Sequence record: NC_071007.1
Reading direction: 5' to 3' (one strand)
Length of the DNA stretch: 64,000 nt
In this document: positions 1 to 64,000 of the stretch, piece after piece
Layout of the letters: every line of letters begins with the position of its first letter
Position numbering within the stretch: position 1 is the stretch's first letter
The notes under the pieces: model-generated
The model's database searches: none
Seen by the model: the letters and a program-made list of their open reading frames with translations, nothing else
Told to the model about the DNA's origin: nothing
Made by a program: the position numbers and the translations under genes

Positions 1-3000
1 TTGTGGTTCTATTTCATAACCAGTTGGATTATTATACCGACCATATGCGTACAATTCATTACCGATTTGTGTTACAAATAGTTCATCGTATCCGAAGAAC
101 TCCTCAACTCTAGCCTTAACCGGTTTCTTGACCAATGTATTTTTACCATTGACCATAATTACACCACCGACAGGATAAAGAGTAAATCCTTCTGTAGTGC
201 CCATTACACCACCTGTCAAGGTTAAGAAACCATGTTCTCTGGTAAATACACCGTAATTATTAGGTGTCTTTCTAAACGCCCACATTCCTTTAGATAACAT
301 TACAGGACTTTGATAATTGATATGTAATCTGTGCGGAAGTTTGGTTCCATAACAAATTTCTTTATCATAATCTATCTGGTATCCATGTTCAGGATCATAA
401 GGAAAAATGGGATCTACTGAATCTAACTTTGGACCAAAGGTAAAACTTCCTGTCAAGGGATTATGGACAATTTGCAGTTCAATATAGAAGTTATTAAAAG
501 GTGCCACATTAAGCATGACATCATATTTAACTTGGTTCAACGCATCTGACATCTTCATGATATAAACATCTTGGGATTTAAAACTATCGTATCCAAGAAT
601 TGCACCATGGTTAATCTGAAGAGTTGACTTTTTGTTAACATTCATTGTGTTAACAACAATACTACTAGCAATTGATCCCTGCGGTTTAATCGTTTTGCGG
701 CCAGTTCCGTCAGTATGAACATAACAGTTTTTGATGATCCCGTAATAACAATCTTTTTCATTTGTAGGGTAATCGCCATGACCAACACACTGGTTCATCC
801 AAAATAAAGTTGATTTAAAGAAAAAGAATGTTTTATGCTGTTTAAACCATCCGCCGGCATTTTTACTAATCCAATTTAAAATATCTTCATGGATAGAAAC
901 TGGATTGTTAAACGTAATGGGGGTTTCAAGATTATTGGGATCAACTTCATAATTCAGATAGTTAGTGTACCCATTCCCATCATTGAATACCATATTGTTA
1001 ATATTCATAGTGCTAGAAAGATCATCATTTTCAATTAAGAAAGATGGAATATCCTCCATTGAACCGGTTATCCAATTTACGCTATCTGTTTTGGGACCTA
1101 AATAACTACCATAAGGGTTTCCTTGTAAATAACTAGTTCCTGCATCAACAGTTACTAACCCCCACTTATAACGATTACGATAATCGCGACTATAAGTCAA
1201 ATATGTAATCTTTAATTTAGTAGCGACACCAGGATCTGGAACAGGGACAGGATCATCAGTTAAACCATCATACCTTGGCCAACGGTTATTCATTGCAATA
1301 TCAAGAATGGCACGTTCTTGTTCTGTTGCAGTTCCCAATGCAATTTTTACCGGTATGTGCCTTAAATGGTCACCATACATTCCATCATGTTCGATGTTGG
1401 ATTGCGCGACGTAACTGTATTTTGTTGGTTTTGGAAAATAATTATTACCATTATCAATAAAGCTAGTTACTGACGAAATAGAATGGTCGTAACTCCCTAT
1501 GTACTGACGATTATAAAAAGTAAATGTTTTTAAATGTCCGCCAGCAGGATCAAACACACCATCTTGACAAAGAGGGTGTTCAGGCTGTTCTTTGACATGA
1601 GGGGTATAAGCTTTAAACAAGCCAGTGTCGGTTAAATCCCAATTACTATCCAGGGTTTGTTTTGCTTGTTCAAAAACTTGATCAGTAACAATATTTACTG
1701 ACATTTGTTTAGTAGCGTCATTAAAGACAAAATCTAAACGGAAATCAAGATAACCATGCCAGTATTTTGTTTTATCTTTATTAAACCAACCAAAGTAAAT
1801 CCGCATCAGACCTTTATGTCTAATACGCATCTCCCACCCAAACGTTAATTTATTTAATCGCTTAATATCTAATGAATTAAAAAATTCCTCATTTTCTTCA
1901 TCTTGGATATTAAAAAGATTTTTAAATGGAATGACTAAATTTACTTCACCTGTACCGTTAGTATCAACAGCCAGAATTTTAGAATTAACCGGGACTGTTA
2001 TTTGATTAGTTTGGTATTTAATAGGATCTTTGGTGATGAATTCAGCTAATCTATTAGGAGGACCTTCTTGTAAATCCATTGACCACGGATTCAGTTTTAA
2101 ACCTGTTAATGACAGTTTTAAATATGGTACTGACGAACTTTCCCCTGGGTAACTACCTTTATTAATTTTCAAAATAAAATGATAAAGATAGTCTTCTGCA
2201 CTTTCAAATATACCTTCAAAAGGAATTGAGTTTCCTGTTGTTTCTAATACATCAAAAGGAAGAACACTTTTATTAAAAGAACGTAAACAAACTTTATTCC
2301 CTTCCATGTACGAAAATGCAGATCGTCCAAAAAGGTTATCTGAAACTTTCATTACAGTACCCAAACTTCCCGGAGATCTCCAACCTCTTAACTGGGCTGG
2401 CCTAGATCGACGAACATCAATACGTTTAGCGTAGGCACGAACTTTTGTACCGCCACGGGAAGTTTGTACTTCTGGCGCTGTCCCAGATGGGGTAGCTGTG
2501 TATCGACCTAATTCAGGGGATTGATTTAAATTAGGGAAAATATGCATCCCAATTTGTGTTCCAAAGTACCACGCTGTATCCCCAATAAATTGTTTAGGGT
2601 CACTCGGGCTTTGTACTAATTCGCCTTTATAAAAATCATAGTGCCATTGTGGTATTTCACCTAAAATACCGCCTGATGCAATCGGTAATGACCGAGCTGG
2701 GATATAAGACCGAGGATCCACTTTGACACGTTCGTCAATGATTGCTGACAGACCTGCTGGATTGCAATATAAATTTTGAGCAACACCATCGATATGTTGC
2801 TGGATTGTTGCCATGTCCCAGTTATCTTTTTTACCTAATCCAACGGTACTTTTTGTTTCACCATGGACCGGACCAACTTTATTAGTATGTTGCAATAAAT
2901 GTTCATCTATTGAAGCACCCATTTCATCAAGCTTGGTACTAATAACGTTTCTAACTTCCTCGATGATTTCTTCTTGGGTAATCTCAATGACTTCACCTGG

Positions 3001-3210
3001 GGCTGGGATAGGAACTTCAGGATCTGTAATCCCGTCACTTCTGGGCCAAGTATTATTGACAATGACGTCCAAAATAATCCGGTCTTCATCCGAAGATCCA
3101 GAAGACTTTTCTTGTATTTTTCTATCTACTCGGATAAAGGCATCTAAAACCACCCCAATAGGGCTTGTCCGTTCGACAGGAACTAAAGGTTTATCTTTAT
3201 CAATTTTCAT
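1..3210 (-). CDS. Large tail fibre/baseplate-appendage protein, 3'-truncated by the window edge (>=1070 aa); absent from the ORF track
   Basis: Manual translation from ATG at 3210 (MKIDKDKPLVPVERTSPIGVV...) finds no in-frame stop down to base 1. Contains the fibre-type segment PVHGETKSTVGLGKKDNW, similar to the NPH-x-TK-x-GL motif of the two upstream paralogs, followed by a long aromatic/Gly/Asn-rich beta-type region. An in-frame ATG at 3255 lies inside the terminator hairpin and is less likely. Confidence 0.8.
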   Translation of the reverse strand, partial: MKIDKDKPLVPVERTSPIGVVLDAFIRVDRKIQEKSSGSSDEDRIILDVIVNNTWPRSDGITDPEVPIPAPGEVIEITQEEIIEEVRNVISTKLDEMGASIDEHLLQHTNKVGPVHGETKSTVGLGKKDNWDMATIQQHIDGVAQNLYCNPAGLSAIIDERVKVDPRSYIPARSLPIASGGILGEIPQWHYDFYKGELVQSPSDPKQFIGDTAWYFGTQIGMHIFPNLNQSPELGRYTATPSGTAPEVQTSRGGTKVRAYAKRIDVRRSRPAQLRGWRSPGSLGTVMKVSDNLFGRSAFSYMEGNKVCLRSFNKSVLPFDVLETTGNSIPFEGIFESAEDYLYHFILKINKGSYPGESSSVPYLKLSLTGLKLNPWSMDLQEGPPNRLAEFITKDPIKYQTNQITVPVNSKILAVDTNGTGEVNLVIPFKNLFNIQDEENEEFFNSLDIKRLNKLTFGWEMRIRHKGLMRIYFGWFNKDKTKYWHGYLDFRLDFVFNDATKQMSVNIVTDQVFEQAKQTLDSNWDLTDTGLFKAYTPHVKEQPEHPLCQDGVFDPAGGHLKTFTFYNRQYIGSYDHSISSVTSFIDNGNNYFPKPTKYSYVAQSNIEHDGMYGDHLRHIPVKIALGTATEQERAILDIAMNNRWPRYDGLTDDPVPVPDPGVATKLKITYLTYSRDYRNRYKWGLVTVDAGTSYLQGNPYGSYLGPKTDSVNWITGSMEDIPSFLIENDDLSSTMNINNMVFNDGNGYTNYLNYEVDPNNLETPITFNNPVSIHEDILNWISKNAGGWFKQHKTFFFFKSTLFWMNQCVGHGDYPTNEKDCYYGIIKNCYVHTDGTGRKTIKPQGSIASSIVVNTMNVNKKSTLQINHGAILGYDSFKSQDVYIMKMSDALNQVKYDVMLNVAPFNNFYIELQIVHNPLTGSFTFGPKLDSVDPIFPYDPEHGYQIDYDKEICYGTKLPHRLHINYQSPVMLSKGMWAFRKTPNNYGVFTREHGFLTLTGGVMGTTEGFTLYPVGGVIMVNGKNTLVKKPVKARVEEFFGYDELFVTQIGNELYAYGRYNNPTGYEIEPQ

Positions 3211-3229
3211 AAGTTCTTCTCTGTTAAAT

Positions 3230-3261
3230 AAAAAGATGGAAGGTTTCCCTCCCATCTTTTT
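3230..3261 (-). terminator. Intrinsic terminator-like hairpin, GAAA tetraloop
   Basis: Minus strand AAAAAGAUGGGAGG-GAAA-CCUUCCAUCUUUUU, U-rich 3' flank, immediately after the stop at 3267. Confidence 0.75.
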
Positions 3262-3266
3262 ATTAT

Positions 3267-6200
3267 TTAAGCCGGAGGGAGAGGAATAGGTGTATCTGTT
3301 TCACCATCCAGACGAGGCCAAGTATTATTCATCGTGATATCAAGGATTGTCCTATCACGAGTCGGAATATCCCCACCGTAAAGTTCTGATTGTTTAATAA
3401 AACGATATGTCCCATCTTCATTAAGTTTACCAGAAGATACGGGGATACCTGCATCGCGAACTCTTGTTAAAGGGTAACCCGAAATAGCAAATGGTTGGTA
3501 TAGATCAATTGTCACAATACCGTTTTCACCGGTTGTTATTTTTGCAACCAGTAAAGTATGACCATCAGCGTGTTTTAAGGTTTTGGTGAGTTCATAAATA
3601 CCTCTCGAACCAACAGCTGTGCAATATAGATAGAAAACTGTGTTTTTGTATAAATCAGAATACGTTCTTAAATCAAACGTTTTCTTTGTAGCTTTCATGG
3701 TGTAACCGTTAAATGTAACAGTTACGTCACTATTAACAAAAACAGTCCAGTTATCTTGAACAAATATTGCACCTAAGAACGCCAGGTCATTTATAGTAAA
3801 CCCATCTGACCCAACCATCCAATTCGCTAGTGTTGGTTGAACGATATTGGCCGCCGACCCGGTGGCAACAACAGGATAACCGTTTAAAACACCAAGACCA
3901 TCCACTGCTTGAACAGTTGAGTTATACCCAACATAAACATGGTTAGCTGTAAAAAACAACTCCGGTCTTCCATCAGCTCGACGTTTATCATAACGGACAT
4001 TAGGACAATCAACATATCCTGCCGTTATAAAGAAACAACTTGGATATGAATGAATGACAAACTCGTTATTAGTCGTTCCTACATTATAAACTTCAGTTCG
4101 AGGTTTTAATAATGTATTTCCGATATTAGATATACTTGAACTCCAATAACCATTAGTTAAAACGAATGTGTTATCAGTATTACAAACATCAATCCCCGGC
4201 GTGGTATCAACAACTGGGGAATTACCATACCGATCAACACTGGGATAGTACGTTCTTGTTCCTGTAACATTAATAGTTATCTTTTTAAAACCAGTTACGG
4301 GATCAATGCCATTACTTGTCCAGGTAAATGTAATTATAAACCCACGTGTAACGTGTGGATCCTGGGAATAATGATACATGACCAGCATTGTAGAACTATA
4401 AACAGCTGCGCTCTCTGCACCCGCGATTGGACACAAATCAATGGAAACAAATAAATCTGTTATGTCACTGAATCGAGCACCAATATATTGCTTAGGTATA
4501 TCAAGATACTGTTCTTTTGTTAATACAACAATTTCTTCTGGCTTATGTTCAGCAACTAAAACCTTTGTATTTTCGTCATAATTCCATTTCATTGTTATCG
4601 GAAAATACATACGGCCCAAGTCAGGATCAACACTTTTTTGGTCAACGCTTGGTTTAGCAATACTGGGAATGGGATTTGAGTTCCAGTCATTTAATTTAGG
4701 ACGATGTATGTATAAACCTAAGGAATGGGTTGTTGAATACTTATCTCTTTTTTGTGGCCAGTTCCTAATCGGATGAGGTTGCCTTAAGTTTTTAACCACC
4801 CCATATTTGGAATTAGGTTGTCTCCCAAATATTTTCTTACTAATAAATGGTGATTGAAGTTCTGGTCTAAACATGTATTTATTACCATCACCTCCCTCAG
4901 TCATCCTATTGAATCCAATAGTTGTACCTGTTTCTGCGGCAGCCATGAATTGTTCAATTGGTTTTGTCTTAACGCCACCATTATATTCATAAATGTCGCT
5001 GAATACCCTAGGGAACCCTGCGATTCCAAATGGAGTCGGAGGATCATGTCTTACTGACCATGTTGTTAAATCACCTCTATCAGTATATTGAGCTGTAGGG
5101 TTAAAAATGCTTGTGTAATCTTTATCAATATCCCCACTAGTATTTAAATGAAGATTGACATTAAGATAAGGAGGTCCGCCTTCAACAGCAGTAACAGTCC
5201 CGACAGGACCAAACCCAGGTATCCAACTCCAACATGCTCTACTGAATGAGTTATTAAATAATAGAACAATTCCATCATTGTCATTATCGGTTATATAACA
5301 TTTTTCATCAGCTGATAGATTAGTTGTTTTACCAGTTAAAACGTCAAACGTAGGTTTTTTCCATTTTGGATCTATTGTCATAGTTAATGCATTAAAATCC
5401 AAATCGTAATTAATGCAAACAGTAGCCCATGTACTTCCCGTGTTTCCATTGACGTTATAAACCCAATAAAGAGTAGCAACTATTTTTAATTTCGCTATAC
5501 CTTTAACATCTGGATTTTGTAAAATGAAAAAGTTTCTACGACGGTGGGATTGAACAAGTGTACAGGGTTGAGTAAAATTAGATAAATAGCTATTTACAAG
5601 TCCGTTTGATAAGACATACTCACCAACACGTATATTTGGTGAAGATGCTTTTCTTACTCTATCGACTGTGTCATAAGCTAATGAAACCTGCACCGGTGTG
5701 ATTTTTGCTTTATCCGTTGAAGTTAAAGCTGAGACAGGGAATCTAAATATTTTTAAGGTATAGTTAAGGGGACTCCCTACCGGTGGAACAGCTACACCTG
5801 TGGTATCTTGAGATACCCCAAAGAAATAAACCCAATCACCCACTTTTGCGATTGTTAATGCAGCGTAAAAACCAGAATCGGAATCGATTCCAGCTGTCTT
5901 CATTGGAGTGACATCAACTTCAACAAATGAATGCGCGGCAGGGTTTAATGTCCCGTTTGACAAACTAACCATAATGTTCGAGGCGGGAGAGAGCGAGGCA
6001 ATTGCTAGTACATCTCGGCCTGATCCAGAAATAACGTATTCTGGGTTGATTGATTTAGCTGTAAAGTCAGGGTGGGCATAAGGAACATATGTCATTACTA
6101 CATTACTGGAATTGTAACGGTCAAGCATCAACTCCTGATAAATATAATAAAGACCTTTGACCTTTCCATCAAACTGTCTAATTAAACCAACTAACCAACC

Positions 6201-7139
6201 ATTACCTTCCCTAACAAAAACTGAATTCTCATAGTCGCCGCCCAAACCTTGGAATGACCCACTAATCGACGGAGGGAGATATATCCCAGAACCATAATAA
6301 CTAAAAGGGAGTTCATTCTGAAAAAGGTATTCTTCAGAATCTGGTTCTGATTCTGAAATTAATTTAGCTAACCCGGCAGGAGTTGAATAAAGATCTTGCC
6401 TTAACCCTTCACTATCTTGTTGAGGTGAGGCTGTCTGATAGTTTTGGATTTTTTCAATATTAACATCAACCGGTTTAATGCCGTGAGGGTTAACGGTTTT
6501 ACGAGCATGATTCTTTAAAGCATTCCAGCGAAGATTATAGATATAATCTAATTTATCCCAGGAGTCTTTTTCCATTTGGTTTAATAAACCAGATATTTTT
6601 TCGCTTTGTGCTAAAACCCTACTTTTCATTAAAGTAAATAGCTGGAGCATGTTTCCAAAACCAACTATTTCTTCTTTATTACGAACGTCCATTTGATGAC
6701 TGGATGGGTAAAATGTTTTTGGTATCCCTTCTATCTGGGTTTCGTAATCAATTTTACCACCTGTAATTAACGCATTTTCTAAAAGATCAAGTAACTTATT
6801 TCTTGAAATAACTCCAGAACCGACTTTCTGATAAATGACATCAAGTTCTACAGCCGTATTAAGAATATGGTCTTTTAATTCAATATGGAGATAAACTGCT
6901 TTCCCCAGCATTGTTGTTAATTTTGGAACTTGGGTTTCAAAGATATAATCTTGACCTTTATTTAACCTTGTTCCGCCATTATAGATAACTACCCCTTCTT
7001 CATAAAAAGGGCCTTCCGATGGAACGATCCAAGGAATAGGAATATCTGCAACTTTATGTTTTTCCTCAATTTTATAAAGAGGGTTAGTTGCAGTATAATC
7101 TATGTCGATAATTTCAATATCTTTCATAGCAAACCTCAA
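3267..7139 (-). CDS. Tail fibre-like virion protein (1290 aa), paralog of 7192..10830
   Basis: N-terminal ~330 aa align by eye with 7192..10830 (IDYxT-NP, GGKIDYETQIEGIPKTF vs KVHWDNIDNKPLWF, NPHG/NEHG motif, SGSFQGLGG vs DGSFEGLGG, NGTLNPAAH vs NGTLDPSRH). C-termini end with similar IDLYQPFAISG / IVPYNRFSMDG segments. Position resembles the phiKZ gp131-135 fibre cluster. Confidence 0.75.
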   Translation of the reverse strand: MRFAMKDIEIIDIDYTATNPLYKIEEKHKVADIPIPWIVPSEGPFYEEGVVIYNGGTRLNKGQDYIFETQVPKLTTMLGKAVYLHIELKDHILNTAVELDVIYQKVGSGVISRNKLLDLLENALITGGKIDYETQIEGIPKTFYPSSHQMDVRNKEEIVGFGNMLQLFTLMKSRVLAQSEKISGLLNQMEKDSWDKLDYIYNLRWNALKNHARKTVNPHGIKPVDVNIEKIQNYQTASPQQDSEGLRQDLYSTPAGLAKLISESEPDSEEYLFQNELPFSYYGSGIYLPPSISGSFQGLGGDYENSVFVREGNGWLVGLIRQFDGKVKGLYYIYQELMLDRYNSSNVVMTYVPYAHPDFTAKSINPEYVISGSGRDVLAIASLSPASNIMVSLSNGTLNPAAHSFVEVDVTPMKTAGIDSDSGFYAALTIAKVGDWVYFFGVSQDTTGVAVPPVGSPLNYTLKIFRFPVSALTSTDKAKITPVQVSLAYDTVDRVRKASSPNIRVGEYVLSNGLVNSYLSNFTQPCTLVQSHRRRNFFILQNPDVKGIAKLKIVATLYWVYNVNGNTGSTWATVCINYDLDFNALTMTIDPKWKKPTFDVLTGKTTNLSADEKCYITDNDNDGIVLLFNNSFSRACWSWIPGFGPVGTVTAVEGGPPYLNVNLHLNTSGDIDKDYTSIFNPTAQYTDRGDLTTWSVRHDPPTPFGIAGFPRVFSDIYEYNGGVKTKPIEQFMAAAETGTTIGFNRMTEGGDGNKYMFRPELQSPFISKKIFGRQPNSKYGVVKNLRQPHPIRNWPQKRDKYSTTHSLGLYIHRPKLNDWNSNPIPSIAKPSVDQKSVDPDLGRMYFPITMKWNYDENTKVLVAEHKPEEIVVLTKEQYLDIPKQYIGARFSDITDLFVSIDLCPIAGAESAAVYSSTMLVMYHYSQDPHVTRGFIITFTWTSNGIDPVTGFKKITINVTGTRTYYPSVDRYGNSPVVDTTPGIDVCNTDNTFVLTNGYWSSSISNIGNTLLKPRTEVYNVGTTNNEFVIHSYPSCFFITAGYVDCPNVRYDKRRADGRPELFFTANHVYVGYNSTVQAVDGLGVLNGYPVVATGSAANIVQPTLANWMVGSDGFTINDLAFLGAIFVQDNWTVFVNSDVTVTFNGYTMKATKKTFDLRTYSDLYKNTVFYLYCTAVGSRGIYELTKTLKHADGHTLLVAKITTGENGIVTIDLYQPFAISGYPLTRVRDAGIPVSSGKLNEDGTYRFIKQSELYGGDIPTRDRTILDITMNNTWPRLDGETDTPIPLPPA

Positions 7140-7148
7140 AGAAATAAA

Positions 7149-7180
7149 CTGGGAGTATGATCAAAAGATCGTACTCCCAG
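7149..7180. terminator. Intergenic 14-bp hairpin
   Basis: CTGGGAGTATGATC-AAAA-GATCGTACTCCCAG (one non-Watson-Crick pair) between tandem minus-strand genes. Confidence 0.65.
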
Positions 7181-7191
7181 ATGGTTATTAA

Positions 7192-10100
7192 TTATTCAGG
7201 TACAAAGTCAGTAGCCGGATTGAGAATACTTGAAGTATCAGCAACTTCGTAAATACTCCCTCCGGTAGCTAAAATAATAGAACCTTGTCTTGTTTCTCCA
7301 ATGATGGCACCATCCATACTAAACCTGTTGTAAGGAACGATTGTGTTAATTTGAGAAGCTCCACAAATAACGCTAGCTATTAATGAATTAACTGCAGTTT
7401 CTGCGCTCTGAGTAGGAGTAATGAAATAAATGGGTCTCCCGGCACCATATTTTAAATAGACGTAAAATGATTTATTAGCGGGGTTAGAATCAATATCCCG
7501 AATATCCATATAGGTTGCTGGGATATCGTACGCCTTGCCACCAAGAATAACATTTTTCATTGCTTTAAAATAAATAGTAAATGTTGAGCTTAACAAGTTA
7601 CTAAACGTCATGGTGTTGTCAGTTTCATATCCGCTAGAACCAACGCGATCATAGTAATTCCCATTTGCTGGGACGGTGTACTTCCTAGCTATTATTCCAG
7701 CACCTTCTGTCAAGGCTCTATTTTGGGTAGTAGGAACACCCAGTGTTGGACCTGGTGTAATAACACTTATGTTTTCCATAATGACTGAAGGAGCTTTATA
7801 AGCTCTTGCTCTTGAAATAGTAAAGTCATTCGCTATTTCAAGCCCCATTCCGGGCATTAGTGTATCACCAATAACACCATAGCGATGTAAAGATCTACAC
7901 TGTGCAAATATCCCGCCAGTGTTAACCAACACTCCACTACTGTTTGCTACGTTCCAACTTTGGAAATTAACGGCACTATGAGAGGTGAGTTGGTTAGGGA
8001 ACCCAAGAACTTCTGTATCAGTATAGGCAGTGTCATGGAAGAGTACTTTTGAAATAAAGTTTTTCAAAAATGTAATATTGACGTCGGAGTAATACTGGTA
8101 ACCATCTACCGTAGTTGGTGTTCCTATCGGAACAATTTTAACAGGAGCCGCTGACATATAAATGGAACTAATATTGTTGCCGGCCGCCTCTTTCCAACTA
8201 ACTAAAAGAATAAAGAATTCTTCATTGGTAGTGGTCCATGCTCTCGTCAATGTCCAGCTTTTACTGACATCCTTTCCAGTGACACCAATTTTGGCTAATT
8301 CAATCGATAATTGCCGATTCATAGCCTGCTTTAACTGATACACAACTTTAGGAATAATTTTAATTTCTTTCCCAACAATCCGTATATCATTTTCGTAGCA
8401 AAGCAACCCGTCACCGATATCGGAAGGTGACCCTAACAAAGTAGAACATGCATCAGCACCTAAGAATTTCCTAAAGGTATTATTTCTCCCTGCAACAACT
8501 CCTGGCATCGCTGCTTGTGTAATAACACATTGCGGACCCAAGTTTAAATCATAACTTTGATTTAAAAGAGGATAATGTTTTACAGGTGTTACTCCAAAAG
8601 TCATAGTTAATAAATTATTAGTTCGAGTACTCCAATCTGCATTTAAGAAATTGGTTGCCCTCGCTATCCATTTTGAAGTCCCTTTAGTTAATCTTTCATC
8701 AAGGTCAGTAACAGATTGCCTTACAATGACAACTGACGTAGTTGGATCTCTATCGTCAGCTACACCACACCATGGATTAAAGTTACCAGCAGAAAACCCT
8801 AATGGGTTTTTCTCATCAATCGTGATGTCATCCAATATTTTAAAATTAATTGGATCTTCTTTATCGATCATTGTTTCTGCTGTTTTATAAATCCCATTTT
8901 TAAATAATCTCCCTACCAAAGGAACCGTCGGAGAGATAATGGGAGAAACTTCCAAACGAAGATCATCGCTAAGAAAAACACTTCCGGCATTGTCTTGGGC
9001 TGTAAAGACAAATTGGGGTATCTTGTAATTTTTGAAATCTTCATAATCCGGTGACAATGTAATGTTTTCAGGATTAATGGTGTATAACTTTTCTCCTGGA
9101 CCACGTTCAATTTTAACTGTGGGAGTTGTTCCATTAATCGGTTGGAACAGACCTTTCCAGACAACAGTTAATAACTGAGATAAATTACTTCCATCAGTAA
9201 CCCAGAAACAACTCTGTTCCACCATCACTCCCCAGTTTCCATTTGTATGTTTTTTCATAAACACATGAGGAGAGCGATATTGCCAGAAACTGTAAAGAGG
9301 TTTAGTCGGTAAAAATGCTGCACGTACAATTTTGTTATTATTGTCATATTTTCTAATGTACGGGGTAAAAACTTGATCGTTCATTTTACCATCGTCAGTT
9401 TCAAAATCAATATTAGCAAGCTTATAAGTGCCGTCTTGGTAAATATTGGTAAAAACTAACCAACCATCAAGTGAAGTATCGCTTGTAGGGGAAATAATAA
9501 AACTTGGACGAAGTGTTTTTATTAACGCAGCCCCTGCCCCCATAACAATACAGTTAAACTCTCGGTGATTTCTATCCGCACAAACTTGAGCTAATCGCCA
9601 GTTGGAGCTATAATTTAACCAATCGCCGGTAATACGCTTAAGAATGTGTCTGGAAGGATCTAACGTCCCATTGGTTTCTGCCCAATACCAAATATTTTTA
9701 TCCTCATCACCTACTATGAGAATATTTGGACCTGAACCGTTTATGACCGCATTTAAATTTGCACCATCTGCTGTTGCAGTGGGATGGCTATAACGATAAC
9801 CGGTATTCTCCCAAATAGGACGACCTTCACCCCAACGCTGACATTTAATAAAATAAAGTCCTTTTATTCGACCATTGTTTCTACGTTGTAAAACAAGTAA
9901 ATCGCCGTTGGATTCTATTGTCGCAGCACAACGATGAATGGTTCCACCTAGGCCTTCAAAAGACCCATCAATTTTAGGCGGTATAAAGGAATCAGACCCA
10001 TATCTAAGAATAGGTAATGCACCCGCTGGGAATAGACGCTCATTACGACCCGCTGCTAATTCTGCGGCTTTTGTGGCGTTATAAGGTGTAATATGTAAAT

Positions 10101-10830
10101 CAGGTCTTATCCCTTCCAATGTCTCTTGTAACGTTGCTGTCGCAAAGTTGTCAACAAGATCTTTTCCAAGTGCTGCTTTGGTGACGCCATGTTCGTTATT
10201 GTGCGCTAAATCATGGTCATCAATCAATTTGAATAACTGTTTGCGATATTCTTCAATATAAACCAAAATGCGCTCTTGGAATTTATTTAGACGAATACTA
10301 ACATTAGGGGTGTTATTTTCTTGGATGGTGATAAGACGTAATATTTGTTTTGCCATATCGGCAAATGCAAAGAACTGGTACGTCCAATCATGTTGATGAA
10401 TATCCGGAATAAACCAAAGTGGCTTATTATCAATATTGTCCCAGTGAACCTTCCGGTCATCTTCGGTAAGGTTTCTTAACATGTTAAGTATTTCATTACT
10501 TAATTTATTAAAGTTACCTACTGTCTGATAGTCGATTTTCCAATTAGAGACTTCCTTATTCAGAATACGAATATAGAGTCCAACAGGTTTATTGGTGTAT
10601 TTTGTCAACCCGCCCATGATTCCGTAAAATTCATAGTCAACGTCAAGTTCCATTCGTTGGCCATTGGGGAAATACATTTTTACACTATTGATGTAAAAGG
10701 GAGCTTGTAATGGAATAAAAAAATTGTTATGAGGGTTCTCAGAACGTTCCCCTGCCTCTAATGTAATTTGGTTAAACGGCGAAACACCAGTTAAGTCCAA
10801 TTTATAAAGACCGTGATCTTCTCTGTTCAT
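7192..10830 (-). CDS. Tail fibre-like virion protein (1212 aa)
   Basis: N-terminal YKLDLTGVSPFNQITLE attachment-type domain, HNNEHGVTKAALGKDLVDNF fibre motif, long beta-rich body; paralog of 3267..7139. Confidence 0.75.
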   Translation of the reverse strand: MNREDHGLYKLDLTGVSPFNQITLEAGERSENPHNNFFIPLQAPFYINSVKMYFPNGQRMELDVDYEFYGIMGGLTKYTNKPVGLYIRILNKEVSNWKIDYQTVGNFNKLSNEILNMLRNLTEDDRKVHWDNIDNKPLWFIPDIHQHDWTYQFFAFADMAKQILRLITIQENNTPNVSIRLNKFQERILVYIEEYRKQLFKLIDDHDLAHNNEHGVTKAALGKDLVDNFATATLQETLEGIRPDLHITPYNATKAAELAAGRNERLFPAGALPILRYGSDSFIPPKIDGSFEGLGGTIHRCAATIESNGDLLVLQRRNNGRIKGLYFIKCQRWGEGRPIWENTGYRYSHPTATADGANLNAVINGSGPNILIVGDEDKNIWYWAETNGTLDPSRHILKRITGDWLNYSSNWRLAQVCADRNHREFNCIVMGAGAALIKTLRPSFIISPTSDTSLDGWLVFTNIYQDGTYKLANIDFETDDGKMNDQVFTPYIRKYDNNNKIVRAAFLPTKPLYSFWQYRSPHVFMKKHTNGNWGVMVEQSCFWVTDGSNLSQLLTVVWKGLFQPINGTTPTVKIERGPGEKLYTINPENITLSPDYEDFKNYKIPQFVFTAQDNAGSVFLSDDLRLEVSPIISPTVPLVGRLFKNGIYKTAETMIDKEDPINFKILDDITIDEKNPLGFSAGNFNPWCGVADDRDPTTSVVIVRQSVTDLDERLTKGTSKWIARATNFLNADWSTRTNNLLTMTFGVTPVKHYPLLNQSYDLNLGPQCVITQAAMPGVVAGRNNTFRKFLGADACSTLLGSPSDIGDGLLCYENDIRIVGKEIKIIPKVVYQLKQAMNRQLSIELAKIGVTGKDVSKSWTLTRAWTTTNEEFFILLVSWKEAAGNNISSIYMSAAPVKIVPIGTPTTVDGYQYYSDVNITFLKNFISKVLFHDTAYTDTEVLGFPNQLTSHSAVNFQSWNVANSSGVLVNTGGIFAQCRSLHRYGVIGDTLMPGMGLEIANDFTISRARAYKAPSVIMENISVITPGPTLGVPTTQNRALTEGAGIIARKYTVPANGNYYDRVGSSGYETDNTMTFSNLLSSTFTIYFKAMKNVILGGKAYDIPATYMDIRDIDSNPANKSFYVYLKYGAGRPIYFITPTQSAETAVNSLIASVICGASQINTIVPYNRFSMDGAIIGETRQGSIILATGGSIYEVADTSSILNPATDFVPE

Positions 10831-10848
10831 ATTTTAATCTCGCAAAGA

Positions 10849-10876
10849 GAAAGAGAGATCCGAAGACCTCTCTTTC
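10849..10876 (-). terminator. Hairpin with cUUCGg tetraloop
   Basis: Minus strand GAAAGAGAGGUC-UUCG-GAUCUCUCUUUC then UCUUUG; the G-U wobble and UUCG loop both favour folding on the minus-strand RNA. Confidence 0.75.
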
Positions 10877-10882
10877 CATAAA

Positions 10883-11647
10883 TTAATTCCAAAGACCTTG
10901 AGCGTATGAACGAATAAGGTATTTTGTTGCATTTACGTTCATGAGCAATTGAGAACTTTCACTTGTCAATAGTTCTTCGTGTTCGACCATTTCCCAGTCT
11001 TTTAAATGTTCCAATCCTAAATCTGCTAAAGTTGCTTTATGCGCATCACGAAGATCAGCTTCCAAATGTCGCTCAATCAATGCCTGCAAAGATTCGGGGT
11101 TCCCAGGGGAGGCGACAGCATCGATATAGCTTTGCATCGCAACCAACATATCATCGTACCCAATGGTATCACTAGCAGGATGATCGTGGGGGTCCGGAGG
11201 GAACACCAACGGAATATTGACAATTTGATTCCAGTCAGCGCGACGTGGACTAGTAATGATGGTCGCAACAGCTTCTGCATAGGCGATGTCATCCAATACA
11301 AAATCGGCACCAATGGTATTGTATTCAATAACAAGGTTAGTTGGATCAGTTACATTATGGACTTGGATCCCACCATAAACTAATTGTGAATAACGTCGAA
11401 TAAATGCACCAAACGGGTAAACAAAAGAAAAGTCCCCTGTTTCCATTCTAAGTTCACGACCAGAGTCCTTTAGAAATACCTTAAAACTAGTTGTGAAAAA
11501 AGGACCTTTGCGAGGAAGAAAAACCACACCTTTTGGATTTGGTTCAACGTGAACTAATTCATCTTTGATTTCGTTTTCAGGGTTATCGTTAAACGGATTC
11601 CAAGGATAAATTAATTGACCAACTGAGGTGGCGATATCATTTGCCAT
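10883..11647 (-). CDS. Virion structural protein sharing the fibre N-terminal domain (254 aa)
   Basis: YPWNPFNDNPENEIKDE, APFF-like GPFF, ADWNQIVNIPLVFPPDPHDH resemble the N-terminal ~150 aa of the two fibre proteins (DIPIPWIVPSEGPFY; KVHWDNIDNKPLWFIPDIHQHDW). Confidence 0.65.
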   Translation of the reverse strand: MANDIATSVGQLIYPWNPFNDNPENEIKDELVHVEPNPKGVVFLPRKGPFFTTSFKVFLKDSGRELRMETGDFSFVYPFGAFIRRYSQLVYGGIQVHNVTDPTNLVIEYNTIGADFVLDDIAYAEAVATIITSPRRADWNQIVNIPLVFPPDPHDHPASDTIGYDDMLVAMQSYIDAVASPGNPESLQALIERHLEADLRDAHKATLADLGLEHLKDWEMVEHEELLTSESSQLLMNVNATKYLIRSYAQGLWN

Positions 11648-11678
11648 AGAAACCTCTATTAAGAGTAAGGTAAAAAAA

Positions 11679-12911
11679 ATGTATAAATACTTATATGCTG
11701 TTGGACGATATAAGGATTTTCAACCTGGTTTTCATGTCGTAGATATTGGCAATTACTACGTAAAAGATTTGGAGAAATTGTTCTCTATCCTCTATGTGGT
11801 GATCGAGGATCAACTCTATAATGTCAATAAGGCTATTACGCTGGACGATTATAGAACTGATTTTGCTAAAGATTCCCTAAATGGTATTCAGGGCTGGCTC
11901 GATAACAAAAACCAAGTTGTCCTTAAAACATCAGAAATTGTTCCTGGTAAAAACAAACAGTATGTGAAGATGGAACGTTTGTTTACAAACGGGTATTTTC
12001 ATCATCCTGCTGATATTAATCTTGCAAAAGATAGCCAGTCAACGCTCTTAGCTGACTCATCACCAGACGTTCGTTTAGCTCACTATAAATACATAGATGG
12101 CATTGATTATAACAAACAAGTAGAGCAAAGTTTGTTTACAGTCAATGGAGTATTTGTAAGAGCACTTGGACGACAAGACGGCATTTATTTGTTAGGTGCC
12201 GGCTTTGATTACATGGAAACTAAACAAGATCTTCGAATTGGTGCATTAAATTTTCAGAAAATTGGAAAAATAAAAACCATTCCTATTACCAAAGATCTAT
12301 TGTTTAATGTTGATAGTAATGTTAATAAGCGGTGGAAAATAAAATTAGCAGACCAATCCCTTAATAACAAAACTATTTGGGTAGTTGTTAACGGACAGTT
12401 GTTAACAGATCCTGATCTAATTTATCAAGTCGGTGATAACGAAATTATGCTTGATATGGGATCATTCGATGCCATGTCCCATTACCAGACATATCGGGAA
12501 TATACTCGAACACCTAAGTTAACCAATATGCTAAAAATAGATGAGTATAAGAGTAACGTGCTAACAATGCATAACTCATTTATTATTTTGATTGATAATC
12601 CGACCATTGGAATCAGTGTTACACCTTTAACAACATTCCATTACCCTAATGTTTTCCATACGGAAGAACGGTTTGAGCATCCCTTAATGATAGAGAACGG
12701 TTTATTCCCAGTTCCTTATGTTAAAACGTACGGTGTAAAACAGCGATTATTAAATCACGACGTTAGGATTAAACGTCATTACCCTATTCAAACAAGTGGG
12801 GTGATGGCGAATAATTTTGTTAACTCCCTGGATACATTATCAGGTAATCCAGGTCATCTTCCCAAAGGTTTCTTATTTAAAATCTTTGGGGTTAACTTTG
12901 AGAGGGCTTGA
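11679..12911 (+). CDS. Conserved virion structural protein (phiKZ gp130-like position), ~410 aa
   Basis: Long ORF; ATG at 11679 preceded by AAGG. The track start (11628) overlaps the divergent gene and is probably over-extended. Product is inferred from synteny. Confidence 0.55.
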   Translation: MYKYLYAVGRYKDFQPGFHVVDIGNYYVKDLEKLFSILYVVIEDQLYNVNKAITLDDYRTDFAKDSLNGIQGWLDNKNQVVLKTSEIVPGKNKQYVKMERLFTNGYFHHPADINLAKDSQSTLLADSSPDVRLAHYKYIDGIDYNKQVEQSLFTVNGVFVRALGRQDGIYLLGAGFDYMETKQDLRIGALNFQKIGKIKTIPITKDLLFNVDSNVNKRWKIKLADQSLNNKTIWVVVNGQLLTDPDLIYQVGDNEIMLDMGSFDAMSHYQTYREYTRTPKLTNMLKIDEYKSNVLTMHNSFIILIDNPTIGISVTPLTTFHYPNVFHTEERFEHPLMIENGLFPVPYVKTYGVKQRLLNHDVRIKRHYPIQTSGVMANNFVNSLDTLSGNPGHLPKGFLFKIFGVNFERA

Positions 12912-12912
12912 T

Positions 12913-13428
12913 ATGTTTCCTAGTATTCTTCCTGCTGGTTTTGGGGGTATTGATAAAACAAAGTTATTGACTACCCTTGGTGTTTGGATTCTTATTCTGT
13001 TTGTTAGTTATGCCATGTTTTTTAAAGAAGATCCAAATAAGCTAAATCAAGAAACCGTTGAGAAATTAGTTGTTGCAGTTGATAAGTTTTCAGAAGCTTC
13101 TATTAATCTAACTAAAGCAGCTAATGAACAAAGGGAGTGGGTTCAAAATTTACAACAACAAATAGCTAAACAGAACGTTTTGTTGGAACAAGGATATCGA
13201 GGAATCTATGAACAGTTTGACTACAATCAAGCAGATAGTAATGCTAGTCTTGATGACATTTATGCTAAGCAGTTGCTCCAGTCAACCCAAAGTGACGGTA
13301 GCTGGAACTTACGTAGAGATGAAAACAGAACTAGCAAAACTACAACTATACAAGGAACAATTAAAGAACTTAAGGACATCGTTCACCCAGCTCCCGGAGA
13401 CCGTATATTCCCCAAACTGGACAAGTAA
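12913..13428 (+). CDS. Putative inner-membrane spanin (Rz-like), 171 aa
   Basis: GAGGG SD before ATG 12913; single N-terminal TM segment (LLTTLGVWILILFVSYAMFF) followed by a coiled-coil-like periplasmic region; overlapped by a lipoprotein gene in the +1 frame. Confidence 0.7.
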   Translation: MFPSILPAGFGGIDKTKLLTTLGVWILILFVSYAMFFKEDPNKLNQETVEKLVVAVDKFSEASINLTKAANEQREWVQNLQQQIAKQNVLLEQGYRGIYEQFDYNQADSNASLDDIYAKQLLQSTQSDGSWNLRRDENRTSKTTTIQGTIKELKDIVHPAPGDRIFPKLDK

Positions 13429-13654
13429 ACCAGAACGGATGTCACAGTTAAATCAATTTTTAATGATGAATGATTGTCTGACAACCTCCGCTAAAGAAAC
13501 TTGTTACAAAACAACAAGGCTGTTATTAATAGCCACTACTCGTGAATTGGATATGACTAATATTCAAGTAGAGGGGTTAAATAAATCAATTGATCAATTG
13601 ATTAAAAATATAGATATCATCATTACACAATTAAGTAACGAAGAAAAGAAATAA
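13208..13654 (+). CDS. Putative outer-membrane spanin lipoprotein (Rz1-like), 148 aa
   Basis: GAGG SD; signal peptide with lipobox L-S-S-C (Cys23); overlaps the i-spanin candidate by 221 nt in the +1 frame; two further Cys (C-x8-C). Confidence 0.7.
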   Translation: MNSLTTIKQIVMLVLMTFMLSSCSSQPKVTVAGTYVEMKTELAKLQLYKEQLKNLRTSFTQLPETVYSPNWTSKPERMSQLNQFLMMNDCLTTSAKETCYKTTRLLLIATTRELDMTNIQVEGLNKSIDQLIKNIDIIITQLSNEEKK

Positions 13655-13660
13655 CAAAGT

Positions 13661-13696
13661 TAACTCCCACTATCCTGGTTAGGATAGTGGGAGTTA
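13661..13696. terminator. Bidirectional terminator-like hairpin (16-bp perfect stem)
   Basis: TAACTCCCACTATCCT-GGTT-AGGATAGTGGGAGTTA between convergent genes. Confidence 0.75.
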
Positions 13697-13701
13697 TTGC
13701 A

Positions 13702-14409
13702 TTACTTTGGTTTTACTGCAAGTGCTTCAGCCAACCAGGTTCTTAACTTAATAATGATCCCGCCTGATTTTACCAATACGTTTAATGTATTAGCAGCTCT
13801 GACAAAATGCCAGGAAGTAATGATAGGACCAATAACAGCTAAGAATATTTCTATATCACCAGGCATCAATTTATCTAATAAAATAGCTTCCCTAATAGAC
13901 CATGTAAAAATCAAACTACCAAAACAAATCACATGAACTGAAACACATCCGGCAACCGCTCTCATCAACACTGTGGACAATCCAAAGAGCCGGCGCTCTA
14001 TTGCTACGTCTTCTTCGGTAATGATCTTAGAATGCTGTTTAATGTGCTTTGTCGTGCATTTTAAATCATCACAAGCCCTGGTTGTTTCATCTTCTACAAC
14101 TTCTTCAACTTCTGGTTCTTGTTCTACACGTAATACCGAGGAAAGCATAGTGTTGGCGTTAACAAAATGCCATGCCATGATTACAACACCACAAGTCATC
14201 AAAAATATTTGTGTTGGAGTAAACCAACCTATTTTTGTATACATAATGGCATCATGCATTGTTACAACAAATATTAATGTTGTTATGGCAACGGTTAAAC
14301 ATGAATTAAAACCTGACGTTGATTTTAATATCATCGGTATCCAATCATAATCATCGATCGGGTTTACCGATGGAATTGGTTTCTTCTCCATTAAGTACAT
14401 TCCATCCAA
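13702..14409 (-). CDS. Multi-pass membrane protein with internal duplication (holin/antiholin candidate)
   Basis: About four hydrophobic segments in two similar halves, each ending in WHFV-x-A, separated by an acidic loop; adjacent to the spanin pair. Holin role is inference only. Confidence 0.5.
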   Translation of the reverse strand: MDGMYLMEKKPIPSVNPIDDYDWIPMILKSTSGFNSCLTVAITTLIFVVTMHDAIMYTKIGWFTPTQIFLMTCGVVIMAWHFVNANTMLSSVLRVEQEPEVEEVVEDETTRACDDLKCTTKHIKQHSKIITEEDVAIERRLFGLSTVLMRAVAGCVSVHVICFGSLIFTWSIREAILLDKLMPGDIEIFLAVIGPIITSWHFVRAANTLNVLVKSGGIIIKLRTWLAEALAVKPK

Positions 14410-14941
14410 GATCTTTATAGTACTGGACAGCGACGTACAGGGACATCAAAATTGCATCATGGGCGTGTTCTGAAAGAAGATCTAAATCAAAACCATTTAA
14501 ATCTAAAAAGGAACATTTTGATAATCCCTTTTTAACATCTTCTTTTTCAGATCCTCTAAAGTCTGCACCAACTATTTGTTTTCCGAGACGTGGAAGAATC
14601 AGTTTAAACGGTGTGTCTTTCTTGTTGGTTGTCGTATAAATATTGAAGTATGAGACGACTTCAATGAGACGTTTAAACGACGCTGGATTCAGACCTAAGA
14701 AGTTATCTTCGCATCCTACCACATTAGGTTCAATTAAATCAAAAACATGTGAATAAGCGCGTGTCAACCCTTTAGCAAAAACCTGATGTTCTCCATCAGC
14801 TCTGACACCATACGTGTTATAATCACCAAGGATAGTATCGGCATAAATTAGCTTAAAAGGTCCTTTTTTATGGATAGAAACTTCTAAAGCTGCTAAACCT
14901 AAACTCCTTGTCCCTGGGTCAATCCCCATAATTTTAATCAT
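14351..14941 (-). CDS. ruvC: RuvC-like Holliday junction resolvase
   Basis: N-terminal MGIDPG motif, central E (GCEDNF), KEDVKK helix and C-terminal HAHDA motif match the RuvC catalytic acidic residues. Confidence 0.85.
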   Translation of the reverse strand: MIKIMGIDPGTRSLGLAALEVSIHKKGPFKLIYADTILGDYNTYGVRADGEHQVFAKGLTRAYSHVFDLIEPNVVGCEDNFLGLNPASFKRLIEVVSYFNIYTTTNKKDTPFKLILPRLGKQIVGADFRGSEKEDVKKGLSKCSFLDLNGFDLDLLSEHAHDAILMSLYVAVQYYKDLGWNVLNGEETNSIGKPDR

Positions 14942-14945
14942 ACTC

Positions 14946-15548
14946 TTAACCTACTGACAAAGAGTACACAACGGGAATACCCATACTTTTCAATTCAACT
15001 ACTGCGACATAAGACACATTAGAATTGATTTTATATTCTTCTGGGAGATTTTGAAAATCACCTAAATACAGTAATTTAAAATCCGCCGTTGTGTTAGCAC
15101 GATCTGGATTACAGCTCCAGCCTAAACCAATTTTATATTGATTTAGCAATTCCATTAATTGTCGAGCCTTTTCCAACTGAACCAAGTGAGTTTCTTCCCC
15201 ACCAAAACTGTTAGCTAAAAAATCTAATTCTTTTTTGTCGTTGATTAACAACGCCTGATATTTCATGATTTCAGGATGTTTTAAACTTTTTGGATGTAAG
15301 AGAATTTTAGTTTCTTCTATTCCAGTATCGCCGTTTTTAACAATCCACTCAACCAAGCCAGATTTATTATTAATTAAATCAATTCGTAAAGTACCGGTCT
15401 GATCAAGAGAAACAGTTCGGTCCAAGTAATTAGACCGAACTAAACCTAACTGGTAAATATTATTGATTTTGTAAATAACGCTTTCTATTTTTTCATCAAT
15501 TTCAAGCGGGATATTTAAACTGGCTTGGGAGGTTGTTTTTAAATTCAT
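14946..15548 (-). CDS. Hypothetical protein, probably virion-associated (200 aa)
   Basis: Intact ORF with GGAGG SD inside the structural operon; no recognised motif. Confidence 0.5.
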   Translation of the reverse strand: MNLKTTSQASLNIPLEIDEKIESVIYKINNIYQLGLVRSNYLDRTVSLDQTGTLRIDLINNKSGLVEWIVKNGDTGIEETKILLHPKSLKHPEIMKYQALLINDKKELDFLANSFGGEETHLVQLEKARQLMELLNQYKIGLGWSCNPDRANTTADFKLLYLGDFQNLPEEYKINSNVSYVAVVELKSMGIPVVYSLSVG

Positions 15549-15563
15549 GCAACCTCCTCAATA

Positions 15564-16484
15564 TTAACCTGCTAACTGACTTTGATCAATTAGAAGTGGA
15601 AGTGAGTTACCGTAATGGAAGAACCACGGCATCTTCGTATTGGCGTTTGCATCACGAGCCCAAGCTTCAGTAATTACATAAGCAGCAACAGCAGATTGTA
15701 ATTCCTGATAGTTTACTGTACCTGATTCACCAATTTGGCCATCGTGGGTTGTTTCAACACCATAAGCAAGATACATTTCATTGATAGCAGCAACAGAAGA
15801 ATCGTTAAACAAAATCCGACATACATTTTTAATTTCGGTCAGATCAGATTCAGTCAAGCTTAGATCCATCTTACCAGTTGCGTTAACATATTCGTTAGTA
15901 AGAGGAATCGCATTTACAGATGTTAGTTCATACGGGGTGGGGGACAAATCTTCTTCTTTTGGTACATAAGGACGTTCGGTCTCATTACCAGTTTCAGGAT
16001 CTTTACTACCAATTTTAACCGATGGATCAAATTCAGTAAACCCAATCTTTTTCAAGTAATAAAACACGTAAACTTTATCACCAACAGGTCGAACGACTCG
16101 AAGTCTAAAGTTCTTCCGAATTTCCGGGTCAACATCATTGGTGATCTCACGAGCCAGGAACGGGATTGGATAAAAAGCATTCCCATCGGTAGTTTTATGT
16201 TGATTAACTTTACGAGCTTCGATTCCGGATGAACCTACACCGATGGAGCGAGAACCACCAATCCCAATTCCATAATAACCCAAATAGAAATCTTTACCGT
16301 GTTTTTCACCCCAAGATTCATCAGCAAGCACACCATATTTTTCATTTAGTGTTGACCATTTAGGAAGTATAAATGGTTGACGAGTGGTTACTGCTGCTGA
16401 TATAACGCCGCCCATACCAAGCGGAGTTGCTAAGGTACTGGGTAGTTTAGATTTAGTACGACCAGTGTCAATTGTGGTAGACAT
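15564..16484 (-). CDS. Conserved virion structural protein (phiKZ gp127-like position), 306 aa
   Basis: Intact ORF; sits two genes from the portal-divergent gene, as in phiKZ-like synteny; contains YYGIGIGG and AINEMYLAYG segments. Confidence 0.6.
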   Translation of the reverse strand: MSTTIDTGRTKSKLPSTLATPLGMGGVISAAVTTRQPFILPKWSTLNEKYGVLADESWGEKHGKDFYLGYYGIGIGGSRSIGVGSSGIEARKVNQHKTTDGNAFYPIPFLAREITNDVDPEIRKNFRLRVVRPVGDKVYVFYYLKKIGFTEFDPSVKIGSKDPETGNETERPYVPKEEDLSPTPYELTSVNAIPLTNEYVNATGKMDLSLTESDLTEIKNVCRILFNDSSVAAINEMYLAYGVETTHDGQIGESGTVNYQELQSAVAAYVITEAWARDANANTKMPWFFHYGNSLPLLIDQSQLAG

Positions 16485-16807
16485 TACATTTGTTCCTTAT
16501 AAATTTTAAATTGACCGTAATGAATTAAAACATCAGTTTTAATGGTAATTTCAAAATGGTCTCCTTTATCAATAATCGTTTCAATGTCTGAAGCATAAAA
16601 GGGAAGATATGATTCTCTTACAATTAATGCAACATATGAATTTGATAAAGATTCCATTGTTGTTTTAAATTTAAAACTATTAAGAAAACCTAAATTTGTT
16701 TTCTCATATTTAACATGACGATTTTCTACCAATAGAAAAAGTTCAGTTTCTTTATTAATTAATATCTGAACATTCTCTTCTGGAAACAAAGCTTGTAAAC
16801 GTTCCAT
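16484..16807 (-). CDS. Hypothetical protein (107 aa)
   Basis: ORF translationally coupled to both neighbours (TAATG overlap at 16484). Confidence 0.55.
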   Translation of the reverse strand: MERLQALFPEENVQILINKETELFLLVENRHVKYEKTNLGFLNSFKFKTTMESLSNSYVALIVRESYLPFYASDIETIIDKGDHFEITIKTDVLIHYGQFKIYKEQM

Positions 16808-16808
16808 T

Positions 16809-18929
16809 TTAACTCCAGTTTATAGGATCAGAACGAAGTGTTAAATGGTTTCGAATAATAAAGGCAGAAGGTTCGGGTGTTAACTCTACATCATATAAAT
16901 TTTGTTCATTAATAACAGCACCGGAACCAATGGATGTTGCATCTATATGATGAATAAAATTACCTTCAATTGATTGTGCTTTATTAACAACCTCCAACTG
17001 TCCTTCCGGTAACCCTTTTAAACCCAATTGGACAAGCTGTTGTTTATTATCACTTTCAAGTGCCGTATCACCATTGCCTGGATAAACATCACTATCAATC
17101 AACAAAGGAATTTCTAAACTGTAATCGCCTTCAGTATTTTCAGTGCTTCCGATATATTGAACAGTATAACTGGTTAAATCAGACATTAAGTTAATCAATG
17201 TTCTTTGTTGATCACCAATTGAAATAAAATTGATGTTTTCCCAACCAGTTACCTTCTTCCAAATACTCCAAGCTAAATCCAATAACTCTTCTTGACCATA
17301 ATCACTAAAAGAAAGATCATTTTCACTTAGAAATTGTTGATATGTGGGCGTAGTTGTTAATTTAGCGATGCCTGTTTCATACAAAGATTCAACAGCATTC
17401 TTAACACGAGATTGTGTGAATAAATTATTGATTCTAAGATATAACTTTTTATGGCTCCAAATCTTATCGTGAACTTCTTTTACTTTGTTGAAAAATCCAT
17501 CTGGCGAAACCAGTTTAGGATATGATACTTCCACATTTAAAATGTTTTTAACAACTTCTTCAGTCAGAATTTCCTTATGACCAAGATTCATTAAATCCAC
17601 ATAGGTGGGTGGAGTAATTTTTCTAACAAAATAATAATCGTAATAGGGGATATCTGGTCTTTGAAATCCTCTATATTTATCCATTAAATAACACCAAAGT
17701 ATGTAGGCATTCTTGGTGTCTAATCTAAACCTTCTTGCTGTTCTAATATCTGTAAAATCATGATTAATAACATACAAGTCGTTTGCAGCAAGATACAACC
17801 AGTGATTATGTAAGACCCGCATAATGGATTGTGGATTGCGATCGGTTGCATCCACCATGGTAGATTCCAATACCTTTGTTGGGATATTGGAAACCATATC
17901 ATAACGGATGGCGTAATCTGTAATCTCATGATCCATTTCTTGGTTCAATTCATTATCAAAAGCAAGAGGATTCTCTTTTCTAATAACTTCCTGAACACTC
18001 CAAAGACGAGTAGAAACACCAAATTGATCTGCCAAGTTTACAGGTTTGGAGATTAATTTTGGCGTGGGAGTCAATGTTTCTAATTGGTCAGTGGTAGTTT
18101 GTAAAATTTCATAGCGAGCAAGAGGAATAGAACGCTCAGTTAGTAAAATGTCAACTAACTCATCAAATGTTTTACGTCTTCCTTGTAATCTTAATACATA
18201 ATCGAGATTACGATAAAGCCACATTGTCTGTTTTCTTGTTAACACATCTTTATAGATGGTTGAAAGTCCAAGTGAACTTAAGCGAGACCAAATATAAAAT
18301 TCATGCGCGTATCGTGTTCCTTCCGCTTCCTTTCTTATTTGTAAAATAGCAGAAACCAATGAACCATAAAGATTTGCCAACAGGGCAGTTAGCATCAAAT
18401 TGTCGGTTAACAGATATTCCGTATTAAAGGAATTATCTACCATGTTATAAATATGTTCTTGCAACGCAGGGATAAGTTGATATTCATTCCAAAGAACATA
18501 ATCAGTATTATAACGTAAAATTTGATAATTCTTTGCTGGTATGGATTCCGAAGGTGGAATAGGGTTTATGATTCCATTAATCAAATCACGTTGACCTTGA
18601 TATTTATCTACCAACCGAGTGTAGTGATAACTACCTTGTCGATACGCCCTTTTTGTTGCTGGGTGAAGATCAAGATCTGCTTTTGTAAAATTAATAATTT
18701 CGCCATTATCTAGAGACTGAACAGTCATCATAACGTCAGTGCTATGATATTCACCATTAAGATTTAAATAATACCGCCACTTTGTTTTGTCATTTCCTGG
18801 ATTTAATCCGTAATAACCTTCCATTAAACGATTATCTAATAATGCTTGGTCTTCGCATTTAATCACAAAGGTTCGACAAAACGAAATGGTCCTTTTTATG
18901 TAAGCACCAAATTCGACATTATTGAGCAT
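16809..18929 (-). CDS. Conserved virion structural protein (phiKZ gp128-like), 706 aa
   Basis: N-terminal KWRYYLNLNGEYHSTD / SLDNGEIINFTK segment characteristic of the gene divergent from the portal in phiKZ-like phages (recalled). Confidence 0.65.
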   Translation of the reverse strand: MLNNVEFGAYIKRTISFCRTFVIKCEDQALLDNRLMEGYYGLNPGNDKTKWRYYLNLNGEYHSTDVMMTVQSLDNGEIINFTKADLDLHPATKRAYRQGSYHYTRLVDKYQGQRDLINGIINPIPPSESIPAKNYQILRYNTDYVLWNEYQLIPALQEHIYNMVDNSFNTEYLLTDNLMLTALLANLYGSLVSAILQIRKEAEGTRYAHEFYIWSRLSSLGLSTIYKDVLTRKQTMWLYRNLDYVLRLQGRRKTFDELVDILLTERSIPLARYEILQTTTDQLETLTPTPKLISKPVNLADQFGVSTRLWSVQEVIRKENPLAFDNELNQEMDHEITDYAIRYDMVSNIPTKVLESTMVDATDRNPQSIMRVLHNHWLYLAANDLYVINHDFTDIRTARRFRLDTKNAYILWCYLMDKYRGFQRPDIPYYDYYFVRKITPPTYVDLMNLGHKEILTEEVVKNILNVEVSYPKLVSPDGFFNKVKEVHDKIWSHKKLYLRINNLFTQSRVKNAVESLYETGIAKLTTTPTYQQFLSENDLSFSDYGQEELLDLAWSIWKKVTGWENINFISIGDQQRTLINLMSDLTSYTVQYIGSTENTEGDYSLEIPLLIDSDVYPGNGDTALESDNKQQLVQLGLKGLPEGQLEVVNKAQSIEGNFIHHIDATSIGSGAVINEQNLYDVELTPEPSAFIIRNHLTLRSDPINWS

Positions 18930-18951
18930 ATTTTATTTCCAAGGGAGATAT

Positions 18952-21798
18952 ATGAAAAGTAAAAATGCAGGTCTTCCACGTGGCTTTAAACCAGTAGACC
19001 GAACTGTATTAAAAGGTAGGCTTGAAAATCTAGGTACAATTGAACAAAGCCTCCAGGCAATTATGGTTCGTGATGAACGTCATCGCAGTGAAAGCCAGAT
19101 TGAAGAAAATAGTAAACCTCAGTTTCGTAAAGTAAAGAAACTGTCGGATATCATTGCAAAAAGTATTCAAGCTGCAAATGACCTTCGTTCAGTCACACAC
19201 TTTATTAAACGAGCTCAACATATTTGGTTGACTATGTTGCTCAAACCAAATGGCGAGCAAAAACAACTTCTTCGTTACGACACTGAAAGTTCTGATATTA
19301 AGAACCAAAAACTTCATGAAACATTGCTGCAGATTGTTGAAAACTATGGGACAACAAAATACCCTATAGAAGACCTTCCTGCTCAAATTATTAAAGATAC
19401 GTTATTTGTTACTGGTTCTTATGTCCTAATTAACTTACCACATAGCGCTTTAGATCATTTAATTAACGGGATGGAAGTTTCTGGTTCTGAATCAATAAAC
19501 TCAGAACAGGTCTTTAAAAGAGTTCTTGACGAACAATTTAATGACAATGATCTTGGTAAAGCAAAAAATATTGGGTTCATCAGAAAGAATCCAGTACAAA
19601 ATAAAAATGAAGGTTTTGAATCTCTTTGGAAAACTAATACTGACGGGGGAGAAGAATATTCATTAGTTGATCCAGCATTTAATTGGACGTTTACTGATAA
19701 CCCTAATGTCTTAAAGGTAGGTGAGTTACAACAGAAAATCAGAGCTGATAAATTAATGGCTCGGTCTGGTTTTGAAAACATTGGGACAATGATGACCAAT
19801 ATTTTCAGTAAAACGGAAAAGGGTAAAGGAAATCCCAATTCTAACCATGTTGCGATTCCGGAGCGTTCTGATTTAAATGAAGCGTTAAGTAAACTTTATA
19901 AACATCGTAACTATCGTCATAATGAGTCACTTAGTATTCGACGTAGCAAGTTTTATAAAGGAACAGGAAAAGGGATAGGTATTACGTACCATGCTCCTAG
20001 TGAATCAATTATTCCTGTTCATGCTAATGGTGAAATTGGGAAACCGTTTGGTTATATTGCTTTGGTTGATCCTAAAACAGGCGAGTTTTTAAAATCTGCA
20101 GGGGATGTTAAATTCTATCAAAGTAATAAACAAGCTAGTGGGAATCTTGATACTGGTGCTGGTTACGGTTCATTGAATGAAATGGCTTCCCATATCAAAC
20201 AAATTGCCCAGGGCGGTGATTGTAACTTTGATATGGACTGGATGATTCAACTTGCCTCTTCTACTCTTGAAAAAGAATTTGTGGAATCTTTCTTTAATGG
20301 TGATATGAATAAATCTGTTACCGTTTCTTTGTCAGAAGCAAATAAGAAAATTTTCCTTTCTCGTTCTTTTAGGCAACAGGGTGTTCGCTGTGTGTTCATT
20401 CCTGCTGAATATGTAACGTACATTGCAACTGACTTTAACCATCTTGGTATTGGTCGGTCTTTGGTTGAAGAAGCCAAACTTCATATTACTCGTTTAGCTG
20501 TTTTAGATACCGCTGACGCATTGGCAGCAGTAGAAAACTCTATTTCTAAAACAGAACTTCGTGTAACACTAGAAAAACAAAATACTGATCCACGTCAACT
20601 TATTGCAATGATCCGTGATGAGTATTTTGCCAGTAACCCAACAATGCATGATATCTTAGGGTACGCTAACCTTTCTATTGATGAAGTACTGGATCGATTC
20701 AAAGAACAACAACTTATTGTAAAGGTGGATGCAGGTGATAATAAACACATCATCGCACCTCAGATTGAAGCATCGCAAGCACAACATGAACCTTTAAAAT
20801 CGGTCGATAGAGATGTTAAAGAAGGTCTGTTAAACGCGATCGCCGGTCATTTCATGTTGAAACGTAGTTGGCTGGAAGATACTGGGGAAGGCGTTGACTT
20901 TGCAATAGAAGCATTAGCTGATCAAGAGATACTGAGAAACCAAGCCAGTTCCTATTCTCGTGAATTTAGTAAATTTATTAGTGACTTCTTGAGAAAACAC
21001 ATTCGTTGCAATGAACCTTTAATGATTGAGTTAGTCAATGTTATTCGCGAGAATAAAAAGCTTTATGAAAAACCAGATCGTTATAAGAGTTTAGAAGAAG
21101 CGTTAGATGATGGTGAAAAAGATGGTCAATTAACCGAACAAGAAAAAGTTGAAACCGTTTTTCTTGATTTTATCAATAACCTTTATGTTGAACTCCCTCA
21201 ACTTTCGTTGAATGAAACACTTAATAAGATCGAAAACAAGATTGAGAGCATTGATAAATTAGTTGACCGTTGGATGACAATGGCTGGTGCTGAATTGGTT
21301 AAGAAATACGCTAGTGAATTTAACCTTGAAGGTGAAGAGTTGATGACTCAAATTAAAGGTGTCTTTATGTATGACGCTTTTGAGAGATTTAACTTGCCAG
21401 TACCGTTTGAAACCATTCTTAACGATGGTGATGGTGGTGGTATCCTTTCTATTGTTAATGGTATCAACAACTTGGATGGTAACGTTGCTAAGTTCTTTGA
21501 AGCATTGTTAGGTGGTCAAACTAAAGCAATGAAGATTTGGGATAAGTTGAAAGAAAAGTTTGGAACACCAGAAGGTGAAGAACCTCAAACTGAACAAGTA
21601 GAACCTTCTCAACCATTTATGGATGATGGGTTCTTTGAAGATCAACAACTTCCTCCAACAACGGGTGATTTTGAAGATGATCAACAAGAACCTAATGAAG
21701 AAGTTGTAGAGAGTAAAGAACCGGATACTTCGAAAGAGAAAAAACCTACCGAGGATGATTCTCCCTTTAGTGATATTGAACTTCCTCCCGAGTCATAA
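18952..21798 (+). CDS. Putative portal protein (phiKZ gp129-like), ~948 aa
   Basis: GGGAG SD before ATG 18952; size and position; segments IIPVHANGEIGKPFGYIALVD and CVFIPAEYVTYIA; G-x-E-S sites (GSES, GFES) and an acidic C-tail as expected for a processed head protein. Confidence 0.7.
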   Translation: MKSKNAGLPRGFKPVDRTVLKGRLENLGTIEQSLQAIMVRDERHRSESQIEENSKPQFRKVKKLSDIIAKSIQAANDLRSVTHFIKRAQHIWLTMLLKPNGEQKQLLRYDTESSDIKNQKLHETLLQIVENYGTTKYPIEDLPAQIIKDTLFVTGSYVLINLPHSALDHLINGMEVSGSESINSEQVFKRVLDEQFNDNDLGKAKNIGFIRKNPVQNKNEGFESLWKTNTDGGEEYSLVDPAFNWTFTDNPNVLKVGELQQKIRADKLMARSGFENIGTMMTNIFSKTEKGKGNPNSNHVAIPERSDLNEALSKLYKHRNYRHNESLSIRRSKFYKGTGKGIGITYHAPSESIIPVHANGEIGKPFGYIALVDPKTGEFLKSAGDVKFYQSNKQASGNLDTGAGYGSLNEMASHIKQIAQGGDCNFDMDWMIQLASSTLEKEFVESFFNGDMNKSVTVSLSEANKKIFLSRSFRQQGVRCVFIPAEYVTYIATDFNHLGIGRSLVEEAKLHITRLAVLDTADALAAVENSISKTELRVTLEKQNTDPRQLIAMIRDEYFASNPTMHDILGYANLSIDEVLDRFKEQQLIVKVDAGDNKHIIAPQIEASQAQHEPLKSVDRDVKEGLLNAIAGHFMLKRSWLEDTGEGVDFAIEALADQEILRNQASSYSREFSKFISDFLRKHIRCNEPLMIELVNVIRENKKLYEKPDRYKSLEEALDDGEKDGQLTEQEKVETVFLDFINNLYVELPQLSLNETLNKIENKIESIDKLVDRWMTMAGAELVKKYASEFNLEGEELMTQIKGVFMYDAFERFNLPVPFETILNDGDGGGILSIVNGINNLDGNVAKFFEALLGGQTKAMKIWDKLKEKFGTPEGEEPQTEQVEPSQPFMDDGFFEDQQLPPTTGDFEDDQQEPNEEVVESKEPDTSKEKKPTEDDSPFSDIELPPES

Positions 21799-21818
21799 AA
21801 AAAAAATAAGATAAGTTT

Positions 21819-21854
21819 AAAGTACCTCTCACCCAAATGGGTGAGAGGTACTTT
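21819..21854. terminator. Bidirectional terminator-like hairpin (16-bp stem)
   Basis: AAAGTACCTCTCACCC-AAAT-GGGTGAGAGGTACTTT between convergent genes, A/T tracts on both sides. Confidence 0.8.
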
Positions 21855-21858
21855 TTCA

Positions 21859-22386
21859 TTATGCCAGTACGGAGTCCAGATCGGAACCTTGTTGTTCTAC
21901 CAGATCCAGCACGTCCATGTCATCAGTTTCACCTGATTCCATGATTTTGTTGATCCGCTGAATAGCGGAATCACCAATGCTCTTAACCAGAGCACCGGCC
22001 AGGATACCGACGCAGAAGGATTGAGTACCTTCCAGGGTAGCCATACCAATTGACGGTTTAGCGACGTAACCGGCACCGGCACCGGCAGCGATCGCCAGAC
22101 CGTTGGTGATGGAGTTCCCGATGGTGAAGTCTTCAACCAGCGCTACGGGCAGGATTGCAAGGGTAGCACCAGCTGCACCGATGAGGGCGGCTTTGCCTTT
22201 GCTCATACCCAGGGTTTCATCCAGGTGCTTTTGAGCTTCTTTGGCGGCCTTGACCAGATCTTGATGCAGTTGTTTGTTTTTGGCTTCCAGGTTTCCCAGG
22301 GCATTTTCTACGATATTTTGTTGCTCAACGCCAGGAGCAGCGGTGGTTTGATCTTTGGCGGTGGTGGTTTCGTTGATGGTTTTCAT
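21859..22386 (-). CDS. Hypothetical glycine-zipper membrane protein (175 aa), probably early and highly expressed
   Basis: AGAGG SD; three Gly/Ala-rich hydrophobic stretches; visibly GC-richer than neighbours with CTG/GGT/ACC codons; TATATTAC motif upstream. Confidence 0.7.
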   Translation of the reverse strand: MKTINETTTAKDQTTAAPGVEQQNIVENALGNLEAKNKQLHQDLVKAAKEAQKHLDETLGMSKGKAALIGAAGATLAILPVALVEDFTIGNSITNGLAIAAGAGAGYVAKPSIGMATLEGTQSFCVGILAGALVKSIGDSAIQRINKIMESGETDDMDVLDLVEQQGSDLDSVLA

Positions 22387-22463
22387 AGTGAACCTCTAAA
22401 TTTTATAAGTGAAAGTATCCAAATGGATTATGGTAATAAACATTGTTGTTGTTTATCACTTTA

Positions 22464-22481
22464 GTAATATAGGTTTGAAAG
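22464..22481 (-). promoter_or_regulatory. phiKZ-type early (virion RNAP) promoter motif TATATTAC
   Basis: Minus strand CTTTCAAACC-TATATTAC-TAAAGTG, an exact match to the published phiKZ early promoter core TATATTAC, ~78 nt upstream of ATG 22386. Confidence 0.7.
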
Positions 22482-22511
22482 TTTTATCATATTAAAATAA
22501 ACAAAAAAATA

Positions 22512-22537
22512 GCTAACTCTGGAAATCCAGAGTTAGC
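22512..22537 (-). terminator. Intrinsic terminator hairpin
   Basis: GCTAACTCTGG-(AAAT)-CCAGAGTTAGC, followed on the minus strand by UAUUUUUUUG. Confidence 0.75.
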
Positions 22538-22582
22538 CAAACGTTCACCTTCACCATTAATACTTTCACTTTCACTACTTTA

Positions 22583-22600
22583 ATAATGTATATTTAAAAA
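22583..22600 (-). promoter_or_regulatory. Degenerate early-promoter-like motif
   Basis: TTTTTAAATA-TACATTAT-TAAAGT aligns with the 22464 motif, including the downstream TAAAGT. Confidence 0.45.
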
Positions 22601-22619
22601 TATATAGGACATAAATAAT

Positions 22620-22651
22620 ACCCTGCCCTAACCAAATGGTTAGGGCAGGGT
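22620..22651 (-). terminator. Hairpin after the 816-aa gene (14-bp stem)
   Basis: ACCCTGCCCTAACC-AAAT-GGTTAGGGCAGGGT, starting 10 nt past the stop at 22661. Confidence 0.75.
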
Positions 22652-22660
22652 TATCATTAA

Positions 22661-25111
22661 TTAACTGAGATCAATAGGGATGGTCCGAAGTAATCCATCA
22701 TAGCGATTGATGGCACGAAGTTTAATAACAGCTTTGTCAAAATCGCTAAAAGAGACTGCTCGGATTGCTCCACCTTCTGGATACTTAAACTTGATCAAGA
22801 TATTAGGTTTAGTTTTGAAATGTTTAGCGCCATACTTGTACGCTTGTTCAACAATTCCAAACAACTTAGGTTCTTGTGATTGTTTAATTGTCACGATGCC
22901 ATCGTCGACCGGTCCTGCAAAATGATTGACAGATATCAACATGGCATCATTAACCCAAAGCAGATTTGTTTCAGCTTGTTTGGTAGCCAAAATTTCTTCT
23001 ACTTGATCACCGTTTGCTTTCTTAACAAAATGTGCAACAACTTCTTCTTTAGGTGCAAAGATTTGGAAATTATTCAAGAAGAACTCATTCTTTTGAAGTT
23101 GCTGGAATTGTGCTGCTGTTTCAGGATCTTTCTTTGCAAGCATTTCATAAAGATCATCAGCATCATTAAGGATATCAGTAACGTGGATAAACCCAGTATT
23201 ACCTTTACGTTTTTCTGGATAACCACGACATTCAACTAACCAACGGTTTACTACGTTGCTGAGGTGCTCTGTAACAAGTTGTGTGAACTCGTTGTTATCA
23301 ACCCTAGTCAATGCCCTAGAAACAGCATAGAAGTAATCTGTAGTCTTTCTGTGATCGATTTGAACACCACGGACAAACATGAAGATTTCTTTATAAAGAC
23401 GATCAATTTCATCCATAGAAGAAAATGTGAAAGTCCCTATCATTTTAACTGGAATAATAAATGCATCCAGTTTATTTTTAGGATCAAAAGTTTTAACAGC
23501 AGCATCCAGTTTACCAATAATCTCCCCGTCATTTTCAGATGTCACCACTGATTTCGCTACCAGGATTTGGGGTTCAACATCTTGAGGAGCCATGGGATCA
23601 ATAGGGGTAAATTTACCTTGATCATCAAAACGTTCTGTTGTTTCTTGAACTTTTGGAGTCCATGAGGTTTTAATATCACCATCTTCCAAAAACATATAAG
23701 GAAGAATTTTCTCAGGATCAGTTAAGAATTTTTCCATTGTATCTTCCAGGTTATTACTGGCCATATTAACTTTGACCAGATTTACTTTCAGACAGTTACT
23801 GTTAGAGATAAATTGAATAACTGGAATCAAATTACTGCTATTACCAGTAAATGCTTCAATTCCGAGTTTAACATTTCGACCTTCTTGATAGAAATGCTTA
23901 CCAATATTTACGGTGTCTTTCAAAGAACCAATCAACCAAGGAGTTCCTGGAATTTCTTTGAAATAATCCGTCATGTTAAATTTATCTTTAACTGCCAGAG
24001 TAAAGTGTTCAGAGGGAATTGCTTTATAATCATAACTGTTTAGGGAAACAGTATTATCATGCCATTGACTGGCAATTTCTTCTGGTGATGGTTGAACTTG
24101 GTATGCTTTAACTTGGTTTTGCATCCATTGCTCATTTTCCCTCATCATTTTTGCTTTGAACTCTGGGGTAATGGGTACACCATTATTATCAAATTCCAAT
24201 TGGTTTCCAAACATAGCAACCTCGGCAGTGTTAGGTAGGAAATCGGTAGGTTCATGAATTCCTGAAGTAGTCATCAGGGTATCGAGTAAAGCGTTATTAA
24301 TTTGTTTACCTTGCAGCAGCTCTTTTACACGTCCTACTTTCCACGGGTTTTCAGAGTTAGCTGCTTCATAGCGACCAACAAAGAAAAGGTGATTATCTTC
24401 AGCTTTTTGCATCAAGTTTTTCAATGCAGGTGAGATGATTGTCATTTGGATTGCGCGGTCAGGGTGATTATAAACCCAGTCAATTAATGTTTGGACGGCA
24501 CAATACATTGCCGCATCCATTACATAACTTCTGACTTCATCACCATTATTACTTGGTTCACGACCAGCAATAATGTTCCTAGTGACTTCACCAATCACTT
24601 GCAAAATAACACTTGCTAAAATCCGCTGATAAATAATAGCGGTACTTTGAATTTCATTAAATACTGTTTCACCAATTGGATCGATTAGATGTGTTTCTCT
24701 GTTATTAGGGTGAACAATACATTTTAAACCAGCAAGAAAGCTTGAATAAAATCCATGTTTTTCATTACGCAGTTGTATTGCACGCATAACAAGCGTGCCA
24801 ATTTCTACTGCTTGTTGAAATGCTTGAGCTCTAATGAACTTTTCATTTTCAACATCATTGGCCATTTCCCCCCAAGTACCAGAAAGACCACTACTACCCT
24901 TTTCATAACTGAATCCTAAAGAAACTGTCTGGCCGGTTGGAACTTTAGCTCCTGCGACAGCATTCAGGTTTCCAATAAACTGCTGAAAATTATTTTGTAA
25001 TTGCTGTTGCTGTTGTCCAGGGATTTGTGTTCCTGGTTGTTGCATTCCCATCCCCATTCCCATACCTTGCATCATGGGACGGTTACCGGTGATCACACGA
25101 CCATTATTCAT
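22661..25111 (-). CDS. Conserved hypothetical protein (816 aa) with M/G/Q low-complexity N-terminus
   Basis: Long ORF with GGAG SD, downstream of the nvRNAP subunit gene; function not recognised. Confidence 0.7.
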   Translation of the reverse strand: MNNGRVITGNRPMMQGMGMGMGMQQPGTQIPGQQQQQLQNNFQQFIGNLNAVAGAKVPTGQTVSLGFSYEKGSSGLSGTWGEMANDVENEKFIRAQAFQQAVEIGTLVMRAIQLRNEKHGFYSSFLAGLKCIVHPNNRETHLIDPIGETVFNEIQSTAIIYQRILASVILQVIGEVTRNIIAGREPSNNGDEVRSYVMDAAMYCAVQTLIDWVYNHPDRAIQMTIISPALKNLMQKAEDNHLFFVGRYEAANSENPWKVGRVKELLQGKQINNALLDTLMTTSGIHEPTDFLPNTAEVAMFGNQLEFDNNGVPITPEFKAKMMRENEQWMQNQVKAYQVQPSPEEIASQWHDNTVSLNSYDYKAIPSEHFTLAVKDKFNMTDYFKEIPGTPWLIGSLKDTVNIGKHFYQEGRNVKLGIEAFTGNSSNLIPVIQFISNSNCLKVNLVKVNMASNNLEDTMEKFLTDPEKILPYMFLEDGDIKTSWTPKVQETTERFDDQGKFTPIDPMAPQDVEPQILVAKSVVTSENDGEIIGKLDAAVKTFDPKNKLDAFIIPVKMIGTFTFSSMDEIDRLYKEIFMFVRGVQIDHRKTTDYFYAVSRALTRVDNNEFTQLVTEHLSNVVNRWLVECRGYPEKRKGNTGFIHVTDILNDADDLYEMLAKKDPETAAQFQQLQKNEFFLNNFQIFAPKEEVVAHFVKKANGDQVEEILATKQAETNLLWVNDAMLISVNHFAGPVDDGIVTIKQSQEPKLFGIVEQAYKYGAKHFKTKPNILIKFKYPEGGAIRAVSFSDFDKAVIKLRAINRYDGLLRTIPIDLS

Positions 25112-25134
25112 TGACAGCTCCTAAATAAATTCGG

Positions 25135-26832
25135 TTATTCTTTAACTCGTAACCGTTTTTGTGTTTCACTGTACAATTGCCTATCTTCAGGGCGAAGAGA
25201 TGTATACTTTCCTTGTATCAAGTGCACTCGTGGGAGCAGCATACCTCGACAATCAGGAGCAGGTTTTGAGGCATATTGGTAGCTACACACAAATGGTTGA
25301 GATGCATGGATTTTTGATCCAGGGTGAGACGGATCAAACTCTTCTTTCTTTCCACCAGGTCCTTTACTAATTGCAGACCTAGTTTGGAGTATAACCCCAA
25401 GACCATAATCGATAAACGGATTATCCGTACCGGTTTGTTCCATAATAACGTTATTGTCGCGTGTTGATCTATCAATATTGAACAATCTAAAATGCGCGTC
25501 AATCTCACGGTTCAAGGTCTTTGGCGTAATCAAGGTTTTATTCTTAATTTTGAATTTAAAATCGTTCGCCATTTTGATAATGGTGTCCATCATAAATTCC
25601 ATGCTACTAATTTCTTTATGTAGCATATCCGCCGGGTCATACAGTTTAATCAAGTTACTGTAGTTTACCATCAGGTGATTAAGAAGATCATACGTATTCT
25701 TAACTTCAAGATCAAATTTGTTATATTTGTCAATGGTTAAGTCATCGGCATATTCCTCTACGGATGCAAAATGCTCGTGCATCTGTCTGAGATAAACATC
25801 AGGGGAACTTTTAGCAGGTAATCGAATACTACAATGTCCAATAATCAAACGCCAGTAATCAGTATTATCTAACATACCAATATCAAGACGATGACTGAAA
25901 ACACCAAACATATACAGCAGACCACCTACATACTGAATTGCCAAGTTATTAATACGTCCATCGTTTTTCAATGACCGGATAGCAATTGCAGGGTCTTCTT
26001 CAATTGGAAGTCCTTTGGGACGATCAAATGCCTTAGGGTGTATTCCACCTGTGTTAGCATAAATTTCCCAACCGTCAGATTCTTTACAGATATCCAACAA
26101 GGTATCCAAGGTATCAATTTTGTATTCACATTCACCAAATTCTTTCATGGCTTGTGTGAAACCATATTTACCAAAAAGATACCAAGCCAACAAAGGAATG
26201 GGAACTTTGGTATTTTTAATTTGACGATCGCCTTTAGGGCTATAAAAACGGTTTGCGGGCAAAGACAAGTTTGTAGTATTAGTAACAACGTTTTCTCCAA
26301 CACGATAAACTTTATTAATGGTGTGGAGTTCTTTTGTTACTTTAAATTTGTATCCCGTTACTCGTACAAATATTGTTTTGTCTTTACTGCCGTCAACCGA
26401 AGGGCCACGTTCTGATAATACATATTGCGCATTGTATAAACTTCCCCGTACAAAAATATCACCGTGTTTATTACTGAAAGCCAAAAACATCAAAGGTTGT
26501 TTGATGTCATGAATAATACCGGTTTTATGGTCTTTAAAATGATGTTTAATTCTAACACCGTAAAAAGAGTTTTTGGAGATTTCAAACTCTTTTGTTCCAG
26601 TCCCAGTTCCTTGGCCTGGTTTGGTGATTGAATTGTAAAACTCTATTGGATCGACTTTTTCAATTCCTTCAAAGTAATATCCTTTTTCTTCAAGTGAACG
26701 AAACATATTTCTAAACGAATTCTCAAGGTAAGGAATAGCGCGTTTTAGGTCTTTCATGTGAAAACCTTCAACCAGCTCCTTTGTAAAACCACCTTGTTCT
26801 TTGGCCACTAACTTTAACAGCTGCGGATCCAT
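25135..26832 (-). CDS. Non-virion multisubunit RNA polymerase, beta-like N-terminal subunit (phiKZ gp123-like), 565 aa
   Basis: GGAGG SD; size; segment DIFVRGSLYNAQYVLSERG; position two genes downstream of the major capsid gene as in phiKZ-like genomes. Confidence 0.75.
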   Translation of the reverse strand: MDPQLLKLVAKEQGGFTKELVEGFHMKDLKRAIPYLENSFRNMFRSLEEKGYYFEGIEKVDPIEFYNSITKPGQGTGTGTKEFEISKNSFYGVRIKHHFKDHKTGIIHDIKQPLMFLAFSNKHGDIFVRGSLYNAQYVLSERGPSVDGSKDKTIFVRVTGYKFKVTKELHTINKVYRVGENVVTNTTNLSLPANRFYSPKGDRQIKNTKVPIPLLAWYLFGKYGFTQAMKEFGECEYKIDTLDTLLDICKESDGWEIYANTGGIHPKAFDRPKGLPIEEDPAIAIRSLKNDGRINNLAIQYVGGLLYMFGVFSHRLDIGMLDNTDYWRLIIGHCSIRLPAKSSPDVYLRQMHEHFASVEEYADDLTIDKYNKFDLEVKNTYDLLNHLMVNYSNLIKLYDPADMLHKEISSMEFMMDTIIKMANDFKFKIKNKTLITPKTLNREIDAHFRLFNIDRSTRDNNVIMEQTGTDNPFIDYGLGVILQTRSAISKGPGGKKEEFDPSHPGSKIHASQPFVCSYQYASKPAPDCRGMLLPRVHLIQGKYTSLRPEDRQLYSETQKRLRVKE

Positions 26833-26857
26833 TATCCCTCCTTCGTTTTTTATATGG

Positions 26858-27922
26858 CTAAATAAATACCCTTATTAATCCCATTATCGATCCTTTTAAT
26901 TCTGCCCCAAATATTGCAAAGGCAAATTTCAAGTAGTCGAGTATAAAATTACCAGTCTTGTTAGATTTAAAAAGTTTAGTTTCTGCGTTCATTTCTTTTA
27001 CTTCTCGTTGTAGATTCTCAAACTCTTTAATTTTCTTATCTAACTCTTTCTTAAGATTAGCATTTTCTTTACGTTTCAATTCCAATTTAGATTGGAGATC
27101 TTCGTAAGCTTTACTTGACTTTCCAATTTCTGCATCACGCATTTCAAAGAAAATGCCATGTTCTTTGAGTTTCTTTTCGTAGTCAGGATCTTCAAAACTA
27201 ATATGGACGGTGTGACCAGCCTTATTGCCAGTGACAGTTGCATCTATATAGATGCCATCCTTCAGAGATGAAGAACGGATAACAGGAATTTGAAATGCCT
27301 GTCCAAGCATATGTGTCCAAAGACCATATGTCCTTCCTAGTTTATCTACGATTAGAATCTTTGCAGTGAGAAACTTTTCTTCTTCAGAGTTAAGGACCAG
27401 CATACCTTGGTCATCGCCTAAACGACTAGGATCCATGGCAGCCAGTGCTTCGCGAGGCCAAAACCCCTCTCTGCGAATACATCTCAACAAATCTTCATAA
27501 CGAGCAACAATAATACCTAAAGCATGATTGACATAACAATCACCAGGCTCAGGTGGATAAAAGTACGCATGTAATGCATTCTGATCACCAACACCATCAA
27601 CATAATACTGATTATATTCTCTTTGGAATTTCTCAATACCATGTTTGAATTGATCATAAATGAAATCACCATCGGTATCCAACGACGTTTTCTTTATTTC
27701 CATTCCGGCACCATGCGCCGCCATCCAAGCCCTAGTAATTTTTACTTTACCTTGGTCTTGTGGGTTAAACTTACTCCGCTCTGGAGGAAGCATGGAAATA
27801 ATACCGGTTTTATCAGCACACCACAATGCAATGTCTGTACCGTTACTTACTGCCGTTGTGAAACCATAATGCGAGCGTTCTAGTATCCCATAGCCTGTGT
27901 CATAACACAGTTTAACACCCAC
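26858..27922 (-). CDS. Conserved hypothetical protein (354 aa) with C-terminal coiled coil and hydrophobic tail
   Basis: GTG start with GAGGG SD; K/E heptad region ~aa 275-320; hydrophobic C-terminus FILDYLKFAFAIFGAELKGSIMGLIRVFI. Confidence 0.65.
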   Translation of the reverse strand: MGVKLCYDTGYGILERSHYGFTTAVSNGTDIALWCADKTGIISMLPPERSKFNPQDQGKVKITRAWMAAHGAGMEIKKTSLDTDGDFIYDQFKHGIEKFQREYNQYYVDGVGDQNALHAYFYPPEPGDCYVNHALGIIVARYEDLLRCIRREGFWPREALAAMDPSRLGDDQGMLVLNSEEEKFLTAKILIVDKLGRTYGLWTHMLGQAFQIPVIRSSSLKDGIYIDATVTGNKAGHTVHISFEDPDYEKKLKEHGIFFEMRDAEIGKSSKAYEDLQSKLELKRKENANLKKELDKKIKEFENLQREVKEMNAETKLFKSNKTGNFILDYLKFAFAIFGAELKGSIMGLIRVFI

Positions 27923-27942
27923 AGGAATAACCCTCTGTTTTA

Positions 27943-27954
27943 TTAGTCTTTCAT
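27943..27954 (-). other. Three-codon upstream minigene (M-K-D-stop) with strong SD
   Basis: Minus strand TAAGGAGAG-TTCTTTA-ATG AAA GAC TAA TAA, ending 21 nt before the GTG of the 354-aa gene. Confidence 0.45.
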
Positions 27955-27983
27955 TAAAGAACTCTCCTTAATGTTACAAAAAG

Positions 27984-28001
27984 ATAATATCTGCTTAAAA
28001 A
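27984..28001 (-). promoter_or_regulatory. Early-promoter-like motif upstream of the nvRNAP subunit operon
   Basis: TTTTTAAGCA-GATATTAT aligns with the 22464 motif and lies just downstream of the capsid terminator. Confidence 0.45.
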
Positions 28002-28026
28002 CTTATAGAAGAACAAAAATAAAATA

Positions 28027-28056
28027 CCTAGAGACTCCCGTTAAGGAGTCTCTAGG
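28027..28056 (-). terminator. Major capsid gene terminator
   Basis: CCTAGAGACTCC-(6 nt)-GGAGTCTCTAGG followed on the minus strand by UAUUUUAUUUUU. Confidence 0.8.
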
Positions 28057-28085
28057 ATTTATTTAATTATAGTGTAAACTATAAA

Positions 28086-30254
28086 TTACGGAGTAGCCGG
28101 TTCCAGAGCAACTTCTACCTTGTCATTGGTACCCGGAGCACCGCCAGAAACATCGGCAGTCAGGTTACCAGCGATCAGGTGCTTGTTGACGGAAGCGATC
28201 AGGCCTTCATCACCCAGCAGTTTATCCATGTCTTCCACAACCAACATACCTGCAACCGGACACAGATCGATGTGAGCATAAGACGGCTGAGAAATAACCA
28301 TTCGGTATTGACGATCAGCAGCAGCTACTTGACCTTCGATAACCAGCAGTTCCTTGGCCAGGCAGACACCCATACCACCGAAGATATCGATTTCTTTATC
28401 AACGGTATGAGACTTCGGAACAACCCACATTACACCAATTTCAGAATCGATGTTGGTTTCAACAACCTTGAACTTGATGTTTTCACCAAAGGTACGATAG
28501 TCACCAGTGGTCATCAGGAACGGAGCCAAGCAAGCGTGAGCTACAACAGTGTACTCTTCTTCACGCTGATCCAGCTCTTTCAATGCAGAGATGTTGGAAC
28601 GAACACGCAGAGCGGTAATGATGTCATAGATCTTGTTAACCAGGGCTGCTTCGATGTTATCACGAGTATCTTTGGAGTCAAGGGTGCTGACTTCTTCGAT
28701 CAGGTTGATACTGGTACGAACTGCGGTAGTGGTCATGAAATGTTGGCCCGGCAGAACAGAAGCACCGTCATCGTTAATATTAACAATACGAGCGCCGTTG
28801 TTATCGTACAGGTTTTGGAAATGGCGACGAGCTGCCTTAAAGCTATCGTGGGTCATGTTACGGGTAATCATGACATCCATTTGCTTGACCAGCAGAGCCA
28901 GTACATCAGCGTTGTTGTCATCATCCAGCATCGGGTAACGAACAGAGATCGGGTTACGCTTGTGAATGGTGTACGGCTTCAGGGTATTAGCCATAACAAC
29001 GGTGGTACCATAACGGCTACGGTTTACGTTGTTGTGGTTCAGATCCAGATCGATACCAACAATTTCGGCTTCCAGAACTTGTGCTTTGACCAGCGCTTGG
29101 ATATCAGCCGGCATGGACGGAGTATCCGGGACCATTTTCACGCCATCTTTCATTACATAGGCGATGGATACCGGACCAACGGTCGGAGCCCAAGCACGAG
29201 TAGAACGATGATAGGTAGCGGAGAATTCAAACTGGAGATAAACTTTCAGACCAGCAGCGGTCAGAGAGGTGAAAGCAGTAGTAGGTACACCCAGCTTATC
29301 TTTGAAGTTTGCAACATCCAGACCATTGATCGGGAAGTACAGTTGACGTTTTTCGTCAGAAGTGGTACCGGTGCTCGGGCGCATACCACGACCAGACATG
29401 CTGCGGGTATCCAGAGCGTAATAACCAACTTCGGTTTTATCTTTGGATTTCATAGAGAACAGAATTGAATTCAGAGCAATCGAGCTGGATTCAATTTCAT
29501 CGTTCTGTTCAAAGCGCGGGGCACCAGGAGCTTGACACAGGCTCATCAGGTTATTTGCTTTGCGAATAGCCAGATAGTTGGTTTTGTGTGCTTCACGACC
29601 CAGCAGGTCATTAGAACCGTAACTGTAATCACGAGCCGGCCAAATAGCCTTATCAATAAAGGCTGCGTTGTTTGCATCAGCTGCGTCATCCGGGAATACC
29701 GGAACCAGCTTCAGGTCATCACCTTGGTTGAATTTGGAGTCAGACAGAACGGCAGCAATCGGACGCAGATCTTCGAAAGACTCGTTAACATTACCAGACA
29801 GGTTATAAGCACCAACACCAGCAATATCGACCGGCAGAGTGATGGCATCTTGATCATAGGGAACAACAACGGAAGGATACAGAGCTTCACCAGCCGGCCA
29901 TTGACGGCTAGAGCGAGCGTTCAGTTCTACAGTAGCTGCTTTTTGACGTTGGACTTCACCTGCTTCCATGGATTGGGAAAAAGATTCCATACCAGAAGCT
30001 TTCATGAAATCGCCGAGTGCTTTAGCGCGCTTATTGAAATCAGTGTTCTTTACAGAGTCGACAACAATCTGAGCAGCAGCAGTACGAACGGCAGTAAAGT
30101 TATCGCTACGCATCTGGGAAGTCAGGCTTTCATTACCAGCGATCCCTGCCCAGACGTTTTCTGGGTTAAAAGAGATGTTACCCAGGTTCGCCATAATGGA
30201 CTTCAGGCCAGCGCCCTGACGACCAGAACCTTTTACAGAAAAATTAGTGGACAT
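28086..30254 (-). CDS. Major capsid protein precursor (phiKZ gp120-like), 722 aa
   Basis: Size, AAGGA SD, strong highly-expressed codon bias, N-terminal propeptide with GNES/GMES sites, position next to the DnaB-like helicase. Confidence 0.85.
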   Translation of the reverse strand: MSTNFSVKGSGRQGAGLKSIMANLGNISFNPENVWAGIAGNESLTSQMRSDNFTAVRTAAAQIVVDSVKNTDFNKRAKALGDFMKASGMESFSQSMEAGEVQRQKAATVELNARSSRQWPAGEALYPSVVVPYDQDAITLPVDIAGVGAYNLSGNVNESFEDLRPIAAVLSDSKFNQGDDLKLVPVFPDDAADANNAAFIDKAIWPARDYSYGSNDLLGREAHKTNYLAIRKANNLMSLCQAPGAPRFEQNDEIESSSIALNSILFSMKSKDKTEVGYYALDTRSMSGRGMRPSTGTTSDEKRQLYFPINGLDVANFKDKLGVPTTAFTSLTAAGLKVYLQFEFSATYHRSTRAWAPTVGPVSIAYVMKDGVKMVPDTPSMPADIQALVKAQVLEAEIVGIDLDLNHNNVNRSRYGTTVVMANTLKPYTIHKRNPISVRYPMLDDDNNADVLALLVKQMDVMITRNMTHDSFKAARRHFQNLYDNNGARIVNINDDGASVLPGQHFMTTTAVRTSINLIEEVSTLDSKDTRDNIEAALVNKIYDIITALRVRSNISALKELDQREEEYTVVAHACLAPFLMTTGDYRTFGENIKFKVVETNIDSEIGVMWVVPKSHTVDKEIDIFGGMGVCLAKELLVIEGQVAAADRQYRMVISQPSYAHIDLCPVAGMLVVEDMDKLLGDEGLIASVNKHLIAGNLTADVSGGAPGTNDKVEVALEPATP

Positions 30255-30376
30255 ACGTATAATCCTTGAAATTAAACATGAAACGGAAATGTAAAGAAAA
30301 CAAATATATTTGTTTGCGTAATGTTATTTCCACGCATAACATTCTGTACACGTGATAATGATTGATCGCAAAGTAT

Positions 30377-30928
30377 TTACGCAGCTACTTTGGATAAAAC
30401 AAACCCAGCGTCAATGTAACCACGTTCTCTTGCTGTTTTAGTTAATAGCTTTTCTTCTTTATGGTAAAAACCAAAGCTACCAACTGTATTTAAAATAGCT
30501 CGATAAATGGAAAGTGACAGATTACCTTGTGAAATAGTGAATTTATCACTCATCACAGTATTATCAGAGTGCAAAATAAATAGCAAACCATTAAACATGT
30601 AATAACTGCAAATTTTACCGTGCTTAACTTTTTGATCTGAATTTAGAACCCCTTGATATTTTGCTTTGTAAACAGTACCTTGACGATTACTATTTGCGCT
30701 TAGATTAACACTGGGATCATCATAAGTTGTATTACAAAAACCACAGTATTGTTTTTCCATGGAACGTTGATATTCCAACCATTCTAAACAGTCTTCATCA
30801 CTGATCTCTTTGAAAGAGGGTAAAGAAAGAATATCTTTTAATTCCAACTTATACGCTTTCAATAAATCAAGATGTTCTTTCTTTAAAAAGACCAGTTTGA
30901 TTTCTTTATCGCCTAATTTTATTTTCAT
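30377..30928 (-). CDS. Hypothetical protein (183 aa)
   Basis: Intact ORF between helicase and capsid genes; contains YCGFC; no recognised family. Confidence 0.55.
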   Translation of the reverse strand: MKIKLGDKEIKLVFLKKEHLDLLKAYKLELKDILSLPSFKEISDEDCLEWLEYQRSMEKQYCGFCNTTYDDPSVNLSANSNRQGTVYKAKYQGVLNSDQKVKHGKICSYYMFNGLLFILHSDNTVMSDKFTISQGNLSLSIYRAILNTVGSFGFYHKEEKLLTKTARERGYIDAGFVLSKVAA

Positions 30929-30957
30929 ATCATTAACCAGATTTTAGTTAAAGGAGC

Positions 30958-32499
30958 ATGTCTATGAATAACCTCATTCGCCTTGTTAAATTGACCACAA
31001 TAATGTTTCAAGCATTTAGGCTAAAAGACAAGGACATGATGGATGAAATTTTGTTGCTTTCAGAATCTGTTCCTAAAAGCAAGGAAAGTATTGTAGCTCA
31101 AGACAAAAAAGTAGAGCTTCTTTTACGCAAATTGTTAAATTGGATTAGGGAAACTCCCAGTGACTCTAATATCATAACATCTCTTGCAACCAGCAAGATT
31201 GCTGAGATTATTAAGCTAGATCCAGCTTTGGAATTACCGCTATCGAAAGTATTTGATATTTCCATAAAAGAAGAAGATGCTAGACAGCTTATCTTCCAAA
31301 TTATTAAAGAGTTACGGGAACAAGATGAGACTTTAGGGTTTAACCTACAATTTAAAAGTATGGTCAGACCATTTATGTTCGATGGAGAGGATGATTTAAC
31401 TACTGAGGATTGGATAAAGCTTTCTGAACTGATTGCTGCTAAAATTCAGAGTAATGGAAGTAAGTTTGATAAAGCAGTTGTAGAAAAAGCAGGTACTGAT
31501 AATCCAAATGCAATTGCTGATTTGATCAATCAACTTAAAATTGAAAGTTCTCCAGAAGGCATAATCAAACTTGGACTTGCTGGGATTAATAATGCACTAG
31601 GTCCTGATTTTGGTTTAAAACGCGGTCTGATGTATATGCTGGAAGCATTAACAAACCGTGGTAAATCATTTTCACTTGCACATATAGTTGCTAGTATACC
31701 GCTTTATAATAAACCAGTACTTAGGGATAAAAGTAAAATCCCTACTGTTTTACTGATGAGTGCCGAAGATTCACTTGGTTTAATTTTTAAACGTACATAC
31801 GAGTTATTTGGAACCGCTAAAACAGGAACCAAACCAAACTTCTTTGAAGCAACAACCAATGAAGTTGTTGATACCATTATTAATACGTTTAGTGAAAATG
31901 GCTGGAACTTTATTTTCTATCGCGTTAACCCAAGCCACGATAACATATATGAAATAATGCAACGTGTTAGAGATCTAGAACTAAAAGGTCATGAAATTAT
32001 ATTTGCTGCTTATGACTATTTAGCAATGGCTGATTTGGAAGGAACAATGGGCGAGTCTCGTTCTGATCGTCTTCAAGACTTGTATCGAAGAGCAAGAAAC
32101 TTCTTTTGTTCCCGTGGTTCTATTTTTATGACACCACATCAACTTAACCCAGACGCTAAAAAGTTTATTCGAGAGACCGATGATGACTCTGAGATTTATT
32201 TTATCAGAGACGTTGGCGGTAAATCGATGACAGAAGGTTCAACAAAACTAACAAACGAATGTGATGGTGTAATTGGTATTCATGTCGCTAAACTTCAAAA
32301 CAATGAAAGTTATTTTACTTATTATGTAGGTAAAATGCGGGGTGAAGGGGCACCTGAATCTGAACGGTTTGGTATTTATCCACTCGACCCTGTTAATGGG
32401 CTAGTGCATGATATTAACTTTGAGAAGTCAACCTATCGTAAATCATTAGCACACAGAAGTATGGCGATGGGTGGTGGTGAAGATTTTGACGCAATGTAA
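30958..32499 (+). CDS. dnaB: DnaB-like replicative helicase (phiKZ gp118-like), 513 aa
   Basis: Walker A ALTNRGKS, LLMSAED, Walker B FAAYDYL, H3 motif TPHQLNPD, H4-like SMTEGSTKLTNECD, arginine-finger-like KMRG. Confidence 0.9.
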   Translation: MSMNNLIRLVKLTTIMFQAFRLKDKDMMDEILLLSESVPKSKESIVAQDKKVELLLRKLLNWIRETPSDSNIITSLATSKIAEIIKLDPALELPLSKVFDISIKEEDARQLIFQIIKELREQDETLGFNLQFKSMVRPFMFDGEDDLTTEDWIKLSELIAAKIQSNGSKFDKAVVEKAGTDNPNAIADLINQLKIESSPEGIIKLGLAGINNALGPDFGLKRGLMYMLEALTNRGKSFSLAHIVASIPLYNKPVLRDKSKIPTVLLMSAEDSLGLIFKRTYELFGTAKTGTKPNFFEATTNEVVDTIINTFSENGWNFIFYRVNPSHDNIYEIMQRVRDLELKGHEIIFAAYDYLAMADLEGTMGESRSDRLQDLYRRARNFFCSRGSIFMTPHQLNPDAKKFIRETDDDSEIYFIRDVGGKSMTEGSTKLTNECDGVIGIHVAKLQNNESYFTYYVGKMRGEGAPESERFGIYPLDPVNGLVHDINFEKSTYRKSLAHRSMAMGGGEDFDAM

Positions 32500-32503
32500 A
32501 TAA

Positions 32504-32535
32504 AACTCTACCTACTCCTCGGAGTAGGTAGAGTT
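32504..32535. terminator. Bidirectional hairpin (15-bp stem)
   Basis: AACTCTACCTACTCC-TC-GGAGTAGGTAGAGTT between convergent genes. Confidence 0.75.
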
Positions 32536-32537
32536 AA

Positions 32538-33449
32538 TTACTCCTCTAAATACTTTTTCCACTTACCAGTTTGAGAGTTCAGTTGCTGTAAAATCTTGGT
32601 GTTTATATGCATGATGCTATTAAGGGATTTTACACCTACGTTGAGAGGATGAATTGCATTTTTAATGACACTTTTATCTTCGCTTGGAATATTCCAAGTC
32701 GAATCGTAAATACCGCGGCCCTTACATTCCTCATTACACTTATTTAACACCTGAACCCACTGTTCCAAAACCGCATTTCCTGTTTCACCAATTTTTTTCA
32801 AATCTGGAAGAATGGGTTTGATTGATTGACAAATTTCTTCTACTCTTTCAGCTGTATCAGCAAAAATCAATTTTTCATCCAATCTTTGTAAAGCAGAACC
32901 TGTCTTACTGACTAGTTCTAAAAAGTGTTTTTCAGAACTGGTATCAATTCTCCCAGCATTTAAAAGTCTAATCGCATTTTTAATGAGTTCATTTTGATTG
33001 TTAGGATTCTTTTCTTTGGTTTGGAGCAAATCTTTAGCAATGAACTCTAACTCCACAGACGCGTCAATTATTGTTTGTATTTCTATTCGTAAAACCCCTT
33101 TATCCTTTAAGGTTACATGGGATGTTTCTTTCTTGTTAGCGTTTTCAATAGCATTTAGATTGGTTTCTATACTTTTAACTGTTTGCGAAGATTCCTTTTT
33201 GTTTCCAAAAATAAAATCTCTTATGGCCTTTATTAAAGCTTTAATCATCTCATAAACTTTAATTGCCCCTGCTTTAATTGCACTACCAAAACCTTCCTGT
33301 CCAGCGATTTGTCCTAAATCGCAATTATTCAGTTTAAGAACGGTTTGGGTATAAATTGAATTTGGTGATTTAAAATCTTTATTGCAAATTGATTCAAATC
33401 CAAATATGGTTGTAAAGGCGTGATCTATTGTTTCTGTTGTTACTTCCAT
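32538..33449 (-). CDS. Internal head protein paralog (shared leader plus variable C-terminus), 303 aa
   Basis: N-terminus DHAFTTIFGFESICNKDFK...QTVLKLN...AGQEGFGSAIKAGA...IRDFIFG is nearly collinear with 42526..43533 and 59685..60692. Confidence 0.75.
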   Translation of the reverse strand: MEVTTETIDHAFTTIFGFESICNKDFKSPNSIYTQTVLKLNNCDLGQIAGQEGFGSAIKAGAIKVYEMIKALIKAIRDFIFGNKKESSQTVKSIETNLNAIENANKKETSHVTLKDKGVLRIEIQTIIDASVELEFIAKDLLQTKEKNPNNQNELIKNAIRLLNAGRIDTSSEKHFLELVSKTGSALQRLDEKLIFADTAERVEEICQSIKPILPDLKKIGETGNAVLEQWVQVLNKCNEECKGRGIYDSTWNIPSEDKSVIKNAIHPLNVGVKSLNSIMHINTKILQQLNSQTGKWKKYLEE

Positions 33450-33457
33450 AGATTTTC

Positions 33458-34807
33458 CTATTTTCCAGATTTATATTTTTCTTGTCGTTTCAAAAACAAA
33501 CTTAATACGCATGTTCTTTTTAACAATGGTCTTAAATCTCCATTGACTGGTAAATAGTCTTGTCGATATCCGACAAGAATTCCTTTACGAATAATCAATG
33601 TGTCATCCGGGCCGATATATTGATACCGAACAGGATGACCTGGTTCAAGATATCCTACATCACCATTATGCCATTCTATTTGAACTATCTCACCTTCATT
33701 AATTGAATTCTGAGATAAAGCAGCACATAGGTTTCCAGTTGGGTTTGGATCGATTGGAATGTATTCATTACCATCACCTCTCGAAGAGAGTTTGAACTCT
33801 TGCAAAGCATCTGCTCTGGTAATGACTGCTCTTCCTTTTTCGTAATGCGTTCCTGTTTCACCAGAGACCGCCGTTCCTAAAACAACACGTTTACCTACAC
33901 CAGTGTTTTGTTTACGGATATCAGCATTATCATCATGGCTTGATTGCCCGGTTGCAATAATGGTCATCGAAACATCAGAACGATAAAACGTGTAATCTAA
34001 GGTAGGAATTTTATCTTGAGGAACTTTAATGATATCAACAGGTCTGTGATGTGTTTCACATAACGTAGTGTTATAAAGCGGGTAAACCCACCAATAATTT
34101 TGTTTGTAAAATGCACCCAGTCCTTTTGAATAAATTCCGTACTCATTTTGGGTTTGCAAATATTTGGGAACGTCAATTAACCGTGTCCCTTCCGGTATTA
34201 AAATTTGATTATAGTTATTAATGTTATCAAAAGGTTCATGAATATAAAGTCCTTTGTAAGGAGGACAATCTTTCATATCCACTTTTTTACTGTAATAATC
34301 CATTACTAATTTTAATACATTACCGGGATTATTCATTAAGAAGTTTTCACTTATTTGAATATTCCTGAGTTTAGAAAACCCCTTATCCATCAATTGGAAT
34401 TCATATTCCGCTAACGAAACATTATCAAACCCTTTCATGTTACCAACATTAGATACTTGACCTTCTGTTCGAAGGTCTCTATCATTGGTAGGAATAATGA
34501 CAAACTCCCTGACAATTCGTTGCTGTTCAGTGTCTGCAATAACTTGAATTGTTAAATTATCGCGATAAGGTATGATCTCATCAAAATAAACGCTGGGTTG
34601 AAGTTTGAGTTTAATACCAATTTTTTCTGATCTAGCATTAATCATATCTGCTATTTCAGTAAAGTGGGTGATACTGATAACATTAATTTGTTTTTTAGGA
34701 GTAATAATGACAGCATTTAGTTCGATTGTCAAAGATAAGTTAACTTTATGTTTATCGGTTAACCTAGCCTGCTTCAAGAACCCCTTTATTTGTGCTTCTA
34801 AGCTCAT
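33458..34807 (-). CDS. Virion structural protein, possible baseplate hub-like (phiKZ gp101-like position), 449 aa
   Basis: Synteny; YQTQNEYGIYSKGLGAFYK and EWHNGDVGYLEPGHPVRY segments. Hub assignment is inference. Confidence 0.55.
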   Translation of the reverse strand: MSLEAQIKGFLKQARLTDKHKVNLSLTIELNAVIITPKKQINVISITHFTEIADMINARSEKIGIKLKLQPSVYFDEIIPYRDNLTIQVIADTEQQRIVREFVIIPTNDRDLRTEGQVSNVGNMKGFDNVSLAEYEFQLMDKGFSKLRNIQISENFLMNNPGNVLKLVMDYYSKKVDMKDCPPYKGLYIHEPFDNINNYNQILIPEGTRLIDVPKYLQTQNEYGIYSKGLGAFYKQNYWWVYPLYNTTLCETHHRPVDIIKVPQDKIPTLDYTFYRSDVSMTIIATGQSSHDDNADIRKQNTGVGKRVVLGTAVSGETGTHYEKGRAVITRADALQEFKLSSRGDGNEYIPIDPNPTGNLCAALSQNSINEGEIVQIEWHNGDVGYLEPGHPVRYQYIGPDDTLIIRKGILVGYRQDYLPVNGDLRPLLKRTCVLSLFLKRQEKYKSGK

Positions 34808-34810
34808 CCT

Positions 34811-35479
34811 TTAATCTCCTAGTCCAAACGGATTAGAGGAAGAGAACATGTCGTCCATTGTTACTGGAGCGCCTTTAACAATAGATGGCTCATGATAAAG
34901 ACCTTGTTCTGCTTCTTTGAATATGCTTAAGTGCGAAATAAAAGAAGGTCCTTCCCTGGTATCGTACCCGTATCTCCAAGTTGTCGTCAGTGCGTCTAGT
35001 AATACAAGTTCCGTATTATGGCTATTACCACAGCTTTTATTGATTTCTTGCATTTGGTATTGCCGATACCAACCAAAAATATATTTAGCAATTTTTTCTA
35101 GTATTTCTAACTCTTGCATTTTTGGTCGTTCTAACCAAGGTAACTTCCCCATCACCTCACACCAAGTAGAAATATACTCTTGGATATTTGTATACATTGG
35201 GATGATGTCTTTTGAAGGATACCTAAATGAAAATCCTGCGTTTTCCCCCATGTATAAAAACATATCACAAAGTCTAGCAATTGTGATCGGTCTTTCAATA
35301 ACTTGACCAAACATCTCCAATCCCATAATCGGTGGATGTTTTTCCATTTGTTTAATTTGGTCAAAACTTAAGAAATACTGCCTTGGTGCAAAAATATGAA
35401 ACGTTTTATTACTAATGTATTCATAGAGCGCCACCAGGCGCTCTCTATTGTACATATAACGTTCTACATCCATTGTCAA
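34811..35479 (-). CDS. Conserved hypothetical protein (phiKZ gp100-like position), 222 aa
   Basis: Intact ORF in the structural operon. Confidence 0.55.
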   Translation of the reverse strand: MTMDVERYMYNRERLVALYEYISNKTFHIFAPRQYFLSFDQIKQMEKHPPIMGLEMFGQVIERPITIARLCDMFLYMGENAGFSFRYPSKDIIPMYTNIQEYISTWCEVMGKLPWLERPKMQELEILEKIAKYIFGWYRQYQMQEINKSCGNSHNTELVLLDALTTTWRYGYDTREGPSFISHLSIFKEAEQGLYHEPSIVKGAPVTMDDMFSSSNPFGLGD

Positions 35480-35488
35480 TACCTTTTG

Positions 35489-36781
35489 TTATGTATAGAA
35501 GGAATTTACCACCAGCGCTTGTTTGATAGCTCCTAAATAAATTCCACCCATATAAAGTTTTTCAATATCAGTTAAATTCCAGTAGTTTTCAACCACCCTC
35601 AATATTTCTGCTTTATCGGCAGTTTTATCCCGCCATACTTTCCAAATGAATTGCTCTAATTCAGTTCCTTTACCTTCATAAAACTCATTGGAGAAGAAAT
35701 ACTGATATGGTCTACCTGGTTCTTTTGGAACAACTGGTGTAGGACCAATTGGAAATAATGATCCACTATTACGGTACGCTTGGGGATTAGCTGACTCTTT
35801 ATGGATAACAATACACCTATCCATTTTTGAAAAGAAAATCCCACCATACGTTTTAGTGTTTAACATCTCGCCGCGATAATGTTCAAAATAATCTTGCTTG
35901 TACCGTTCTGGATGTTTAAACCCATTACGATAAAACATATCCCAAACTGTAATAGGATCTTGCATTTTTAAACTATCAACATGATAATTACAGTTTAACA
36001 ATTTAATCGATTGTCTTACTCCAGCCAATTTCATAGGAATGGTATAGCTTAAAAACTTGGCAAGATAAGGGTCATAAAGTCGATCATTTTTACTATTAGG
36101 AACAATGATGGTTTCTTCTTCATTAAAATAATGATTAGCAAGAATATCATCCACAATAGCTAATCGAACAGCATAAAGTTCATTATTTAAATCTTTATCT
36201 GTTTTTGTTAGTATTGCATTTCCGCCAGCAATTAAAATGTCTTTTTGGTAATAGAGTTCCTCAATGACTTTTGCATTGAGATTCACCATGATCTGTTCAG
36301 TGACAATTGCGAGTAATTTAGCTTCGAATTGATAACATTTATCAGCATGATAAGTTTGAGGCTCTGGTTGTTCAAATACGGCATAAACACCAGCTCTGCC
36401 GTCACCAATATCTTTTATGAACAAATCACCAATACCGGGTGCCAAATCAAATAACACAAATCCTGAAATAACGTCACCGACTTCTGCACGTTGTTGGTCA
36501 AAACTAAAGCTGCGGTTAGTTTGTAATTTAACAATAAGATTATTGATTCGTTTATAAGAAGAATACACTTCCATTGAATCTGGTGTAAAACTATGTTGCT
36601 CTTCGTCAATGTTACTAGAACCACGGTACCATTCGACCAGTGTCGGTTCGCCGCTGACAAAGGACAACAGACTAGTATGGGGGGTGTATTTGGATTGGAT
36701 AATAGAATGTTTATATCCATCATCAAATATTTTTGTTTCTTGTGGGGGAGGTGTTACTCCCCCAATCACTGTCTGAGTCAT
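35489..36781 (-). CDS. Virion structural protein, possible neck/head-closure type (phiKZ gp99-like position), 430 aa
   Basis: DLAPGIGDLFIKDIGDGRAGVYAV resembles the P-x-x-GD-L-x(n)-V pattern of head-closure proteins; synteny. Confidence 0.55.
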   Translation of the reverse strand: MTQTVIGGVTPPPQETKIFDDGYKHSIIQSKYTPHTSLLSFVSGEPTLVEWYRGSSNIDEEQHSFTPDSMEVYSSYKRINNLIVKLQTNRSFSFDQQRAEVGDVISGFVLFDLAPGIGDLFIKDIGDGRAGVYAVFEQPEPQTYHADKCYQFEAKLLAIVTEQIMVNLNAKVIEELYYQKDILIAGGNAILTKTDKDLNNELYAVRLAIVDDILANHYFNEEETIIVPNSKNDRLYDPYLAKFLSYTIPMKLAGVRQSIKLLNCNYHVDSLKMQDPITVWDMFYRNGFKHPERYKQDYFEHYRGEMLNTKTYGGIFFSKMDRCIVIHKESANPQAYRNSGSLFPIGPTPVVPKEPGRPYQYFFSNEFYEGKGTELEQFIWKVWRDKTADKAEILRVVENYWNLTDIEKLYMGGIYLGAIKQALVVNSFYT

Positions 36782-36791
36782 TTACTCAACC

Positions 36792-38333
36792 TCAACGTTG
36801 ATAGTTTAAGTTATTATGGTTGTAAGCAAAAATGACAGAACCCATCGTTCCTCTTTCAAAGAACTCAACTTCATCACCATCGCCTACTTCAATGTCGTTA
36901 TGAACATCCCACCAATCCAATTTACCGTTATCACCAAAATGAGGAGGAATATTGTAATTTGGAAACAGTTGTTCAATAATCCATTTACCCCATTCCGTAT
37001 CTGTTACGATATCAGTGATACAATCATCACTATACAGTCTGAGAGCATAATCTAAACTAAATACGATTCGATAAATATTTGATAATGTAGGGGATCTTAA
37101 TAAAACCAAATCACCATTTTCTCTTAATTCTAATTGTTCTTCTGCTACTTCTGTATTGTCAGAATAAACTTTAAAATTAAGTGGGCTGTTATGTCTGGTA
37201 GTTACCTTGGTATGGTATTTCAAAATCCATTTAAGGAATGTTGGATCCCAAGAAAAGTTATTAAGTGTTGTAATATTAACTAACACTTGCTCTGGTACAT
37301 TATCAACTGTAGTCAATACCTGTAATTGTGGAGATAACCAATTGACATTAGGCGGTCTCCAGTTATCTTGTTCCGGAAGTGCAACATACCCTGCTGTATC
37401 TATTAGCTTATCACCAAAAATTAAGGAAGCTAATTTTGATTCCATGAATCGATTACTGGGTAAGTCCATTTTGTTTTGTTCGAACACTTCTGGAATCCAT
37501 TCTTCTTCCATTACCTGTTGATAAACTTGGATAGGATATTGAACTTCCCACTTGACATGTTCATTCCAAAAGAACGAATACGTCCAGCTAACTTCATATT
37601 TTCCAATGAAAGCTCCTTTACTAACTTTAGCAAAGTTGACTTCTCCAAACTCTATCCCTGTATTGGCAACTTGTTGATTAAACACCAAAGTGTCATTATT
37701 ACCAATTAAGTTACTAATGATATCAGTAGGAACTGTAGCAAAATACCTAAACCATTTAATAAAATTAACATCAGGACCTTCAGTGTAAATTCCTGCCGCT
37801 AATTGTTTTTTATAAATGGATTGGAAACATTCCAATATTCTCCAAGGAATAGGATAATGCGTGTTCATATCAAACATGTTGTTTTGATGAGAACTTAACA
37901 ATCCAGTTCTAATTTTATTATGGAATGTTTTTGCAGTGAGTCGATCTTTAAAATACTTATTTAATGTTACTGTATATTTTCTATTTTGATATACAGGTCG
38001 AATCATTGCATTTGTAATAGGATCGTACCACATATGTGGTGTTGTTGGTGTCGATCTTGATTCAGCATCTAATTCATCATTATAACCTGAATAATCATCA
38101 TCTAACTCAACAAAGATTTTATCATCAAAACCAAGATCAGTTTTTAGATCATCCCCTCGCCTACTATTATAAAGTCCTCCTAATAGTTTACTGACTTCAG
38201 CTTCACCATTAAAAAATACTTTATGATTCTTAGGGATATTAAAATACTCAATAATCGTTGCTAATGATTTTAAGATAGCGGGTCTTGTCGATATACGGTA
38301 AACCTCGCTTGCAGGTACATCTACTTTAAACAT
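36792..38333 (-). CDS. Virion structural protein (phiKZ gp98-like position), 513 aa
   Basis: Long ORF, first gene after a hairpin, TATG motifs upstream; synteny. Confidence 0.6.
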   Translation of the reverse strand: MFKVDVPASEVYRISTRPAILKSLATIIEYFNIPKNHKVFFNGEAEVSKLLGGLYNSRRGDDLKTDLGFDDKIFVELDDDYSGYNDELDAESRSTPTTPHMWYDPITNAMIRPVYQNRKYTVTLNKYFKDRLTAKTFHNKIRTGLLSSHQNNMFDMNTHYPIPWRILECFQSIYKKQLAAGIYTEGPDVNFIKWFRYFATVPTDIISNLIGNNDTLVFNQQVANTGIEFGEVNFAKVSKGAFIGKYEVSWTYSFFWNEHVKWEVQYPIQVYQQVMEEEWIPEVFEQNKMDLPSNRFMESKLASLIFGDKLIDTAGYVALPEQDNWRPPNVNWLSPQLQVLTTVDNVPEQVLVNITTLNNFSWDPTFLKWILKYHTKVTTRHNSPLNFKVYSDNTEVAEEQLELRENGDLVLLRSPTLSNIYRIVFSLDYALRLYSDDCITDIVTDTEWGKWIIEQLFPNYNIPPHFGDNGKLDWWDVHNDIEVGDGDEVEFFERGTMGSVIFAYNHNNLNYQR

Positions 38334-38373
38334 AGCTATGGTTCCCTAGTTCATAATTCATAACATCAATGAT

Positions 38374-38405
38374 TTCTCCTTACTCCGATTAAGGAGTAAG
38401 GAGAA
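38374..38405. terminator. Intergenic hairpin (13-bp stem)
   Basis: TTCTCCTTACTCC-GATTAA-GGAGTAAGGAGAA. Confidence 0.7.
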
Positions 38406-38412
38406 TTTGACA

Positions 38413-39381
38413 TTACATGTCTGGATCTAAATAAACAACAATTTCTTCTTCTACTTCATCTTGAATAAGGGGTTCTTTATTCTCTTCTGAAGTTAAAGAA
38501 CTATTAGGATGGATTACTTCGTAATCGCTTATATAGTTTTCACCCTTTCCCTCACCCGGTTTCTCCGATACCTGTTCATCTCCCCCGAGTAACAATTCTT
38601 TCGAATCATCGCTCATTAAATTGAGATCTTCAGTGGAAGAATAATTCAGATCAGGAAGATCATCAAGTTTAGAAGTAAAACGAACAAATAAAGATAGTCC
38701 ATTTTGACATTTAAAAACAAGAATGTCGGATAATCCATCTGTGAATAAATGCGTGACAACACCTTTGGTAATTTGCGTATCCATTAGTGTACAAAAGTCA
38801 GGGTTTAAAATATCTTTAATCTGATCTAATAAATATTGTTTACTACTCTGGGTAAAACGATTACCAAGAAATGCTAACCCCTCCATATTTCTAAAATCAA
38901 AGATTCTAGAAACAAAGAAAAGTTTGACCATGGATAATCTAAAACAGTATTCATGGGAAACAGCAGTTATATCTCTATTTAAACCCTCTCCATTCACTCC
39001 AGAATCGATCATAGAGTAATAGACTGGTATTTCCCCATAATAACCATAAGAATCGTTTAAAATGGGAAGGAGTGCGTATTTCTGATCTTGGGTTGGATAA
39101 AGCGGTGCGGCATTGTAATAATCAATTCCTTTTTCTAGACCAAGATTATATTTATCAGACACTAACTGATAAAGATCATCCATAGTGGCGTCAACAGGAA
39201 CTTCTATAACAGGGCTGTACCCAAAGAGCGATCTAATATCTAATTTTTGCAATACAGTACTAACCAACATTCCATTAGCCCGTGTTTCAATAATACTTCT
39301 TAGATTGCTCTTTGCATATATCCGAATAAATTCATGACCAGAACTTAGTTTTTCAATAACTTGTTCTTTAAAGGTCTGCAT
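38413..39381 (-). CDS. Putative virion protein with acidic C-terminal tail (322 aa)
   Basis: KLDIRSLFGY...DDLYQLVSDKYNLGL...SYGYYGEIPV pattern resembles a domain recurrent in phiKZ-like virion proteins (recalled); last ~60 aa are E/D-rich. Confidence 0.5.
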   Translation of the reverse strand: MQTFKEQVIEKLSSGHEFIRIYAKSNLRSIIETRANGMLVSTVLQKLDIRSLFGYSPVIEVPVDATMDDLYQLVSDKYNLGLEKGIDYYNAAPLYPTQDQKYALLPILNDSYGYYGEIPVYYSMIDSGVNGEGLNRDITAVSHEYCFRLSMVKLFFVSRIFDFRNMEGLAFLGNRFTQSSKQYLLDQIKDILNPDFCTLMDTQITKGVVTHLFTDGLSDILVFKCQNGLSLFVRFTSKLDDLPDLNYSSTEDLNLMSDDSKELLLGGDEQVSEKPGEGKGENYISDYEVIHPNSSLTSEENKEPLIQDEVEEEIVVYLDPDM

Positions 39382-39384
39382 TCG

Positions 39385-40272
39385 TTATCCTTTAAATTCA
39401 GATTCTTTTGTTTCAGGTTTAACACTATTGGCGTTATTAGAGATGGCGTTAAGCATACCTGTGATTTTAGTGCGAATAGATCCAAGGAGTTTAGTGTTCT
39501 TTGTTTCCTCTTTAGCTGTATCCACTGTTTCCTTCTGCTCAGCTTTAGCCGCCTGTTGGATCTCATTAGTGACGTCATCGCTTACACTTGGACCTTTACG
39601 CATTTTCTCTGCCGCTGTTTCTGCTTCTTTAACTGCTTGTTCCAACGCAGTTGTGACTGCTTTTGAAGCATCGGATGCTTTCTTACGCATCTCGGTATAA
39701 ACAGCACCCAATTGTCCTACTGTTTTTGCATTAGCAATACGAGAAGTAGCTGCTTTGCAATTCTCAATAGCTGTTTCCAGTGTTGGGTATTTCTTCATTA
39801 GATTTTCAAGTTCAACACTTTCTCCGAGTCCTTTAAAATAACTCAAGGGATTGGTTAATTTAGTCTCTTCCTTGATCGGTGCATTCATGTCAAGTTTACT
39901 TAATGCTTCTAATGACTCCACTGCCTTTTTATCTGCTTCTTCAGCGACTTTCTTACCATCACCAAAGAAAAACTCTTTGATTTTACGTAATGTTTCAATA
40001 ATGGCTTTATAAGCAGCTTCACCAGAACTCTTGAGTGTATCTACCCAACTTTCAGAACCTTGGAAACCGTGAAGTTTTAATACAGTCATACCGTAGGCTT
40101 CAGTTCCAGACATTGCAGCAAAGTCTAGTTGTTCTTTGCTTAACACACCACTATAACCATCAAGGATGTCAACAACATGATCAATGTCACTTTCTTTAAT
40201 AACTGCTAATTCGGGTTCAACACCATAAGGAAATTCTGACAATTTATCATCAATAACATTTGACTCAATCAT
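39385..40272 (-). CDS. Internal head protein paralog (295 aa)
   Basis: DHVVDILDG...GTEA...TVLKLHGFQGSES...AIIETLRKIKEFFFG is a diverged form of the shared leader. Confidence 0.7.
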   Translation of the reverse strand: MIESNVIDDKLSEFPYGVEPELAVIKESDIDHVVDILDGYSGVLSKEQLDFAAMSGTEAYGMTVLKLHGFQGSESWVDTLKSSGEAAYKAIIETLRKIKEFFFGDGKKVAEEADKKAVESLEALSKLDMNAPIKEETKLTNPLSYFKGLGESVELENLMKKYPTLETAIENCKAATSRIANAKTVGQLGAVYTEMRKKASDASKAVTTALEQAVKEAETAAEKMRKGPSVSDDVTNEIQQAAKAEQKETVDTAKEETKNTKLLGSIRTKITGMLNAISNNANSVKPETKESEFKG

Positions 40273-40847
40273 TACTTACCCCATTTGTCATTTGTAAAAT
40301 TAAAAAACCAATCAGCAGTATGGATTAAATTTATTAACCTCAACGCCAACAATAGATTCATGAGTAATTGAGAAACTTCATTAGTAGCGCTAATTTTAAT
40401 AGCTGCAATCAGCCTCTCAATTCCTTCTTCGACATGCGAAATAATTTTAGCTGTTACCGCCCGACCATTATAGAACATGTGTTCATCGTCACGGTTAGTA
40501 ATGGTAATGATCTTTTCTTCTAAATTTGAGAAATTAGGGTAATCGTAAATAGCCGCCTTTAATTCAACAAGGTTGTATTGAAAAATTCTATCAGAGCTAA
40601 TCTGATGAATTAATTTACCAAAATTTTCTTCTAAATCAAGAACGGCATCAACTGCAATTTTTCTACTTAGCAAAGTAGTTGGAATAGTAAAGTCTTGCTG
40701 TATTGCTTGTAACTGATTAACAAGATTATTAGCCAACGCTTTAAGATCAACTTGCTGGCCATCAATATCGATTGCGTATTTTAGAATCGTTGCATTGTAA
40801 ATACACAGTCCTTGTTTTAAGGAAAGGTATTTATCTTGGTTCATCAT
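40272..40847 (-). CDS. Hypothetical protein (191 aa)
   Basis: Coupled ORF (ATGA and TAATG overlaps). Confidence 0.55.
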   Translation of the reverse strand: MMNQDKYLSLKQGLCIYNATILKYAIDIDGQQVDLKALANNLVNQLQAIQQDFTIPTTLLSRKIAVDAVLDLEENFGKLIHQISSDRIFQYNLVELKAAIYDYPNFSNLEEKIITITNRDDEHMFYNGRAVTAKIISHVEEGIERLIAAIKISATNEVSQLLMNLLLALRLINLIHTADWFFNFTNDKWGK

Positions 40848-41368
40848 ACTGTCACCTCAACCGTTCCAGTAAAAATAGGATGTGTGTTTACCACAGAGAT
40901 AGTTAATTTATTATCCTGTTTACCAAGCATTACATCAGAAATCTGTAGCTCCCAAAAACCTAATACTCGACAAAACAAATAAAACTGTTTTACTAGCATC
41001 TCATCAAAGCCATCAGGAATCGTTATAGCGGATTCCGGATATTTAACAAGTGGTTTATTAGGTTCTGTTGGAAAAGCGTTTACAAAGCTTCCCATGTCTG
41101 TTTGTGAATGACTTATTTGTTTAATTAACGTTTGATCATTAAAAATGGTTAAATCAATGTTTTTTGGAAAGAAAGAACCAATGTTAATCTTTTTACTTAA
41201 AATCCCACGATGGGAAAAAAGATCTTTTAATATGACATTGTCTTGGTTACTTGAAACGAATCCTAAACCATTTAAATCAGTTTGAATTTCTGTTTCGTTA
41301 AGTTCGTTAAACAATCTCATCACATCGTATTTCAGTCCTAACTGATTTACTGTAATGATATCAATCAT
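40844..41368 (-). CDS. Hypothetical, probably virion-associated protein (174 aa)
   Basis: Coupled ORF; C-terminal THPIFTGTVEV resembles the SYGYYGEIPV end of the domain in 38413..39381. Confidence 0.5.
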   Translation of the reverse strand: MIDIITVNQLGLKYDVMRLFNELNETEIQTDLNGLGFVSSNQDNVILKDLFSHRGILSKKINIGSFFPKNIDLTIFNDQTLIKQISHSQTDMGSFVNAFPTEPNKPLVKYPESAITIPDGFDEMLVKQFYLFCRVLGFWELQISDVMLGKQDNKLTISVVNTHPIFTGTVEVTV

Positions 41369-42447
41369 TCATTAATCCCCGCTTCGCAGAAATCCAATGC
41401 ACCATCAATAGAACTTGTTACGTAGTTGATTGAACGACCATTAAGCGTTTTACTTAATGTAATCAACCAGTTTAAATAAGTTTTATGTCTAGTACCTAAA
41501 GCTTCACCGTGTTTGTTAATATAAGAAACTACTTCTTTCTCAAAAATACGATGGAGTTCTCCCACGTTCTTTTGATTGGATCGAACCTTATTAATCAAAT
41601 CAGCGATACTTGTTAAGGTACTATCAATAATAAAACTGGTAGGACCAAATGTCGGTGATTTTAATTTTGATTCAATTGTTGTGTTATCAAAATAACAAGG
41701 GGTGTTAATAATTCGTTCAGCAGTCGAAGCCTGATAGACGAAATATCGATTCCCTGGTAACACACCTGAATGATAAGATATAACTCCATCAGAACCTTTT
41801 GGACCAATTTGTAAATTAAATTTATTTACAAATAACCGGTTAACATCTTCGATTTGAGTATTCAAATCAAAATGATTAGGTTCTATTTTTATATGATCCA
41901 ATAATCCCTTATAAACTGTTACAGCTGTGGTGTAAAAATCATTTACTGCAATAATAGATTCCTTTACCCACTGGCCGTCTTCAGTAACTTTGCTAGGGAT
42001 GATTAGTCGTTTAACAGAACTTGGATATTTTTCATCTTTAGTTTTTAAACCGTAACGTTTACGACGAGATGAAATGCGAAAACGTCGATTATCAATTCGA
42101 GTGATTTTGTTGTTAATTAAATTAACAATCCAAGCAACAACATCTTTAGCAAATTGAATCAAGGAACGTAAAGCACTTGCTGCTTTTTCTTTAAAACTTT
42201 CTGTGCCATCAACAGGGTTATTTAATTGTAAAGAAGATTTATTTTTCCCAAATTCTTTAATTACAGTAGAAAGAATTTCGCCTTGTCCTTTAAAAGATTC
42301 CGTCCCTGAAACGTCTTCTGTCTCTTCAACCTTAATTTCTTTACCAATAAAGAAATTAAGACTTTCTTCAATATTATCTACCCGATCACTATAAAAATCA
42401 TCTTGGGTATTTTTATCACTATCTTTGGGCAAAATAGTTGCAGTCAT
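41365..42447 (-). CDS. Internal head protein (360 aa)
   Basis: AAGGAG SD; acidic N-terminus with two GTESFK sites followed by the amphipathic KEKAASALRSLIQFAKDVVAWI helix. Confidence 0.7.
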   Translation of the reverse strand: MTATILPKDSDKNTQDDFYSDRVDNIEESLNFFIGKEIKVEETEDVSGTESFKGQGEILSTVIKEFGKNKSSLQLNNPVDGTESFKEKAASALRSLIQFAKDVVAWIVNLINNKITRIDNRRFRISSRRKRYGLKTKDEKYPSSVKRLIIPSKVTEDGQWVKESIIAVNDFYTTAVTVYKGLLDHIKIEPNHFDLNTQIEDVNRLFVNKFNLQIGPKGSDGVISYHSGVLPGNRYFVYQASTAERIINTPCYFDNTTIESKLKSPTFGPTSFIIDSTLTSIADLINKVRSNQKNVGELHRIFEKEVVSYINKHGEALGTRHKTYLNWLITLSKTLNGRSINYVTSSIDGALDFCEAGINE

Positions 42448-42490
42448 AATGTTCTCCTTAAGAAGTCATAGCATTATTGAAAATAAGCAT

Positions 42491-42520
42491 AGGGTGAAGG
42501 GACTAACGTCCCTTCACCCT
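42491..42520. terminator. Intergenic hairpin (13-bp stem), near-identical to 43590..43617
   Basis: AGGGTGAAGGGAC-TAAC-GTCCCTTCACCCT. Confidence 0.7.
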
Positions 42521-42525
42521 TTTAA

Positions 42526-43533
42526 TTAGCTATTCATCCATGCTTCAAATTCTTCAAGAGAACCAGTTGGGACGGTAAGATTATCAATCTTAGAATTTCC
42601 ACCAACAATTTCTTTATTAATTTTTGAAATAGCGCTGCCTACTTGAATAATGAAATTGTCACATTCAGCAACTAGTTTAGCCATTTTAGTTGCGGCTTTG
42701 CCTAGCGCTTGAGTGTATTTCAACACAGCTTCTGCTTTAGTGTGTTCATTACCATCTTTAAGTAATTTCTCGTAATAGACGGTTGCTCTTTCCAATGATT
42801 CATTGACGTTTTGCAATACGTCTTTTGCAACAGTACGGAACTTTTCTGCTGCTGTAATAATTTTATTCCCATTTTCAACACTTTGGATTACAGCAAAGGC
42901 TTCAATCTCTTCAGTACCTTCCTTTTTATCCAATCGAGAAAAAGATTCAGACAACACGCGGAAAGCGTTTAATAACGTCTGATGATCTCGTTTACCGTCT
43001 AAATTTATTGTTACTTTACCAGTAATTCCACCTTGGACATAACCTTCAATTTTTGCGTCACCAACGTCATTGAAATATTCGCTCATAAAGGTGACGTAGG
43101 GTGCGAACCGGACTTCAATAGTCTTTGGTGTTGCAGCTTTTTTAATTTTATTAACACTAGGTGCAAGTTGATCTGTTTTCTTTTTGACAACTTCTTCTAA
43201 ATCAGGTTGTTTTTTAATTGTTTCTAAAACAACCTTTGTTTCTTTTTCGATTTCTTTTACCTGAAAATCCTTGACTTTACTTTTACTACCAAAGAAGAAC
43301 TCTTTGATACCTTTAATCAAGTTCCAAATCATTTCCAGTACTTTCTTAGCACCTTCTTTAATAGCGCCGCCCAAACCTTCCTGACCTGCAATAGCAGTAA
43401 GATCACAACCATTCAGTCGCAAAACTGTCTGGGTGTATTTGGCGTTAGTTGTTTTAAAATCTTTATTGCAAATGGATTCAAACCCATCAATGGTATCAAA
43501 AACATGATCCATTTGATCAATATTTACGTTCAT
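42526..43533 (-). CDS. Internal head protein paralog (335 aa)
   Basis: AAGGGA SD before MNVNIDQMDHVF at 43533 (track start 43587 is over-extended); GFES and GQEG sites; shared leader. Confidence 0.75.
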   Translation of the reverse strand: MNVNIDQMDHVFDTIDGFESICNKDFKTTNAKYTQTVLRLNGCDLTAIAGQEGLGGAIKEGAKKVLEMIWNLIKGIKEFFFGSKSKVKDFQVKEIEKETKVVLETIKKQPDLEEVVKKKTDQLAPSVNKIKKAATPKTIEVRFAPYVTFMSEYFNDVGDAKIEGYVQGGITGKVTINLDGKRDHQTLLNAFRVLSESFSRLDKKEGTEEIEAFAVIQSVENGNKIITAAEKFRTVAKDVLQNVNESLERATVYYEKLLKDGNEHTKAEAVLKYTQALGKAATKMAKLVAECDNFIIQVGSAISKINKEIVGGNSKIDNLTVPTGSLEEFEAWMNS

Positions 43534-43589
43534 AAATTCCCTTATTAATTTTTGTTTGATGTAATCAAAATATTGACTAGATAACAAAG

Positions 43590-43617
43590 GGGAGAAGGGA
43601 CCGAAGTCCCTTCTCCC
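43590..43617 (-). terminator. Hairpin with cUUCGg loop
   Basis: Minus strand GGGAGAAGGGAC-UUCG-GUCCCUUCUCCC then CUUUGUU. Confidence 0.75.
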
Positions 43618-43655
43618 GCTAATATTTATATTAACTAATCTAGATAAATTTTAGA

Positions 43656-44822
43656 TTAGTAGTGAGCTTTAACCAGAGAGATTTGAGCTTGCAACAGATC
43701 GGCGGCAACACTCAGTGCGCCCTTCTGTACTTTCAGACCAGCACGGCAGGCAGCTTTGATTGCAGCGATGTCTTCTTTGATGTCGGTCTTATCTTCAGCC
43801 GCCATGCGCTCCAGAGAAGCGATGGTTTGGTCACGTTGGGCAGTCAGCGCTTTGCTATCCAGCTTGCTAAATTGGAGAGCTTTAGCAGAAGCTACAACAT
43901 CGTTAGCAATGCTACGCAGTTCTGCTTGGCCCATAGCAGGTTGGTCTTTTTGTGCTTCACCACCATTGATACTAGAAATGGCAACTTTAGCCAGGCCGGA
44001 TACAGTCTTCGGATAAACAACAGTAAAGGTACCAGTACCTACAGTAACCTTAAAGGTTTCGGTATCTTCGTTAGAAGCGGTAGCTGATGCAGTCCCCATT
44101 GCTTTAACCGCATTAACAGCAGACTGAACACCAGAAAGAGCACCTTCTTTACTGGCGGCTTTAACTGCGGTTTCAACGGCACCAATAACTTTACCAACAT
44201 CAGCAGCCGGAGAAACTTTACCGTTCTTCGGCAACCAACCAGCACTTGCAGAAAGAGTTACCTTTTCTTTGGGTTCTTTAACTACAGAAGTGCCCAGGTT
44301 CTTGGCTTGTTTTTCCAGACCTTTAAACTTGTTAAAGAGACCTTGGAAGAAAGCGATGAAACCATTGTAAAGATCGATAAAGAACTTCTTGATCGCTTCT
44401 TTAGCTTTACCAGCACGCTCTTTGAAAGATTCGATACCGGCAACGGCATTCATGGTGGCGGTGGAAGCATCAGCGAAACTTTCAGCACCTTGAACTTCTA
44501 CGGTGGTGCCAAAACGAGCAGCGATCTTAGCGGCACGCTTCATCTTGTCATGGAACAGAGCAGAGTTGAATTCAGTGGCACCATTCAGCATGGATTCCAT
44601 ACCGCTGATTTCTTCTTCCAGCTCTTCAACCTTTTCGGTCAGAATTTCGATAGCGGTATCGTTCTTTTCAATTTCTTTATCTTGCTCAGCCAGTTCGGTT
44701 TCAACTTGGGCCAGCTCTTTTTCTACAACAGCTTCTGCTACCGCTTCTGCAGTAACTTCTACTTGATGATCCAGATCAGCGCTTTCGGTACCGGCCACAG
44801 CTGCAAAAATAGTATCGTACAT
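43656..44822 (-). CDS. Abundant internal head/ejection protein (388 aa)
   Basis: Acidic propeptide with GTES, GMES, GAES and GIES sites; capsid-like codon bias; position like the phiKZ gp93-97 cluster. Confidence 0.75.
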   Translation of the reverse strand: MYDTIFAAVAGTESADLDHQVEVTAEAVAEAVVEKELAQVETELAEQDKEIEKNDTAIEILTEKVEELEEEISGMESMLNGATEFNSALFHDKMKRAAKIAARFGTTVEVQGAESFADASTATMNAVAGIESFKERAGKAKEAIKKFFIDLYNGFIAFFQGLFNKFKGLEKQAKNLGTSVVKEPKEKVTLSASAGWLPKNGKVSPAADVGKVIGAVETAVKAASKEGALSGVQSAVNAVKAMGTASATASNEDTETFKVTVGTGTFTVVYPKTVSGLAKVAISSINGGEAQKDQPAMGQAELRSIANDVVASAKALQFSKLDSKALTAQRDQTIASLERMAAEDKTDIKEDIAAIKAACRAGLKVQKGALSVAADLLQAQISLVKAHY

Positions 44823-44875
44823 AAGGATATCCTTTATTCAAAAAGTTTGTCAATTGAAACAAAAACAGAAACGAT

Positions 44876-45931
44876 TTAATTAAATTGTTTACTCAGGAAG
44901 GAAATTACTCCACCCACATAATCATCCAGGTATAAAGTCACCTTGGGTAAAAACCCACTGTAAAATGCAAATACCGGAACGTTTCCTTTCAGCCTTGATT
45001 CAAGATCACGGACTAAATTGAAACTAATGTTCCCTTTAAGAGATTCCAGATGGAGGTAACTCTTACCTACCACAGTATTGAAATCAGCAATGTATTTGGC
45101 ATATTTTTCATTAGCAGCAGAAAGTGCTTTGAAAAGCTCTACACCTTGATTAACTGTTGTCAGAAGTTTAATCACATCTTCCATTGCAAAAGATGTATTG
45201 TTTTCTTCAACAAAAACTTCATCAGAATGAACAGAAAACTGCTTTTGTTCTGAGTTAAACACAAAGTATTTACCACCTGGCAACACTTCGGAAGCTGACA
45301 TAGAATCACGTTCTTCATTAAACTTAGGAACCGGGTATTTTAGTTCATCCAGTTTATGAAGTAATGAAATTGCATCTTCGGTTGTTTTGATATCAACCAT
45401 GTTTTTTAGAAGTTGAAGTTCTTTCTTATAAAAACCTTCCAAATCTAGCTCAAAACGTTTTATATTATTTAAAACAGAAAACAATGTTTCAGCATCACTT
45501 TGGATTAAATCTGGATTACCGCTACTAGTTGTCTTAATAAGAAATTCTTTTGTAAAAGCAATCTCTTTATTATCGCTATTATTTTTAGCTCTAGATGCAA
45601 TCATTCCTAAAGCCATACGTCGAGTACCCAACGTCGTAATAATTGCACTAGAAGCGCTCCTAAGCGCTTTTGAAGCACCTTCATGAGCTTTGGCAGTAGT
45701 CCACTGTAATCCAGTGGTGACTGAGTTTTGAACAGAAGAAAAAATATTAGATAATAGAGATTCATTACCCGTAATCAATTCATCCGATTTAATAAATGGT
45801 TCTAATGTCTCTTGAAGAAGGTTGGTTTCAATTGGGTAGTGGGTCTCAATTTCCACAGGAACATTAGAAACAGCCTGGAGCGAATATTCGCTCCAGGAAG
45901 TAGAGGACATTATTTCGTCATCGTGCATCAT
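44876..45931 (-). CDS. Internal head protein (351 aa)
   Basis: Acidic N-terminus ending in TGNESLL; in the head-protein cluster. Confidence 0.65.
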   Translation of the reverse strand: MMHDDEIMSSTSWSEYSLQAVSNVPVEIETHYPIETNLLQETLEPFIKSDELITGNESLLSNIFSSVQNSVTTGLQWTTAKAHEGASKALRSASSAIITTLGTRRMALGMIASRAKNNSDNKEIAFTKEFLIKTTSSGNPDLIQSDAETLFSVLNNIKRFELDLEGFYKKELQLLKNMVDIKTTEDAISLLHKLDELKYPVPKFNEERDSMSASEVLPGGKYFVFNSEQKQFSVHSDEVFVEENNTSFAMEDVIKLLTTVNQGVELFKALSAANEKYAKYIADFNTVVGKSYLHLESLKGNISFNLVRDLESRLKGNVPVFAFYSGFLPKVTLYLDDYVGGVISFLSKQFN

Positions 45932-47186
45932 AACACTCCAAATTCAAATTAACTGCTGTTAATACATGACTAGTTAATACTGTCAGGTAAGCAGAAACTT
46001 CGGTTCGGAATACATTAACTTGATGTTGATAATCAGAAGTGATATACTGATAAAGTGCAACCTTCATTGGATCAGTAGTCGAATCCTTTTTCAATGTATC
46101 CAATACATCTTTAACGGAAATTTTATCCAAATCCAATTTGTTATAAAGATTGTTGAGCTCTTTAATATAGGTCACTAACTCTTTTGCAATGGTTAATAGA
46201 CTAAACATTTGAGATAATGTCAGTGTATCAATAGTGACTGTACTTTCAGTATTTTTAGTCTCAGGGGTGAAATAATACCCACATTCTGCTAATGCAGTAA
46301 TATAAGTTTCATTATCAGCAGGAGACTGCCAAGTTTCTTTAATCCATTTTGGATTTAATACTTGACCAACAATTGCACGGTCACCCAACAGTGGTTTAGA
46401 TTGTTGATAAAGGAATTTCGGATCTGGATCAGTTACTTTCGCTTTATCAGTCAGCAGTTTTACAAGATCCAATTTTACTACACGACAATCATCACCTTGA
46501 CTAGTTCCAAAGTGTTTAAAGATACTAGCTTTAAAACGAGTCATTTCCATTTCATACAACTTAATAATTGTTGAAAGGTATTTTAACTCTTTTTCAATTT
46601 CACTAGGGAAATTGGAATTAAAGTTAGAGGTTGGCTTTGAAAGTGTTTTAACTAAAATGGGATTGTAAGTTACTTTTTCACAACCATCTCGAAGAACGTC
46701 TGCTGAATCCAACGCATCTGTCAGATTCTCAATACGTTTTTGTAAAATTTCTAAGGACATTGTTAACTCTGTCCATCGACGTGAAAATGTATCTTGTAAT
46801 TGATTAGCCCAGCGTTTGATATCTTTAAATGTTTCATCTAAAATGGATTCTAAACCACTTACGCGAGAAGCACGCCATTCACTAGGAGTGATGTCCAGAC
46901 CAAAAGCCTCATTCCCAGTAATTTGAAGCACACCGCCTGGTCGAATTTTTAACCCACCGAAATCATTGATAACACGATCAACTTCAGCTGCTTTATCAGG
47001 GGTAATTTCATAGTCAGCTTTAGAATTAATAAAATCCAAAGCTTGGGTAACACGTTCCTTTACTTCAATAGAAGTTCTAAGATCAGTTAATGCTTTTTTG
47101 GCTTCGGTTTGGAGCGCACCAACATCAGGGACTTTTGCCAAACTAACTTCAGCCATTTGGAGATCACGTACCAGTGTATCACTCAT
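45918..47186 (-). CDS. Internal head protein (phiKZ gp92-like position), ~422 aa
   Basis: GGAG SD before MSDTLV at 47186; GNEA and GLES sites then the IKRWANQL helix. Confidence 0.65.
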   Translation of the reverse strand: MSDTLVRDLQMAEVSLAKVPDVGALQTEAKKALTDLRTSIEVKERVTQALDFINSKADYEITPDKAAEVDRVINDFGGLKIRPGGVLQITGNEAFGLDITPSEWRASRVSGLESILDETFKDIKRWANQLQDTFSRRWTELTMSLEILQKRIENLTDALDSADVLRDGCEKVTYNPILVKTLSKPTSNFNSNFPSEIEKELKYLSTIIKLYEMEMTRFKASIFKHFGTSQGDDCRVVKLDLVKLLTDKAKVTDPDPKFLYQQSKPLLGDRAIVGQVLNPKWIKETWQSPADNETYITALAECGYYFTPETKNTESTVTIDTLTLSQMFSLLTIAKELVTYIKELNNLYNKLDLDKISVKDVLDTLKKDSTTDPMKVALYQYITSDYQHQVNVFRTEVSAYLTVLTSHVLTAVNLNLECYDAR

Positions 47187-47703
47187 AGTAAACTCCATCC
47201 AAACTCATCAAGAACTTAGCGGTGAGTTCAGGGCCCATCGCTGCCATAATGTCATAAAGATGTTTATTTTCAATATTGGAAAAATCAACATCTTCAATTT
47301 TAAATTTATCACGAATCGGATCATATTCGTTATACATCACCGGAACTTGAATTTGCGTTCCTGGTTTGCTGATGTTTAAACGATTAAAGTCTTGACGTAA
47401 TTGCCCGGTAATGGCCTTAAACGAAACTTGACCATTAATGTAGGCAATCATCTTGCGAACCAATTCACGACGAGCGCCGACACCCATTCTAAAATTAACA
47501 AAACACCAATTACGGAAATCGTCACCAATGTATTCAGTGGCAATGTTGAAAACTTCCGCATGGCTTTCTGCATTAGAAAGAAGACCAACTGAATCAAATG
47601 TTTTCAAAAAACTTTTGAGGATTTGCTCATTGGCCTCCATCCTGGCATCTGTCATATCCAAAGGGACAAGACCAAAACGCGCATGACGGAAATCTTTAGC
47701 CAT
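47179..47703 (-). CDS. Conserved hypothetical/head protein (phiKZ gp91-like position), 174 aa
   Basis: ATG at 47703 overlaps the stop of the upstream gene; coupled on both sides. Confidence 0.55.
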   Translation of the reverse strand: MAKDFRHARFGLVPLDMTDARMEANEQILKSFLKTFDSVGLLSNAESHAEVFNIATEYIGDDFRNWCFVNFRMGVGARRELVRKMIAYINGQVSFKAITGQLRQDFNRLNISKPGTQIQVPVMYNEYDPIRDKFKIEDVDFSNIENKHLYDIMAAMGPELTAKFLMSLDGVYYE

Positions 47704-48571
47704 TGTACTTCTCCCGAATTTGGCGGATGTACGCATTATCTTTGATGATTTGGTCTGTATAAATCTCGATTTGATGATCCAAGGTTGGATCTTCCAAACC
47801 GCTTGACTTATTATTCAAGCGAGCAATTTTCATTGCAAGTAGATCGATACGCGCTTGCGCTGTTTTAATAGCACGAACATCACGCTTCATTACCCATAGT
47901 AAATACCAGTGGACAGGGTTCAGTTGATGGGGAGAAAGTCCTTCCTTAATAGAAACAGCACCAATACCATCAACGCCCTTTACAATCTCTTCTGACAAAT
48001 TGTCAACTACTTCATCAGAAAGTTGCTCAATCATTTCGGAAAGAGCTTTAGCCGGTTGATTAAAGCGGATCAGCAAAGTAGCATAGTAGTTTGCGGTATC
48101 AGTAAAGAAAGAATAATCAACTTTGGTCAGTTGTTTACTGACATCAGTTTTGTCATAACCGTAAGTGGTTAGAACATCAATAATCATAGTGGTATAACGA
48201 TTAAAGAAATTGATTGCAGAGATTGCGTCCAAAATCCCACGTTCTTTAAAGGTTACCGTGTGTTCGTCATAAACCTGTGTAGAAGATTTATTAACCAGAT
48301 CTTTCAGACGACCCATCCACAGTTCAATGTTTTCAATCCCAAAGCCAATAATACGGATCAAATCAGTTTGTGAGTTCAAGCCTTTTTTGACTTGACCATT
48401 AATTGATTTCAGTATTGCGTTTTGATTAATCAAAGCCATCATTTCGTCTTTGACTTTATCACTTACCCCGGAAAGCATTACCAAATTGTCTTTCAATCCA
48501 ACAAGATAATTTTGCTCCCGTTCAATAACGTTGATAACTTCCCCTTTGCGGGTATCTTTAATATGCAACAT
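47696..48571 (-). CDS. Head/inner-body protein (phiKZ gp90-like position), 291 aa
   Basis: Helical protein in the conserved head operon; synteny. Confidence 0.6.
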   Translation of the reverse strand: MLHIKDTRKGEVINVIEREQNYLVGLKDNLVMLSGVSDKVKDEMMALINQNAILKSINGQVKKGLNSQTDLIRIIGFGIENIELWMGRLKDLVNKSSTQVYDEHTVTFKERGILDAISAINFFNRYTTMIIDVLTTYGYDKTDVSKQLTKVDYSFFTDTANYYATLLIRFNQPAKALSEMIEQLSDEVVDNLSEEIVKGVDGIGAVSIKEGLSPHQLNPVHWYLLWVMKRDVRAIKTAQARIDLLAMKIARLNNKSSGLEDPTLDHQIEIYTDQIIKDNAYIRQIREKYNG

Positions 48572-48573
48572 TG

Positions 48574-49662
48574 TTATCGCCCACCAAACAGTTTCAGAAG
48601 AGAAGCAAGGTCCAAGGAGGTATCTTTCTTAGCCGTTGCGGTAATATTACGAATAGTGAAAGTCTCAGGCAGAACACTACCACTATTCCAGAAAGTAATC
48701 AGACCTTCACCATCATTAATAATGACAATGGTGTTAGCCAAAACTGCTTTACGAATACGAGGCATTCCAGTCTTATCAAATCGGAAACCATTTTCGCTTT
48801 CAATTTGTTTAGCTGTTTCAGCGGAAAGCACAATAGTATTTGCCATGGTATTCATGGACATAACACCACTTGCCAGTGCAGCAGCACGATTTCGACTTTG
48901 ACGATCTTGGGCTTCTTCATAGTAACCAGAAAGGTCATTAGCGCGAATATTAAATTCACGTTTAATGATATCGGTCCCTTTAAGAAATTCAGGACGAGTC
49001 AACTCATCAGCACGATACATCATAACACGACCAAACCAACCGTCTTCAGGACGAGCTGCTTCGAACATGACTTTAAGATCGTTTGAACTCATAGGGACAG
49101 GAACTTCTTTAAAGTTCAGAGGGAAACAAACTTGGGTTTGACCAATTTGGGTTTGAGCAGTAACAGTCCGACCCACTGCCAGTGCGGCATTAACTGTAAT
49201 CTCACCAAGTTCCTTACCACCAAAATTAGCACTCTTACCATTTGTAGGACCGGCTTCTGACCCACTGATCAATTGTTTCTTAGCAAGTGCTTCAACACCC
49301 TGCAAAGAAAGAAACCCGCCAGTACGTCGGGGCTGAATAGAATCCACCAGGCTACTGATTTTGATCCCTTCAATTTCACCTTGCATAGCAATGTGGGTCA
49401 AGGCATCTTTAATATCACGAAGCATGATAACTGTCAGTAAATCCTGCATGTAATCTGCATGAACAAGATCACGTTCGATTGCTACCATAGGTGCAACAGT
49501 AACTCGACCTGCCGATTGCGAAACAGACATTGTGTTAAACAGATTGTATGCTTTACCGGCCATTTTAACCGCTTTATCTACTGCATTAACGGTATCCCCG
49601 GTTTTACCTGCCGCTTTGGCAAGCTGAACAAGGAAACCGCCAAAGTTGATGACACTCAGCAT
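48574..49662 (-). CDS. Head/inner-body protein (phiKZ gp89-like position), 362 aa
   Basis: GGAG SD; GVEA and GSEA sites; LAVGRTV segment; divergent from the gp88-like gene as in phiKZ-like synteny. Confidence 0.65.
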   Translation of the reverse strand: MLSVINFGGFLVQLAKAAGKTGDTVNAVDKAVKMAGKAYNLFNTMSVSQSAGRVTVAPMVAIERDLVHADYMQDLLTVIMLRDIKDALTHIAMQGEIEGIKISSLVDSIQPRRTGGFLSLQGVEALAKKQLISGSEAGPTNGKSANFGGKELGEITVNAALAVGRTVTAQTQIGQTQVCFPLNFKEVPVPMSSNDLKVMFEAARPEDGWFGRVMMYRADELTRPEFLKGTDIIKREFNIRANDLSGYYEEAQDRQSRNRAAALASGVMSMNTMANTIVLSAETAKQIESENGFRFDKTGMPRIRKAVLANTIVIINDGEGLITFWNSGSVLPETFTIRNITATAKKDTSLDLASLLKLFGGR

Positions 49663-49687
49663 CTTTGACTCCTTAAAGGTATAAATT

Positions 49688-50761
49688 ATGAATGAACAAG
49701 AAAATGATTTTACAAATTATTCGGGAGAGACCATAGAAAAAAGAAAAGAGGTTTTTGATACCGCTTTAAGGGATCAAGGTTCTCCGGGTTACACGTCACC
49801 ATTAATAAACTCTTTGAGGGGTTTTAGAATACTGGGGACGGGGCCGGCAATGATGCCGCTCTCGGATAACACCATAGGATTGAGCTTTGTAACAAGACCG
49901 CAACTCAATTTAACAGATGATAATGTAAGTCGATCTGAGAAACTTTGTAGTCTTTATGGGTGTGGACAATACAGCATTGGTGCCTATATACGTGGTATGT
50001 TAGATGAGCGCTGGGCCGCCGCCAACCAACCAGTTGCTCTGAATAATAAAATTCCTTTTATACCGTGTCTAACCAGTTATCTAAAAACAAGTACTGGATT
50101 TGGTGATTTGCAAATGCAAATCCAAACTTCCGATCCTGGTATTCGTGATCAGGTTTATCAGCGTGTCGCTAGTAAATTGGAAGAAAACGGTTTATACACA
50201 ATGTCGCAAACTTATTTTAATCCCAAGCCTGGTGTCATACCAGCATTATTTCAGACATGGGAAGATTACATTTCGGAAGTAACTTCCGGTGATCGTAATT
50301 TAAGTCCTAGGGATTTTTATTTGTTTAGTAATCGGATTGATTACGATTGCCGTATCTATCATTTAATCATGAATAAAGATGCGGAATACTTAGAGCATAT
50401 TTTTGCTACAGTTCAATCTATTCCTAATACGTATCAAGCTGGTGCATTAGCTAATATTGACAACACTCAAAATTCAATCAGAGCAGAAGGTCAAGATGAC
50501 TTTAGTGTACAATTTAGTTCTGTTGGGATGCGTTTCAATGAACTTGGCTTGATCCAATCATTTAATGAACACAGTTTTTCTTATAATCCTAATCTTAGAC
50601 CGGAACGGCGGGCAGGATATTATCGAATGTTAAAAACATCCGAATATCAAGATTATGGATTTGGTGCATATCCATTACTTTTACCAATGACTGATGATCG
50701 CCGTAATCCAAATGGTGTTGGACGGTATGGTATCAAGCTCACCTGGTGGGTAGAAAAGTAA
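49688..50761 (+). CDS. Tail/baseplate structural protein (phiKZ gp88-like position), 357 aa
   Basis: FVTRPQLNLTDDN and NRIDYDCRIYHLIM segments; precedes the baseplate wedge-like gene. Confidence 0.6.
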   Translation: MNEQENDFTNYSGETIEKRKEVFDTALRDQGSPGYTSPLINSLRGFRILGTGPAMMPLSDNTIGLSFVTRPQLNLTDDNVSRSEKLCSLYGCGQYSIGAYIRGMLDERWAAANQPVALNNKIPFIPCLTSYLKTSTGFGDLQMQIQTSDPGIRDQVYQRVASKLEENGLYTMSQTYFNPKPGVIPALFQTWEDYISEVTSGDRNLSPRDFYLFSNRIDYDCRIYHLIMNKDAEYLEHIFATVQSIPNTYQAGALANIDNTQNSIRAEGQDDFSVQFSSVGMRFNELGLIQSFNEHSFSYNPNLRPERRAGYYRMLKTSEYQDYGFGAYPLLLPMTDDRRNPNGVGRYGIKLTWWVEK

Positions 50762-50786
50762 ATCTAATTTAAGCTATGGAGTAATT

Positions 50787-53705
50787 ATGGACTTTTCAGT
50801 TCTTGAAAAATATGCAAATAACCCCAGCCGAATTATACCGGTTATTTTTAATGACATTGAACAAGCAGCCGATGCTGGAGGTGGACAATTAAATGCAACG
50901 GGCCATCCTTTTGCATATATGGTTGATTTGATCATTGGAACTAATTACGGTTTTATTAGCCGTCTTGGAGATAGTACAGCAAAAACTTATCCAGCCCATG
51001 CACGCAACTTACAAGACTTATCAAAGGTAATGAGTGATGAGGATTGGGTTGGGGTGTTCTCAGAACCTAGCGGAGAAACAATTCGTTGGATCATTGGGAT
51101 TGAATCTCTTGGGAAGATTGCGAAAGAGTACACTGAGCAAGATGGGACTTTAGTTAATAGTTATAAAAAATTAGAGTTACCACCCGACACTCAGTTTTAT
51201 GTCGCAGGAATTCCATTTTTATTGGAAAACCCAGTAGAAATTAGAATTATGGAACACGGTGGAATACAAGTTGTTTATAATAGCAATTATAATTCTCCAT
51301 TTAAACCGTTGGTGGATAATTCACCTGAACGTGAAATTATTCAAATCAATGGTGAAAATAAATTAGCTATCCATCTTCCAGTAAGACAACTGGAAATTAA
51401 AGAGTACCCAAGCCGGCCTGTTAACATCACTTCTGGTTATCGTGAAACCATTACTTTTAGTGATCGTCTTTTTGGTATTCGCGCTTTTATCACCCCGGAT
51501 GGTTCAAATAAACGTCAAGAACTTTCTATTGTTTATAACAATGAAATTTTTGATCCTAATCAACCGACTCTTGTTATTGATATGATTGACGATCATAATT
51601 TTCAAGCAAGCATTCCTACTGTATATTTGCAAAATGAAACTGCATTAGGTCGGTTAACTATTTTGACATATACTACCCGTGGAGAACTTTATCAAGATCT
51701 TTCTACCTTAAGAACGCAAGAACATAAAGTTGGTTATTATGATTATCGTAACGAAAAAGGTAAGCTCTCTACTTATTCTGAAGAGTTACGAAATGTTAAT
51801 GACGTGTTGGTGGACAGTCTTACTCCAATCACTGGGGGTAAAAACGGTTCTAGTTTTGAAGAAATCAAGAACATGGTTATTTACGGATATCGTCGTAGAC
51901 AAATCCCTATTTCCAATAGTGATTTTAGCCAACTGTTATCAAGAGCAGGATTTGATAATGCAAAATCAATTGATACAGTAAGCCGTCGTCTGTTCAGAAC
52001 TACCAAAGATCTACCCATCCAAGAAAATAAACTATTTGAAGGGGAAGATGTTGCTCGGTTTAATAGTTCTATTGGAACATATACTGGGAGTACTCTGACA
52101 TCTATTGAGGAATTAGTAAGTTCCGGTAACGCCATTGATAACGGCAGACGAATTACTATCTTGCGAGGATGTGTTTACGACATCACTGAGCAAACTCCAC
52201 GTCTTGTTCCTTTGTATGAAATTGAAGCATTAAAGAACGCAAGTAATCAAGTTAAAATAGATACCATGGGTAACCACTCAATGGTTTATCTTCCATTCAT
52301 GTATGTTATCGATGTCACTAATGATCGAGCAGAGGTCAGATGTTATCGAGTCACAAAACCAGAGATTCGGTATCAGACCTTTAGGTATGAAAATGCAACT
52401 CTAGGAATGCAAGTTTCTGTTGGTGCAATTAATATTGTATCTGATGAAACAGGTTACACTATTTCCTTAGAAACGAAATCAACCGATACATATAAACAAC
52501 TTTCGAATGATGTTGTTGGAATTCAATTAAGTTTTAAAGTAGAAGGTTCGACAGCTCCTGCTGTAATGAAAGGAACACTCTTAGGTAAAACTTCAGAAGG
52601 TGAACGTATATTCCAATTTAAGATTCCAAGTCGTTTTGACATTGATGCAAATGACACAATTGATTTGAAAAACTTTAATCAGTTTGGAAGACCACAAGAA
52701 ACGATTCGAGTTAATCTGGAAGAAACGGCTAACTTTATCTTTACTTATAGTGGAGATGGTCTGTCATTAAAATCCAGTACTGACTTTAAAATTGATCAAA
52801 CCTTGTTTAACAATATCACTGTTGCTATTATTGAGACTGAATACAAACTAACGTTTGGACAAACCTTAAACAGTTTGTACACTCGTATTCGTCCCATGAT
52901 AGGTGAAGCGCAGTATGAGAAATATCTTCAAGGTGTTCCTGAGACTTATTTAACAGATACATTTGTATACGAAAATGGTAAGTTAAAGATTGTTGACGGT
53001 AAAGCAGTTATTGAACATCGTAAAGGAGAAGTTGTTTATAATACAGATGGTTCTATTAGATGGAAACACCTGGCTGGAACAACTGTTTATGATGAAGATG
53101 GAAACCCGGTACTATTGAAGCCACGTGAACTCAAATATCATTGGGATTTCATCGGATTTGATTTTAACTATCTCCTAAGTGAAGATGATTACGATGCCGA
53201 TTATGTTACGTTGGTAGAAGATTTCTTTGCACAACAGGTAGATAACGAAGTCATTGAGTTTAATAAGAAAACATTGGATGAAACCAAGATCGTTTTCAAA
53301 CCTCGTTCCACTATGGGGTTTACTCAAGTTATCCTTAATGAAAACATCACCAAGACAATTCGAACTGATATTCGTTTGGCGGTTACATACTACTTAACAA
53401 CAGAAGGAATGAGTAATGAGGATTTGAAAAAGTCCTTGAAAAACAATACTCATAAAGTTTCTAATGAACAATTGGCAAAAGGAACTTTCTCTGTCAGTGA
53501 GTTGACTAACCAGCTGAGAACATCTGATGCTGTTGCAGTTAAGATTATTGCCACAGCGGGAATTGATAACGTTGATGTTATTACCAACATTGATGAAACA
53601 AATGGATTTTCAATTCGTAAAGTCTTGGATCAAACATCAGACCGACTGTTAACTATTAAAGAGGATATTGATATTACATTTAAAGCTCATATCCAAAATA
53701 AATAA
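50787..53705 (+). CDS. Baseplate wedge protein, T4 gp6/baseplate-J-like (phiKZ gp87-like), 972 aa
   Basis: TGGKNGSSFEEIKNMVIYGYRRRQIPISNSDF matches the GG-x-D/N-x-E-x2-E-I-R...Q-R-x-V-T-x2-D-Y pattern of gp6-like wedge proteins. Confidence 0.7.
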   Translation: MDFSVLEKYANNPSRIIPVIFNDIEQAADAGGGQLNATGHPFAYMVDLIIGTNYGFISRLGDSTAKTYPAHARNLQDLSKVMSDEDWVGVFSEPSGETIRWIIGIESLGKIAKEYTEQDGTLVNSYKKLELPPDTQFYVAGIPFLLENPVEIRIMEHGGIQVVYNSNYNSPFKPLVDNSPEREIIQINGENKLAIHLPVRQLEIKEYPSRPVNITSGYRETITFSDRLFGIRAFITPDGSNKRQELSIVYNNEIFDPNQPTLVIDMIDDHNFQASIPTVYLQNETALGRLTILTYTTRGELYQDLSTLRTQEHKVGYYDYRNEKGKLSTYSEELRNVNDVLVDSLTPITGGKNGSSFEEIKNMVIYGYRRRQIPISNSDFSQLLSRAGFDNAKSIDTVSRRLFRTTKDLPIQENKLFEGEDVARFNSSIGTYTGSTLTSIEELVSSGNAIDNGRRITILRGCVYDITEQTPRLVPLYEIEALKNASNQVKIDTMGNHSMVYLPFMYVIDVTNDRAEVRCYRVTKPEIRYQTFRYENATLGMQVSVGAINIVSDETGYTISLETKSTDTYKQLSNDVVGIQLSFKVEGSTAPAVMKGTLLGKTSEGERIFQFKIPSRFDIDANDTIDLKNFNQFGRPQETIRVNLEETANFIFTYSGDGLSLKSSTDFKIDQTLFNNITVAIIETEYKLTFGQTLNSLYTRIRPMIGEAQYEKYLQGVPETYLTDTFVYENGKLKIVDGKAVIEHRKGEVVYNTDGSIRWKHLAGTTVYDEDGNPVLLKPRELKYHWDFIGFDFNYLLSEDDYDADYVTLVEDFFAQQVDNEVIEFNKKTLDETKIVFKPRSTMGFTQVILNENITKTIRTDIRLAVTYYLTTEGMSNEDLKKSLKNNTHKVSNEQLAKGTFSVSELTNQLRTSDAVAVKIIATAGIDNVDVITNIDETNGFSIRKVLDQTSDRLLTIKEDIDITFKAHIQNK

Positions 53706-53714
53706 CAAATAAAC

Positions 53715-53747
53715 CTACTCTCTAGCGCACAGTGCGCTAGAGAGTAG
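53715..53747. terminator. Bidirectional hairpin (16-bp stem)
   Basis: CTACTCTCTAGCGCAC-A-GTGCGCTAGAGAGTAG between convergent genes. Confidence 0.75.
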
Positions 53748-53756
53748 AATATTTGT

Positions 53757-54428
53757 TTAGTAATTCAAAAACGTATCAAGATAGTCAAGATAACTTTCAA
53801 TAGATGTCAACGTAATGTCGTTATCCAAATTCCACCAATCATACCAAATAGATGGGTGGATGTCATTATCATAACTTAACTTCTGCAATAACTCATCTAG
53901 TGTGTTATTAAGGTAATCGATATATTCGTTTACCTCTACTTCGCACCATTGATCTTTTTGAATTGACACAATTGGTTGAGATTTGCAAACTGTAATCAAA
54001 CGACCAACTGCACGACGTAAATACGTTTGACGCTCCTTAGCGTCTTTTAACGTACTTTTGTCTAGCTGTTCGTGAATCCACTTGATATGTTCAGCAATTG
54101 ATTCTAAAAGCGTTCTACGAGCTTTAAACAGCTCTTTAGCATTATGGGTCTCAACGGCTGATTTACCAAGCAACATTCTTAAACGATTAGAATTAAATTC
54201 ACTTTTTGCACCAAGTAGTGTAATACTCATATCCATCAGTTCACGATGAAAGATACGAGGTGTTGCTGAATTTTCATTATTATCAGTTAATGACTTAATA
54301 AATTCAATGCAACCTTTTTTACATCTTGGTTGATTTGTGAATTCAATATAGTGCTCTCGGAACTTGTTCTGGTTATTGATCAGAATTCTTAACTCCGAGA
54401 TAATCTTTTTAACTTCTTCTTTAACCAT
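53757..54428 (-). CDS. Hypothetical helical protein (223 aa)
   Basis: Intact ORF with AAGG SD; no recognised motif. Confidence 0.55.
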   Translation of the reverse strand: MVKEEVKKIISELRILINNQNKFREHYIEFTNQPRCKKGCIEFIKSLTDNNENSATPRIFHRELMDMSITLLGAKSEFNSNRLRMLLGKSAVETHNAKELFKARRTLLESIAEHIKWIHEQLDKSTLKDAKERQTYLRRAVGRLITVCKSQPIVSIQKDQWCEVEVNEYIDYLNNTLDELLQKLSYDNDIHPSIWYDWWNLDNDITLTSIESYLDYLDTFLNY

Positions 54429-54432
54429 GTTA

Positions 54433-55980
54433 TTACACCTTCATTGGGAGTCCAAGCTCCTTCAGTAAGTTGTTCATCGGAGTTTTGACTTGGGGAAGTT
54501 CTTTAAGAATCCTGACAACGTCAATGCTTTCTTGCTTCAAATCAAATTCTGGATAATAGGCTTTTAATACCTTTGTATCATCAGGAAGTAAACGAGGAAG
54601 ATTTAGTGAACCATCAGAATTTTTAGAAAAGAATTCTTGTTCATAACCAGGTGTTGCTTCTTGATGTGCAAGGATAATTTTCTCGGCATCTTGGGTAACG
54701 TACGCCATCCCAAGGGTTTGGAGAGATGTAATCCATTTACTGATCGAAGCTGTGGTGATAGCACAACGCTGAAGAACATCAGAAATCAAATTAACAGATT
54801 CATTAAAGTTTGTAATAGCATTTGAGAATGCCATATAGGAACCGATTAACCCTGAATGTTGGGGATACATCTGAACAACAGAATCCAGGACTTGAGCAAA
54901 TTTATCATCTACCGCGTCTTTGAGATTTGAGTAATCAAAGCCGGTAATACGATGATACTCATTTTCATTAACACGTTTGATGTAAGACTTTTGAAGTTCT
55001 TGATAAATATTAACGTGGTCTTCTGAGATCGCCTGCTTGGTTTGTTCTAAATTGGCTTTTAATGTTTCACTGATAACTTTAAAGGTAGTCTGGACACCCA
55101 GATCTTTAATTTCAATCTCATAAATCTGTTCAACCAACCGTTTTGCCATTTCAGCATATTGGGTCGGATCCAGATTTTCCATTACCAATTTATCCAAATC
55201 ACTGGTAAATGCAATAACATCTGCTTCAGTCACATTCTTACTTTTAACAATGTTTCTGAAATTATTGGTGATTCGCACATAGTTGTTTTTAACATTGCGG
55301 GACTTTTGACTACCCTCAATTAACAATTTATATGCTTTATCAATATCTTCAGATGCTTTATTCATTGCATTGACTACATCACTCGCACTTTGCGCGCGAT
55401 TCTTAATGATAGTCATTGCTTCTTTACCAGTCACACCTTTTGGAAGAGTTTCCATAAACTCATCTAAATTAAAGCTAACTGCTTCTGGTGTTCCACCAAA
55501 CGCACGAATCATAAAGTTCCGCAGGAGAGGTTTCAATTTCTCCATGTGTTGTTCGGCGGCAGCAATTTCTTTTTCGGTTTTATTAAAACCAAACAATGAT
55601 TTTAATTTGGTCAGCGCCCAATCAATAATGGCACCTAGCCATTTACGAATTGCTTTGATGATTGTCACAAATCCTTCTTTCAATGTAGAAAGAAAAGACT
55701 CCCCACCCATACGAGCATTGTGTTTATCATAAACAGGGAGGAAACTTTCAGTTCCAGAGATTTTTAACGCGGAAAAGGATTCACGGTGTAACCGGCCTTT
55801 GCTAAAAAACTCTTTAGTAGAACGTTGAATAACTTTTAAAGCTTCCTGACCCGTTGTTTCATAAAGATCATCAAGGGAGATTAAATCTTCTCCCTCATCG
55901 TTTTTTGCAAGAACGGTGACTTTTTCACTTTCGCCATGGGGAGAAAGTTGAATGACACTTGAGAGTGTAACATCAGACAT
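54433..55980 (-). CDS. Internal head protein (phiKZ gp86-like position), ~515 aa
   Basis: GGAG SD before MSDVTL at 55980; GQEA, GTES and GGES sites followed by the STLKEGFVTIIKAIRKWLGAIIDW amphipathic helix. Confidence 0.7.
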   Translation of the reverse strand: MSDVTLSSVIQLSPHGESEKVTVLAKNDEGEDLISLDDLYETTGQEALKVIQRSTKEFFSKGRLHRESFSALKISGTESFLPVYDKHNARMGGESFLSTLKEGFVTIIKAIRKWLGAIIDWALTKLKSLFGFNKTEKEIAAAEQHMEKLKPLLRNFMIRAFGGTPEAVSFNLDEFMETLPKGVTGKEAMTIIKNRAQSASDVVNAMNKASEDIDKAYKLLIEGSQKSRNVKNNYVRITNNFRNIVKSKNVTEADVIAFTSDLDKLVMENLDPTQYAEMAKRLVEQIYEIEIKDLGVQTTFKVISETLKANLEQTKQAISEDHVNIYQELQKSYIKRVNENEYHRITGFDYSNLKDAVDDKFAQVLDSVVQMYPQHSGLIGSYMAFSNAITNFNESVNLISDVLQRCAITTASISKWITSLQTLGMAYVTQDAEKIILAHQEATPGYEQEFFSKNSDGSLNLPRLLPDDTKVLKAYYPEFDLKQESIDVVRILKELPQVKTPMNNLLKELGLPMKV

Positions 55981-55985
55981 TACGT

Positions 55986-56408
55986 TTACTCCACATAGCA
56001 ATGTTGAAAGTCTTTGTATTTACCTTCTGCTTCTTTCACTAAGGTTTCAACCAAATCAGTGTAACCGGGTGTTTCAACAACGCTACCTTCAAATTCAATG
56101 GGTGCAATTTGAAGTGTAATCTTGTCAAGAGAAGCGATGTTTTTAATAGCTTCGTTTAATTGGCCATTAAAGTGAGTGATTTCAGCAATAACCAAGTTAC
56201 CGGCAACCGGATGAACTTCATTCCAGTAAGCAAGCACATAACGATAAAAATCGCCTTGATGTTCAGCTGGAATATTCAGTTTATTTTTCACCATAAACAA
56301 AGCGCGAACGTAAGCGGTTCGAACAACTTCAATCTGTTTTACAGGATCGGTTACACCCAAGCCAATCAACGCTTGTTTAACGGTGACAATGTGAGATAAA
56401 TGGGACAT
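55986..56408 (-). CDS. Conserved virion protein (phiKZ gp85-like position), 140 aa
   Basis: GAGGA SD; synteny. Confidence 0.55.
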   Translation of the reverse strand: MSHLSHIVTVKQALIGLGVTDPVKQIEVVRTAYVRALFMVKNKLNIPAEHQGDFYRYVLAYWNEVHPVAGNLVIAEITHFNGQLNEAIKNIASLDKITLQIAPIEFEGSVVETPGYTDLVETLVKEAEGKYKDFQHCYVE

Positions 56409-56410
56409 GT

Positions 56411-57766
56411 TTATTCCTCAGTAAAATATTGGGTATAAAGAGAAAGATTATGACTAAGCAGTTCTTGGGTGAAATGTTCAAAATCACGTGCTTTAAAATC
56501 AGTTCCGAATTCTAGCCAATTCATGACTCGTTGTACAGAAGTTCCTTCAAAATAAGGTTTAACTTCATCCAGGATCTTTTCCATTTCACGCGCTTTCTTT
56601 AATAACTCAGTTTTCTCTTTTACAGAGATTTCTTTCTTGTTATTAATTTCTGCCGCATAAACACGTAACACGTTTTTAGCTCGTCGATAAGGGCTATCGT
56701 ATTCGTTATTAATTTCAAGTGTATAGGAAAGTTTACACAAACCAAAAATAATTGAAAGCGCAGCAACATGAACGCCTACATAAATACCGACCGGTGGGGA
56801 AATAAAGAATAACGTTGCAGTAGCCACACCACCAATACTAAATAACTTCCCTAATGGGATAGGAAAATCAGTCAGTGAAGAAAGAGCCACGACTAAAGTT
56901 TTGGGGCATCCTACTTTTAACGCATAGATATCAGCGTACGTTTCAGAAAGACGAGTATATACACCTAACGACAAAGTCCGTCTGGTATTACGATCGTTGA
57001 TAAATTTGGTGACCATGACATTTAATGCTGTTTCATCCAAGCCTTCAAGATCTTCTTTTTTAACGGGGGTTTCTGTCCCAGTCTCTTTACCAAAATCTTT
57101 AATAATATTATAACGATCAATTCCTGTTTTTGCATTAGCTGCAAGACGTGATGTCACATAACAAGAAACTGTATCGAAACATTGACTTTGAATGGTTAAG
57201 AAATGGGTAAAGACATGGCCGATCTCGTGACAAATAAAAACAGCTATTGCAGAATGATACGGAACTTTGTATTTTTCATGAAGTTCTTTGAAAAAGTATC
57301 GGTCAATACTACCACCAACTAACAGCTCAAATTTTACTTTACTAAAGTCTCCACCGATGCGTCCTGTTTTTGTGTCTACCCAGCCCTTTAAAATATCAGT
57401 TTTAAACGTTCTCATTGCCATAGCGACAGAAGAGTGTTGTGCTGAGTAGTAATCTTCCACTAGTTTGGAATTCATCAAATGGTTAGGGAGTATATAACCA
57501 CTATCAATAGCTAGCTCTGGCTCTCCGGGTTCTGGACTACGGGAATTAACCAACACACCTGATTCCGCAAAAACGATTGTATTTAAATCTTTATAATCGT
57601 TTTTGTTCATTACCAGTCTAACAGCACCATCAATTTCTTTAACCAATGGTGCAAAGAAATCTTCTAGTTTTTTAAACATGGTTGGAGCAACACGTTCCAT
57701 AAATTCTAAGCCAGCAACACTGACTTCAAATGGAACGTCTTTTTTAAGAAAATCTATTCCAATCAT
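56411..57766 (-). CDS. Putative membrane-associated zinc metallopeptidase-like virion protein (phiKZ gp84-like position), 451 aa
   Basis: CHEIGH (HExxH, nt 57215-57229), downstream SETYAD (ExxAD third ligand), then a ~45-aa hydrophobic hairpin. Confidence 0.65.
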   Translation of the reverse strand: MIGIDFLKKDVPFEVSVAGLEFMERVAPTMFKKLEDFFAPLVKEIDGAVRLVMNKNDYKDLNTIVFAESGVLVNSRSPEPGEPELAIDSGYILPNHLMNSKLVEDYYSAQHSSVAMAMRTFKTDILKGWVDTKTGRIGGDFSKVKFELLVGGSIDRYFFKELHEKYKVPYHSAIAVFICHEIGHVFTHFLTIQSQCFDTVSCYVTSRLAANAKTGIDRYNIIKDFGKETGTETPVKKEDLEGLDETALNVMVTKFINDRNTRRTLSLGVYTRLSETYADIYALKVGCPKTLVVALSSLTDFPIPLGKLFSIGGVATATLFFISPPVGIYVGVHVAALSIIFGLCKLSYTLEINNEYDSPYRRAKNVLRVYAAEINNKKEISVKEKTELLKKAREMEKILDEVKPYFEGTSVQRVMNWLEFGTDFKARDFEHFTQELLSHNLSLYTQYFTEE

Positions 57767-57852
57767 TGTTATACTCCGGAGTAAATTAAAAAGAAAGAGG
57801 CAATAGTTTAGACCACCTCTTAATAAGACGTCATAACATTCGGGCCATTATT

Positions 57853-59571
57853 ATGCAAAAGAAATTAGTAGCTCGTGTTTGTAAACACGCTTATCTATCG
57901 TTTTATAAATACAATAAAGAAAAAGATCTTCTTACAGCAAAGATTACAAATATCTTTGATGATGGTTCAAGAGAAAGTCAATTAGTTCATATTGAAGATT
58001 ATAAGCGTGACTTCTATATTGTCAAAAAGAAATACAGAACATTTAAAGATTCACGCGACTATATTGAATTGAACAAATGCGATAAATTCCAATCTAACGA
58101 GGGGCGTTTAGCGACTAATATTTCTAAAGTTCTTTTTGGTAGACCTGATCGTCAATCTGATTTAAATGAACTTAAGAATAATCCTTTTATTTTTGGTTGT
58201 CAGGAAACCGTCCCTGTTGTTTTTAAACAACGGTTCTATGACAAATACCCTGACCATCAACCACAAGAAGCCTATAGTGTTGCAGCGTATGACGTTGAAA
58301 CATTTATTTTGCCAGATGGTTCCGTTGGACCTGTGTGTATGGCTTCCACCACATCCGAGAATCGCGTATATTGGTCTGGGTTACGCTCTATCTTTAAAGG
58401 CGAATCTGATCACGTTATCATTAAGAAATTAAATGAGTACGCTGATAAGTACCTTAAAGAGTACATGGAAAAACACAATGTTGTTATTCATTTCCAATTA
58501 GAAGATACTCCCGGAAAGGTTGTCTATAACAATATTCAGTTCTGGCATGAATTAGGTCCTGACTACGTTGTTTCTTGGAACGCTAACTTTGATATGGAAG
58601 CAAACCAAAGAGAACTGAAAAATGAAGGGTTTGATTTAGCAAGAACGTATTCCGATCCTAATACACCAAATGGTTATCAGGATTATTTTTATTATCCAGG
58701 TCGTGAATTTAAAACTAAAGTTGATGGGACTAAAACACCCCTTGATAACCATGAACGGTTTCCTGTTGTTAAAGCACCTGCTAAATGGCAGTGGTTTGAT
58801 GGCATGTCATTTTACGCTATTAAACGTGCACCGCAAGGAAAGAAAGAGTCGTATTCACTTCAAGCTACTGCTCAGCATGAGAAAGTGCTCTCAAAGCTTT
58901 ATACAGACGTTGGGAACCATTTACAAGAAGGTTCTGCTGAATGGCATAAATGGATGTTGGAAAACGAACCTTATTTGTATTCCATGTACAACATTCAAGA
59001 TAACTGGGTTATTGAAGATATTAATCGGGCAACTAATGATTATTCAATGTCACTTCCGTCATTGTTGACTTCTTCTGAACTAAACTCGTACCAATCTCAA
59101 CCAAGCATGATTTCGGATATGCTTTCTTTTATTGCATTGAAGAATGGTTATGTTTGGGGGACAGTAGGTCGTCGTAAAGAAGATCCTTTTAAAGAAATGA
59201 AACCAGACCTTCGTGATTGGATCGCCCTGCTTCATGCAGAGATGAATGAAGAGAATGGTAAGAAACTTTATGAAGGATTAAATAACTGGGGTTCTAAAGC
59301 CCATGGTTACACTGATGACATTGACGTTAGTTCAGCGTATCCTTCTGTAACTGTTAGTTTGAACGTTAGTAACAAAACAACCAAGCTAGAGGTATGTAAG
59401 ATAGAAGGGATTGATCGCATTGAATATAGACGACTTGGGGTAAACTACGCAAGTAGTCCATTAGCTAATGCAGTTACCTTGGCGTCTACTATTTATGGGA
59501 TGCCTTCATTGATTGAAATTAATAACTTCTATACGACTAAAGTTAAAGCCTTTATTGAAGAACAAAATTAA
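57853..59571 (+). CDS. Split family B DNA polymerase, exonuclease plus motif A part (phiKZ gp82-like), 572 aa
   Basis: ExoI AYDVETF, ExoII SWNANFD, ExoIII YNIQD, motif A DIDVSSAYPS; ends ~75 aa later without motifs B and C. Confidence 0.85.
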   Translation: MQKKLVARVCKHAYLSFYKYNKEKDLLTAKITNIFDDGSRESQLVHIEDYKRDFYIVKKKYRTFKDSRDYIELNKCDKFQSNEGRLATNISKVLFGRPDRQSDLNELKNNPFIFGCQETVPVVFKQRFYDKYPDHQPQEAYSVAAYDVETFILPDGSVGPVCMASTTSENRVYWSGLRSIFKGESDHVIIKKLNEYADKYLKEYMEKHNVVIHFQLEDTPGKVVYNNIQFWHELGPDYVVSWNANFDMEANQRELKNEGFDLARTYSDPNTPNGYQDYFYYPGREFKTKVDGTKTPLDNHERFPVVKAPAKWQWFDGMSFYAIKRAPQGKKESYSLQATAQHEKVLSKLYTDVGNHLQEGSAEWHKWMLENEPYLYSMYNIQDNWVIEDINRATNDYSMSLPSLLTSSELNSYQSQPSMISDMLSFIALKNGYVWGTVGRRKEDPFKEMKPDLRDWIALLHAEMNEENGKKLYEGLNNWGSKAHGYTDDIDVSSAYPSVTVSLNVSNKTTKLEVCKIEGIDRIEYRRLGVNYASSPLANAVTLASTIYGMPSLIEINNFYTTKVKAFIEEQN

Positions 59572-59586
59572 TTTTTTAGCCTTAAT

Positions 59587-59619
59587 ATTCCTACCTACTC
59601 CAATGGAGTAGGTAGGAAT
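59587..59619. terminator. Bidirectional hairpin (15-bp stem), near-identical to 32504..32535
   Basis: ATTCCTACCTACTCC-AAT-GGAGTAGGTAGGAAT between convergent genes. Confidence 0.75.
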
Positions 59620-59684
59620 TTATATTATATTTTTGTCAACATCCATAAAGATTGGACCACGACATTATGGGTTAAAAATATTAT

Positions 59685-60692
59685 TTATTTAAAACTAGCG
59701 ACATTGTCATCTAACATAAGCTTATCAAATTCAGCAAGTATTTGTTTACTATTATTATCATTACCAGAAATATTTGCCTCCATTTTGACACAAACATCAG
59801 CAATGTTAAAAATATATTTCTCGCAATCTTTACTGAGTTTTACCAACTTGGCAATAGATTTCCCAAGTTGGATAGTGTAAGTTTCAAGACGTTCGTGTTG
59901 CTTAGTAAGGTTTTCATCTTTCCCAACAAACTGTTTATTCCTGTTCAAAGCTTGGGTTGCAATTTCAAGATCAGCAGTCATAGTCGCAATTAGCTTCTTT
60001 GCTTCTGTACGAACAGAAGCAATAATATTGGCCATTGATTGTCCGTCTTCGACTGCCTTAAAAAGAGCAAGTATTGAACCGTCCTGAGTTCTACCATTTT
60101 CATGGTCTTTGATCATTTTAGTCAGTTTTTCAAGTTCTGCACGAAGCTTGGTCCCGTTATAACCTTCAGCATTACCAAGTGTAGTAATAGAAAGACCTGT
60201 TAGGTCAAGTTTTCTATAGGACGCCGACATAGTCTCTGTCATTACATCCCAGAATTCATTGTAACTTGCAAAACGCACGCTTCCATATTTCCCAGAAAGA
60301 ATACTTTCCAGTTTTGCTTTGGATGCGGTCGCTTCTTCCAATAACTTTTCTAGTTTATGATTTGGAGCGGCCTTGATTACAAATGTCGATTTGGGAATTT
60401 GTTCAATCACTTTTGAAAGACTTGTGTCACTTTTACCAGAACGACTGCCAAAAAAGAATTCCTTAATCGCCCGTAAGAAATTCATGATCATTTCGAGTAT
60501 TTTCTTACCTCCAGCTTTAATAGCGGTACCAAACCCTTCTTGACCAGAGATCGCTCCCATATCTACGCCATTGAGCTTCAGTACAGTTTGAGCGTAGATA
60601 CCATCAGGGGTTTTAAAATCTTTATTAGCAATAGATTCAAATCCAGAAAGTACACTAAAGACATGATCCATTTGTTCAATATTAACGTTCAT
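59685..60692 (-). CDS. Internal head protein paralog (335 aa)
   Basis: MNVNIEQMDHVF...GFES...GQEG...AIKEFFFG leader; similarity to 42526..43533 continues patchily through the body (VRFASY/VRFAPY, AVEDGQ/SVENGN, YTIQLGK/YTQALGK). Confidence 0.75.
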   Translation of the reverse strand: MNVNIEQMDHVFSVLSGFESIANKDFKTPDGIYAQTVLKLNGVDMGAISGQEGFGTAIKAGGKKILEMIMNFLRAIKEFFFGSRSGKSDTSLSKVIEQIPKSTFVIKAAPNHKLEKLLEEATASKAKLESILSGKYGSVRFASYNEFWDVMTETMSASYRKLDLTGLSITTLGNAEGYNGTKLRAELEKLTKMIKDHENGRTQDGSILALFKAVEDGQSMANIIASVRTEAKKLIATMTADLEIATQALNRNKQFVGKDENLTKQHERLETYTIQLGKSIAKLVKLSKDCEKYIFNIADVCVKMEANISGNDNNSKQILAEFDKLMLDDNVASFK

Positions 60693-60760
60693 ATTAAAAT
60701 CCTTTAAAATAAAAATACCCAGTATAGCAAAATATTAAGCAAACAAAAAATATTATAACC

Positions 60761-60790
60761 CTCCCATTTCCTAGTGTTAGGAAATGGGAG
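60761..60790. terminator. Intergenic hairpin (13-bp stem)
   Basis: CTCCCATTTCCTA-GTGT-TAGGAAATGGGAG. Confidence 0.7.
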
Positions 60791-60796
60791 ATAAAA

Positions 60797-61180
60797 CTAT
60801 GCATTCAATTGGTAATTATCTTCCATTTCTTGTTTTTGAGGATCAACAAGATTTAGAAAATATTCTTCTTTGATTTTCTTTAAACTAGCTAAAGGGGAAT
60901 TCAATGTAAAGAATTCTGGATACGGGACAATATCAGATTCAACATCAAATCCAGGAATAAATAATTTATTTTTAGGTGTAATGTAAATGAATATTAAACT
61001 GTCGCTTAATGATCGTACTGCGTGTTTAGTCCCTGTTGGAATTGTATCTTTATTAAAATCAGAAATATGACAACGATAACCTACCAGCTTTGGCAATATT
61101 AATTGAACTGTATTCTTTTCACAGAAAAAAGATCCAATATAATTATTGTCTTTTAAAACAATTAATTCTGAAATTAACAT
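60797..61180 (-). CDS. Hypothetical protein (~127 aa)
   Basis: GGAG SD before MLISEL at 61180. Confidence 0.55.
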   Translation of the reverse strand: MLISELIVLKDNNYIGSFFCEKNTVQLILPKLVGYRCHISDFNKDTIPTGTKHAVRSLSDSLIFIYITPKNKLFIPGFDVESDIVPYPEFFTLNSPLASLKKIKEEYFLNLVDPQKQEMEDNYQLNA

Positions 61181-61190
61181 AATAACTCCA

Positions 61191-61769
61191 TCAATTTGCA
61201 ATCCGGTCAATATAACGTTTCATAATCTGATTTGTTGTTTCCAACATTTCATTTTTGAATTGATTCAACAAATCTTGTACTTCTTGATTAGTGTAGGTTT
61301 CTTTATGGAGTGACCATTGATTGATGTGGGTCTTTGGCTTAAGCAGCTCTGTGTGTAATTTAACTTCCCCGATAGGGCTGAAAGAATGATAAAGGGTTTC
61401 TAAAGCAGTCAAAACAGAATTGAATTCATTATCCCTTCCTACGACAACATAATCTTCCTCGTTAGTTAAAGGAAACTCTTTAAATTCCGACATTTGTTTA
61501 AAAGTCTTTTCAATACTAATAAAGATATAATTTTTATTTGCAGTTTTTATAATATTGAGATAACATAGATTTTTACTATTGAACCGGTTTTTAACCGCAG
61601 TAAGATTATCTAATCTATTTTTCCATCTACTAGATTCTTTTCCGGATACTTCTAGTGGATTAATACCCTTGTCCCAGCTCAAATAGATATACCCACTGGT
61701 GTTATAGACAAAATCCGTAAAACCACCATTACTGAATCGATTCAAGATAACGTTATCATTAATAGACAT
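61191..61769 (-). CDS. Hypothetical protein (192 aa), possibly early
   Basis: AAGGA SD; early-promoter-like motif at 61799-61816. Confidence 0.6.
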   Translation of the reverse strand: MSINDNVILNRFSNGGFTDFVYNTSGYIYLSWDKGINPLEVSGKESSRWKNRLDNLTAVKNRFNSKNLCYLNIIKTANKNYIFISIEKTFKQMSEFKEFPLTNEEDYVVVGRDNEFNSVLTALETLYHSFSPIGEVKLHTELLKPKTHINQWSLHKETYTNQEVQDLLNQFKNEMLETTNQIMKRYIDRIAN

Positions 61770-61798
61770 GTTTGTTTCCTTTTGTCGGTTACATATAA

Positions 61799-61816
61799 AT
61801 AATATCGGTTTATAAA
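61799..61816 (-). promoter_or_regulatory. Early-promoter-like motif
   Basis: TTTATAAACC-GATATTAT shares AAACC and ATATTA with the 22464 motif; lies just downstream of a hairpin. Confidence 0.5.
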
Positions 61817-61829
61817 AATATAGATAAAA

Positions 61830-61864
61830 TTAACTCTTACCTCCAAATTGGAGGTAAGAGTTAA
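61830..61864. terminator. Intergenic hairpin (15-bp stem)
   Basis: TTAACTCTTACCTCC-AAATT-GGAGGTAAGAGTTAA. Confidence 0.75.
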
Positions 61865-61875
61865 ATAAAGTATTA

Positions 61876-62421
61876 TTAACGATATGCGTAGTTGTTCAAA
61901 GTCTGAGCTGCGTTTGCCGGGAACATATGAACAAGTTTTGCGACATCAAAACCATTAATGAATTGGTCGCGCACTTTGATGTTAGCGGAAAGCATTACCA
62001 TGAACAACATGAATTTCTTGTAACGATCGATATCCATGGCAGGAGCAAGTTTTTGCTTTTCAATTTCATAAAGAGGGGCGTACAAACTGTTTTGACCAAA
62101 TACAGGTTTGTTTTCTGCGATTTTAACTACCCAGTGGTCAAGTACTTCATGTGCTTGATTTCCATCAATTTGAAGAAGATTAACAATGTCCTTCATAAAG
62201 GCAATTTGGAAATCAGTTCGTTCTTCTGGAGAACTGTTTTTATATTCTCCTTTAAGGAACAGAATAAACTTATCAAAACCATTCTTATAAATGGTTGCCG
62301 GAGTTGTAGGAATGACTTCAGTAGGAACACCCAGAGCGGTATCCATCCCCTTTACTTTATCAGTTTGTTCTTCAACAACGTTACTGCGGGTTTCAACAAC
62401 AGGCGGTTTTAACGTTTTCAT
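61876..62421 (-). CDS. Conserved hypothetical protein (181 aa)
   Basis: AAGGA SD; start abuts the upstream stop (TAAATG). Confidence 0.6.
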   Translation of the reverse strand: MKTLKPPVVETRSNVVEEQTDKVKGMDTALGVPTEVIPTTPATIYKNGFDKFILFLKGEYKNSSPEERTDFQIAFMKDIVNLLQIDGNQAHEVLDHWVVKIAENKPVFGQNSLYAPLYEIEKQKLAPAMDIDRYKKFMLFMVMLSANIKVRDQFINGFDVAKLVHMFPANAAQTLNNYAYR

Positions 62422-62808
62422 TTACATGTTATCCTTAATGTGTTTTTCCAACATTTTTGTTGGATCTAAATTACCCATTTTGTTTTTAGCGGCACGCTGC
62501 GCTTGTTCTTTGGCTTTACGTTTACCTACCGCTACACCTTCCAAAAGATCATCAATCAAATTGACAGGAGAATCCATGTAATCTTTCAAAGGTATTAATG
62601 TGTCGTATTCACGAAGCCCAAATGTTTCACCGATACTTTTAATTGAAAATATATGGAAAAAATCTCTACGTTGATGATTATACACTAACGTATTCGCCAT
62701 TGTTTCTTTTTCATTAACCCATCCGTATGACATGCAATATGCACGATGTTCGGAAAACAACGTCTCCAAGCTAGAGACGTTGTCTTTTCTATAGGTATTG
62801 TAAAGCAA
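62422..62808 (-). CDS. Reading frame lacking a credible start; probable -1 frameshift extension (T-like segment) of the upstream gene
   Basis: Frame is open from 62949 to the stop at 62422; the track's TTG start has no SD; C-terminal IPLKDYMDSPVNLIDDLLE resembles GT-extension motifs of tail assembly chaperones. Confidence 0.55.
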   Translation of the reverse strand: MLYNTYRKDNVSSLETLFSEHRAYCMSYGWVNEKETMANTLVYNHQRRDFFHIFSIKSIGETFGLREYDTLIPLKDYMDSPVNLIDDLLEGVAVGKRKAKEQAQRAAKNKMGNLDPTKMLEKHIKDNM

Positions 62809-62861
62809 CTTATTGGCTGATTCTAACCATCGTTTTCCACTACCGGTGTGGTCGGGATAAC

Positions 62862-64000
62862 TTAAGAAAGAATTTCCTCTTGTAAAGCTCCGATCTCCCG
62901 ACGAAGTGCTATCAACATCCGGGCCTGGTCGAAAAAATTCAATATTGGATCAATTGGTGTAAATCCAGCACGAATTTCTTTTTGAGGATGATGTTGTTTG
63001 CATTTTGGACATTGATCGTCGGCAATACCAACAAAGGTATAAGAGAAACGAGGAATAACTTTTAGCACTTTAGTAAGTGCCTCGGTGTAGAACTCTTCAT
63101 CCTCATTGAACATATCAATGAGACCTTGGTTAAACTCACCAGGGTCTTCTGACCGAAGAATTACTTCATCTTTCTCATCGGGGTTAAGAGGATCTGCTTT
63201 ATTTGTCATTGATTTAAAATATTGCAGATAATCGATCATTCGCAAAGAACTAATGAGTTCTTTTCTCTTTTCGCTAAATTCGTTGGCATTTGGGAATTGA
63301 GATGCTAGTTCTCGAATTTCTTTATTAACCAGATTAGCTGCGTGATCGAAACAAGTGAAATATTCAGACAAATAAGGACTGTCAATATCAAGTACAATAT
63401 CGCCAGTTGGGCTGACCACTTTGGAATCAATATCTGTCATATCGACATCACGATAAGGAACTGTACTTTTCCACAACTCTTCACGGGTATATTTTTTACC
63501 AGTGTTAATTGTTTCAAGCATTTGATTCCAATATGCTTCAGGATACCGGATATCATCAAAAACAACCAGCTCAGCGGGGTCAACCAAAATGTTCCGAGAG
63601 TCTTGGCAACTTTCCGCAAGACAGGTAAGACGATAAGAAACGCCCTTAGGTGCTGCAATAGCCAAAATAGCAGTGGCAATAATATCAGCATCTTCACGCT
63701 TAATAACGGTCAGCAGTTCTTCTGATTCGACAATATCACTAACTGACCAATAAGTGCAACGGCTCAGTACCCAATTCATGATGGTTCTGATAATCAATGC
63801 GCGTTCCAAATGTAAACTTGAAATACGAATTCGACCACCAAACTGAGTACGTTGTAGCGATACAGAAATATTATTAATTAGACTAGCCAATTCCCATGGA
63901 GTAGGAACTTTAACCCGAAGTAAAATTCGAGAGTTCATCAGAGTGATAATAAATTCATCTGCCGATGACGATGCTTTCAAAAGACTACGCCGCATTCGAT
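62862..64000 (-). CDS. Tail/baseplate assembly chaperone-like protein, probably 5'-truncated at the window edge
   Basis: Frame is open to the window end; CLAESC and CPKC Cys pairs with a D-x2-I-L-x-x-I segment, as in T4 gp26-like/G-type chaperones (inference). Confidence 0.55.
   Translation of the reverse strand, partial: RMRRSLLKASSSADEFIITLMNSRILLRVKVPTPWELASLINNISVSLQRTQFGGRIRISSLHLERALIIRTIMNWVLSRCTYWSVSDIVESEELLTVIKREDADIIATAILAIAAPKGVSYRLTCLAESCQDSRNILVDPAELVVFDDIRYPEAYWNQMLETINTGKKYTREELWKSTVPYRDVDMTDIDSKVVSPTGDIVLDIDSPYLSEYFTCFDHAANLVNKEIRELASQFPNANEFSEKRKELISSLRMIDYLQYFKSMTNKADPLNPDEKDEVILRSEDPGEFNQGLIDMFNEDEEFYTEALTKVLKVIPRFSYTFVGIADDQCPKCKQHHPQKEIRAGFTPIDPILNFFDQARMLIALRREIGALQEEILS
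62931..62937 (-). promoter_or_regulatory. Candidate -1 ribosomal slippery site U UUU UUC
   Basis: In the 0 frame AAU UUU UUC, heptamer in X XXY YYZ phase; -1 frame opens four codons earlier; possible hairpin at 62897-62923, 7 nt downstream. Confidence 0.55.

Follow-up and report, generated by a model that had tools for sequence, protein, structure and literature searches.

The window, which is the whole stretch of DNA analyzed (64,000 nucleotides; record NC_071007.1), comes from Aeromonas phage ZPAH34, a phiKZ-like jumbo phage (Chaoshanvirus). Its left end holds a cluster of four genes that we refer to as p254, f1, f2 and f3 (Table 1). The f3 gene continues past the left end of the window and encodes 1309 residues. 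The f2 protein has 1286 residues if translation begins at the annotated start codon (ATG, nt 7127), which all orthologues share; the original prediction gave 1290, having counted from a TTG that lies upstream (nt 7139). Gene order, f2 then f3, is constant in all loci examined. Pfam returned no significant match for the four cluster proteins. PF03382 (DUF285 / BspA-type leucine-rich repeats) is a precomputed assignment on full-length f3 and most of its homologues, and these repeats lie past residue 1070, outside the window and unconnected with the peptide motif that is our subject here.

The cluster is related to gp131 of phiKZ. A gp131-like N-terminal domain makes up p254, which matches PHIKZ131 by tblastn (E = 2 × 10−7, residues 13 to 249), and phrog_2163 is common to p254, f1 and f2. 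Goslar gp25 and gp29 match the same three proteins, while Goslar gp26 matches f1 alone. In f2, the gp131-like N-terminal domain is followed by a beta-rich body, a conserved C-terminal tail and then the motif; f3 has only the last ~85 residues of the gp131 N-domain region, a helix and collar segment common with f1, f2 and p254. The phiKZ gp131-like tail fiber is hetero-hexameric, with a six-helix bundle in its base, and the gp131 C-domain is reported to be beta-rich and propeller-like (PMC13250141). ZPAH34 resembles it in the N-domain of p254, f1 and f2, in the helix/collar segment of f3, and in the beta-rich, propeller-like bodies that AlphaFold2 models with confidence for f2 and f3 (mean pLDDT of the f3 model, 80.7). 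On these models and matches, f2 and f3 are not classical fibers but members of a phiKZ gp131-like cluster, with bodies predicted to be monomeric beta-rich domains. Unlike ZPAH34, phiKZ and Goslar have neither an f3 homologue (at E = 1 × 10−5) nor the motif.

Table 1. Genes, motif copies and motif-bearing segments in the ZPAH34 window (nt positions of the window).
Feature	Position	Strand	Basis and remarks
p254 gene, gp131-like N-domain only	10883..11647	-	PHROG match, tblastn to PHIKZ131, Goslar gp25/gp29 matches
f1 gene, 1212-residue paralogue with gp131-like N-domain, motif-free	7192..10830	-	
f2 gene (UOX39574.1)	3267..7127	-	Annotation, PHROG matches, homologues, AlphaFold2 model
f3 gene (UOX39573.1)	1..3210	-	First 1070 of 1309 codons in window; annotation, 65 homologues, AlphaFold2 model
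C-terminal copy, final residues of f2	3270..3353	-	Translation; profile score 57.6 bits
N-terminal copy, residues 44-71 of f3	2998..3081	-	Translation; profile score 61.2 bits
Internal copy, residues 633-660 of f3	1231..1314	-	Translation; profile score 64.3 bits
34-residue f2 C-terminal extension with motif	3270..3371	-	Alignment, C-termini comparison
~37-residue f3 insertion with N-terminal copy	2995..3105 (bounds approximate)	-	Gapped in homologues
38-residue f3 insertion with internal copy	1210..1323 (+/-3 codons)	-	Clean gap, invariant flanks

Each of the three motif copies can be read as a short stretch of amphipathic character that leads into a conserved Trp-Pro-Arg / Asp-Gly core and then a tail rich in proline, and 16 of 28 columns are invariant in the alignment of the three. 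The peptides quoted in the original prediction agree exactly with the minus-strand translation. A six-frame scan of the 64-kb window yields the core pattern exactly three times, and tblastn finds three motif places in the whole ZPAH34 genome; f1 has no copy, as predicted. The copies are homologous peptides in unrelated local contexts, again as predicted, and a BLASTP comparison of f2 with f3 recovers them at E = 5 × 10−7 and 3 × 10−8. Their conservation is at the protein level, which also bears out the prediction: synonymous sites are scrambled, nucleotide identity between copies is 47 to 52 of 84 positions (56 to 62%), and the same codon is used at only 5 to 8 of the 15 to 16 degenerate codons for identical residues. 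The motif matches no Pfam family or solved structure, and the copies contain no palindromic or inverted-repeat structure.

More than 60 related phages have motif-free orthologues with which f2 and f3 align end to end. Outside the Chaoshanvirus group, 18 homologues of f2 terminate just ahead of the 34-residue extension. The ~37-residue insertion of f3 lies between a family-wide N-terminal peptide (residues 1 to 35) and a long helix (residues 79 to 109), and is gapped in LAh10, D6 and AVP1-type homologues. At the internal site, a clean gap of 38 columns is seen in AhC3_1, LAh10, D6 and AVP1-type homologues, with invariant flanking residues on both sides (613 to 618 and 620 before, 675 and 681 after). 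LAh10 has a short proline-rich stretch ~60 residues upstream of this site.

The copies had been placed at module boundaries. Instead, they are clean insertions or an extension in proteins that are collinear over their full length with orthologues from other genera. Because the flanks are orthologous across genera, no module exchange has occurred there, and a module-swap junction is further contradicted by the DNA identity between copies, which is too low for homologous exchange. End-to-start chaining as an essential assembly principle is excluded by the orthologues in more than 60 relatives without the motif, and it is also at odds with AhC3_1, in which the N-terminal copy stands alone and the upstream fiber ends without one. 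Since orthologous complexes without the motif exist, the motif can only be accessory. In the T4 long tail fiber, the side-by-side gene products gp34-gp35-gp36-gp37 are joined end to start and make up a single long adsorption organ. The T4 joints are family-wide, essential termini, whereas the ZPAH34 peptide is a lineage-specific add-on that is missing from orthologous complexes. The copies represent a single portable peptide module of small size, peculiar to the Chaoshanvirus lineage of phiKZ-like Aeromonas jumbo phages and added at three permissive, exposed sites in two adjacent gp131-like subunits.

Portability might instead be a property of the DNA, with the copies serving as recombination linkers for module exchange or spreading as an in-frame selfish repeat. 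A peptide-sized insert at three sites in neighboring genes, and similar half-units at a further, fourth position in f3 of Ferozepurvirus, would fit such an origin. The Rickettsia palindromic elements are selfish sequences inserted in frame within protein genes; they are palindromic, are conserved at the DNA level and occur in many copies. Like them, the ZPAH34 copies are in-frame insertions of peptide size, placed where the surface of a conserved protein tolerates them; unlike them, they are conserved only as peptides, number only three per genome, and have no palindrome or repeat structure of their own. With copies so diverged in nucleotide sequence, flanks orthologous across genera, and selection falling on the peptide, a DNA-level origin is largely refuted and we consider it very improbable.

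A profile built from the three copies and searched against 1.84 billion proteins matched only Chaoshanvirus-type proteins, and a degenerate DNA pattern of the motif had 0 matches in IMG/VR. Absence from the orthologous fibers of related phages, which would have spoken against the original prediction, is seen outside the genus but not within it, where the motif is conserved. The C-terminal copy has orthologues in AerS_266, CF8, L014 and L015. Two neighboring lineages, AhC3_1 and the metagenomic locus L007, have a diverged N-terminal copy alone, and their f2 ends without a copy; in Ferozepurvirus, f3 has a pair of half-motif units at a different site, which is variable. The internal copy of the CF8 lineage is decayed (22 to 25 bits), and the N-terminal and C-terminal copies are conserved and alike at 21 of 27 residues. 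Orthologous copies are identical at 23 to 27 of 27 residues in the ZPAH34/AerS_266/L014 group and at 26 to 27 of 27 between CF8 and L015. For paralogous copies that are functional, the figure is 16 to 22 of 27 residues, and paralogous copies within one genome have a nucleotide identity of 39 to 56 of 81 positions. That orthologous copies are closer than paralogous ones means that the triplication happened long ago and that purifying selection acts on the peptide. The dN/dS ratios are 0.02 to 0.18 for the motifs and 0.05 to 0.10 for the remainder of the genes.

These patterns bear on whether the proline-rich insertions are passive spacers or hinges that add only reach or flexibility, with no specific partner. 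All three copies do end proline-rich and are predicted to be unstructured, and LAh10 has its short proline-rich stretch upstream of the internal site. However, a spacer would not keep the same residue at 16 of 28 positions across three unrelated contexts when synonymous divergence is saturated, and its dN/dS would not be as low as that of the folded parts. We regard this explanation as distinctly unlikely.

In AlphaFold2 monomer models, all three copies have a pLDDT of ~28 to 45 beside segments above 90 (28 to 42 for the 34-residue extension of f2; below 50 for f3 residues 35 to 79, ahead of the long helix, and for residues 629 to 662 in the internal insertion, which lies between predicted strands 615 to 626 and 665 to 675), values that may partly reflect how rarely the alignments include the insertions (in 2 of 47 and 4 of 17 rows). 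The models place the motif copies on segments predicted to be flexible and exposed. Exposed segments would also suit a processing site, as had been proposed, cleaved by a phage or host protease in fiber maturation. One tailspike of ZPAH34, UOX39547, does have an autoproteolytic chaperone domain (Peptidase_S74); it is of a different kind, and is present only in that unrelated protein. We find no support for processing at the motif. Cleavage at the extreme C-terminal copy would free no downstream product, the internal copy is flanked by two strands that belong to the same conserved body, and f2 and f3 match neither a protease-related family nor PF13884 (Peptidase_S74), all of which makes processing highly improbable.

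Exposure is likewise consistent with a ligand-binding peptide, the copies attaching to a host-surface component or a metal ion and multiplying weak contacts along the fiber complex. Acidic, Asn, Trp and Gly positions are conserved whatever the context, and only a narrow, host-linked lineage of phages has the motif. Nevertheless, the N-terminal copy adjoins a helix expected near the baseplate, a poor position for host contact (PMC13250141), and LAh10 and D6 infect the same host species without the motif. Together with the want of a Pfam or solved-structure match, this leaves ligand binding a small chance.

A more promising partner is suggested by the accessory tailspikes, which in ZPAH34 are of beta-helix, endosialidase-chaperone and esterase types and are encoded ~16 to 27 kb away. 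An N-terminal anchor of ~60 residues is common to four ZPAH34 and four AerS_266 tailspikes, as noted previously (PMC10673249). By tblastn, there are 4 to 6 anchor places per genome in Chaoshanvirus, 1 to 3 in Ferozepurvirus, and none in Ludhianavirus. Whole-genome profile scans found exactly one diverged anchor and one diverged motif in AhC3_1, and neither in LAh10. Three motifs go with at least four anchors, one with one, and zero with zero, a co-occurrence that reflects perhaps two or three events independent of one another in evolution, with phylogeny as a confounder. Note that the numbers are not one to one (three against four or more), and that four anchors persist in the CF8 lineage despite its decayed internal copy. 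The same anchor type is also found in Klebsiella jumbo phages and Pseudomonas D3-like siphophages, and the exhaustive profile search located the motif in the Chaoshanvirus group alone, so other surfaces can also receive the anchor.

From this phyletic co-occurrence, we tentatively favor the possibility that the copies are displayed docking tags for one common partner, most likely the tailspike anchor. Each copy would be a flexible tag binding that partner, and the tags would add connections to the adsorption apparatus. The f2 and f3 proteins would then be branch points bearing tailspikes, and the motif an accessory rather than a basic principle of assembly. Peptide docking has precedents in phage adsorption organs (PMC6872550, PMC13352976, PMC13742148). 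Docking had been put forward in the original prediction and stands as the best class of explanation, but its particular form there, a handshake between the f2 and f3 copies themselves, becomes a rival.

In such a handshake, the C-terminal copy of f2 would pair with the N-terminal copy of f3, possibly with the internal copy as well, as a clasp tying f3 to the far end of f2. The additions lie exactly at the C-terminal end of f2 and right behind the N-terminal peptide of f3; these segments are family-wide and unplaced by AlphaFold2, and are therefore candidate universal contact segments. The CF8 lineage keeps just these two copies alike while the internal one decays, and f2 precedes f3 in every locus examined. 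Against pairing, AhC3_1 and L007 have the N-terminal copy with a copy-free f2, so that a single copy has a function with no second copy to pair with, unless f3 forms oligomers. Furthermore, f3 shares its helix/collar segment with f1, f2 and p254, and the phiKZ counterparts of these segments come together in a single bundle at the end nearest the baseplate (PMC13250141). Such a bundle would put the f3 N-terminus near the f2 N-domains and not the f2 C-terminus. We therefore judge the handshake unlikely, although its chance is appreciable.

The docking of tags on a tailspike anchor has its closest parallel in multi-RBP Klebsiella phages, where a conserved docking peptide and a branching domain were described (PMC6872550) and experimentally tested (PMC13352976). 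There, receptor-binding proteins that are unrelated in other respects have a short conserved peptide in common, by which one protein of the adsorption organ is fastened to another and the organ branches. ZPAH34 likewise has a short peptide conserved in unrelated contexts of its adsorption proteins, and also a tailspike set with one common N-terminal anchor. In the Klebsiella system, however, the peptide is N-terminal in the secondary protein, with a T4gp10-like domain as its socket, whereas Pfam and solved-structure searches detected no such domain in f1, f2 or f3; the ZPAH34 peptide is in large, conserved scaffold proteins, at three positions that include an internal loop. Goslar, which belongs to the same virus group as ZPAH34, offers a second comparison. 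Each of its DUF7941 protomers is predicted to dock, by a disordered segment, on its neighbor's globular domain, which chains the proteins head to tail into filaments located at the peripheral baseplate (PMC13742148). Unlike the DUF7941 proteins, f2 and f3 are gp131-like or OBP_145-like, and their motif belongs to one genus and is not chimallivirus-wide. Goslar gp22, gp23, gp31, gp33 and gp34 had no phmmer match among all window ORFs and full-length f3.

The copies might even act jointly as a portable socket. The three (one from f2, two from f3) would form a pseudo-threefold platform into which a trimeric tailspike anchor plugs, with ordinary gp131-like subunits as branch points of an adsorption organ with several enzymes and the number of peptides setting the number of tailspikes. 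This arrangement has a slim chance of being correct; if it were, peptide count would set the tailspike capacity of a chimallivirus-like jumbo phage.

In recent virion structures of phiKZ and Goslar, the peripheral baseplate and fibers are largely unmodelled (PMC13250141, PMC13742148). The motif is a concrete, sequence-defined candidate for one missing phiKZ-like fiber/tailspike connection. Fiber proteins that are otherwise collinear have none, one or three copies of it, a count that follows the number of anchor-bearing tailspikes, and these phages provide a natural comparison series for virion maps. Even if the motif were a mere lineage-specific ornament, f2 and f3 are conserved scaffolds rather than mosaics, and the insertions mark permissive sites on their surfaces.

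We show that the 28-residue WPR-DG-TD peptide is portable: it was added at three exposed sites in two conserved scaffold proteins of a jumbo phage, and it is kept there by selection that does not depend on context. Aeromonas phage ZPAH34 (genus Chaoshanvirus; genome 234.5 kb) infects a fish and human opportunist. It is a phiKZ-like jumbo phage, given the phiKZ-type major capsid protein encoded in the window (positions 124001-188000 of the record, OM810292.1, NC_071007.1) and the multisubunit RNA polymerases and chimallin homologue described by its authors (PMC10321303). The motif is hosted by a minus-strand cluster of four genes encoding p254, f1 (1212 residues), f2 (1286) and f3 (1309, extending beyond the window), after which a baseplate assembly gene lies on the opposite strand. 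This gene order is kept in AerS_266, CF8, AhC3_1, LAh10, D6 and seven metagenomic contigs.

An N-terminal domain of ~250 residues (phrog_2163), related to phiKZ gp131 (tblastn, E 2e-7), is common to p254, f1 and f2. Of this region f3 retains only the last part, the helix and collar segment, and it carries DUF285 leucine-rich repeats at its C-terminus. In phiKZ, gp131-like N-domains assemble as hetero-hexamers into the base of the fibre, which contains a six-helix bundle (PMC13250141). Among the Goslar proteins, gp25 and gp29 match p254, f1 and f2, and gp26 matches f1 only. Homologues of f3 number 65 in the protein collection, OBP_145, AH04_144 and AVP1_0025 among them, and the family extends to 33 phage records; phiKZ and Goslar are in neither set. 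When the first 110 residues of f3 were used as query in a word-indexed protein search, their own cluster alone was returned. Pfam gave no significant match for the fibre proteins, and neither sequence nor profile comparison with solved structures gave a relevant one; the sole structural match of the N-domain profile was a generic tail-collar fibre repeat. We tested whether f2 and f3 belong to DUF7941 and dropped the idea.

Minus-strand translation places the three peptides exactly where they were originally reported, at the C-terminus of f2 and at residues 44-71 and 633-660 of f3, and f1 lacks a copy, as had been noted. The 1290 residues first given for f2 assume a start at a TTG (nt 7139); the annotated start, shared by all orthologues, is the ATG at nt 7127 and gives 1286. 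All three copies agree at 16 of the 28 motif columns. Six-frame translation of the 64-kb window contains exactly three instances of the core pattern, and tblastn against the whole ZPAH34 genome likewise finds the motif at three places. Nucleotide agreement between copies is only 47-52 of 84, and identical residues share the same codon at just 5-8 of 15-16 degenerate codons. Conservation therefore resides in the peptide, as had been claimed. A palindrome or DNA repeat in the copies was tested and not supported, and we consider DNA-level explanations of the motif very improbable. Antisense to the f2/f3 junction is an ORF of 158 codons that neither record annotates; it overlaps two copies and is without support as a gene.

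The copies are insertions or extensions, not junctions. ZPAH34 f3 can be aligned over its full length with f3 of other genera (identity 35-50%), and the internal copy appears as a clean 38-column gap in AhC3_1, LAh10, D6 and AVP1-type proteins, with flanks that are invariant over 47 family members (f3 residues 613-618 and 620 before it, 675 and 681 after it). An insertion of ~37 residues between the family-wide f3 N-terminal peptide and a long helix holds the N-terminal copy. The C-terminal copy extends f2 by 34 residues, and outside the Chaoshanvirus group all 18 of the f2 homologues examined end two or three residues past the common C-terminal end. No unlike modules meet at the motif, so its original description as a module boundary or a module-swap junction fails. 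A processing site, which had been offered alongside the module swap, is also a highly unlikely reading of these insertions.

Scoring all 1.84 billion representative proteins with a profile built from the three copies retrieved only f2 of CF8 type, at its C-terminal end, and f3 of the same type, in two stretches, besides two unrelated tandem-repeat proteins (P0004 and P0005) in which only a proline-rich or Trp/Asp-Gly part matched, a chance resemblance. A degenerate DNA pattern of the motif had 0 matches in IMG/VR. Local profile scans yielded 17 instances in seven lineages. Five Chaoshanvirus-type lineages (ZPAH34, AerS_266, CF8 and the contigs L014 and L015) have three copies per genome, and AhC3_1 and the contig L007 have one diverged N-terminal copy each. 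The scans found no copy in LAh10, D6, four further loci (L008, L009, L011 and L012) or other f3 and f2 homologues. Since AhC3_1 and L007 carry the N-terminal copy only, this copy is the oldest of the three, and the other two are Chaoshanvirus-specific. Ferozepurvirus-type f3 holds two half-motif units, similar to the motif's first half, and a weaker unit of this kind is present in L007 f3. They occupy another variable site, corresponding to about residues 352-395 of ZPAH34 f3, and might represent an earlier origin of the motif. In AVP1-type f3, about six such units in tandem were considered, of which just two are supported.

Within the ZPAH34/AerS_266/L014 group orthologous copies share 23-27 of 27 residues, and those of CF8 and L015 share 26-27, whereas functional paralogous copies share 16-22 of 27, and those in the same genome 39-56 of 81 nucleotides. 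These identities rule out gene conversion between copies and show that the triplication predates the split of the genus. Ratios of dN/dS are 0.02-0.18 in motif codons versus 0.05-0.10 in the rest of the genes, rough values given the nearly saturated synonymous sites. In genomes of the CF8 lineage, decay has left the internal copy with 10-12 of 27 residues, and the two terminal copies are still conserved and alike. A motif-to-motif handshake that chains the fibres, the model originally put forward, ranks second among our readings and is unlikely.

AlphaFold2, run with family alignments, gave a confident monomer fold for f3 residues 190-1070 (mean pLDDT 80.7, pTM 0.77). Residues 700-1213 of f2 are mostly folded (pLDDT mostly 80-97, dropping after about residue 1120). 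The two bodies are beta-rich, and Foldseek gave weak multi-propeller matches with low TM-scores for them, which indicate the class of fold without identifying a relative. Every motif copy lies where pLDDT is ~28-45, although few alignment rows hold the insertions, which alone lowers confidence; the internal copy lies between predicted strands 615-626 and 665-675 of f3. At such sites the peptide might serve as a passive hinge, which we regard as improbable, or bind a ligand directly, which is a little less doubtful. The f2 C-terminal tail and the f3 N-terminal peptide are highly conserved across genera and yet unplaced (pLDDT <50), which makes both candidates for universal contacts between subunits. 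Each has a motif copy added directly beside it.

Our first-ranked reading, a tentative one to which we give somewhat less than an even chance, is that the motif would be a docking tag for one common partner, with the tailspike anchor as the foremost candidate. The AerS_266 paper describes several tailspikes with common N-termini and proposes attachment through these (PMC10673249). Four tailspike-like proteins of ZPAH34, ~16-27 kb from the fibre cluster, all have this ~60-residue N-terminal anchor, followed by bodies of beta-helix, endosialidase-chaperone and GDSL-esterase types; AerS_266 likewise has four. By tblastn, the anchor occurs at four to six places per genome in Chaoshanvirus, at one to three in Ferozepurvirus, in no Ludhianavirus and in many unrelated phages. 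Profile scans of complete genomes found exactly one diverged anchor in AhC3_1, in a 163-residue protein, and neither anchor nor motif in LAh10. Motif copies and anchors thus number three versus four or more in Chaoshanvirus, one versus one in AhC3_1, two half-units versus one to three in Ferozepurvirus, and none versus none in LAh10 (Ludhianavirus). This co-occurrence is suggestive, with few events, counts that are not one to one, and anchors present in motif-less phages. The anchor type is also found in Pseudomonas D3-like siphophages and Klebsiella jumbo phages.

Comparison with LAh10 for a lineage-specific fibre partner inside the window yielded three small ORFs and extra paralogues resembling phiKZ internal head proteins, none plausible; the remainder of the window is collinear with LAh10. 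At the Chaoshanvirus tailspike locus, LAh10 encodes other proteins, and the accessory adhesin set has been replaced wholesale between these genera.

Coordinates of features in and around the fibre cluster, the tailspike loci and related proteins
Feature	Position	Strand	Details
Intergenic hairpin	window 3227-3264	-	folding energy -24.6 kcal/mol, z-score -6.6
Intergenic hairpin	window 7149-7180	-	folding energy -23.6 kcal/mol, z-score -4.8
Intergenic hairpin	window 10848-10877	-	folding energy -19.4 kcal/mol, z-score -2.8
Antisense ORF	window 2813-3289	+	158 codons
f3 N-terminal peptide	window 3106-3210	-	residues 1-35
f2 C-terminal tail	window 3372-3488	-	residues 1214-1252
Small ORFs	window 21859-22386, 60797-61210, 61191-61769		no counterpart in syntenic 78 kb of LAh10; no family match
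Paralogues weakly like phiKZ internal head proteins	window 32538-33449, 42526-43587, 59685-60692		PF12699, below cut-off; two of three without syntenic counterpart in LAh10
ZPAH34 tailspike cluster	L019:14096-22979 (record 98095-106978, outside window)		two beta-helix, one Peptidase_S74 chaperone domain, one GDSL esterase
LAh10 at tailspike locus	L026:23048-41092 (record 101547-119591)		beside ribonucleotide reductase beta gene; YadA-like protein, two 1077-residue proteins, one 2794-residue protein
Half-motif units, AVP1-type f3 (P0013-P0022)	residues 325-340, 421-436		two units
Half-motif unit, L007 f3	residues 349-364 (L007:11045-11092)		one weaker unit

Whichever partner it may have, the motif is accessory, as it is missing from more than 60 orthologous complexes. 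The nearest known principle is that of multi-RBP Klebsiella phages, which combine a conserved docking peptide with a branching domain (PMC6872550, PMC13352976); within chimalliviruses, DUF7941 proteins, with their predicted docking through linkers, come closest (PMC13742148). Searches for the domains that define these two systems found neither, and the motif differs from them in protein family and in its unusual internal placement. It is therefore at most a variant of that kind. Lineage-restricted and with a putative partner, the motif offers a concrete starting point in a part of the jumbo-phage virion that published structures leave largely unmodelled.

All three junctions of the four fibre-cluster genes carry a strong stem-loop with a U-rich tract on the coding strand, one of them with a UUCG loop. 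They resemble terminators or elements that stabilise transcripts, and the four proteins could be made at different levels because of them.

What the first reader, a model, noticed from the sequence alone, without database searches (positions are those of the whole stretch)
21859..22481. Isolated early-promoter-driven, codon-optimised glycine-zipper membrane protein inside the late structural block
The 175-aa gene is insulated by hairpins on both sides, has an exact TATATTAC early motif, a good SD, and host-optimal codons matched in this window mainly by the capsid and 388-aa head genes, which implies very high expression. The protein has an N-terminal coiled coil, three GxxxG/AxxxA hydrophobic segments and an acidic tail. 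Inference: an abundant immediate-early membrane-oligomerising protein, such as a component of the early phage infection vesicle, a superinfection-exclusion factor or an anti-defence pore modulator.
Basis: partly seen in the sequence, partly recalled or inferred. Interest (0 to 1): 0.65.

Follow-up and report, generated by a model that had tools for sequence, protein, structure and literature searches.

The report
Chimallin-co-regulated small membrane protein gene
A small, unannotated, probably membrane-inserted protein of a nucleus-forming Aeromonas jumbo phage carries the same special promoter as the phage's nuclear-shell gene and the strongest codon optimisation in the genome, so it is probably one of the most abundant early proteins, but its function is unknown.

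Summary
The window is Aeromonas phage ZPAH34, a Chaoshanvirus that encodes chimallin and PhuZ. The 175-aa gene (21859-22386, minus strand) is real and annotated only as hypothetical.

- **Insulation:** strong hairpin terminators flank the gene.
- **Translation signals:** a GAGG ribosome-binding site lies 6 nt before the ATG.
- **Codon use:** GC3 is 0.53, the highest of any genuine gene (genome median 0.28). Usage matches the capsid and chimallin genes.
- **Protein:** three Gly/Ala-rich hydrophobic segments and an acidic tail.

TATATTAC alone is not enriched. However, it sits in a 14-nt extended motif that occurs only five times in the genome, including upstream of chimallin. That motif is a variant of a roughly 25-30-copy promoter class that precedes chimallin, RNA polymerase subunit genes and many small genes, but no classical late gene.

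The same promoter, own terminators, a 5' hairpin and raised GC3 recur at positional orthologues next to the portal gene. These are in at least seven phages of several genera and two metagenomic contigs.

No Pfam, PHROG, NCBIfam or PDB relative exists, and AlphaFold2 was not confident. Early timing, membrane insertion and oligomerisation are inferred, not shown.

On other DNA, this scan noted early-promoter-driven small (membrane) proteins in jumbo phages.

The parts
21859..22386 (-). CDS of the 175-aa protein (UOX39586.1). It has a variable helical N-terminal part (1-58), a conserved core with three Gly/Ala-rich hydrophobic segments (about 64-84, 93-110, 123-140), an amphipathic helix and an acidic tail (141-175).
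   Evidence: Orthologues.
22393..22397 (-). Shine-Dalgarno sequence AGAGG, 6 nt upstream of the ATG.
   Evidence: Read from the sequence.
22452..22495 (-). Proximal phage-type promoter. The core TATATTAC (22471-22464) is followed by TAAAGTG and preceded by an A/T-rich ...TTTCAAACC element. It belongs to the chimallin subclass ATATTACYWRAGTG.
22433..22459 (-). Hairpin predicted at the 5' end of the transcript (GUGAUAAAC / GUUUAUUAC stem). Orthologues keep it with different stem sequences.
22510..22539 (-). Second upstream terminator-like hairpin with a T-run. It separates the distal promoter-like site from the proximal promoter.
22571..22614 (-). Distal promoter-like site (core TACATTAT at 22590-22583; PWM score 18.2). 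It lies between the two upstream hairpins and could give a transcript of about 75 nt ending at the 22539-22510 hairpin.
   Evidence: Conserved in AerS_266. No Rfam family.
22620..22651 (-). Terminator of the upstream 816-aa gene.
21819..21854 (.). Bidirectional terminator hairpin shared by the gene and the convergent portal gene.

Best explanation
**What it is.** The gene is a monocistronic, strongly insulated transcription unit for a small protein made in very large amounts from the start of infection. Its promoter is the virion-RNA-polymerase (early) type, in the special variant that also drives the nuclear-shell gene chimallin. A 5' hairpin, a good ribosome-binding site and maximal codon optimisation all push expression up.

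**The protein.** It most likely inserts into a lipid membrane through a conserved Gly/Ala-rich helical core. That membrane would be the host inner membrane and/or the early infection (EPI) vesicle. By the charge distribution, the fast-evolving N-terminal head and the acidic tail probably face the cytoplasm. It probably self-associates through small-xxx-small helix packing.

**Likely role.** I think it most likely changes the properties of the membrane early in infection. My rough split within this reading is:
- exclusion of further phage DNA entry, or envelope takeover: about 25%
- a link to the EPI vesicle or the nascent nucleus: about 15%
- interference with a membrane-based host defence: about 15%

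**Shown.** The gene, its conservation, promoter class membership, terminators and codon bias.

**Inferred.** Early timing, abundance, membrane insertion, topology, oligomerisation and function.
For: **Promoter class.** A 44-nt matrix was built from 18 sites that did not include the target. It finds only 30 sites above score 12 in 469,000 positions, and 29 of the 30 lie on the minus strand, where most genes lie. Two of the 30 lie upstream of this gene. The strong sites precede chimallin (phrog_4795, E 1e-86), RNA polymerase subunit genes, the PhuZ region, ClpP/GroEL and many small genes. None precedes the capsid, sheath, tube, portal or terminase genes.

**Extended subclass.** ATATTACYWRAGTG occurs five times in ZPAH34 (target, chimallin and three small genes). 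It occurs 3-7 times in each of five related genomes, always on one strand, with 0 matches of the reversed control. In AerS_266 the same five genes carry it, including the annotated chimallin.

**Link to phiKZ.** In a phiKZ-like genome TATATTAC occurs 31 times on one strand and 8 on the other, against controls of 12 and 7. Published work states that the conserved AT-rich motif found upstream of early operons in such phages is the early, virion-polymerase promoter (PMC7598289; PMC8244752).

**Family-wide conservation.** The same element precedes the positional orthologues in AerS_266, CF8, AhC3_1, PS1, D6, OBP and N1M2, and distant metagenomic members.

**Codon use.** The score is 0.507, third of 235 ORFs, against a median of -0.52. 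CTG makes up 79% of Leu codons against 10% in the rest of the genome. GAA, AAA, CAA and GGT are kept, which indicates translational selection. GC3 is raised in the orthologues too.

**Membrane reading.** Hydropathy is given. The nearest structures to the ESM Atlas model of the core (55-150) are membrane helix bundles.

**Fast evolution.** Identity to AerS_266 is 56%, against 81-97% for ten neighbouring genes. The N-terminus is the most variable part, and in some members it is replaced by extra domains.
Against: - There are no expression data of any kind: no RNA run holds the locus and no virion or infected-cell proteome is published.
- The 'early' label rests on analogy with phiKZ and on which genes carry the motif. 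An exported lytic transglycosylase also has a promoter of the general class, so the class may not be strictly early.
- High codon adaptation is also typical of late structural proteins.
- Only one segment is clearly hydrophobic enough for a membrane span. AlphaFold2 gave pLDDT 40.
- The family is absent from the same position in Goslar and phiKZ-like phages.
- HMM searches of 1.8 billion representatives found almost no relatives, so no function can be transferred.
Confidence: 0.55

Rival explanations
1. A holin or antiholin-like lysis-timing protein. It would be a small three-helix membrane protein with glycine zippers and a charged tail that depolarises or permeabilises the inner membrane. 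A partner could be the similarly built 142-aa protein.
For: - Size, Gly/Ala-rich weakly hydrophobic helices and a hydrophilic charged C-terminus fit a holin.
- ESM Atlas structural neighbours include holin clusters with PF16083 (TM 0.63 over residues 57-142).
- The phage's transglycosylase-type lysin has a Sec-type signal, so a membrane-depolarising trigger would make sense.
- A second protein of the same build has the same promoter.
Against: - No holin HMM matches, even at E up to 1 (Pfam) and 0.1 (PHROGs).
- The promoter is the one shared with chimallin, not a late one, and no conserved TATG late core lies upstream.
- The highest codon adaptation in the genome is the opposite of what a dose-critical holin needs.
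- The tail is acidic rather than basic.
- The gene is not linked to the lysin or the spanin-like gene.
- Four other small two-span ORFs are more conventional holin candidates.
Confidence: 0.12
2. An abundant soluble, non-membrane helical protein of early infection. Examples would be a cytoplasmic factor or an accessory of the chimallin shell whose Gly/Ala-rich helices pack inside a helical bundle.
For: - Two of the three hydrophobic segments fall below or at the hydropathy threshold.
- There are no aromatic belts or clear positive-inside pattern at every loop.
- The gene is co-regulated with chimallin.
- AlphaFold2 predicts only helices with no confident arrangement.
Against: - Segment 66-84 scores Kyte-Doolittle 2.2, and comparable Gly/Ala-rich hydrophobic segments are visible in every orthologue.
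- The structural look-alikes of the core are all membrane bundles.
- Positively charged residues directly precede the first segment and acidic ones follow it in all members.
Confidence: 0.15
3. A late or continuously expressed, high-copy virion-associated protein. One example is a membrane-active protein packaged near the portal and ejected with the DNA.
For: - The position next to the portal gene is conserved across genera.
- Codon adaptation equals that of the capsid protein.
- Goslar virions contain many abundant, unmodelled proteins of unknown function (bioRxiv 10.64898/2026.04.21.720040).
Against: - The promoter is of the chimallin type. The extended late motif shared by the capsid and sheath genes is absent.
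- The distant member P0067 is not next to a portal gene yet keeps the promoter and codon bias.
- The gene is not annotated as a homologue of any phiKZ virion protein.
- The rapid sequence change is unlike its structural neighbours.
Confidence: 0.1
4. The high G+C is a trace of recent horizontal acquisition from the G+C-rich host and says nothing about expression.
For: The gene's GC is 0.52 against about 0.37 for its surroundings.
Against: - The bias is codon-specific and matches the phage's own abundant genes. CTG, ACC, ATC and GGT are raised, while the A-ending GAA, AAA and CAA are kept.
- The bias is present in orthologues that have diverged to 20-56% identity.
- No bacterial homologue was found.
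Confidence: 0.02

Closest known systems
phiKZ-type early promoters recognised by the virion RNA polymerase, including the chimallin (phiKZ gp54) promoter
   Same: - An AT-rich conserved core of the TATATTAC type with an upstream T/A-rich element.
- Many copies on the coding strand upstream of non-structural operons, chimallin and RNA polymerase subunit genes.
- The core itself is strand-biased in a phiKZ-like genome.
   Different: - In ZPAH34 the general core is GATATTAT. The target uses a rarer extended variant (ATATTAC followed by TARAGTG) shared with chimallin and three other highly codon-adapted genes.
- No transcription start has been mapped in this phage.
Early small membrane proteins of lytic phages that protect the infected cell, such as T4 Imm and Sp (superinfection exclusion)
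   Same: The protein is small, the gene has its own promoter of the early type, a hydrophobic membrane segment is predicted, and the protein changes fast between related phages. The comparison with T4 Imm and Sp is from my own knowledge, not from a tool.
   Different: There is no sequence relationship: Pfam and PHROG scans found nothing. The protein is larger and has three Gly/Ala-rich segments and an acidic tail. No exclusion phenotype has been tested.
Class I / LydA-like holins (Pfam PF16083) and pinholins with glycine-zipper helices
   Same: It looks like a three-helix membrane bundle of about 90 residues, has small-xxx-small motifs and a charged C-terminal tail. The Atlas structural neighbours reach TM about 0.6 for the core.
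   Different: No HMM match exists. The promoter is early-type rather than late and codon optimisation is extreme. The N-terminal extension is long and variable, the tail is acidic, and the gene is not linked to lysis genes.
Pfam glycine-zipper families (Gly-zipper_Omp, Gly-zipper_YMGG, Rick_17kDa_Anti)
   Same: Repeated GxxxG/AxxxA-type spacing in hydrophobic helices.
   Different: None of these models matches, even at E up to 1.

Membership tests
Chimallivirus early (virion RNA polymerase) promoter class | A conserved AT-rich motif of about 10 nt that recurs upstream of presumed early operons on the coding strand. | tested here: met
   The matrix scan gives 30 sites above score 12 in the genome, 29 of them on the minus strand. 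Two lie upstream of the target, with scores 14.3 and 18.2. The extended 14-mer occurs at five sites against 0 in the control.
Chimallivirus early (virion RNA polymerase) promoter class | The class drives chimallin and the non-virion RNA polymerase subunit genes, not the classical late structural genes. | tested here: met
   One exception in spirit is an exported transglycosylase that also carries the general motif.
Chimallivirus early (virion RNA polymerase) promoter class | A mapped transcription start and transcription in the first minutes, independent of new protein synthesis. | not testable with these tools
   No RNA run holds the locus.
Integral membrane protein | At least one segment of about 19 residues with transmembrane-level hydrophobicity. 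| tested here: met
   Residues 66-84 score Kyte-Doolittle 2.22. The other two segments score 1.08 and 1.58, which is borderline. No dedicated topology predictor was available.
Pfam glycine-zipper families | A match to the family HMM. | tested here: not met
   No such hit at E up to 1, and none in the orthologues.
Holins (e.g. PF16083 Phage_holin_3_3) | A match to a holin HMM. | tested here: not met
Holins (e.g. PF16083 Phage_holin_3_3) | Late expression and dose-limited synthesis. | tested here: not met
   The gene has a chimallin-type promoter and the third-highest codon adaptation score in the genome. This is indirect evidence, not an expression measurement.
Holins (e.g. PF16083 Phage_holin_3_3) | A small protein with transmembrane helices and a charged hydrophilic C-terminus. 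| tested here: inconclusive
   The architecture is compatible, and the Atlas neighbours include holin clusters. However, the tail is acidic and the model confidence is modest.
Superinfection exclusion proteins (T4 Imm/Sp type) | Blocks entry of a second phage's DNA when expressed. | not testable with these tools
   This needs plating assays on cells that express the gene.
Virion structural proteins of phiKZ-like phages | Detected in purified virions, or homologous to a known virion protein. | not tested
   No proteome is published for ZPAH34 or AerS_266. There is no homology to annotated virion proteins.

The most novel reading that the evidence does not exclude
The protein, perhaps together with the similarly built 142-aa protein that has the same promoter, is a phage-made membrane component of early infection co-produced with chimallin. 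It would insert into the early infection vesicle or the adjoining inner membrane. There it would tie the vesicle to the growing chimallin shell, or open the vesicle so that the genome can pass into the nucleus. No phage factor is known for that step.
Probability: 0.12. Interest if true: 0.85.

Novelty: new variant of a known kind. Interest (0 to 1): 0.58.

Why it matters
Nucleus-forming jumbo phages start infection inside a lipid vesicle and then move the genome into a protein shell. The phage proteins that act on membranes in this phase are essentially unknown.

This work picks out, by sequence alone, a small conserved set of genes wired to the same promoter variant as chimallin and optimised for maximal expression. 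Two of them look like membrane proteins. The target is predicted to be among the most abundant early proteins of a whole clade (Aeromonas Chaoshanvirus and Ferozepurvirus relatives, OBP-like and N1M2-like phages), yet it is absent from all family databases.

That makes it a concrete, cheap target for knock-down, localisation and exclusion assays. The promoter subclass is a handle for finding equivalent genes in model phages. In Goslar the same extended motif precedes chimallin and two small membrane-anchored proteins.

Tried and rejected
**Searches that gave no function**
- Family and structure look-ups gave nothing usable: Pfam, PHROGs, NCBIfam and PDB sequences for the target, and Pfam and PHROGs for ten orthologues or analogues.
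- The word-based search found only three close relatives. A profile search found 59, all unannotated.
- The exhaustive profile search of 1.8 billion representatives found six hits, two of them low-complexity giants.
- AlphaFold2 with a 29-row alignment gave pLDDT 40, so no fold search was run on it.
- Scans of viral contigs with two alignments and one protein found nothing confirmable.

- No RNA sequencing run holds the locus.
- The OBP genome and proteome paper was not held under the PMC id I tried, which I had recalled from memory.

**Ideas weakened or rejected**
- 'TATATTAC is itself enriched' is rejected: 2 found in the window against 3.6 expected, and 9 in the genome against about 29 expected from base composition.
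- Paralogy of the 142-aa protein is only suggestive: hhalign gave 63% probability with one alignment and 7% with the other, and phmmer found nothing.
- Host-derived G+C is rejected.
- A late promoter was not found.
- Rfam gave only sub-threshold matches to the hairpins.

Full report
**Identity of the window.** The window matches Aeromonas phage ZPAH34 (OM810292.1, genus Chaoshanvirus) at 100% identity. Window position 1 is record position 124001. The sister phage AerS_266 is described as phiKZ-like with chimallin and PhuZ (PMC10673249). Neither published description contains transcript or proteome data. The gene in question is UOX39586.1, 'hypothetical protein'.

**Check of the observation.** The 175-codon ORF lies at 21859-22386 on the minus strand.
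- Downstream, a 16-bp hairpin (21819-21854, -29.2 kcal/mol) is shared with the convergent portal gene (18952-21798).
- Upstream there are two terminator-like hairpins, at 22539-22510 and 22651-22620.
- TATATTAC is at 22471-22464. AGAGG lies 6 nt before the ATG.
- G+C rises from about 0.37 to 0.52-0.55 exactly over the gene.
- GC3 is 0.528. The capsid gene has 0.46, the 388-aa internal head gene 0.38 and all other genes in the window 0.14-0.37.
- The protein has 15% Ala and 10% Gly, and three hydrophobic stretches with small-xxx-small spacing. The last 35 residues carry a net charge of -7.

So the description is accurate. The weak points are these:
- The bare octamer is not enriched (2 found, 3.6 expected).
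- Only residues 66-84 clearly reach membrane-span hydrophobicity.
- The 'coiled coil' is just a predicted helix in a model with pLDDT 40.

**Codon bias reflects selection for expression, not foreign origin.** I rebuilt the whole genome from five annotated stretches.
- The gene has the highest GC3 of any genuine gene. The genome median is 0.28 with sd 0.07.
- I trained a log-odds codon score on the capsid, chimallin, sheath, tube and inner-body genes. The target scores 0.507, third of 235 ORFs, behind only the capsid gene (0.559) and chimallin (0.531). The median is -0.52.
- The shift is codon-specific. CTG is 79% of Leu codons against 10% in the rest of the genome, ACC is 77% of Thr, ATC 72% of Ile and GGT 72% of Gly.
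- GAA, AAA and CAA stay dominant. A gene copied from a G+C-rich host chromosome would be expected to favour the G-ending codons instead.
- No bacterial homologue exists. Orthologues that have diverged to 20-56% identity show the same elevation.

**The promoter.** The 160 nt upstream of the gene contain a block of about 60 nt. This block recurs almost letter for letter upstream of two other ZPAH34 genes: a 142-aa gene at record 70523-70951 and a 158-aa gene at 210080-210556. In a close variant it precedes the 662-aa gene at 214507-216495, which is the nuclear shell protein chimallin (phrog_4795, E 1e-86).

K-mer enrichment in upstream regions pointed to a general motif with core GATATTAT. I listed the sites and built a 44-nt matrix from 18 of them, excluding the target and its copies. 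Scanning gives 30 sites above score 12 among 469,000 positions, and 29 of them lie on the minus strand, where most genes lie.

The strong sites lie 35-90 nt upstream of these genes:
- chimallin
- two RNA polymerase subunit operons
- the region leading to PhuZ
- ClpP/GroEL
- an HTH regulator
- many small genes

None precedes the capsid, sheath, tube, portal or terminase genes. The capsid and sheath genes instead share an AATGTTATGCGTG element that contains the TATG core described for phiKZ late promoters (PMC7598289).

The literature states that in every jumbo phage with two RNA polymerases, a conserved AT-rich motif found bioinformatically upstream of early operons has proved to be the early promoter wherever it was tested. 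It also states that phiKZ chimallin has such a promoter. TATATTAC is strongly strand-biased in a phiKZ-like genome: 31 against 8, with controls of 12 and 7. I therefore read the class as the early, virion-polymerase class. This is an inference, because no start site has been mapped in this phage.

**A small chimallin-type subclass.** The target does not carry the commonest form of the motif. Its form, ATATTAC followed by TARAGTG, occurs only five times in ZPAH34:
- the target
- the 142-aa gene
- the 158-aa gene
- a 141-aa gene (phrog_13587)
- chimallin

The pattern ATATTACYWRAGTG occurs 3-7 times in each of AerS_266, CF8, PS1, OBP and AhC3_1. It is always on one strand, and the reversed control gives no match. 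In AerS_266 the five sites precede the orthologues of the same five genes, including the annotated chimallin. In ZPAH34 all five genes are among the ten best codon-adapted genes.

In Goslar a similar extended motif occurs seven times on one strand. Of the six sites examined, one precedes a 379+-residue ORF that I take to be chimallin (GC3 0.55). I did not confirm this identity with a family search. Two others precede small proteins with a single strong membrane segment.

The gene belongs to a conserved handful of genes co-regulated with the shell protein.

**Further expression features.**
- Right after the conserved GTG, every orthologue can form a hairpin at the predicted 5' end of the mRNA. 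Energies are -3.7 to -11 kcal/mol, against -1 to -2.6 for shuffles.
- The stems differ in sequence between phages. This fits a role in mRNA stability.
- A second promoter-like site (score 18.2, core at 22590-22583) sits between the two upstream hairpins. It could give a transcript of about 75 nt ending at the 22539-22510 hairpin. The arrangement is kept in AerS_266 but not in CF8, and Rfam has nothing for it. I leave this open.

**The protein family.** Pfam, PHROGs, NCBIfam and PDB sequence searches find nothing. Close relatives are few: 97% and 79% identical proteins from sequencing runs, and AerS_266 at 56%.

A small gene of the same build occupies the same position, between the 816-aa gene and the convergent portal gene. 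This holds in CF8, AhC3_1 (two copies), PS1, D6, OBP and N1M2. The common build is:
- a variable hydrophilic N-terminus
- a basic patch
- three Gly/Ala-rich hydrophobic segments
- an acidic tail

A profile of these proteins retrieved 59 unannotated proteins. The exhaustive HMM search added only two real members. One of these (P0067) lies in a 164-kb contig away from any portal gene. It still has the same promoter, its own terminators, and GC3 0.56 against 0.17-0.40 for its neighbours.

Some members carry an extra N-terminal domain of 90-170 residues in front of the conserved core. This suggests that the core is an anchor and the N-terminus a changeable head. Goslar has an unrelated 91-aa gene at this position, and phiKZ-like phages are rearranged there.

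Between ZPAH34 and AerS_266 the protein is 56% identical: 40% in the N-terminal part, 71% in the core and 49% in the tail. Ten neighbouring proteins are 81-97% identical. That rate of change is usual for proteins that face the host or competing phages.

**Membrane association.**
- Residues 66-84 score Kyte-Doolittle 2.2. The other two segments score 1.1 and 1.6.
- Lys/Arg residues directly precede the first segment and acidic residues follow it in all members. The region after the third segment is basic again.
- The simplest topology places the N-terminal head and the C-terminal tail in the cytoplasm. This is an inference only.
- AlphaFold2 predicts five helices without a confident arrangement.
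- The ESM Atlas holds its own model (pLDDT 0.67). The nearest neighbours of its core are membrane helix bundles, including holin clusters and pieces of transporters (TM 0.5-0.64). These are leads, not proof.

**A possible partner.** The 142-aa protein (record 70523-70951, just downstream of thymidine kinase) has the same promoter block and GC3 0.49. It has the same kind of build, with a TLGMS motif before a Gly/Ala-rich core. It is conserved in the same phages with the same promoter. Profile comparison gives 63% probability with one alignment and 7% with another. Common descent is therefore only suggestive.

**What it most likely does.** The combination of features argues for a protein needed in bulk at a membrane from the first minutes:
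- a chimallin-type promoter
- full insulation
- a 5' hairpin
- top codon adaptation
- a conserved membrane-like core
- a fast-changing head
- conservation of all this across genera

Rough shares within and beside this reading are as follows.
- Exclusion of further DNA entry or envelope takeover is the most conventional reading (about 25%).
- A role at the early infection vesicle or its hand-over to the chimallin shell is the most interesting (about 12-15%).
- Interference with membrane-based defences is about equally likely (about 15%).
- A holin-type role (about 12%) fits the shape but not the promoter, the expression level, the acidic tail or the location. Four other small two-span ORFs are more ordinary holin candidates.
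- A virion-associated role (about 10%) fits the position next to the portal gene but not the promoter.
- A soluble protein (about 15%) cannot be excluded.

**Earlier notes of this scan.** Two follow-ups on other DNA described the same kind of thing in other jumbo phages. One described a chimallin promoter that is one copy of a general phiKZ-like early promoter. The other described a 41-residue membrane protein with its own early promoter. They agree with the general picture. I tested the promoter idea independently here, but I did not test their specific claims.

**Verdict.** The family is unannotated and restricted to one clade of nucleus-forming phages. I rate it a new variant of a known kind (early small phage membrane proteins) and of moderate to good interest.

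Noticed in passing
window 22505-22614 (minus strand): A second early-type promoter-like site (core at 22590-22583, score 18.2) lies between the 816-aa gene's terminator and a second hairpin with a T-run. It could give a short transcript of about 75 nt containing GUGAAAG-type repeats. The arrangement is conserved in AerS_266 and absent in CF8. No Rfam family matches.
   Followed up: partly
ZPAH34 record 30334-30759, 70523-70951, 145859-146386, 210080-210556, 214507-216495 (L012, L013, window, L016): Five genes share the extended promoter ATATTAC+TARAGTG: chimallin plus four small proteins. All are among the ten best codon-adapted genes. The same five genes carry it in AerS_266. This looks like a conserved chimallin co-expression set.
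   Followed up: partly
L013:20523-20951 (record 70523-70951, outside the window): A 142-aa protein downstream of thymidine kinase is built like the target, with a TLGMS motif, a Gly/Ala-rich core and an acidic end. It has a near-identical 60-nt promoter block and GC3 0.49. It may be a distant paralogue or partner (hhalign 63% against 7%, depending on the alignment).
   Followed up: partly
window 27984-27991 (minus strand): The second-strongest early-type promoter of the genome precedes the 354-aa / RNA polymerase subunit / 816-aa operon, directly beside the capsid gene. Early-type and late units are therefore interleaved here.
   Followed up: partly
window about 30328-30340 (minus strand) and record 22697 (L012): The capsid and tail-sheath genes share AATGTTATGCGTG about 90-100 nt upstream of their start codons. 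It contains the TATG core known for phiKZ late promoters and could be an extended late element for the most abundant late genes.
   Followed up: no
L012:25995-29556 (record 26-29.6 kb): A run of five small genes each begin with a strongly hydrophobic N-terminus that looks like a signal peptide. Weaker early-type promoter sites lie between several of them. This may be a cluster of early exported proteins.
   Followed up: no
L014:18813-19568 (record 118813-119568): The EmtA-like lytic transglycosylase has a Sec-type signal sequence and a promoter of the general early-type class. This is odd for a lysis enzyme.
   Followed up: no
L029 and L032 (Goslar record about 1350-2610 and 164850-166110): In Goslar the extended chimallin-type motif also precedes two small proteins. 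One is 218 aa with a Gly/Ala-rich C-terminal membrane segment and an acidic end. The other is 161 aa with an N-terminal anchor.
   Followed up: partly
window 22377-22887 against AerS_266: The non-coding DNA upstream of the gene is far better conserved between ZPAH34 and AerS_266 than the protein it controls. The promoter and 5' leader are nearly identical in the printed sequences, and megablast gives 85.7% over 511 nt that also cover the end of the 816-aa gene. The protein is only 56% identical.
   Followed up: partly

Follow-up and report, generated by a model that had tools for sequence, protein, structure and literature searches.

In the 64,000-nucleotide stretch of sequence record NC_071007.1 analysed here (the window), four genes up to 27 kb apart had been predicted to encode a common leader of about 85 residues fused to divergent C-terminal domains. 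The question that this locus raises is whether the leader represents a portable packaging and ejection tag for variable effectors, or the N-terminal part of a protein family that is already known. At 99.7% identity, the window matches Aeromonas phage ZPAH34, a jumbo phage of 234.5 kb. According to the data reported below, the four genes, together with a fifth copy, are most likely diverged copies within the known phiKZ-type internal head protein family (phiKZ_IP, PF12699), as judged by profile comparison, and not a new family.

The paralogs and their shared leader

Each of the four open reading frames named in the original prediction was found in place on the minus strand, i.e., P0001 (32538..33449, 303 aa), P0002 (39385..40272, 295 aa), P0003 (42526..43533, 335 aa), and P0004 (59685..60692, 335 aa). 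The longest frame of P0003 opens with a TTG (42526-43587, 353 aa); the GenBank ATG start (42526-43533) gives an N-terminus that agrees with those of the other paralogs and, with this start, two of the proteins are indeed exactly 335 aa long. The fifth paralog (323 aa) lies beyond the window, at positions 63416-64387 of the ZPAH34 record. The record labels one of the five genes a "putative virion structural protein" and the other four hypothetical.

BLASTP within the window confirmed that the four proteins share an N-terminus of about 85 aa, after which similarity is lost. P0001 is 62.5% identical to P0003 over 96 aa (E 2e-32) and 56.7% identical to P0004 over 90 aa (E 8e-33), with no BLASTP similarity in either comparison past about residue 95; P0003 and P0004 align over their full length (34% identity, E 1e-51). 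P0002, the most diverged of the four, shares 28-33% identity with the other three over approximately 100-120 aa (E 4e-5 to 4e-10), and has an N-terminus that is 24 residues longer and the sequence GYSG where the others have GFES. Over the leader, identity is 57-66% among P0001, P0003, and P0004 and about 30% for P0002. Identical residues are encoded by the same codon in 50-53% of cases, compared with the 51% expected from codon usage, and synonymous sites between the leaders are saturated; the similarity is therefore due to long-term selection at the protein level, and not to chance or recent copying.

The C-terminal regions (150-270 aa) are all predicted to be helical and, by profile comparison, fall into at least three sequence classes. 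That of P0001 represents a separate class with the terminal conserved motifs KCNEECKGR and WKKYLE; profile comparison detected no similarity of the P0001 and P0002 C-termini to those of the other paralogs, and the C-terminus of the fifth paralog is homologous to those of P0003 and P0004 (96% probability). The AF2 models of P0004 (pLDDT 61, with low confidence for the segment 46-58 around the predicted cleavage site) and P0001 (low confidence, pLDDT 43) are both all-helical.

Placement among the internal head proteins

Jumbo phages of the Chimalliviridae type build their inner body, or ejection-protein mass, from the PF12699 family, which is known in SPN3US as "paralog family A". None of the four paralogs reaches the Pfam gathering threshold of this family (27 bits): P0001, P0003, and P0004 score 16.3, 17.5, and 22.8 bits, respectively, and the Pfam search returned no PF12699 match for P0002. 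The threshold is passed by two neighbours on the same strand, both true phiKZ-like internal head proteins, that is, 43656..44822 (388 aa; 127.8 bits, E 8e-37; PHROG 5750 "internal head protein", E 9e-75) and 41365..42447 (360 aa; 33.9 bits). The sub-threshold matches fall exactly on the piece formed by GQEGF and the following helix. Moreover, hhalign and MAFFT aligned the leader with residues 58-161 of 43656 (GMES ... AGIE131/SFKER ... FFQG), and 41365 carries GTE83/SFKEK followed by a helix.

Profiles of the paralog groups were compared by hhalign with a set of seven internal head proteins (43656 and 41365 from the window, SPN3US gp53, phiKZ gp93-95, and EL gp63). The P0003/P0004 group matched this set over its full length (94% probability, E 8e-8, 267 columns), and the P0002 and fifth-paralog groups matched it over the leader only (86% and 90%, respectively), as did the P0001 group, with a probability of just 42%. 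This profile-level homology to accepted PF12699 members supports the proposal that the genes are internal-head paralogs of the phiKZ and SPN3US kind. Among the relatives retrieved with the leader, 56 of the 146 from the library and 10 of the 54 from phage genomes match PF12699 at E ≤ 1e-3.

The gene order agrees with this placement for part of the family. P0002 and P0003 are surrounded by head genes, and the gene order of their block is that of OBP_111-118 and close to phiKZ gp89-97; P0003 is flanked on both sides by true phiKZ_IP genes, and the orthologs of P0002 keep their position across Aeromonas phages, OBP (OBP_116), SXP01, Kc263, and D3. The other three copies, P0001, P0004, and the fifth, are scattered; the last corresponds by gene order to OBP_262 ("internal head protein"), adjoining the virion SNF2 helicase.

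Predicted maturation of the leader

For the prohead protease, a preference for A-x-E sites has been published in SPN3US, and one for S/A/G-x-E sites in phiKZ. The leader holds two G-x-E motifs, GFE19/S and GQE52/G in P0004, and they are strongly conserved: all 148 library relatives have both G50 and E52, 145 of them have G17, and 128 have E19; in the 54 phage-genome relatives, G50, E52, and G17 are each present in 53. E52 shares an alignment column with SPN3US gp53 E125, phiKZ gp93 E156, EL gp63 E131, and E131 of 43656; residues 151-182 of phiKZ gp93 (SLE156/DLKEKLKEAGKKALEIIKK...) correspond to leader positions 47-78. According to mass spectrometry of SPN3US, the mature forms of gp53 and gp54 begin with (E)GWKETLKDLFER and (E)SLWDDIK, respectively (PMC10052503), for which the ZPAH34 counterparts are (E)GFGTAIKAGGKK, (E)GWVDQLKSAGKR, and (E)SWVDTLKSSGEA. 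The SPN3US mature N-terminus, G/S-aromatic-x-x-x-[IL]K plus an amphipathic helix, lines up with the ZPAH34 leader in each column of the alignment (PMC10052503). Since E52 aligns with the mapped cleavage site of gp53, the gp175-like prohead protease of the phage probably removes residues 1-52 as a propeptide, and the helix 53-82 would probably form the mature N-terminus.

This, in turn, bears on the boundary that had been drawn at FFG. Sequence similarity does collapse there; the functional boundary, however, is probably elsewhere, because the invariant G50-x-E52 aligns with the gp53 maturation cleavage. Hence, of the supposed removable tag of about 85 aa, just about 52 residues would be removable, with the helix staying on the protein. 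The predicted propeptides and conserved helices occupy nt 33294-33449 and 33204-33293 in P0001, 43378-43533 and 43288-43377 in P0003, and 60537-60692 (residues 1-52) and 60447-60536 (residues 53-82) in P0004, whose helical C-terminal part spans residues 83-335. In P0002, cleavage is predicted at GSE74/S, so that its propeptide would correspond to nt 40051-40272, with the helix at nt 39961-40050.

The ORFs of the window hold 22 copies of the extended motif G-x-E-[SG]-hydrophobic, all of them confined to 12 ORFs: the four paralogs, 41365, 43656, 54433, 44876, 45918, the major capsid protein, and two further large ORFs, 18952-21798 and 50787-53705 (the latter a virion structural protein by annotation). 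The GxES-plus-helix arrangement noticed earlier in 41365, 43656, and 54433 is thus real (GTES/FKEK, GIES/FKER, and GGES/FLST, respectively), and it is additionally found in 44876 and 45918. ORF 54433..55980 (minus strand) encodes a virion structural protein of 515 aa from its annotated start (PHROG 14541, E 7e-72; weak PHROG 5750 match), carrying SGTES/F and GGES/FLSTLKEGF plus a helix, and its residues 90-121 match the leader HMM (E 0.008); on these grounds, we consider it a putative distant relative with the same logic. In the ZPAH34 sites, the P3 residue is always G, unlike the A-x-E preference of SPN3US. The phage also encodes a gp175-type (MEROPS S80) prohead protease homolog (ZPAH34 record 32625-33479, E 8e-22), 31% identical to phiKZ gp175 over residues 12-216, at a locus that keeps the gene order of phiKZ gp175-177.

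The best explanation of the whole, to which we assign a probability of roughly 0.8, is that the five genes represent a short-propeptide branch of PF12699. The precursor would enter the assembling prohead core via its N-terminal region, and a gp175-type protease would cut after the glutamate of both motifs (G17-F-E19/S and G50-Q-E52/G-F), freeing the propeptide of about 52 residues as two pieces. The mature protein would open with the conserved amphipathic helix, ending in FFFG, and continue with a helical region of 190-250 aa that differs between paralogs; it would remain in the head with the DNA and probably be ejected along with it. Packaging, cleavage, and injection are known for relatives of the family (PMC10052503; bioRxiv 10.1101/2024.03.24.586471). 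In phiKZ, the PF12699 paralogs undergo proteolysis and are packaged and injected, and packaging and injection have likewise been demonstrated for C-terminal reporter fusions to gp93 and its kin (bioRxiv 10.1101/2024.03.24.586471); for the long SPN3US propeptides, a targeting role has been proposed (PMC5694885). For ZPAH34, we infer packaging, cleavage, injection, and a targeting role of the propeptide.

The highly abundant SPN3US ejection proteins gp53 and gp54 likewise have a conserved N-terminal region and diverged remainders, and lose a propeptide to the prohead protease after x-E, as predicted here. Their propeptides are 125 and 137 aa long and acidic, whereas those of ZPAH34 are predicted to be about 52 aa (74 in P0002); SPN3US has two copies, and ZPAH34 has five of the short-propeptide branch in addition to two or more classical PF12699 genes. 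With the leader HMM, no match was found in SPN3US at E ≤ 1. The phiKZ inner-body proteins (gp92-gp97, gp162, and gp163; PF12699) belong to the same family by profile comparison, in the same head-gene neighbourhood and with a gp175-type protease in the genome. They are longer (372-548 aa, with N-terminal regions of 150-260 aa preceding the site) and, unlike them, the ZPAH34 paralogs score under the Pfam threshold; the first 45 residues of the leader (H10, G17-x-E19, Y33, L38) have no clear phiKZ counterpart.

Modularity and alternative readings

The N-terminal module is conserved far above the rest of the protein and behaves as a separate evolutionary unit. The sister phage ACP1 has two paralogs with leaders that are 90% identical at the nucleotide level and C-termini that are unrelated, the identity dropping to random at codons ~80-90; a third paralog has a leader identity of 75-76% at the nucleotide and 80-85% at the amino-acid level. 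In the leader tree, moreover, the C-terminal classes are intermixed; the C-termini of the 148 library relatives form 42 BLAST clusters; and P0012 and P0013 carry an additional insert of about 110 aa directly after the leader. All this, with the end of the P0001 similarity to P0003 and P0004 right past FFG and the C-termini of P0001 and P0003 evolving faster than their leaders between orthologs, would fit a transferable packaging and ejection tag reaching to FFG and followed by unrelated effectors, e.g., for anti-defence. The capsid targeting sequence (CTS) of T4 and its unrelated injected Ip proteins are the textbook case of such a tag, and the leader would be their jumbo-phage equivalent. In T4, Ip1-3 and Alt are small proteins that have a conserved N-terminal leader in common but are otherwise unrelated. 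The leader brings them into the prohead core, where the prohead protease cuts it off after Glu; the internal proteins are injected with the DNA, and the CTS has been used for packaging GFP and nucleases (PMC3012670, PMC9026906, PMC12373910). Ip1-3, with only the leader in common, each block a different restriction enzyme (PMC12373910).

We nevertheless consider a tag of this kind unlikely. The alignment of G50-x-E52 with a mapped cleavage (PMC10052503) leaves the helix 53-82 probably as part of the mature protein. The scan of the relatives for cargo domains found no enzyme or other effector domain in any of the 200 (54 + 146), and their lengths all lie within about 220-370 aa, the exceptions being a few of 450-490 aa (with the leader from residue 200-245), one truncated entry, and one entry of 416 aa with an insert. 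The pair of 335 aa is homologous to phiKZ_IP over its full length, and the fifth C-terminus is homologous to theirs, which also speaks against variable effectors; in P0004 and in the P0002 and fifth-paralog types, leader and C-terminus evolve at equal rates between orthologs. The T4 CTS, furthermore, is 10-20 aa long and ends in an L/I-x-E site for a gp21-type protease, and the mature protein keeps no conserved helix, whereas in ZPAH34 a leader of about 52 aa with G-x-E precedes a conserved helix of 30 aa; the two have no sequence relationship, and shown anti-restriction targets are a feature of the T4 Ip proteins. The resemblance to T4 is one of way of working and not of family membership. 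A portable tag would not be novel either, the concept being established for T4 internal proteins and proposed for SPN3US, with phiKZ gp93 reporters already injected.

A further reading, also improbable, is that propeptide and helix together form a cassette recombined onto new helical C-termini, which would be injected early-infection factors, either anti-defence proteins, like T4 Ip1-3, or amphipathic bundles that bind lipid and contribute to building the early phage infection vesicle. As regards lipid binding, four relatives gave apolipophorin-III matches (E down to 1e-8). In phiKZ, gp93 co-localises with recruited membrane. Very improbable, finally, is that the paralogs are prohead scaffold or core proteins, degraded and expelled at maturation and so neither inner-body nor injected. 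They are helical in the AF2 models, like scaffold proteins, and a scaffold like gp22 of T4 is not known from these phages; in giant phages, a counterpart of the T4 scaffold is unconfirmed, and the long propeptides might aid core formation (PMC5694885). However, the extended motif occurs just twice per paralog, both times within the first 52 residues (once in P0002), and is absent from the C-terminal 190-250 aa, so that most of each protein should be spared by the protease. Moreover, mature virions contain the homologs SPN3US gp53/gp54 and phiKZ gp93/95/97 in abundance (PMC5694885), and the latter three are injected (bioRxiv 10.1101/2024.03.24.586471).

The leader is thus most likely an assembly propeptide removed by the protease plus a helix kept on the mature protein, an ordinary though modular case, and the ZPAH34 paralogs reveal no new kind of system. 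Two modest points are new: the putative short-propeptide subfamily below the Pfam threshold and the recent exchange of leaders between ACP1 paralogs. The short-propeptide reading provides a family assignment for the five genes and for about 200 related protein clusters in public data, and predicts exact maturation cleavage sites for the ZPAH34 paralogs. Being compact (about 52 aa before the predicted cut, about 82 aa with the helix) and having an absolutely conserved G-x-E-G-F site, the leader may be a more practical start for filling nucleus-forming jumbo phages with foreign proteins than the 125-250-aa propeptides of SPN3US and phiKZ. If the cassette reading were true, the leader would offer a handle, ready for use, by which foreign proteins could be brought into such phages, and the fast-evolving P0001 and P0003 types would be host-range determinants. 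The ACP1 paralogs show that the leader can pass from one paralog to another as a unit, which bears on how the injected-protein repertoire of these phages diversifies.

Leader-bearing paralogs of ZPAH34 and their relatives

The four paralogous ORFs of the window, all located on the minus strand, were confirmed where the original prediction had placed them: P0001 (32538-33449), P0002 (39385-40272), P0003 (42526-43533), and P0004 (59685-60692). In GenBank, the first is annotated as "putative virion structural protein" and the other three as "hypothetical protein"; they are surrounded by head genes, among which are those for the major capsid protein (28086-30254, minus strand) and for two "phiKZ-like internal head proteins" (41365 and 43656). 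The 353-aa frame spanning 42526-43587 matched the Aeromonas phage ZPAH34 (OM810292.1, a jumbo phage of 234,546 bp belonging to the genus Chaoshanvirus) with 99.7% identity; weaker matches came from about 28 other jumbo-phage records, whose hosts are Aeromonas, Kosakonia, Erwinia, Pantoea, Shewanella, Edwardsiella, and Pseudomonas. This longest open frame (minus strand) begins at a TTG that lies 18 codons before the annotated ATG; the alignment, in which the paralogs all begin with MNVNI/MEVT, supports the ATG at 43533 as the probable start. From that ATG the product is 335 aa long, as is that of P0004, in agreement with the predicted identical length of two paralogs.

The all-against-all BLASTP of the window ORFs revealed that P0001 shares 62.5% identity with P0003 (96 aa, E 2e-32) and 56.7% with P0004 (90 aa, E 8e-33), with no similarity to either past about residue 95; hence, a conserved N-terminal leader (about 85 aa, up to FFG) followed by divergence is indeed present. 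The closer relation proposed for P0003 and P0004 also held, the two sharing 34% identity over their entire length (E 1e-51), and P0002 is 28-33% identical to the other three across 100-120 aa.

Searching the whole ZPAH34 record disclosed a fifth paralog (record 63416-64387, 323 aa), directly downstream of a virion-associated SNF2 helicase. The order SNF2 helicase/leader-bearing internal head protein/ribonuclease is common to ZPAH34 (record 61285-65870, L089) and phage OBP (235088-239768, L008); since this trio is kept in phages of both Aeromonas and Pseudomonas, the fifth paralog is an ancient member with a fixed position. Recent gene conversion, which does apply in the Aeromonas phage ACP1 (PP601403.1), was rejected as the source of leader conservation in ZPAH34, where synonymous sites are saturated: the same codon is used at 50-53% of identical residues between leaders, 51% being expected from codon usage. 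Leader conservation is therefore ancient and lies at the protein level.

Probing ten jumbo phages with the leader HMM retrieved 3-10 genes per genome (54 distinct proteins in the whole phage-genome set). EL harbors six, of which four match in part, over the helix piece; phiKZ gave one weak match, gp93, and neither SPN3US nor 201phi2-1 gave any. A four-sequence leader profile run against 1.84 billion representative proteins retrieved 212 clusters at E<=1e-3 (109 at E<=1e-10), in 148 of which residue conservation was counted; two library matches, an LRR protein (P0153) and a repeat protein (P0160), were judged spurious. The IMG/VR scan with the leader returned one locus only, and a word-based protein search only seven close relatives. 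In Kosakonia phage Kc263 (MZ348422.1, 115.6-118.6 kb; loci L052, L060, L066, and L067), ten leader matches correspond to about nine distinct proteins; four of the matches form a tandem array, and one of the ten is annotated as "putative apolipophorin-III".

Family assignment and predicted maturation

The Pfam phiKZ_IP profile (PF12699) matched three of the four paralogs below threshold, in every case over the "GQEGF + helix" piece (profile positions ~84-121); 43656 and 41365 score above it. For every paralog type, a profile made of its orthologs from other phages was compared with a set of accepted internal head proteins (43656 and 41365 of the window, SPN3US gp53, phiKZ gp93-95, and EL gp63). 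The P0003/P0004 type aligned from end to end (94% probability, E 8e-8, 267 columns), the P0002 and fifth-paralog types over the leader only (86% and 90%, respectively), and the P0001 type weakly (42%). In 43656 the counterpart of the leader is represented by residues 58-161 (ISGMES..., AVAGIE|SFKERAGKAKEAIKKFFIDLYNGFIAFFQG). The ZPAH34 paralogs are thus new, diverged members of an already known kind of family. A signal peptide or membrane anchor was rejected, the N-terminus being charged and the helix amphipathic; the PDB sequence search yielded nothing meaningful.

In the joint alignment, leader Glu52 falls in one column with SPN3US gp53 E125, phiKZ gp93 E156 and gp94 E214, EL gp63 E131, 43656 E131, and 41365 E83. 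In SPN3US the maturation site is experimental: the prohead protease gp245 removes propeptides of 125 and 137 residues from gp53 and gp54, whose mature starts were identified by the semi-tryptic peptides (E)GWKETLKDLFER and (E)SLWDDIK, respectively, and further cuts fall within the propeptides, at several A-x-E sites (PMC10052503; PMC5694885). By alignment, phiKZ gp93 would be cut at E156. The ZPAH34 counterparts at the aligned site are (E)GFGTAIKAGGKK, (E)GLGGAIKEGAKK, (E)GFGSAIKAGAIK, (E)GWVDQLKSAGKR, and (E)SWVDTLKSSGEA.

G50 and E52 are present in 148/148 library relatives; 143 of these have G or S at position 53, and 131 have F at position 54. G17 occurs in 145, E19 in 128 (replaced by Asp in 11), H10 in 138, Y33 in 143, and K59 in 138. 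The two G-x-E motifs therefore represent the best-conserved part of the "leader", and they fit the S/A/G-x-E specificity that PMC5694885 cites for the phiKZ protease. ZPAH34 harbors a gp175 homolog (E 8e-22), and the gene order there is that of phiKZ gp175-177. The pattern G-x-E-[SG]-hydrophobic has 22 occurrences, restricted to 12 window ORFs, i.e., nine internal-head-type genes, the capsid protein gene, and two other large ORFs. It is found three times in the major capsid protein (28086-30254, minus strand) and once or twice in each large ORF (18952-21798 and 50787-53705, plus strand); as a candidate protease motif, it would make the propeptides of these three proteins predictable.

The AF2 model of P0004 is all-helical (pLDDT 61, pTM 0.66), with low confidence for residues 46-58 around E52; this segment is compatible with an exposed cleavage site, the model being only moderately reliable. 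Most likely, the propeptide would correspond to residues 1-52 (1-74 in P0002), removed as two pieces, and the mature N-terminus would be the helix 53-82, ending in FFFG, which is probably conserved for contacts with other inner-body components or DNA. With the predicted cut at E52 and the similarity break at FFG, the proteolytic and evolutionary boundaries are therefore separate things: the leader/cargo boundary originally set at FFG stands as an evolutionary one, but the probable proteolytic one is placed at E52.

Leader exchange and C-terminal regions

Evolutionarily, the leader does act as a single module. In the leader tree, the C-terminal classes g0 and g4 are interleaved, and a clade with 100/99 support joins ACP1 L016, with a P0001-type C-terminus, to ACP1 L020, PS1 L017, and AerS_266 L024, with P0003/4-type C-termini. 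The ACP1 paralogs (L016:1501-2424, plus strand; L020:811-1764 and L025:697-1764, minus strand) have unrelated C-termini behind near-identical leaders. Over the first ~240 nt, L016 and L020 share 90% nucleotide identity (73-100% per 30-nt window); past this point (codons ~80-90), identity falls to the random level, the values being 53, 40, and 27%. The third ACP1 paralog, with a different C-terminus again, has a leader with 80-85% amino-acid identity. These sequences indicate a recent exchange of either the leader or the C-terminus between paralogs, and the near-identity, limited to the leader, points to a recombination or gene-conversion event within it. The "sharp boundary" of the original prediction is in this way partly vindicated, but no comparable recent leader exchange was seen in ZPAH34 itself.

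When profiles of the post-FFG regions were compared, the P0003/P0004 and fifth-paralog types were linked (96% probability, 151 collinear columns), the P0002 type was linked with the long EL/IMG-VR type (72%), and the P0001 type had no partner; therefore, at least three sequence classes exist in ZPAH34. Single-linkage BLAST had grouped the C-termini of four paralogs out of the five together; this was rejected, the links being of 30-35 bits, partly non-collinear, and obtained with a tiny database, and only that between P0003/P0004 and the fifth paralog survived profile comparison. The C-termini of the 148 library relatives fell into 42 BLAST clusters. All C-termini are even so of similar size (150-270 aa past the leader; total lengths cluster at ~230-260 and 320-350 aa). 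Among orthologs, leader and C-terminus evolve equally fast in the P0002 and fifth-paralog types and in P0004 (e.g., 83% vs. 87%, 81% vs. 85%, and 78% vs. 83%), and the C-terminus evolves faster in P0003 and P0001 (88% vs. 64%, 87% vs. 49%, and 87% vs. 66%).

Both modelled proteins, P0004 and P0001, are predicted to be all-helical, the P0001 model (pLDDT 43) being too poor for fold comparison. When the P0004 model was compared with the PDB by Foldseek, no structure matched at E<=0.001, and what came up was limited to BAR domains, ClyA-like proteins, and helical bundles of a generic sort. The idea that the divergent C-termini are variable effectors found no support, since no enzyme or other effector domain was detected in the 54 + 146 leader-bearing relatives. 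Besides PF12699, they match families of coiled coils or helical bundles, apolipophorin-III among them (4 + 1 proteins); four library relatives match Pfam ApoLp-III with E down to 1e-8, a possible hint of lipid binding, of interest because these phages have an early infection vesicle. For the P0001 C-terminus, a protein-atlas look-up returned viral hypothetical clusters scoring <=0.80 (one 19% PF12699), to be taken as leads only. Two metagenomic relatives, P0012 and P0013, carry the P0001 leader and the P0001 C-terminal ~190 aa, with a conserved ~110-aa insert right behind the leader (RTALFMEMNDKR...YYHxQELYATSNFSSKRIxHL) that has no Pfam match and was either lost from ZPAH34 or never gained there.

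Known systems and the ZPAH34 subfamily

The classical case is that of the T4 internal proteins, in which a conserved N-terminal capsid targeting sequence (CTS), cleaved by gp21, is carried by injected proteins that otherwise are not related and has served for packaging GFP and nucleases (PMC3012670, PMC9026906). For giant phages, paralog family A (PF12699) was described by Ali et al., with two members for SPN3US, five for phiKZ, and seven for phiPA3; they pointed out that the N-termini of gp53 and gp54 are conserved and proposed a T4 CTS-like role for the long propeptides (PMC5694885). In phiKZ, gp93, gp95, gp97, gp162, gp92, gp94, and gp163 all belong to PF12699 and undergo proteolysis; injection has been shown for gp90, gp93, gp95, and gp97, and C-terminal mNeonGreen, sfCherry2, and FLAG fusions to phiKZ proteins are packaged and delivered (bioRxiv 10.1101/2024.03.24.586471). 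In the light of these precedents, the packaging and ejection tag of the original prediction is the accepted working model of the family rather than a new idea, and the fusion experiment it proposed has in essence already been done with full-length phiKZ proteins. For ZPAH34, cleavage, packaging, and injection, as well as any effector role, are inferred.

Compared with the 125- and 137-residue propeptides of SPN3US gp53 and gp54, those predicted in ZPAH34 are short. What the present analysis adds is a short-propeptide subfamily of about 200 clusters scoring below the Pfam threshold, exact and testable predictions of its cleavage sites, the distinction between its proteolytic and recombinational boundaries, and, in ACP1, direct evidence of leader exchange between paralogs.
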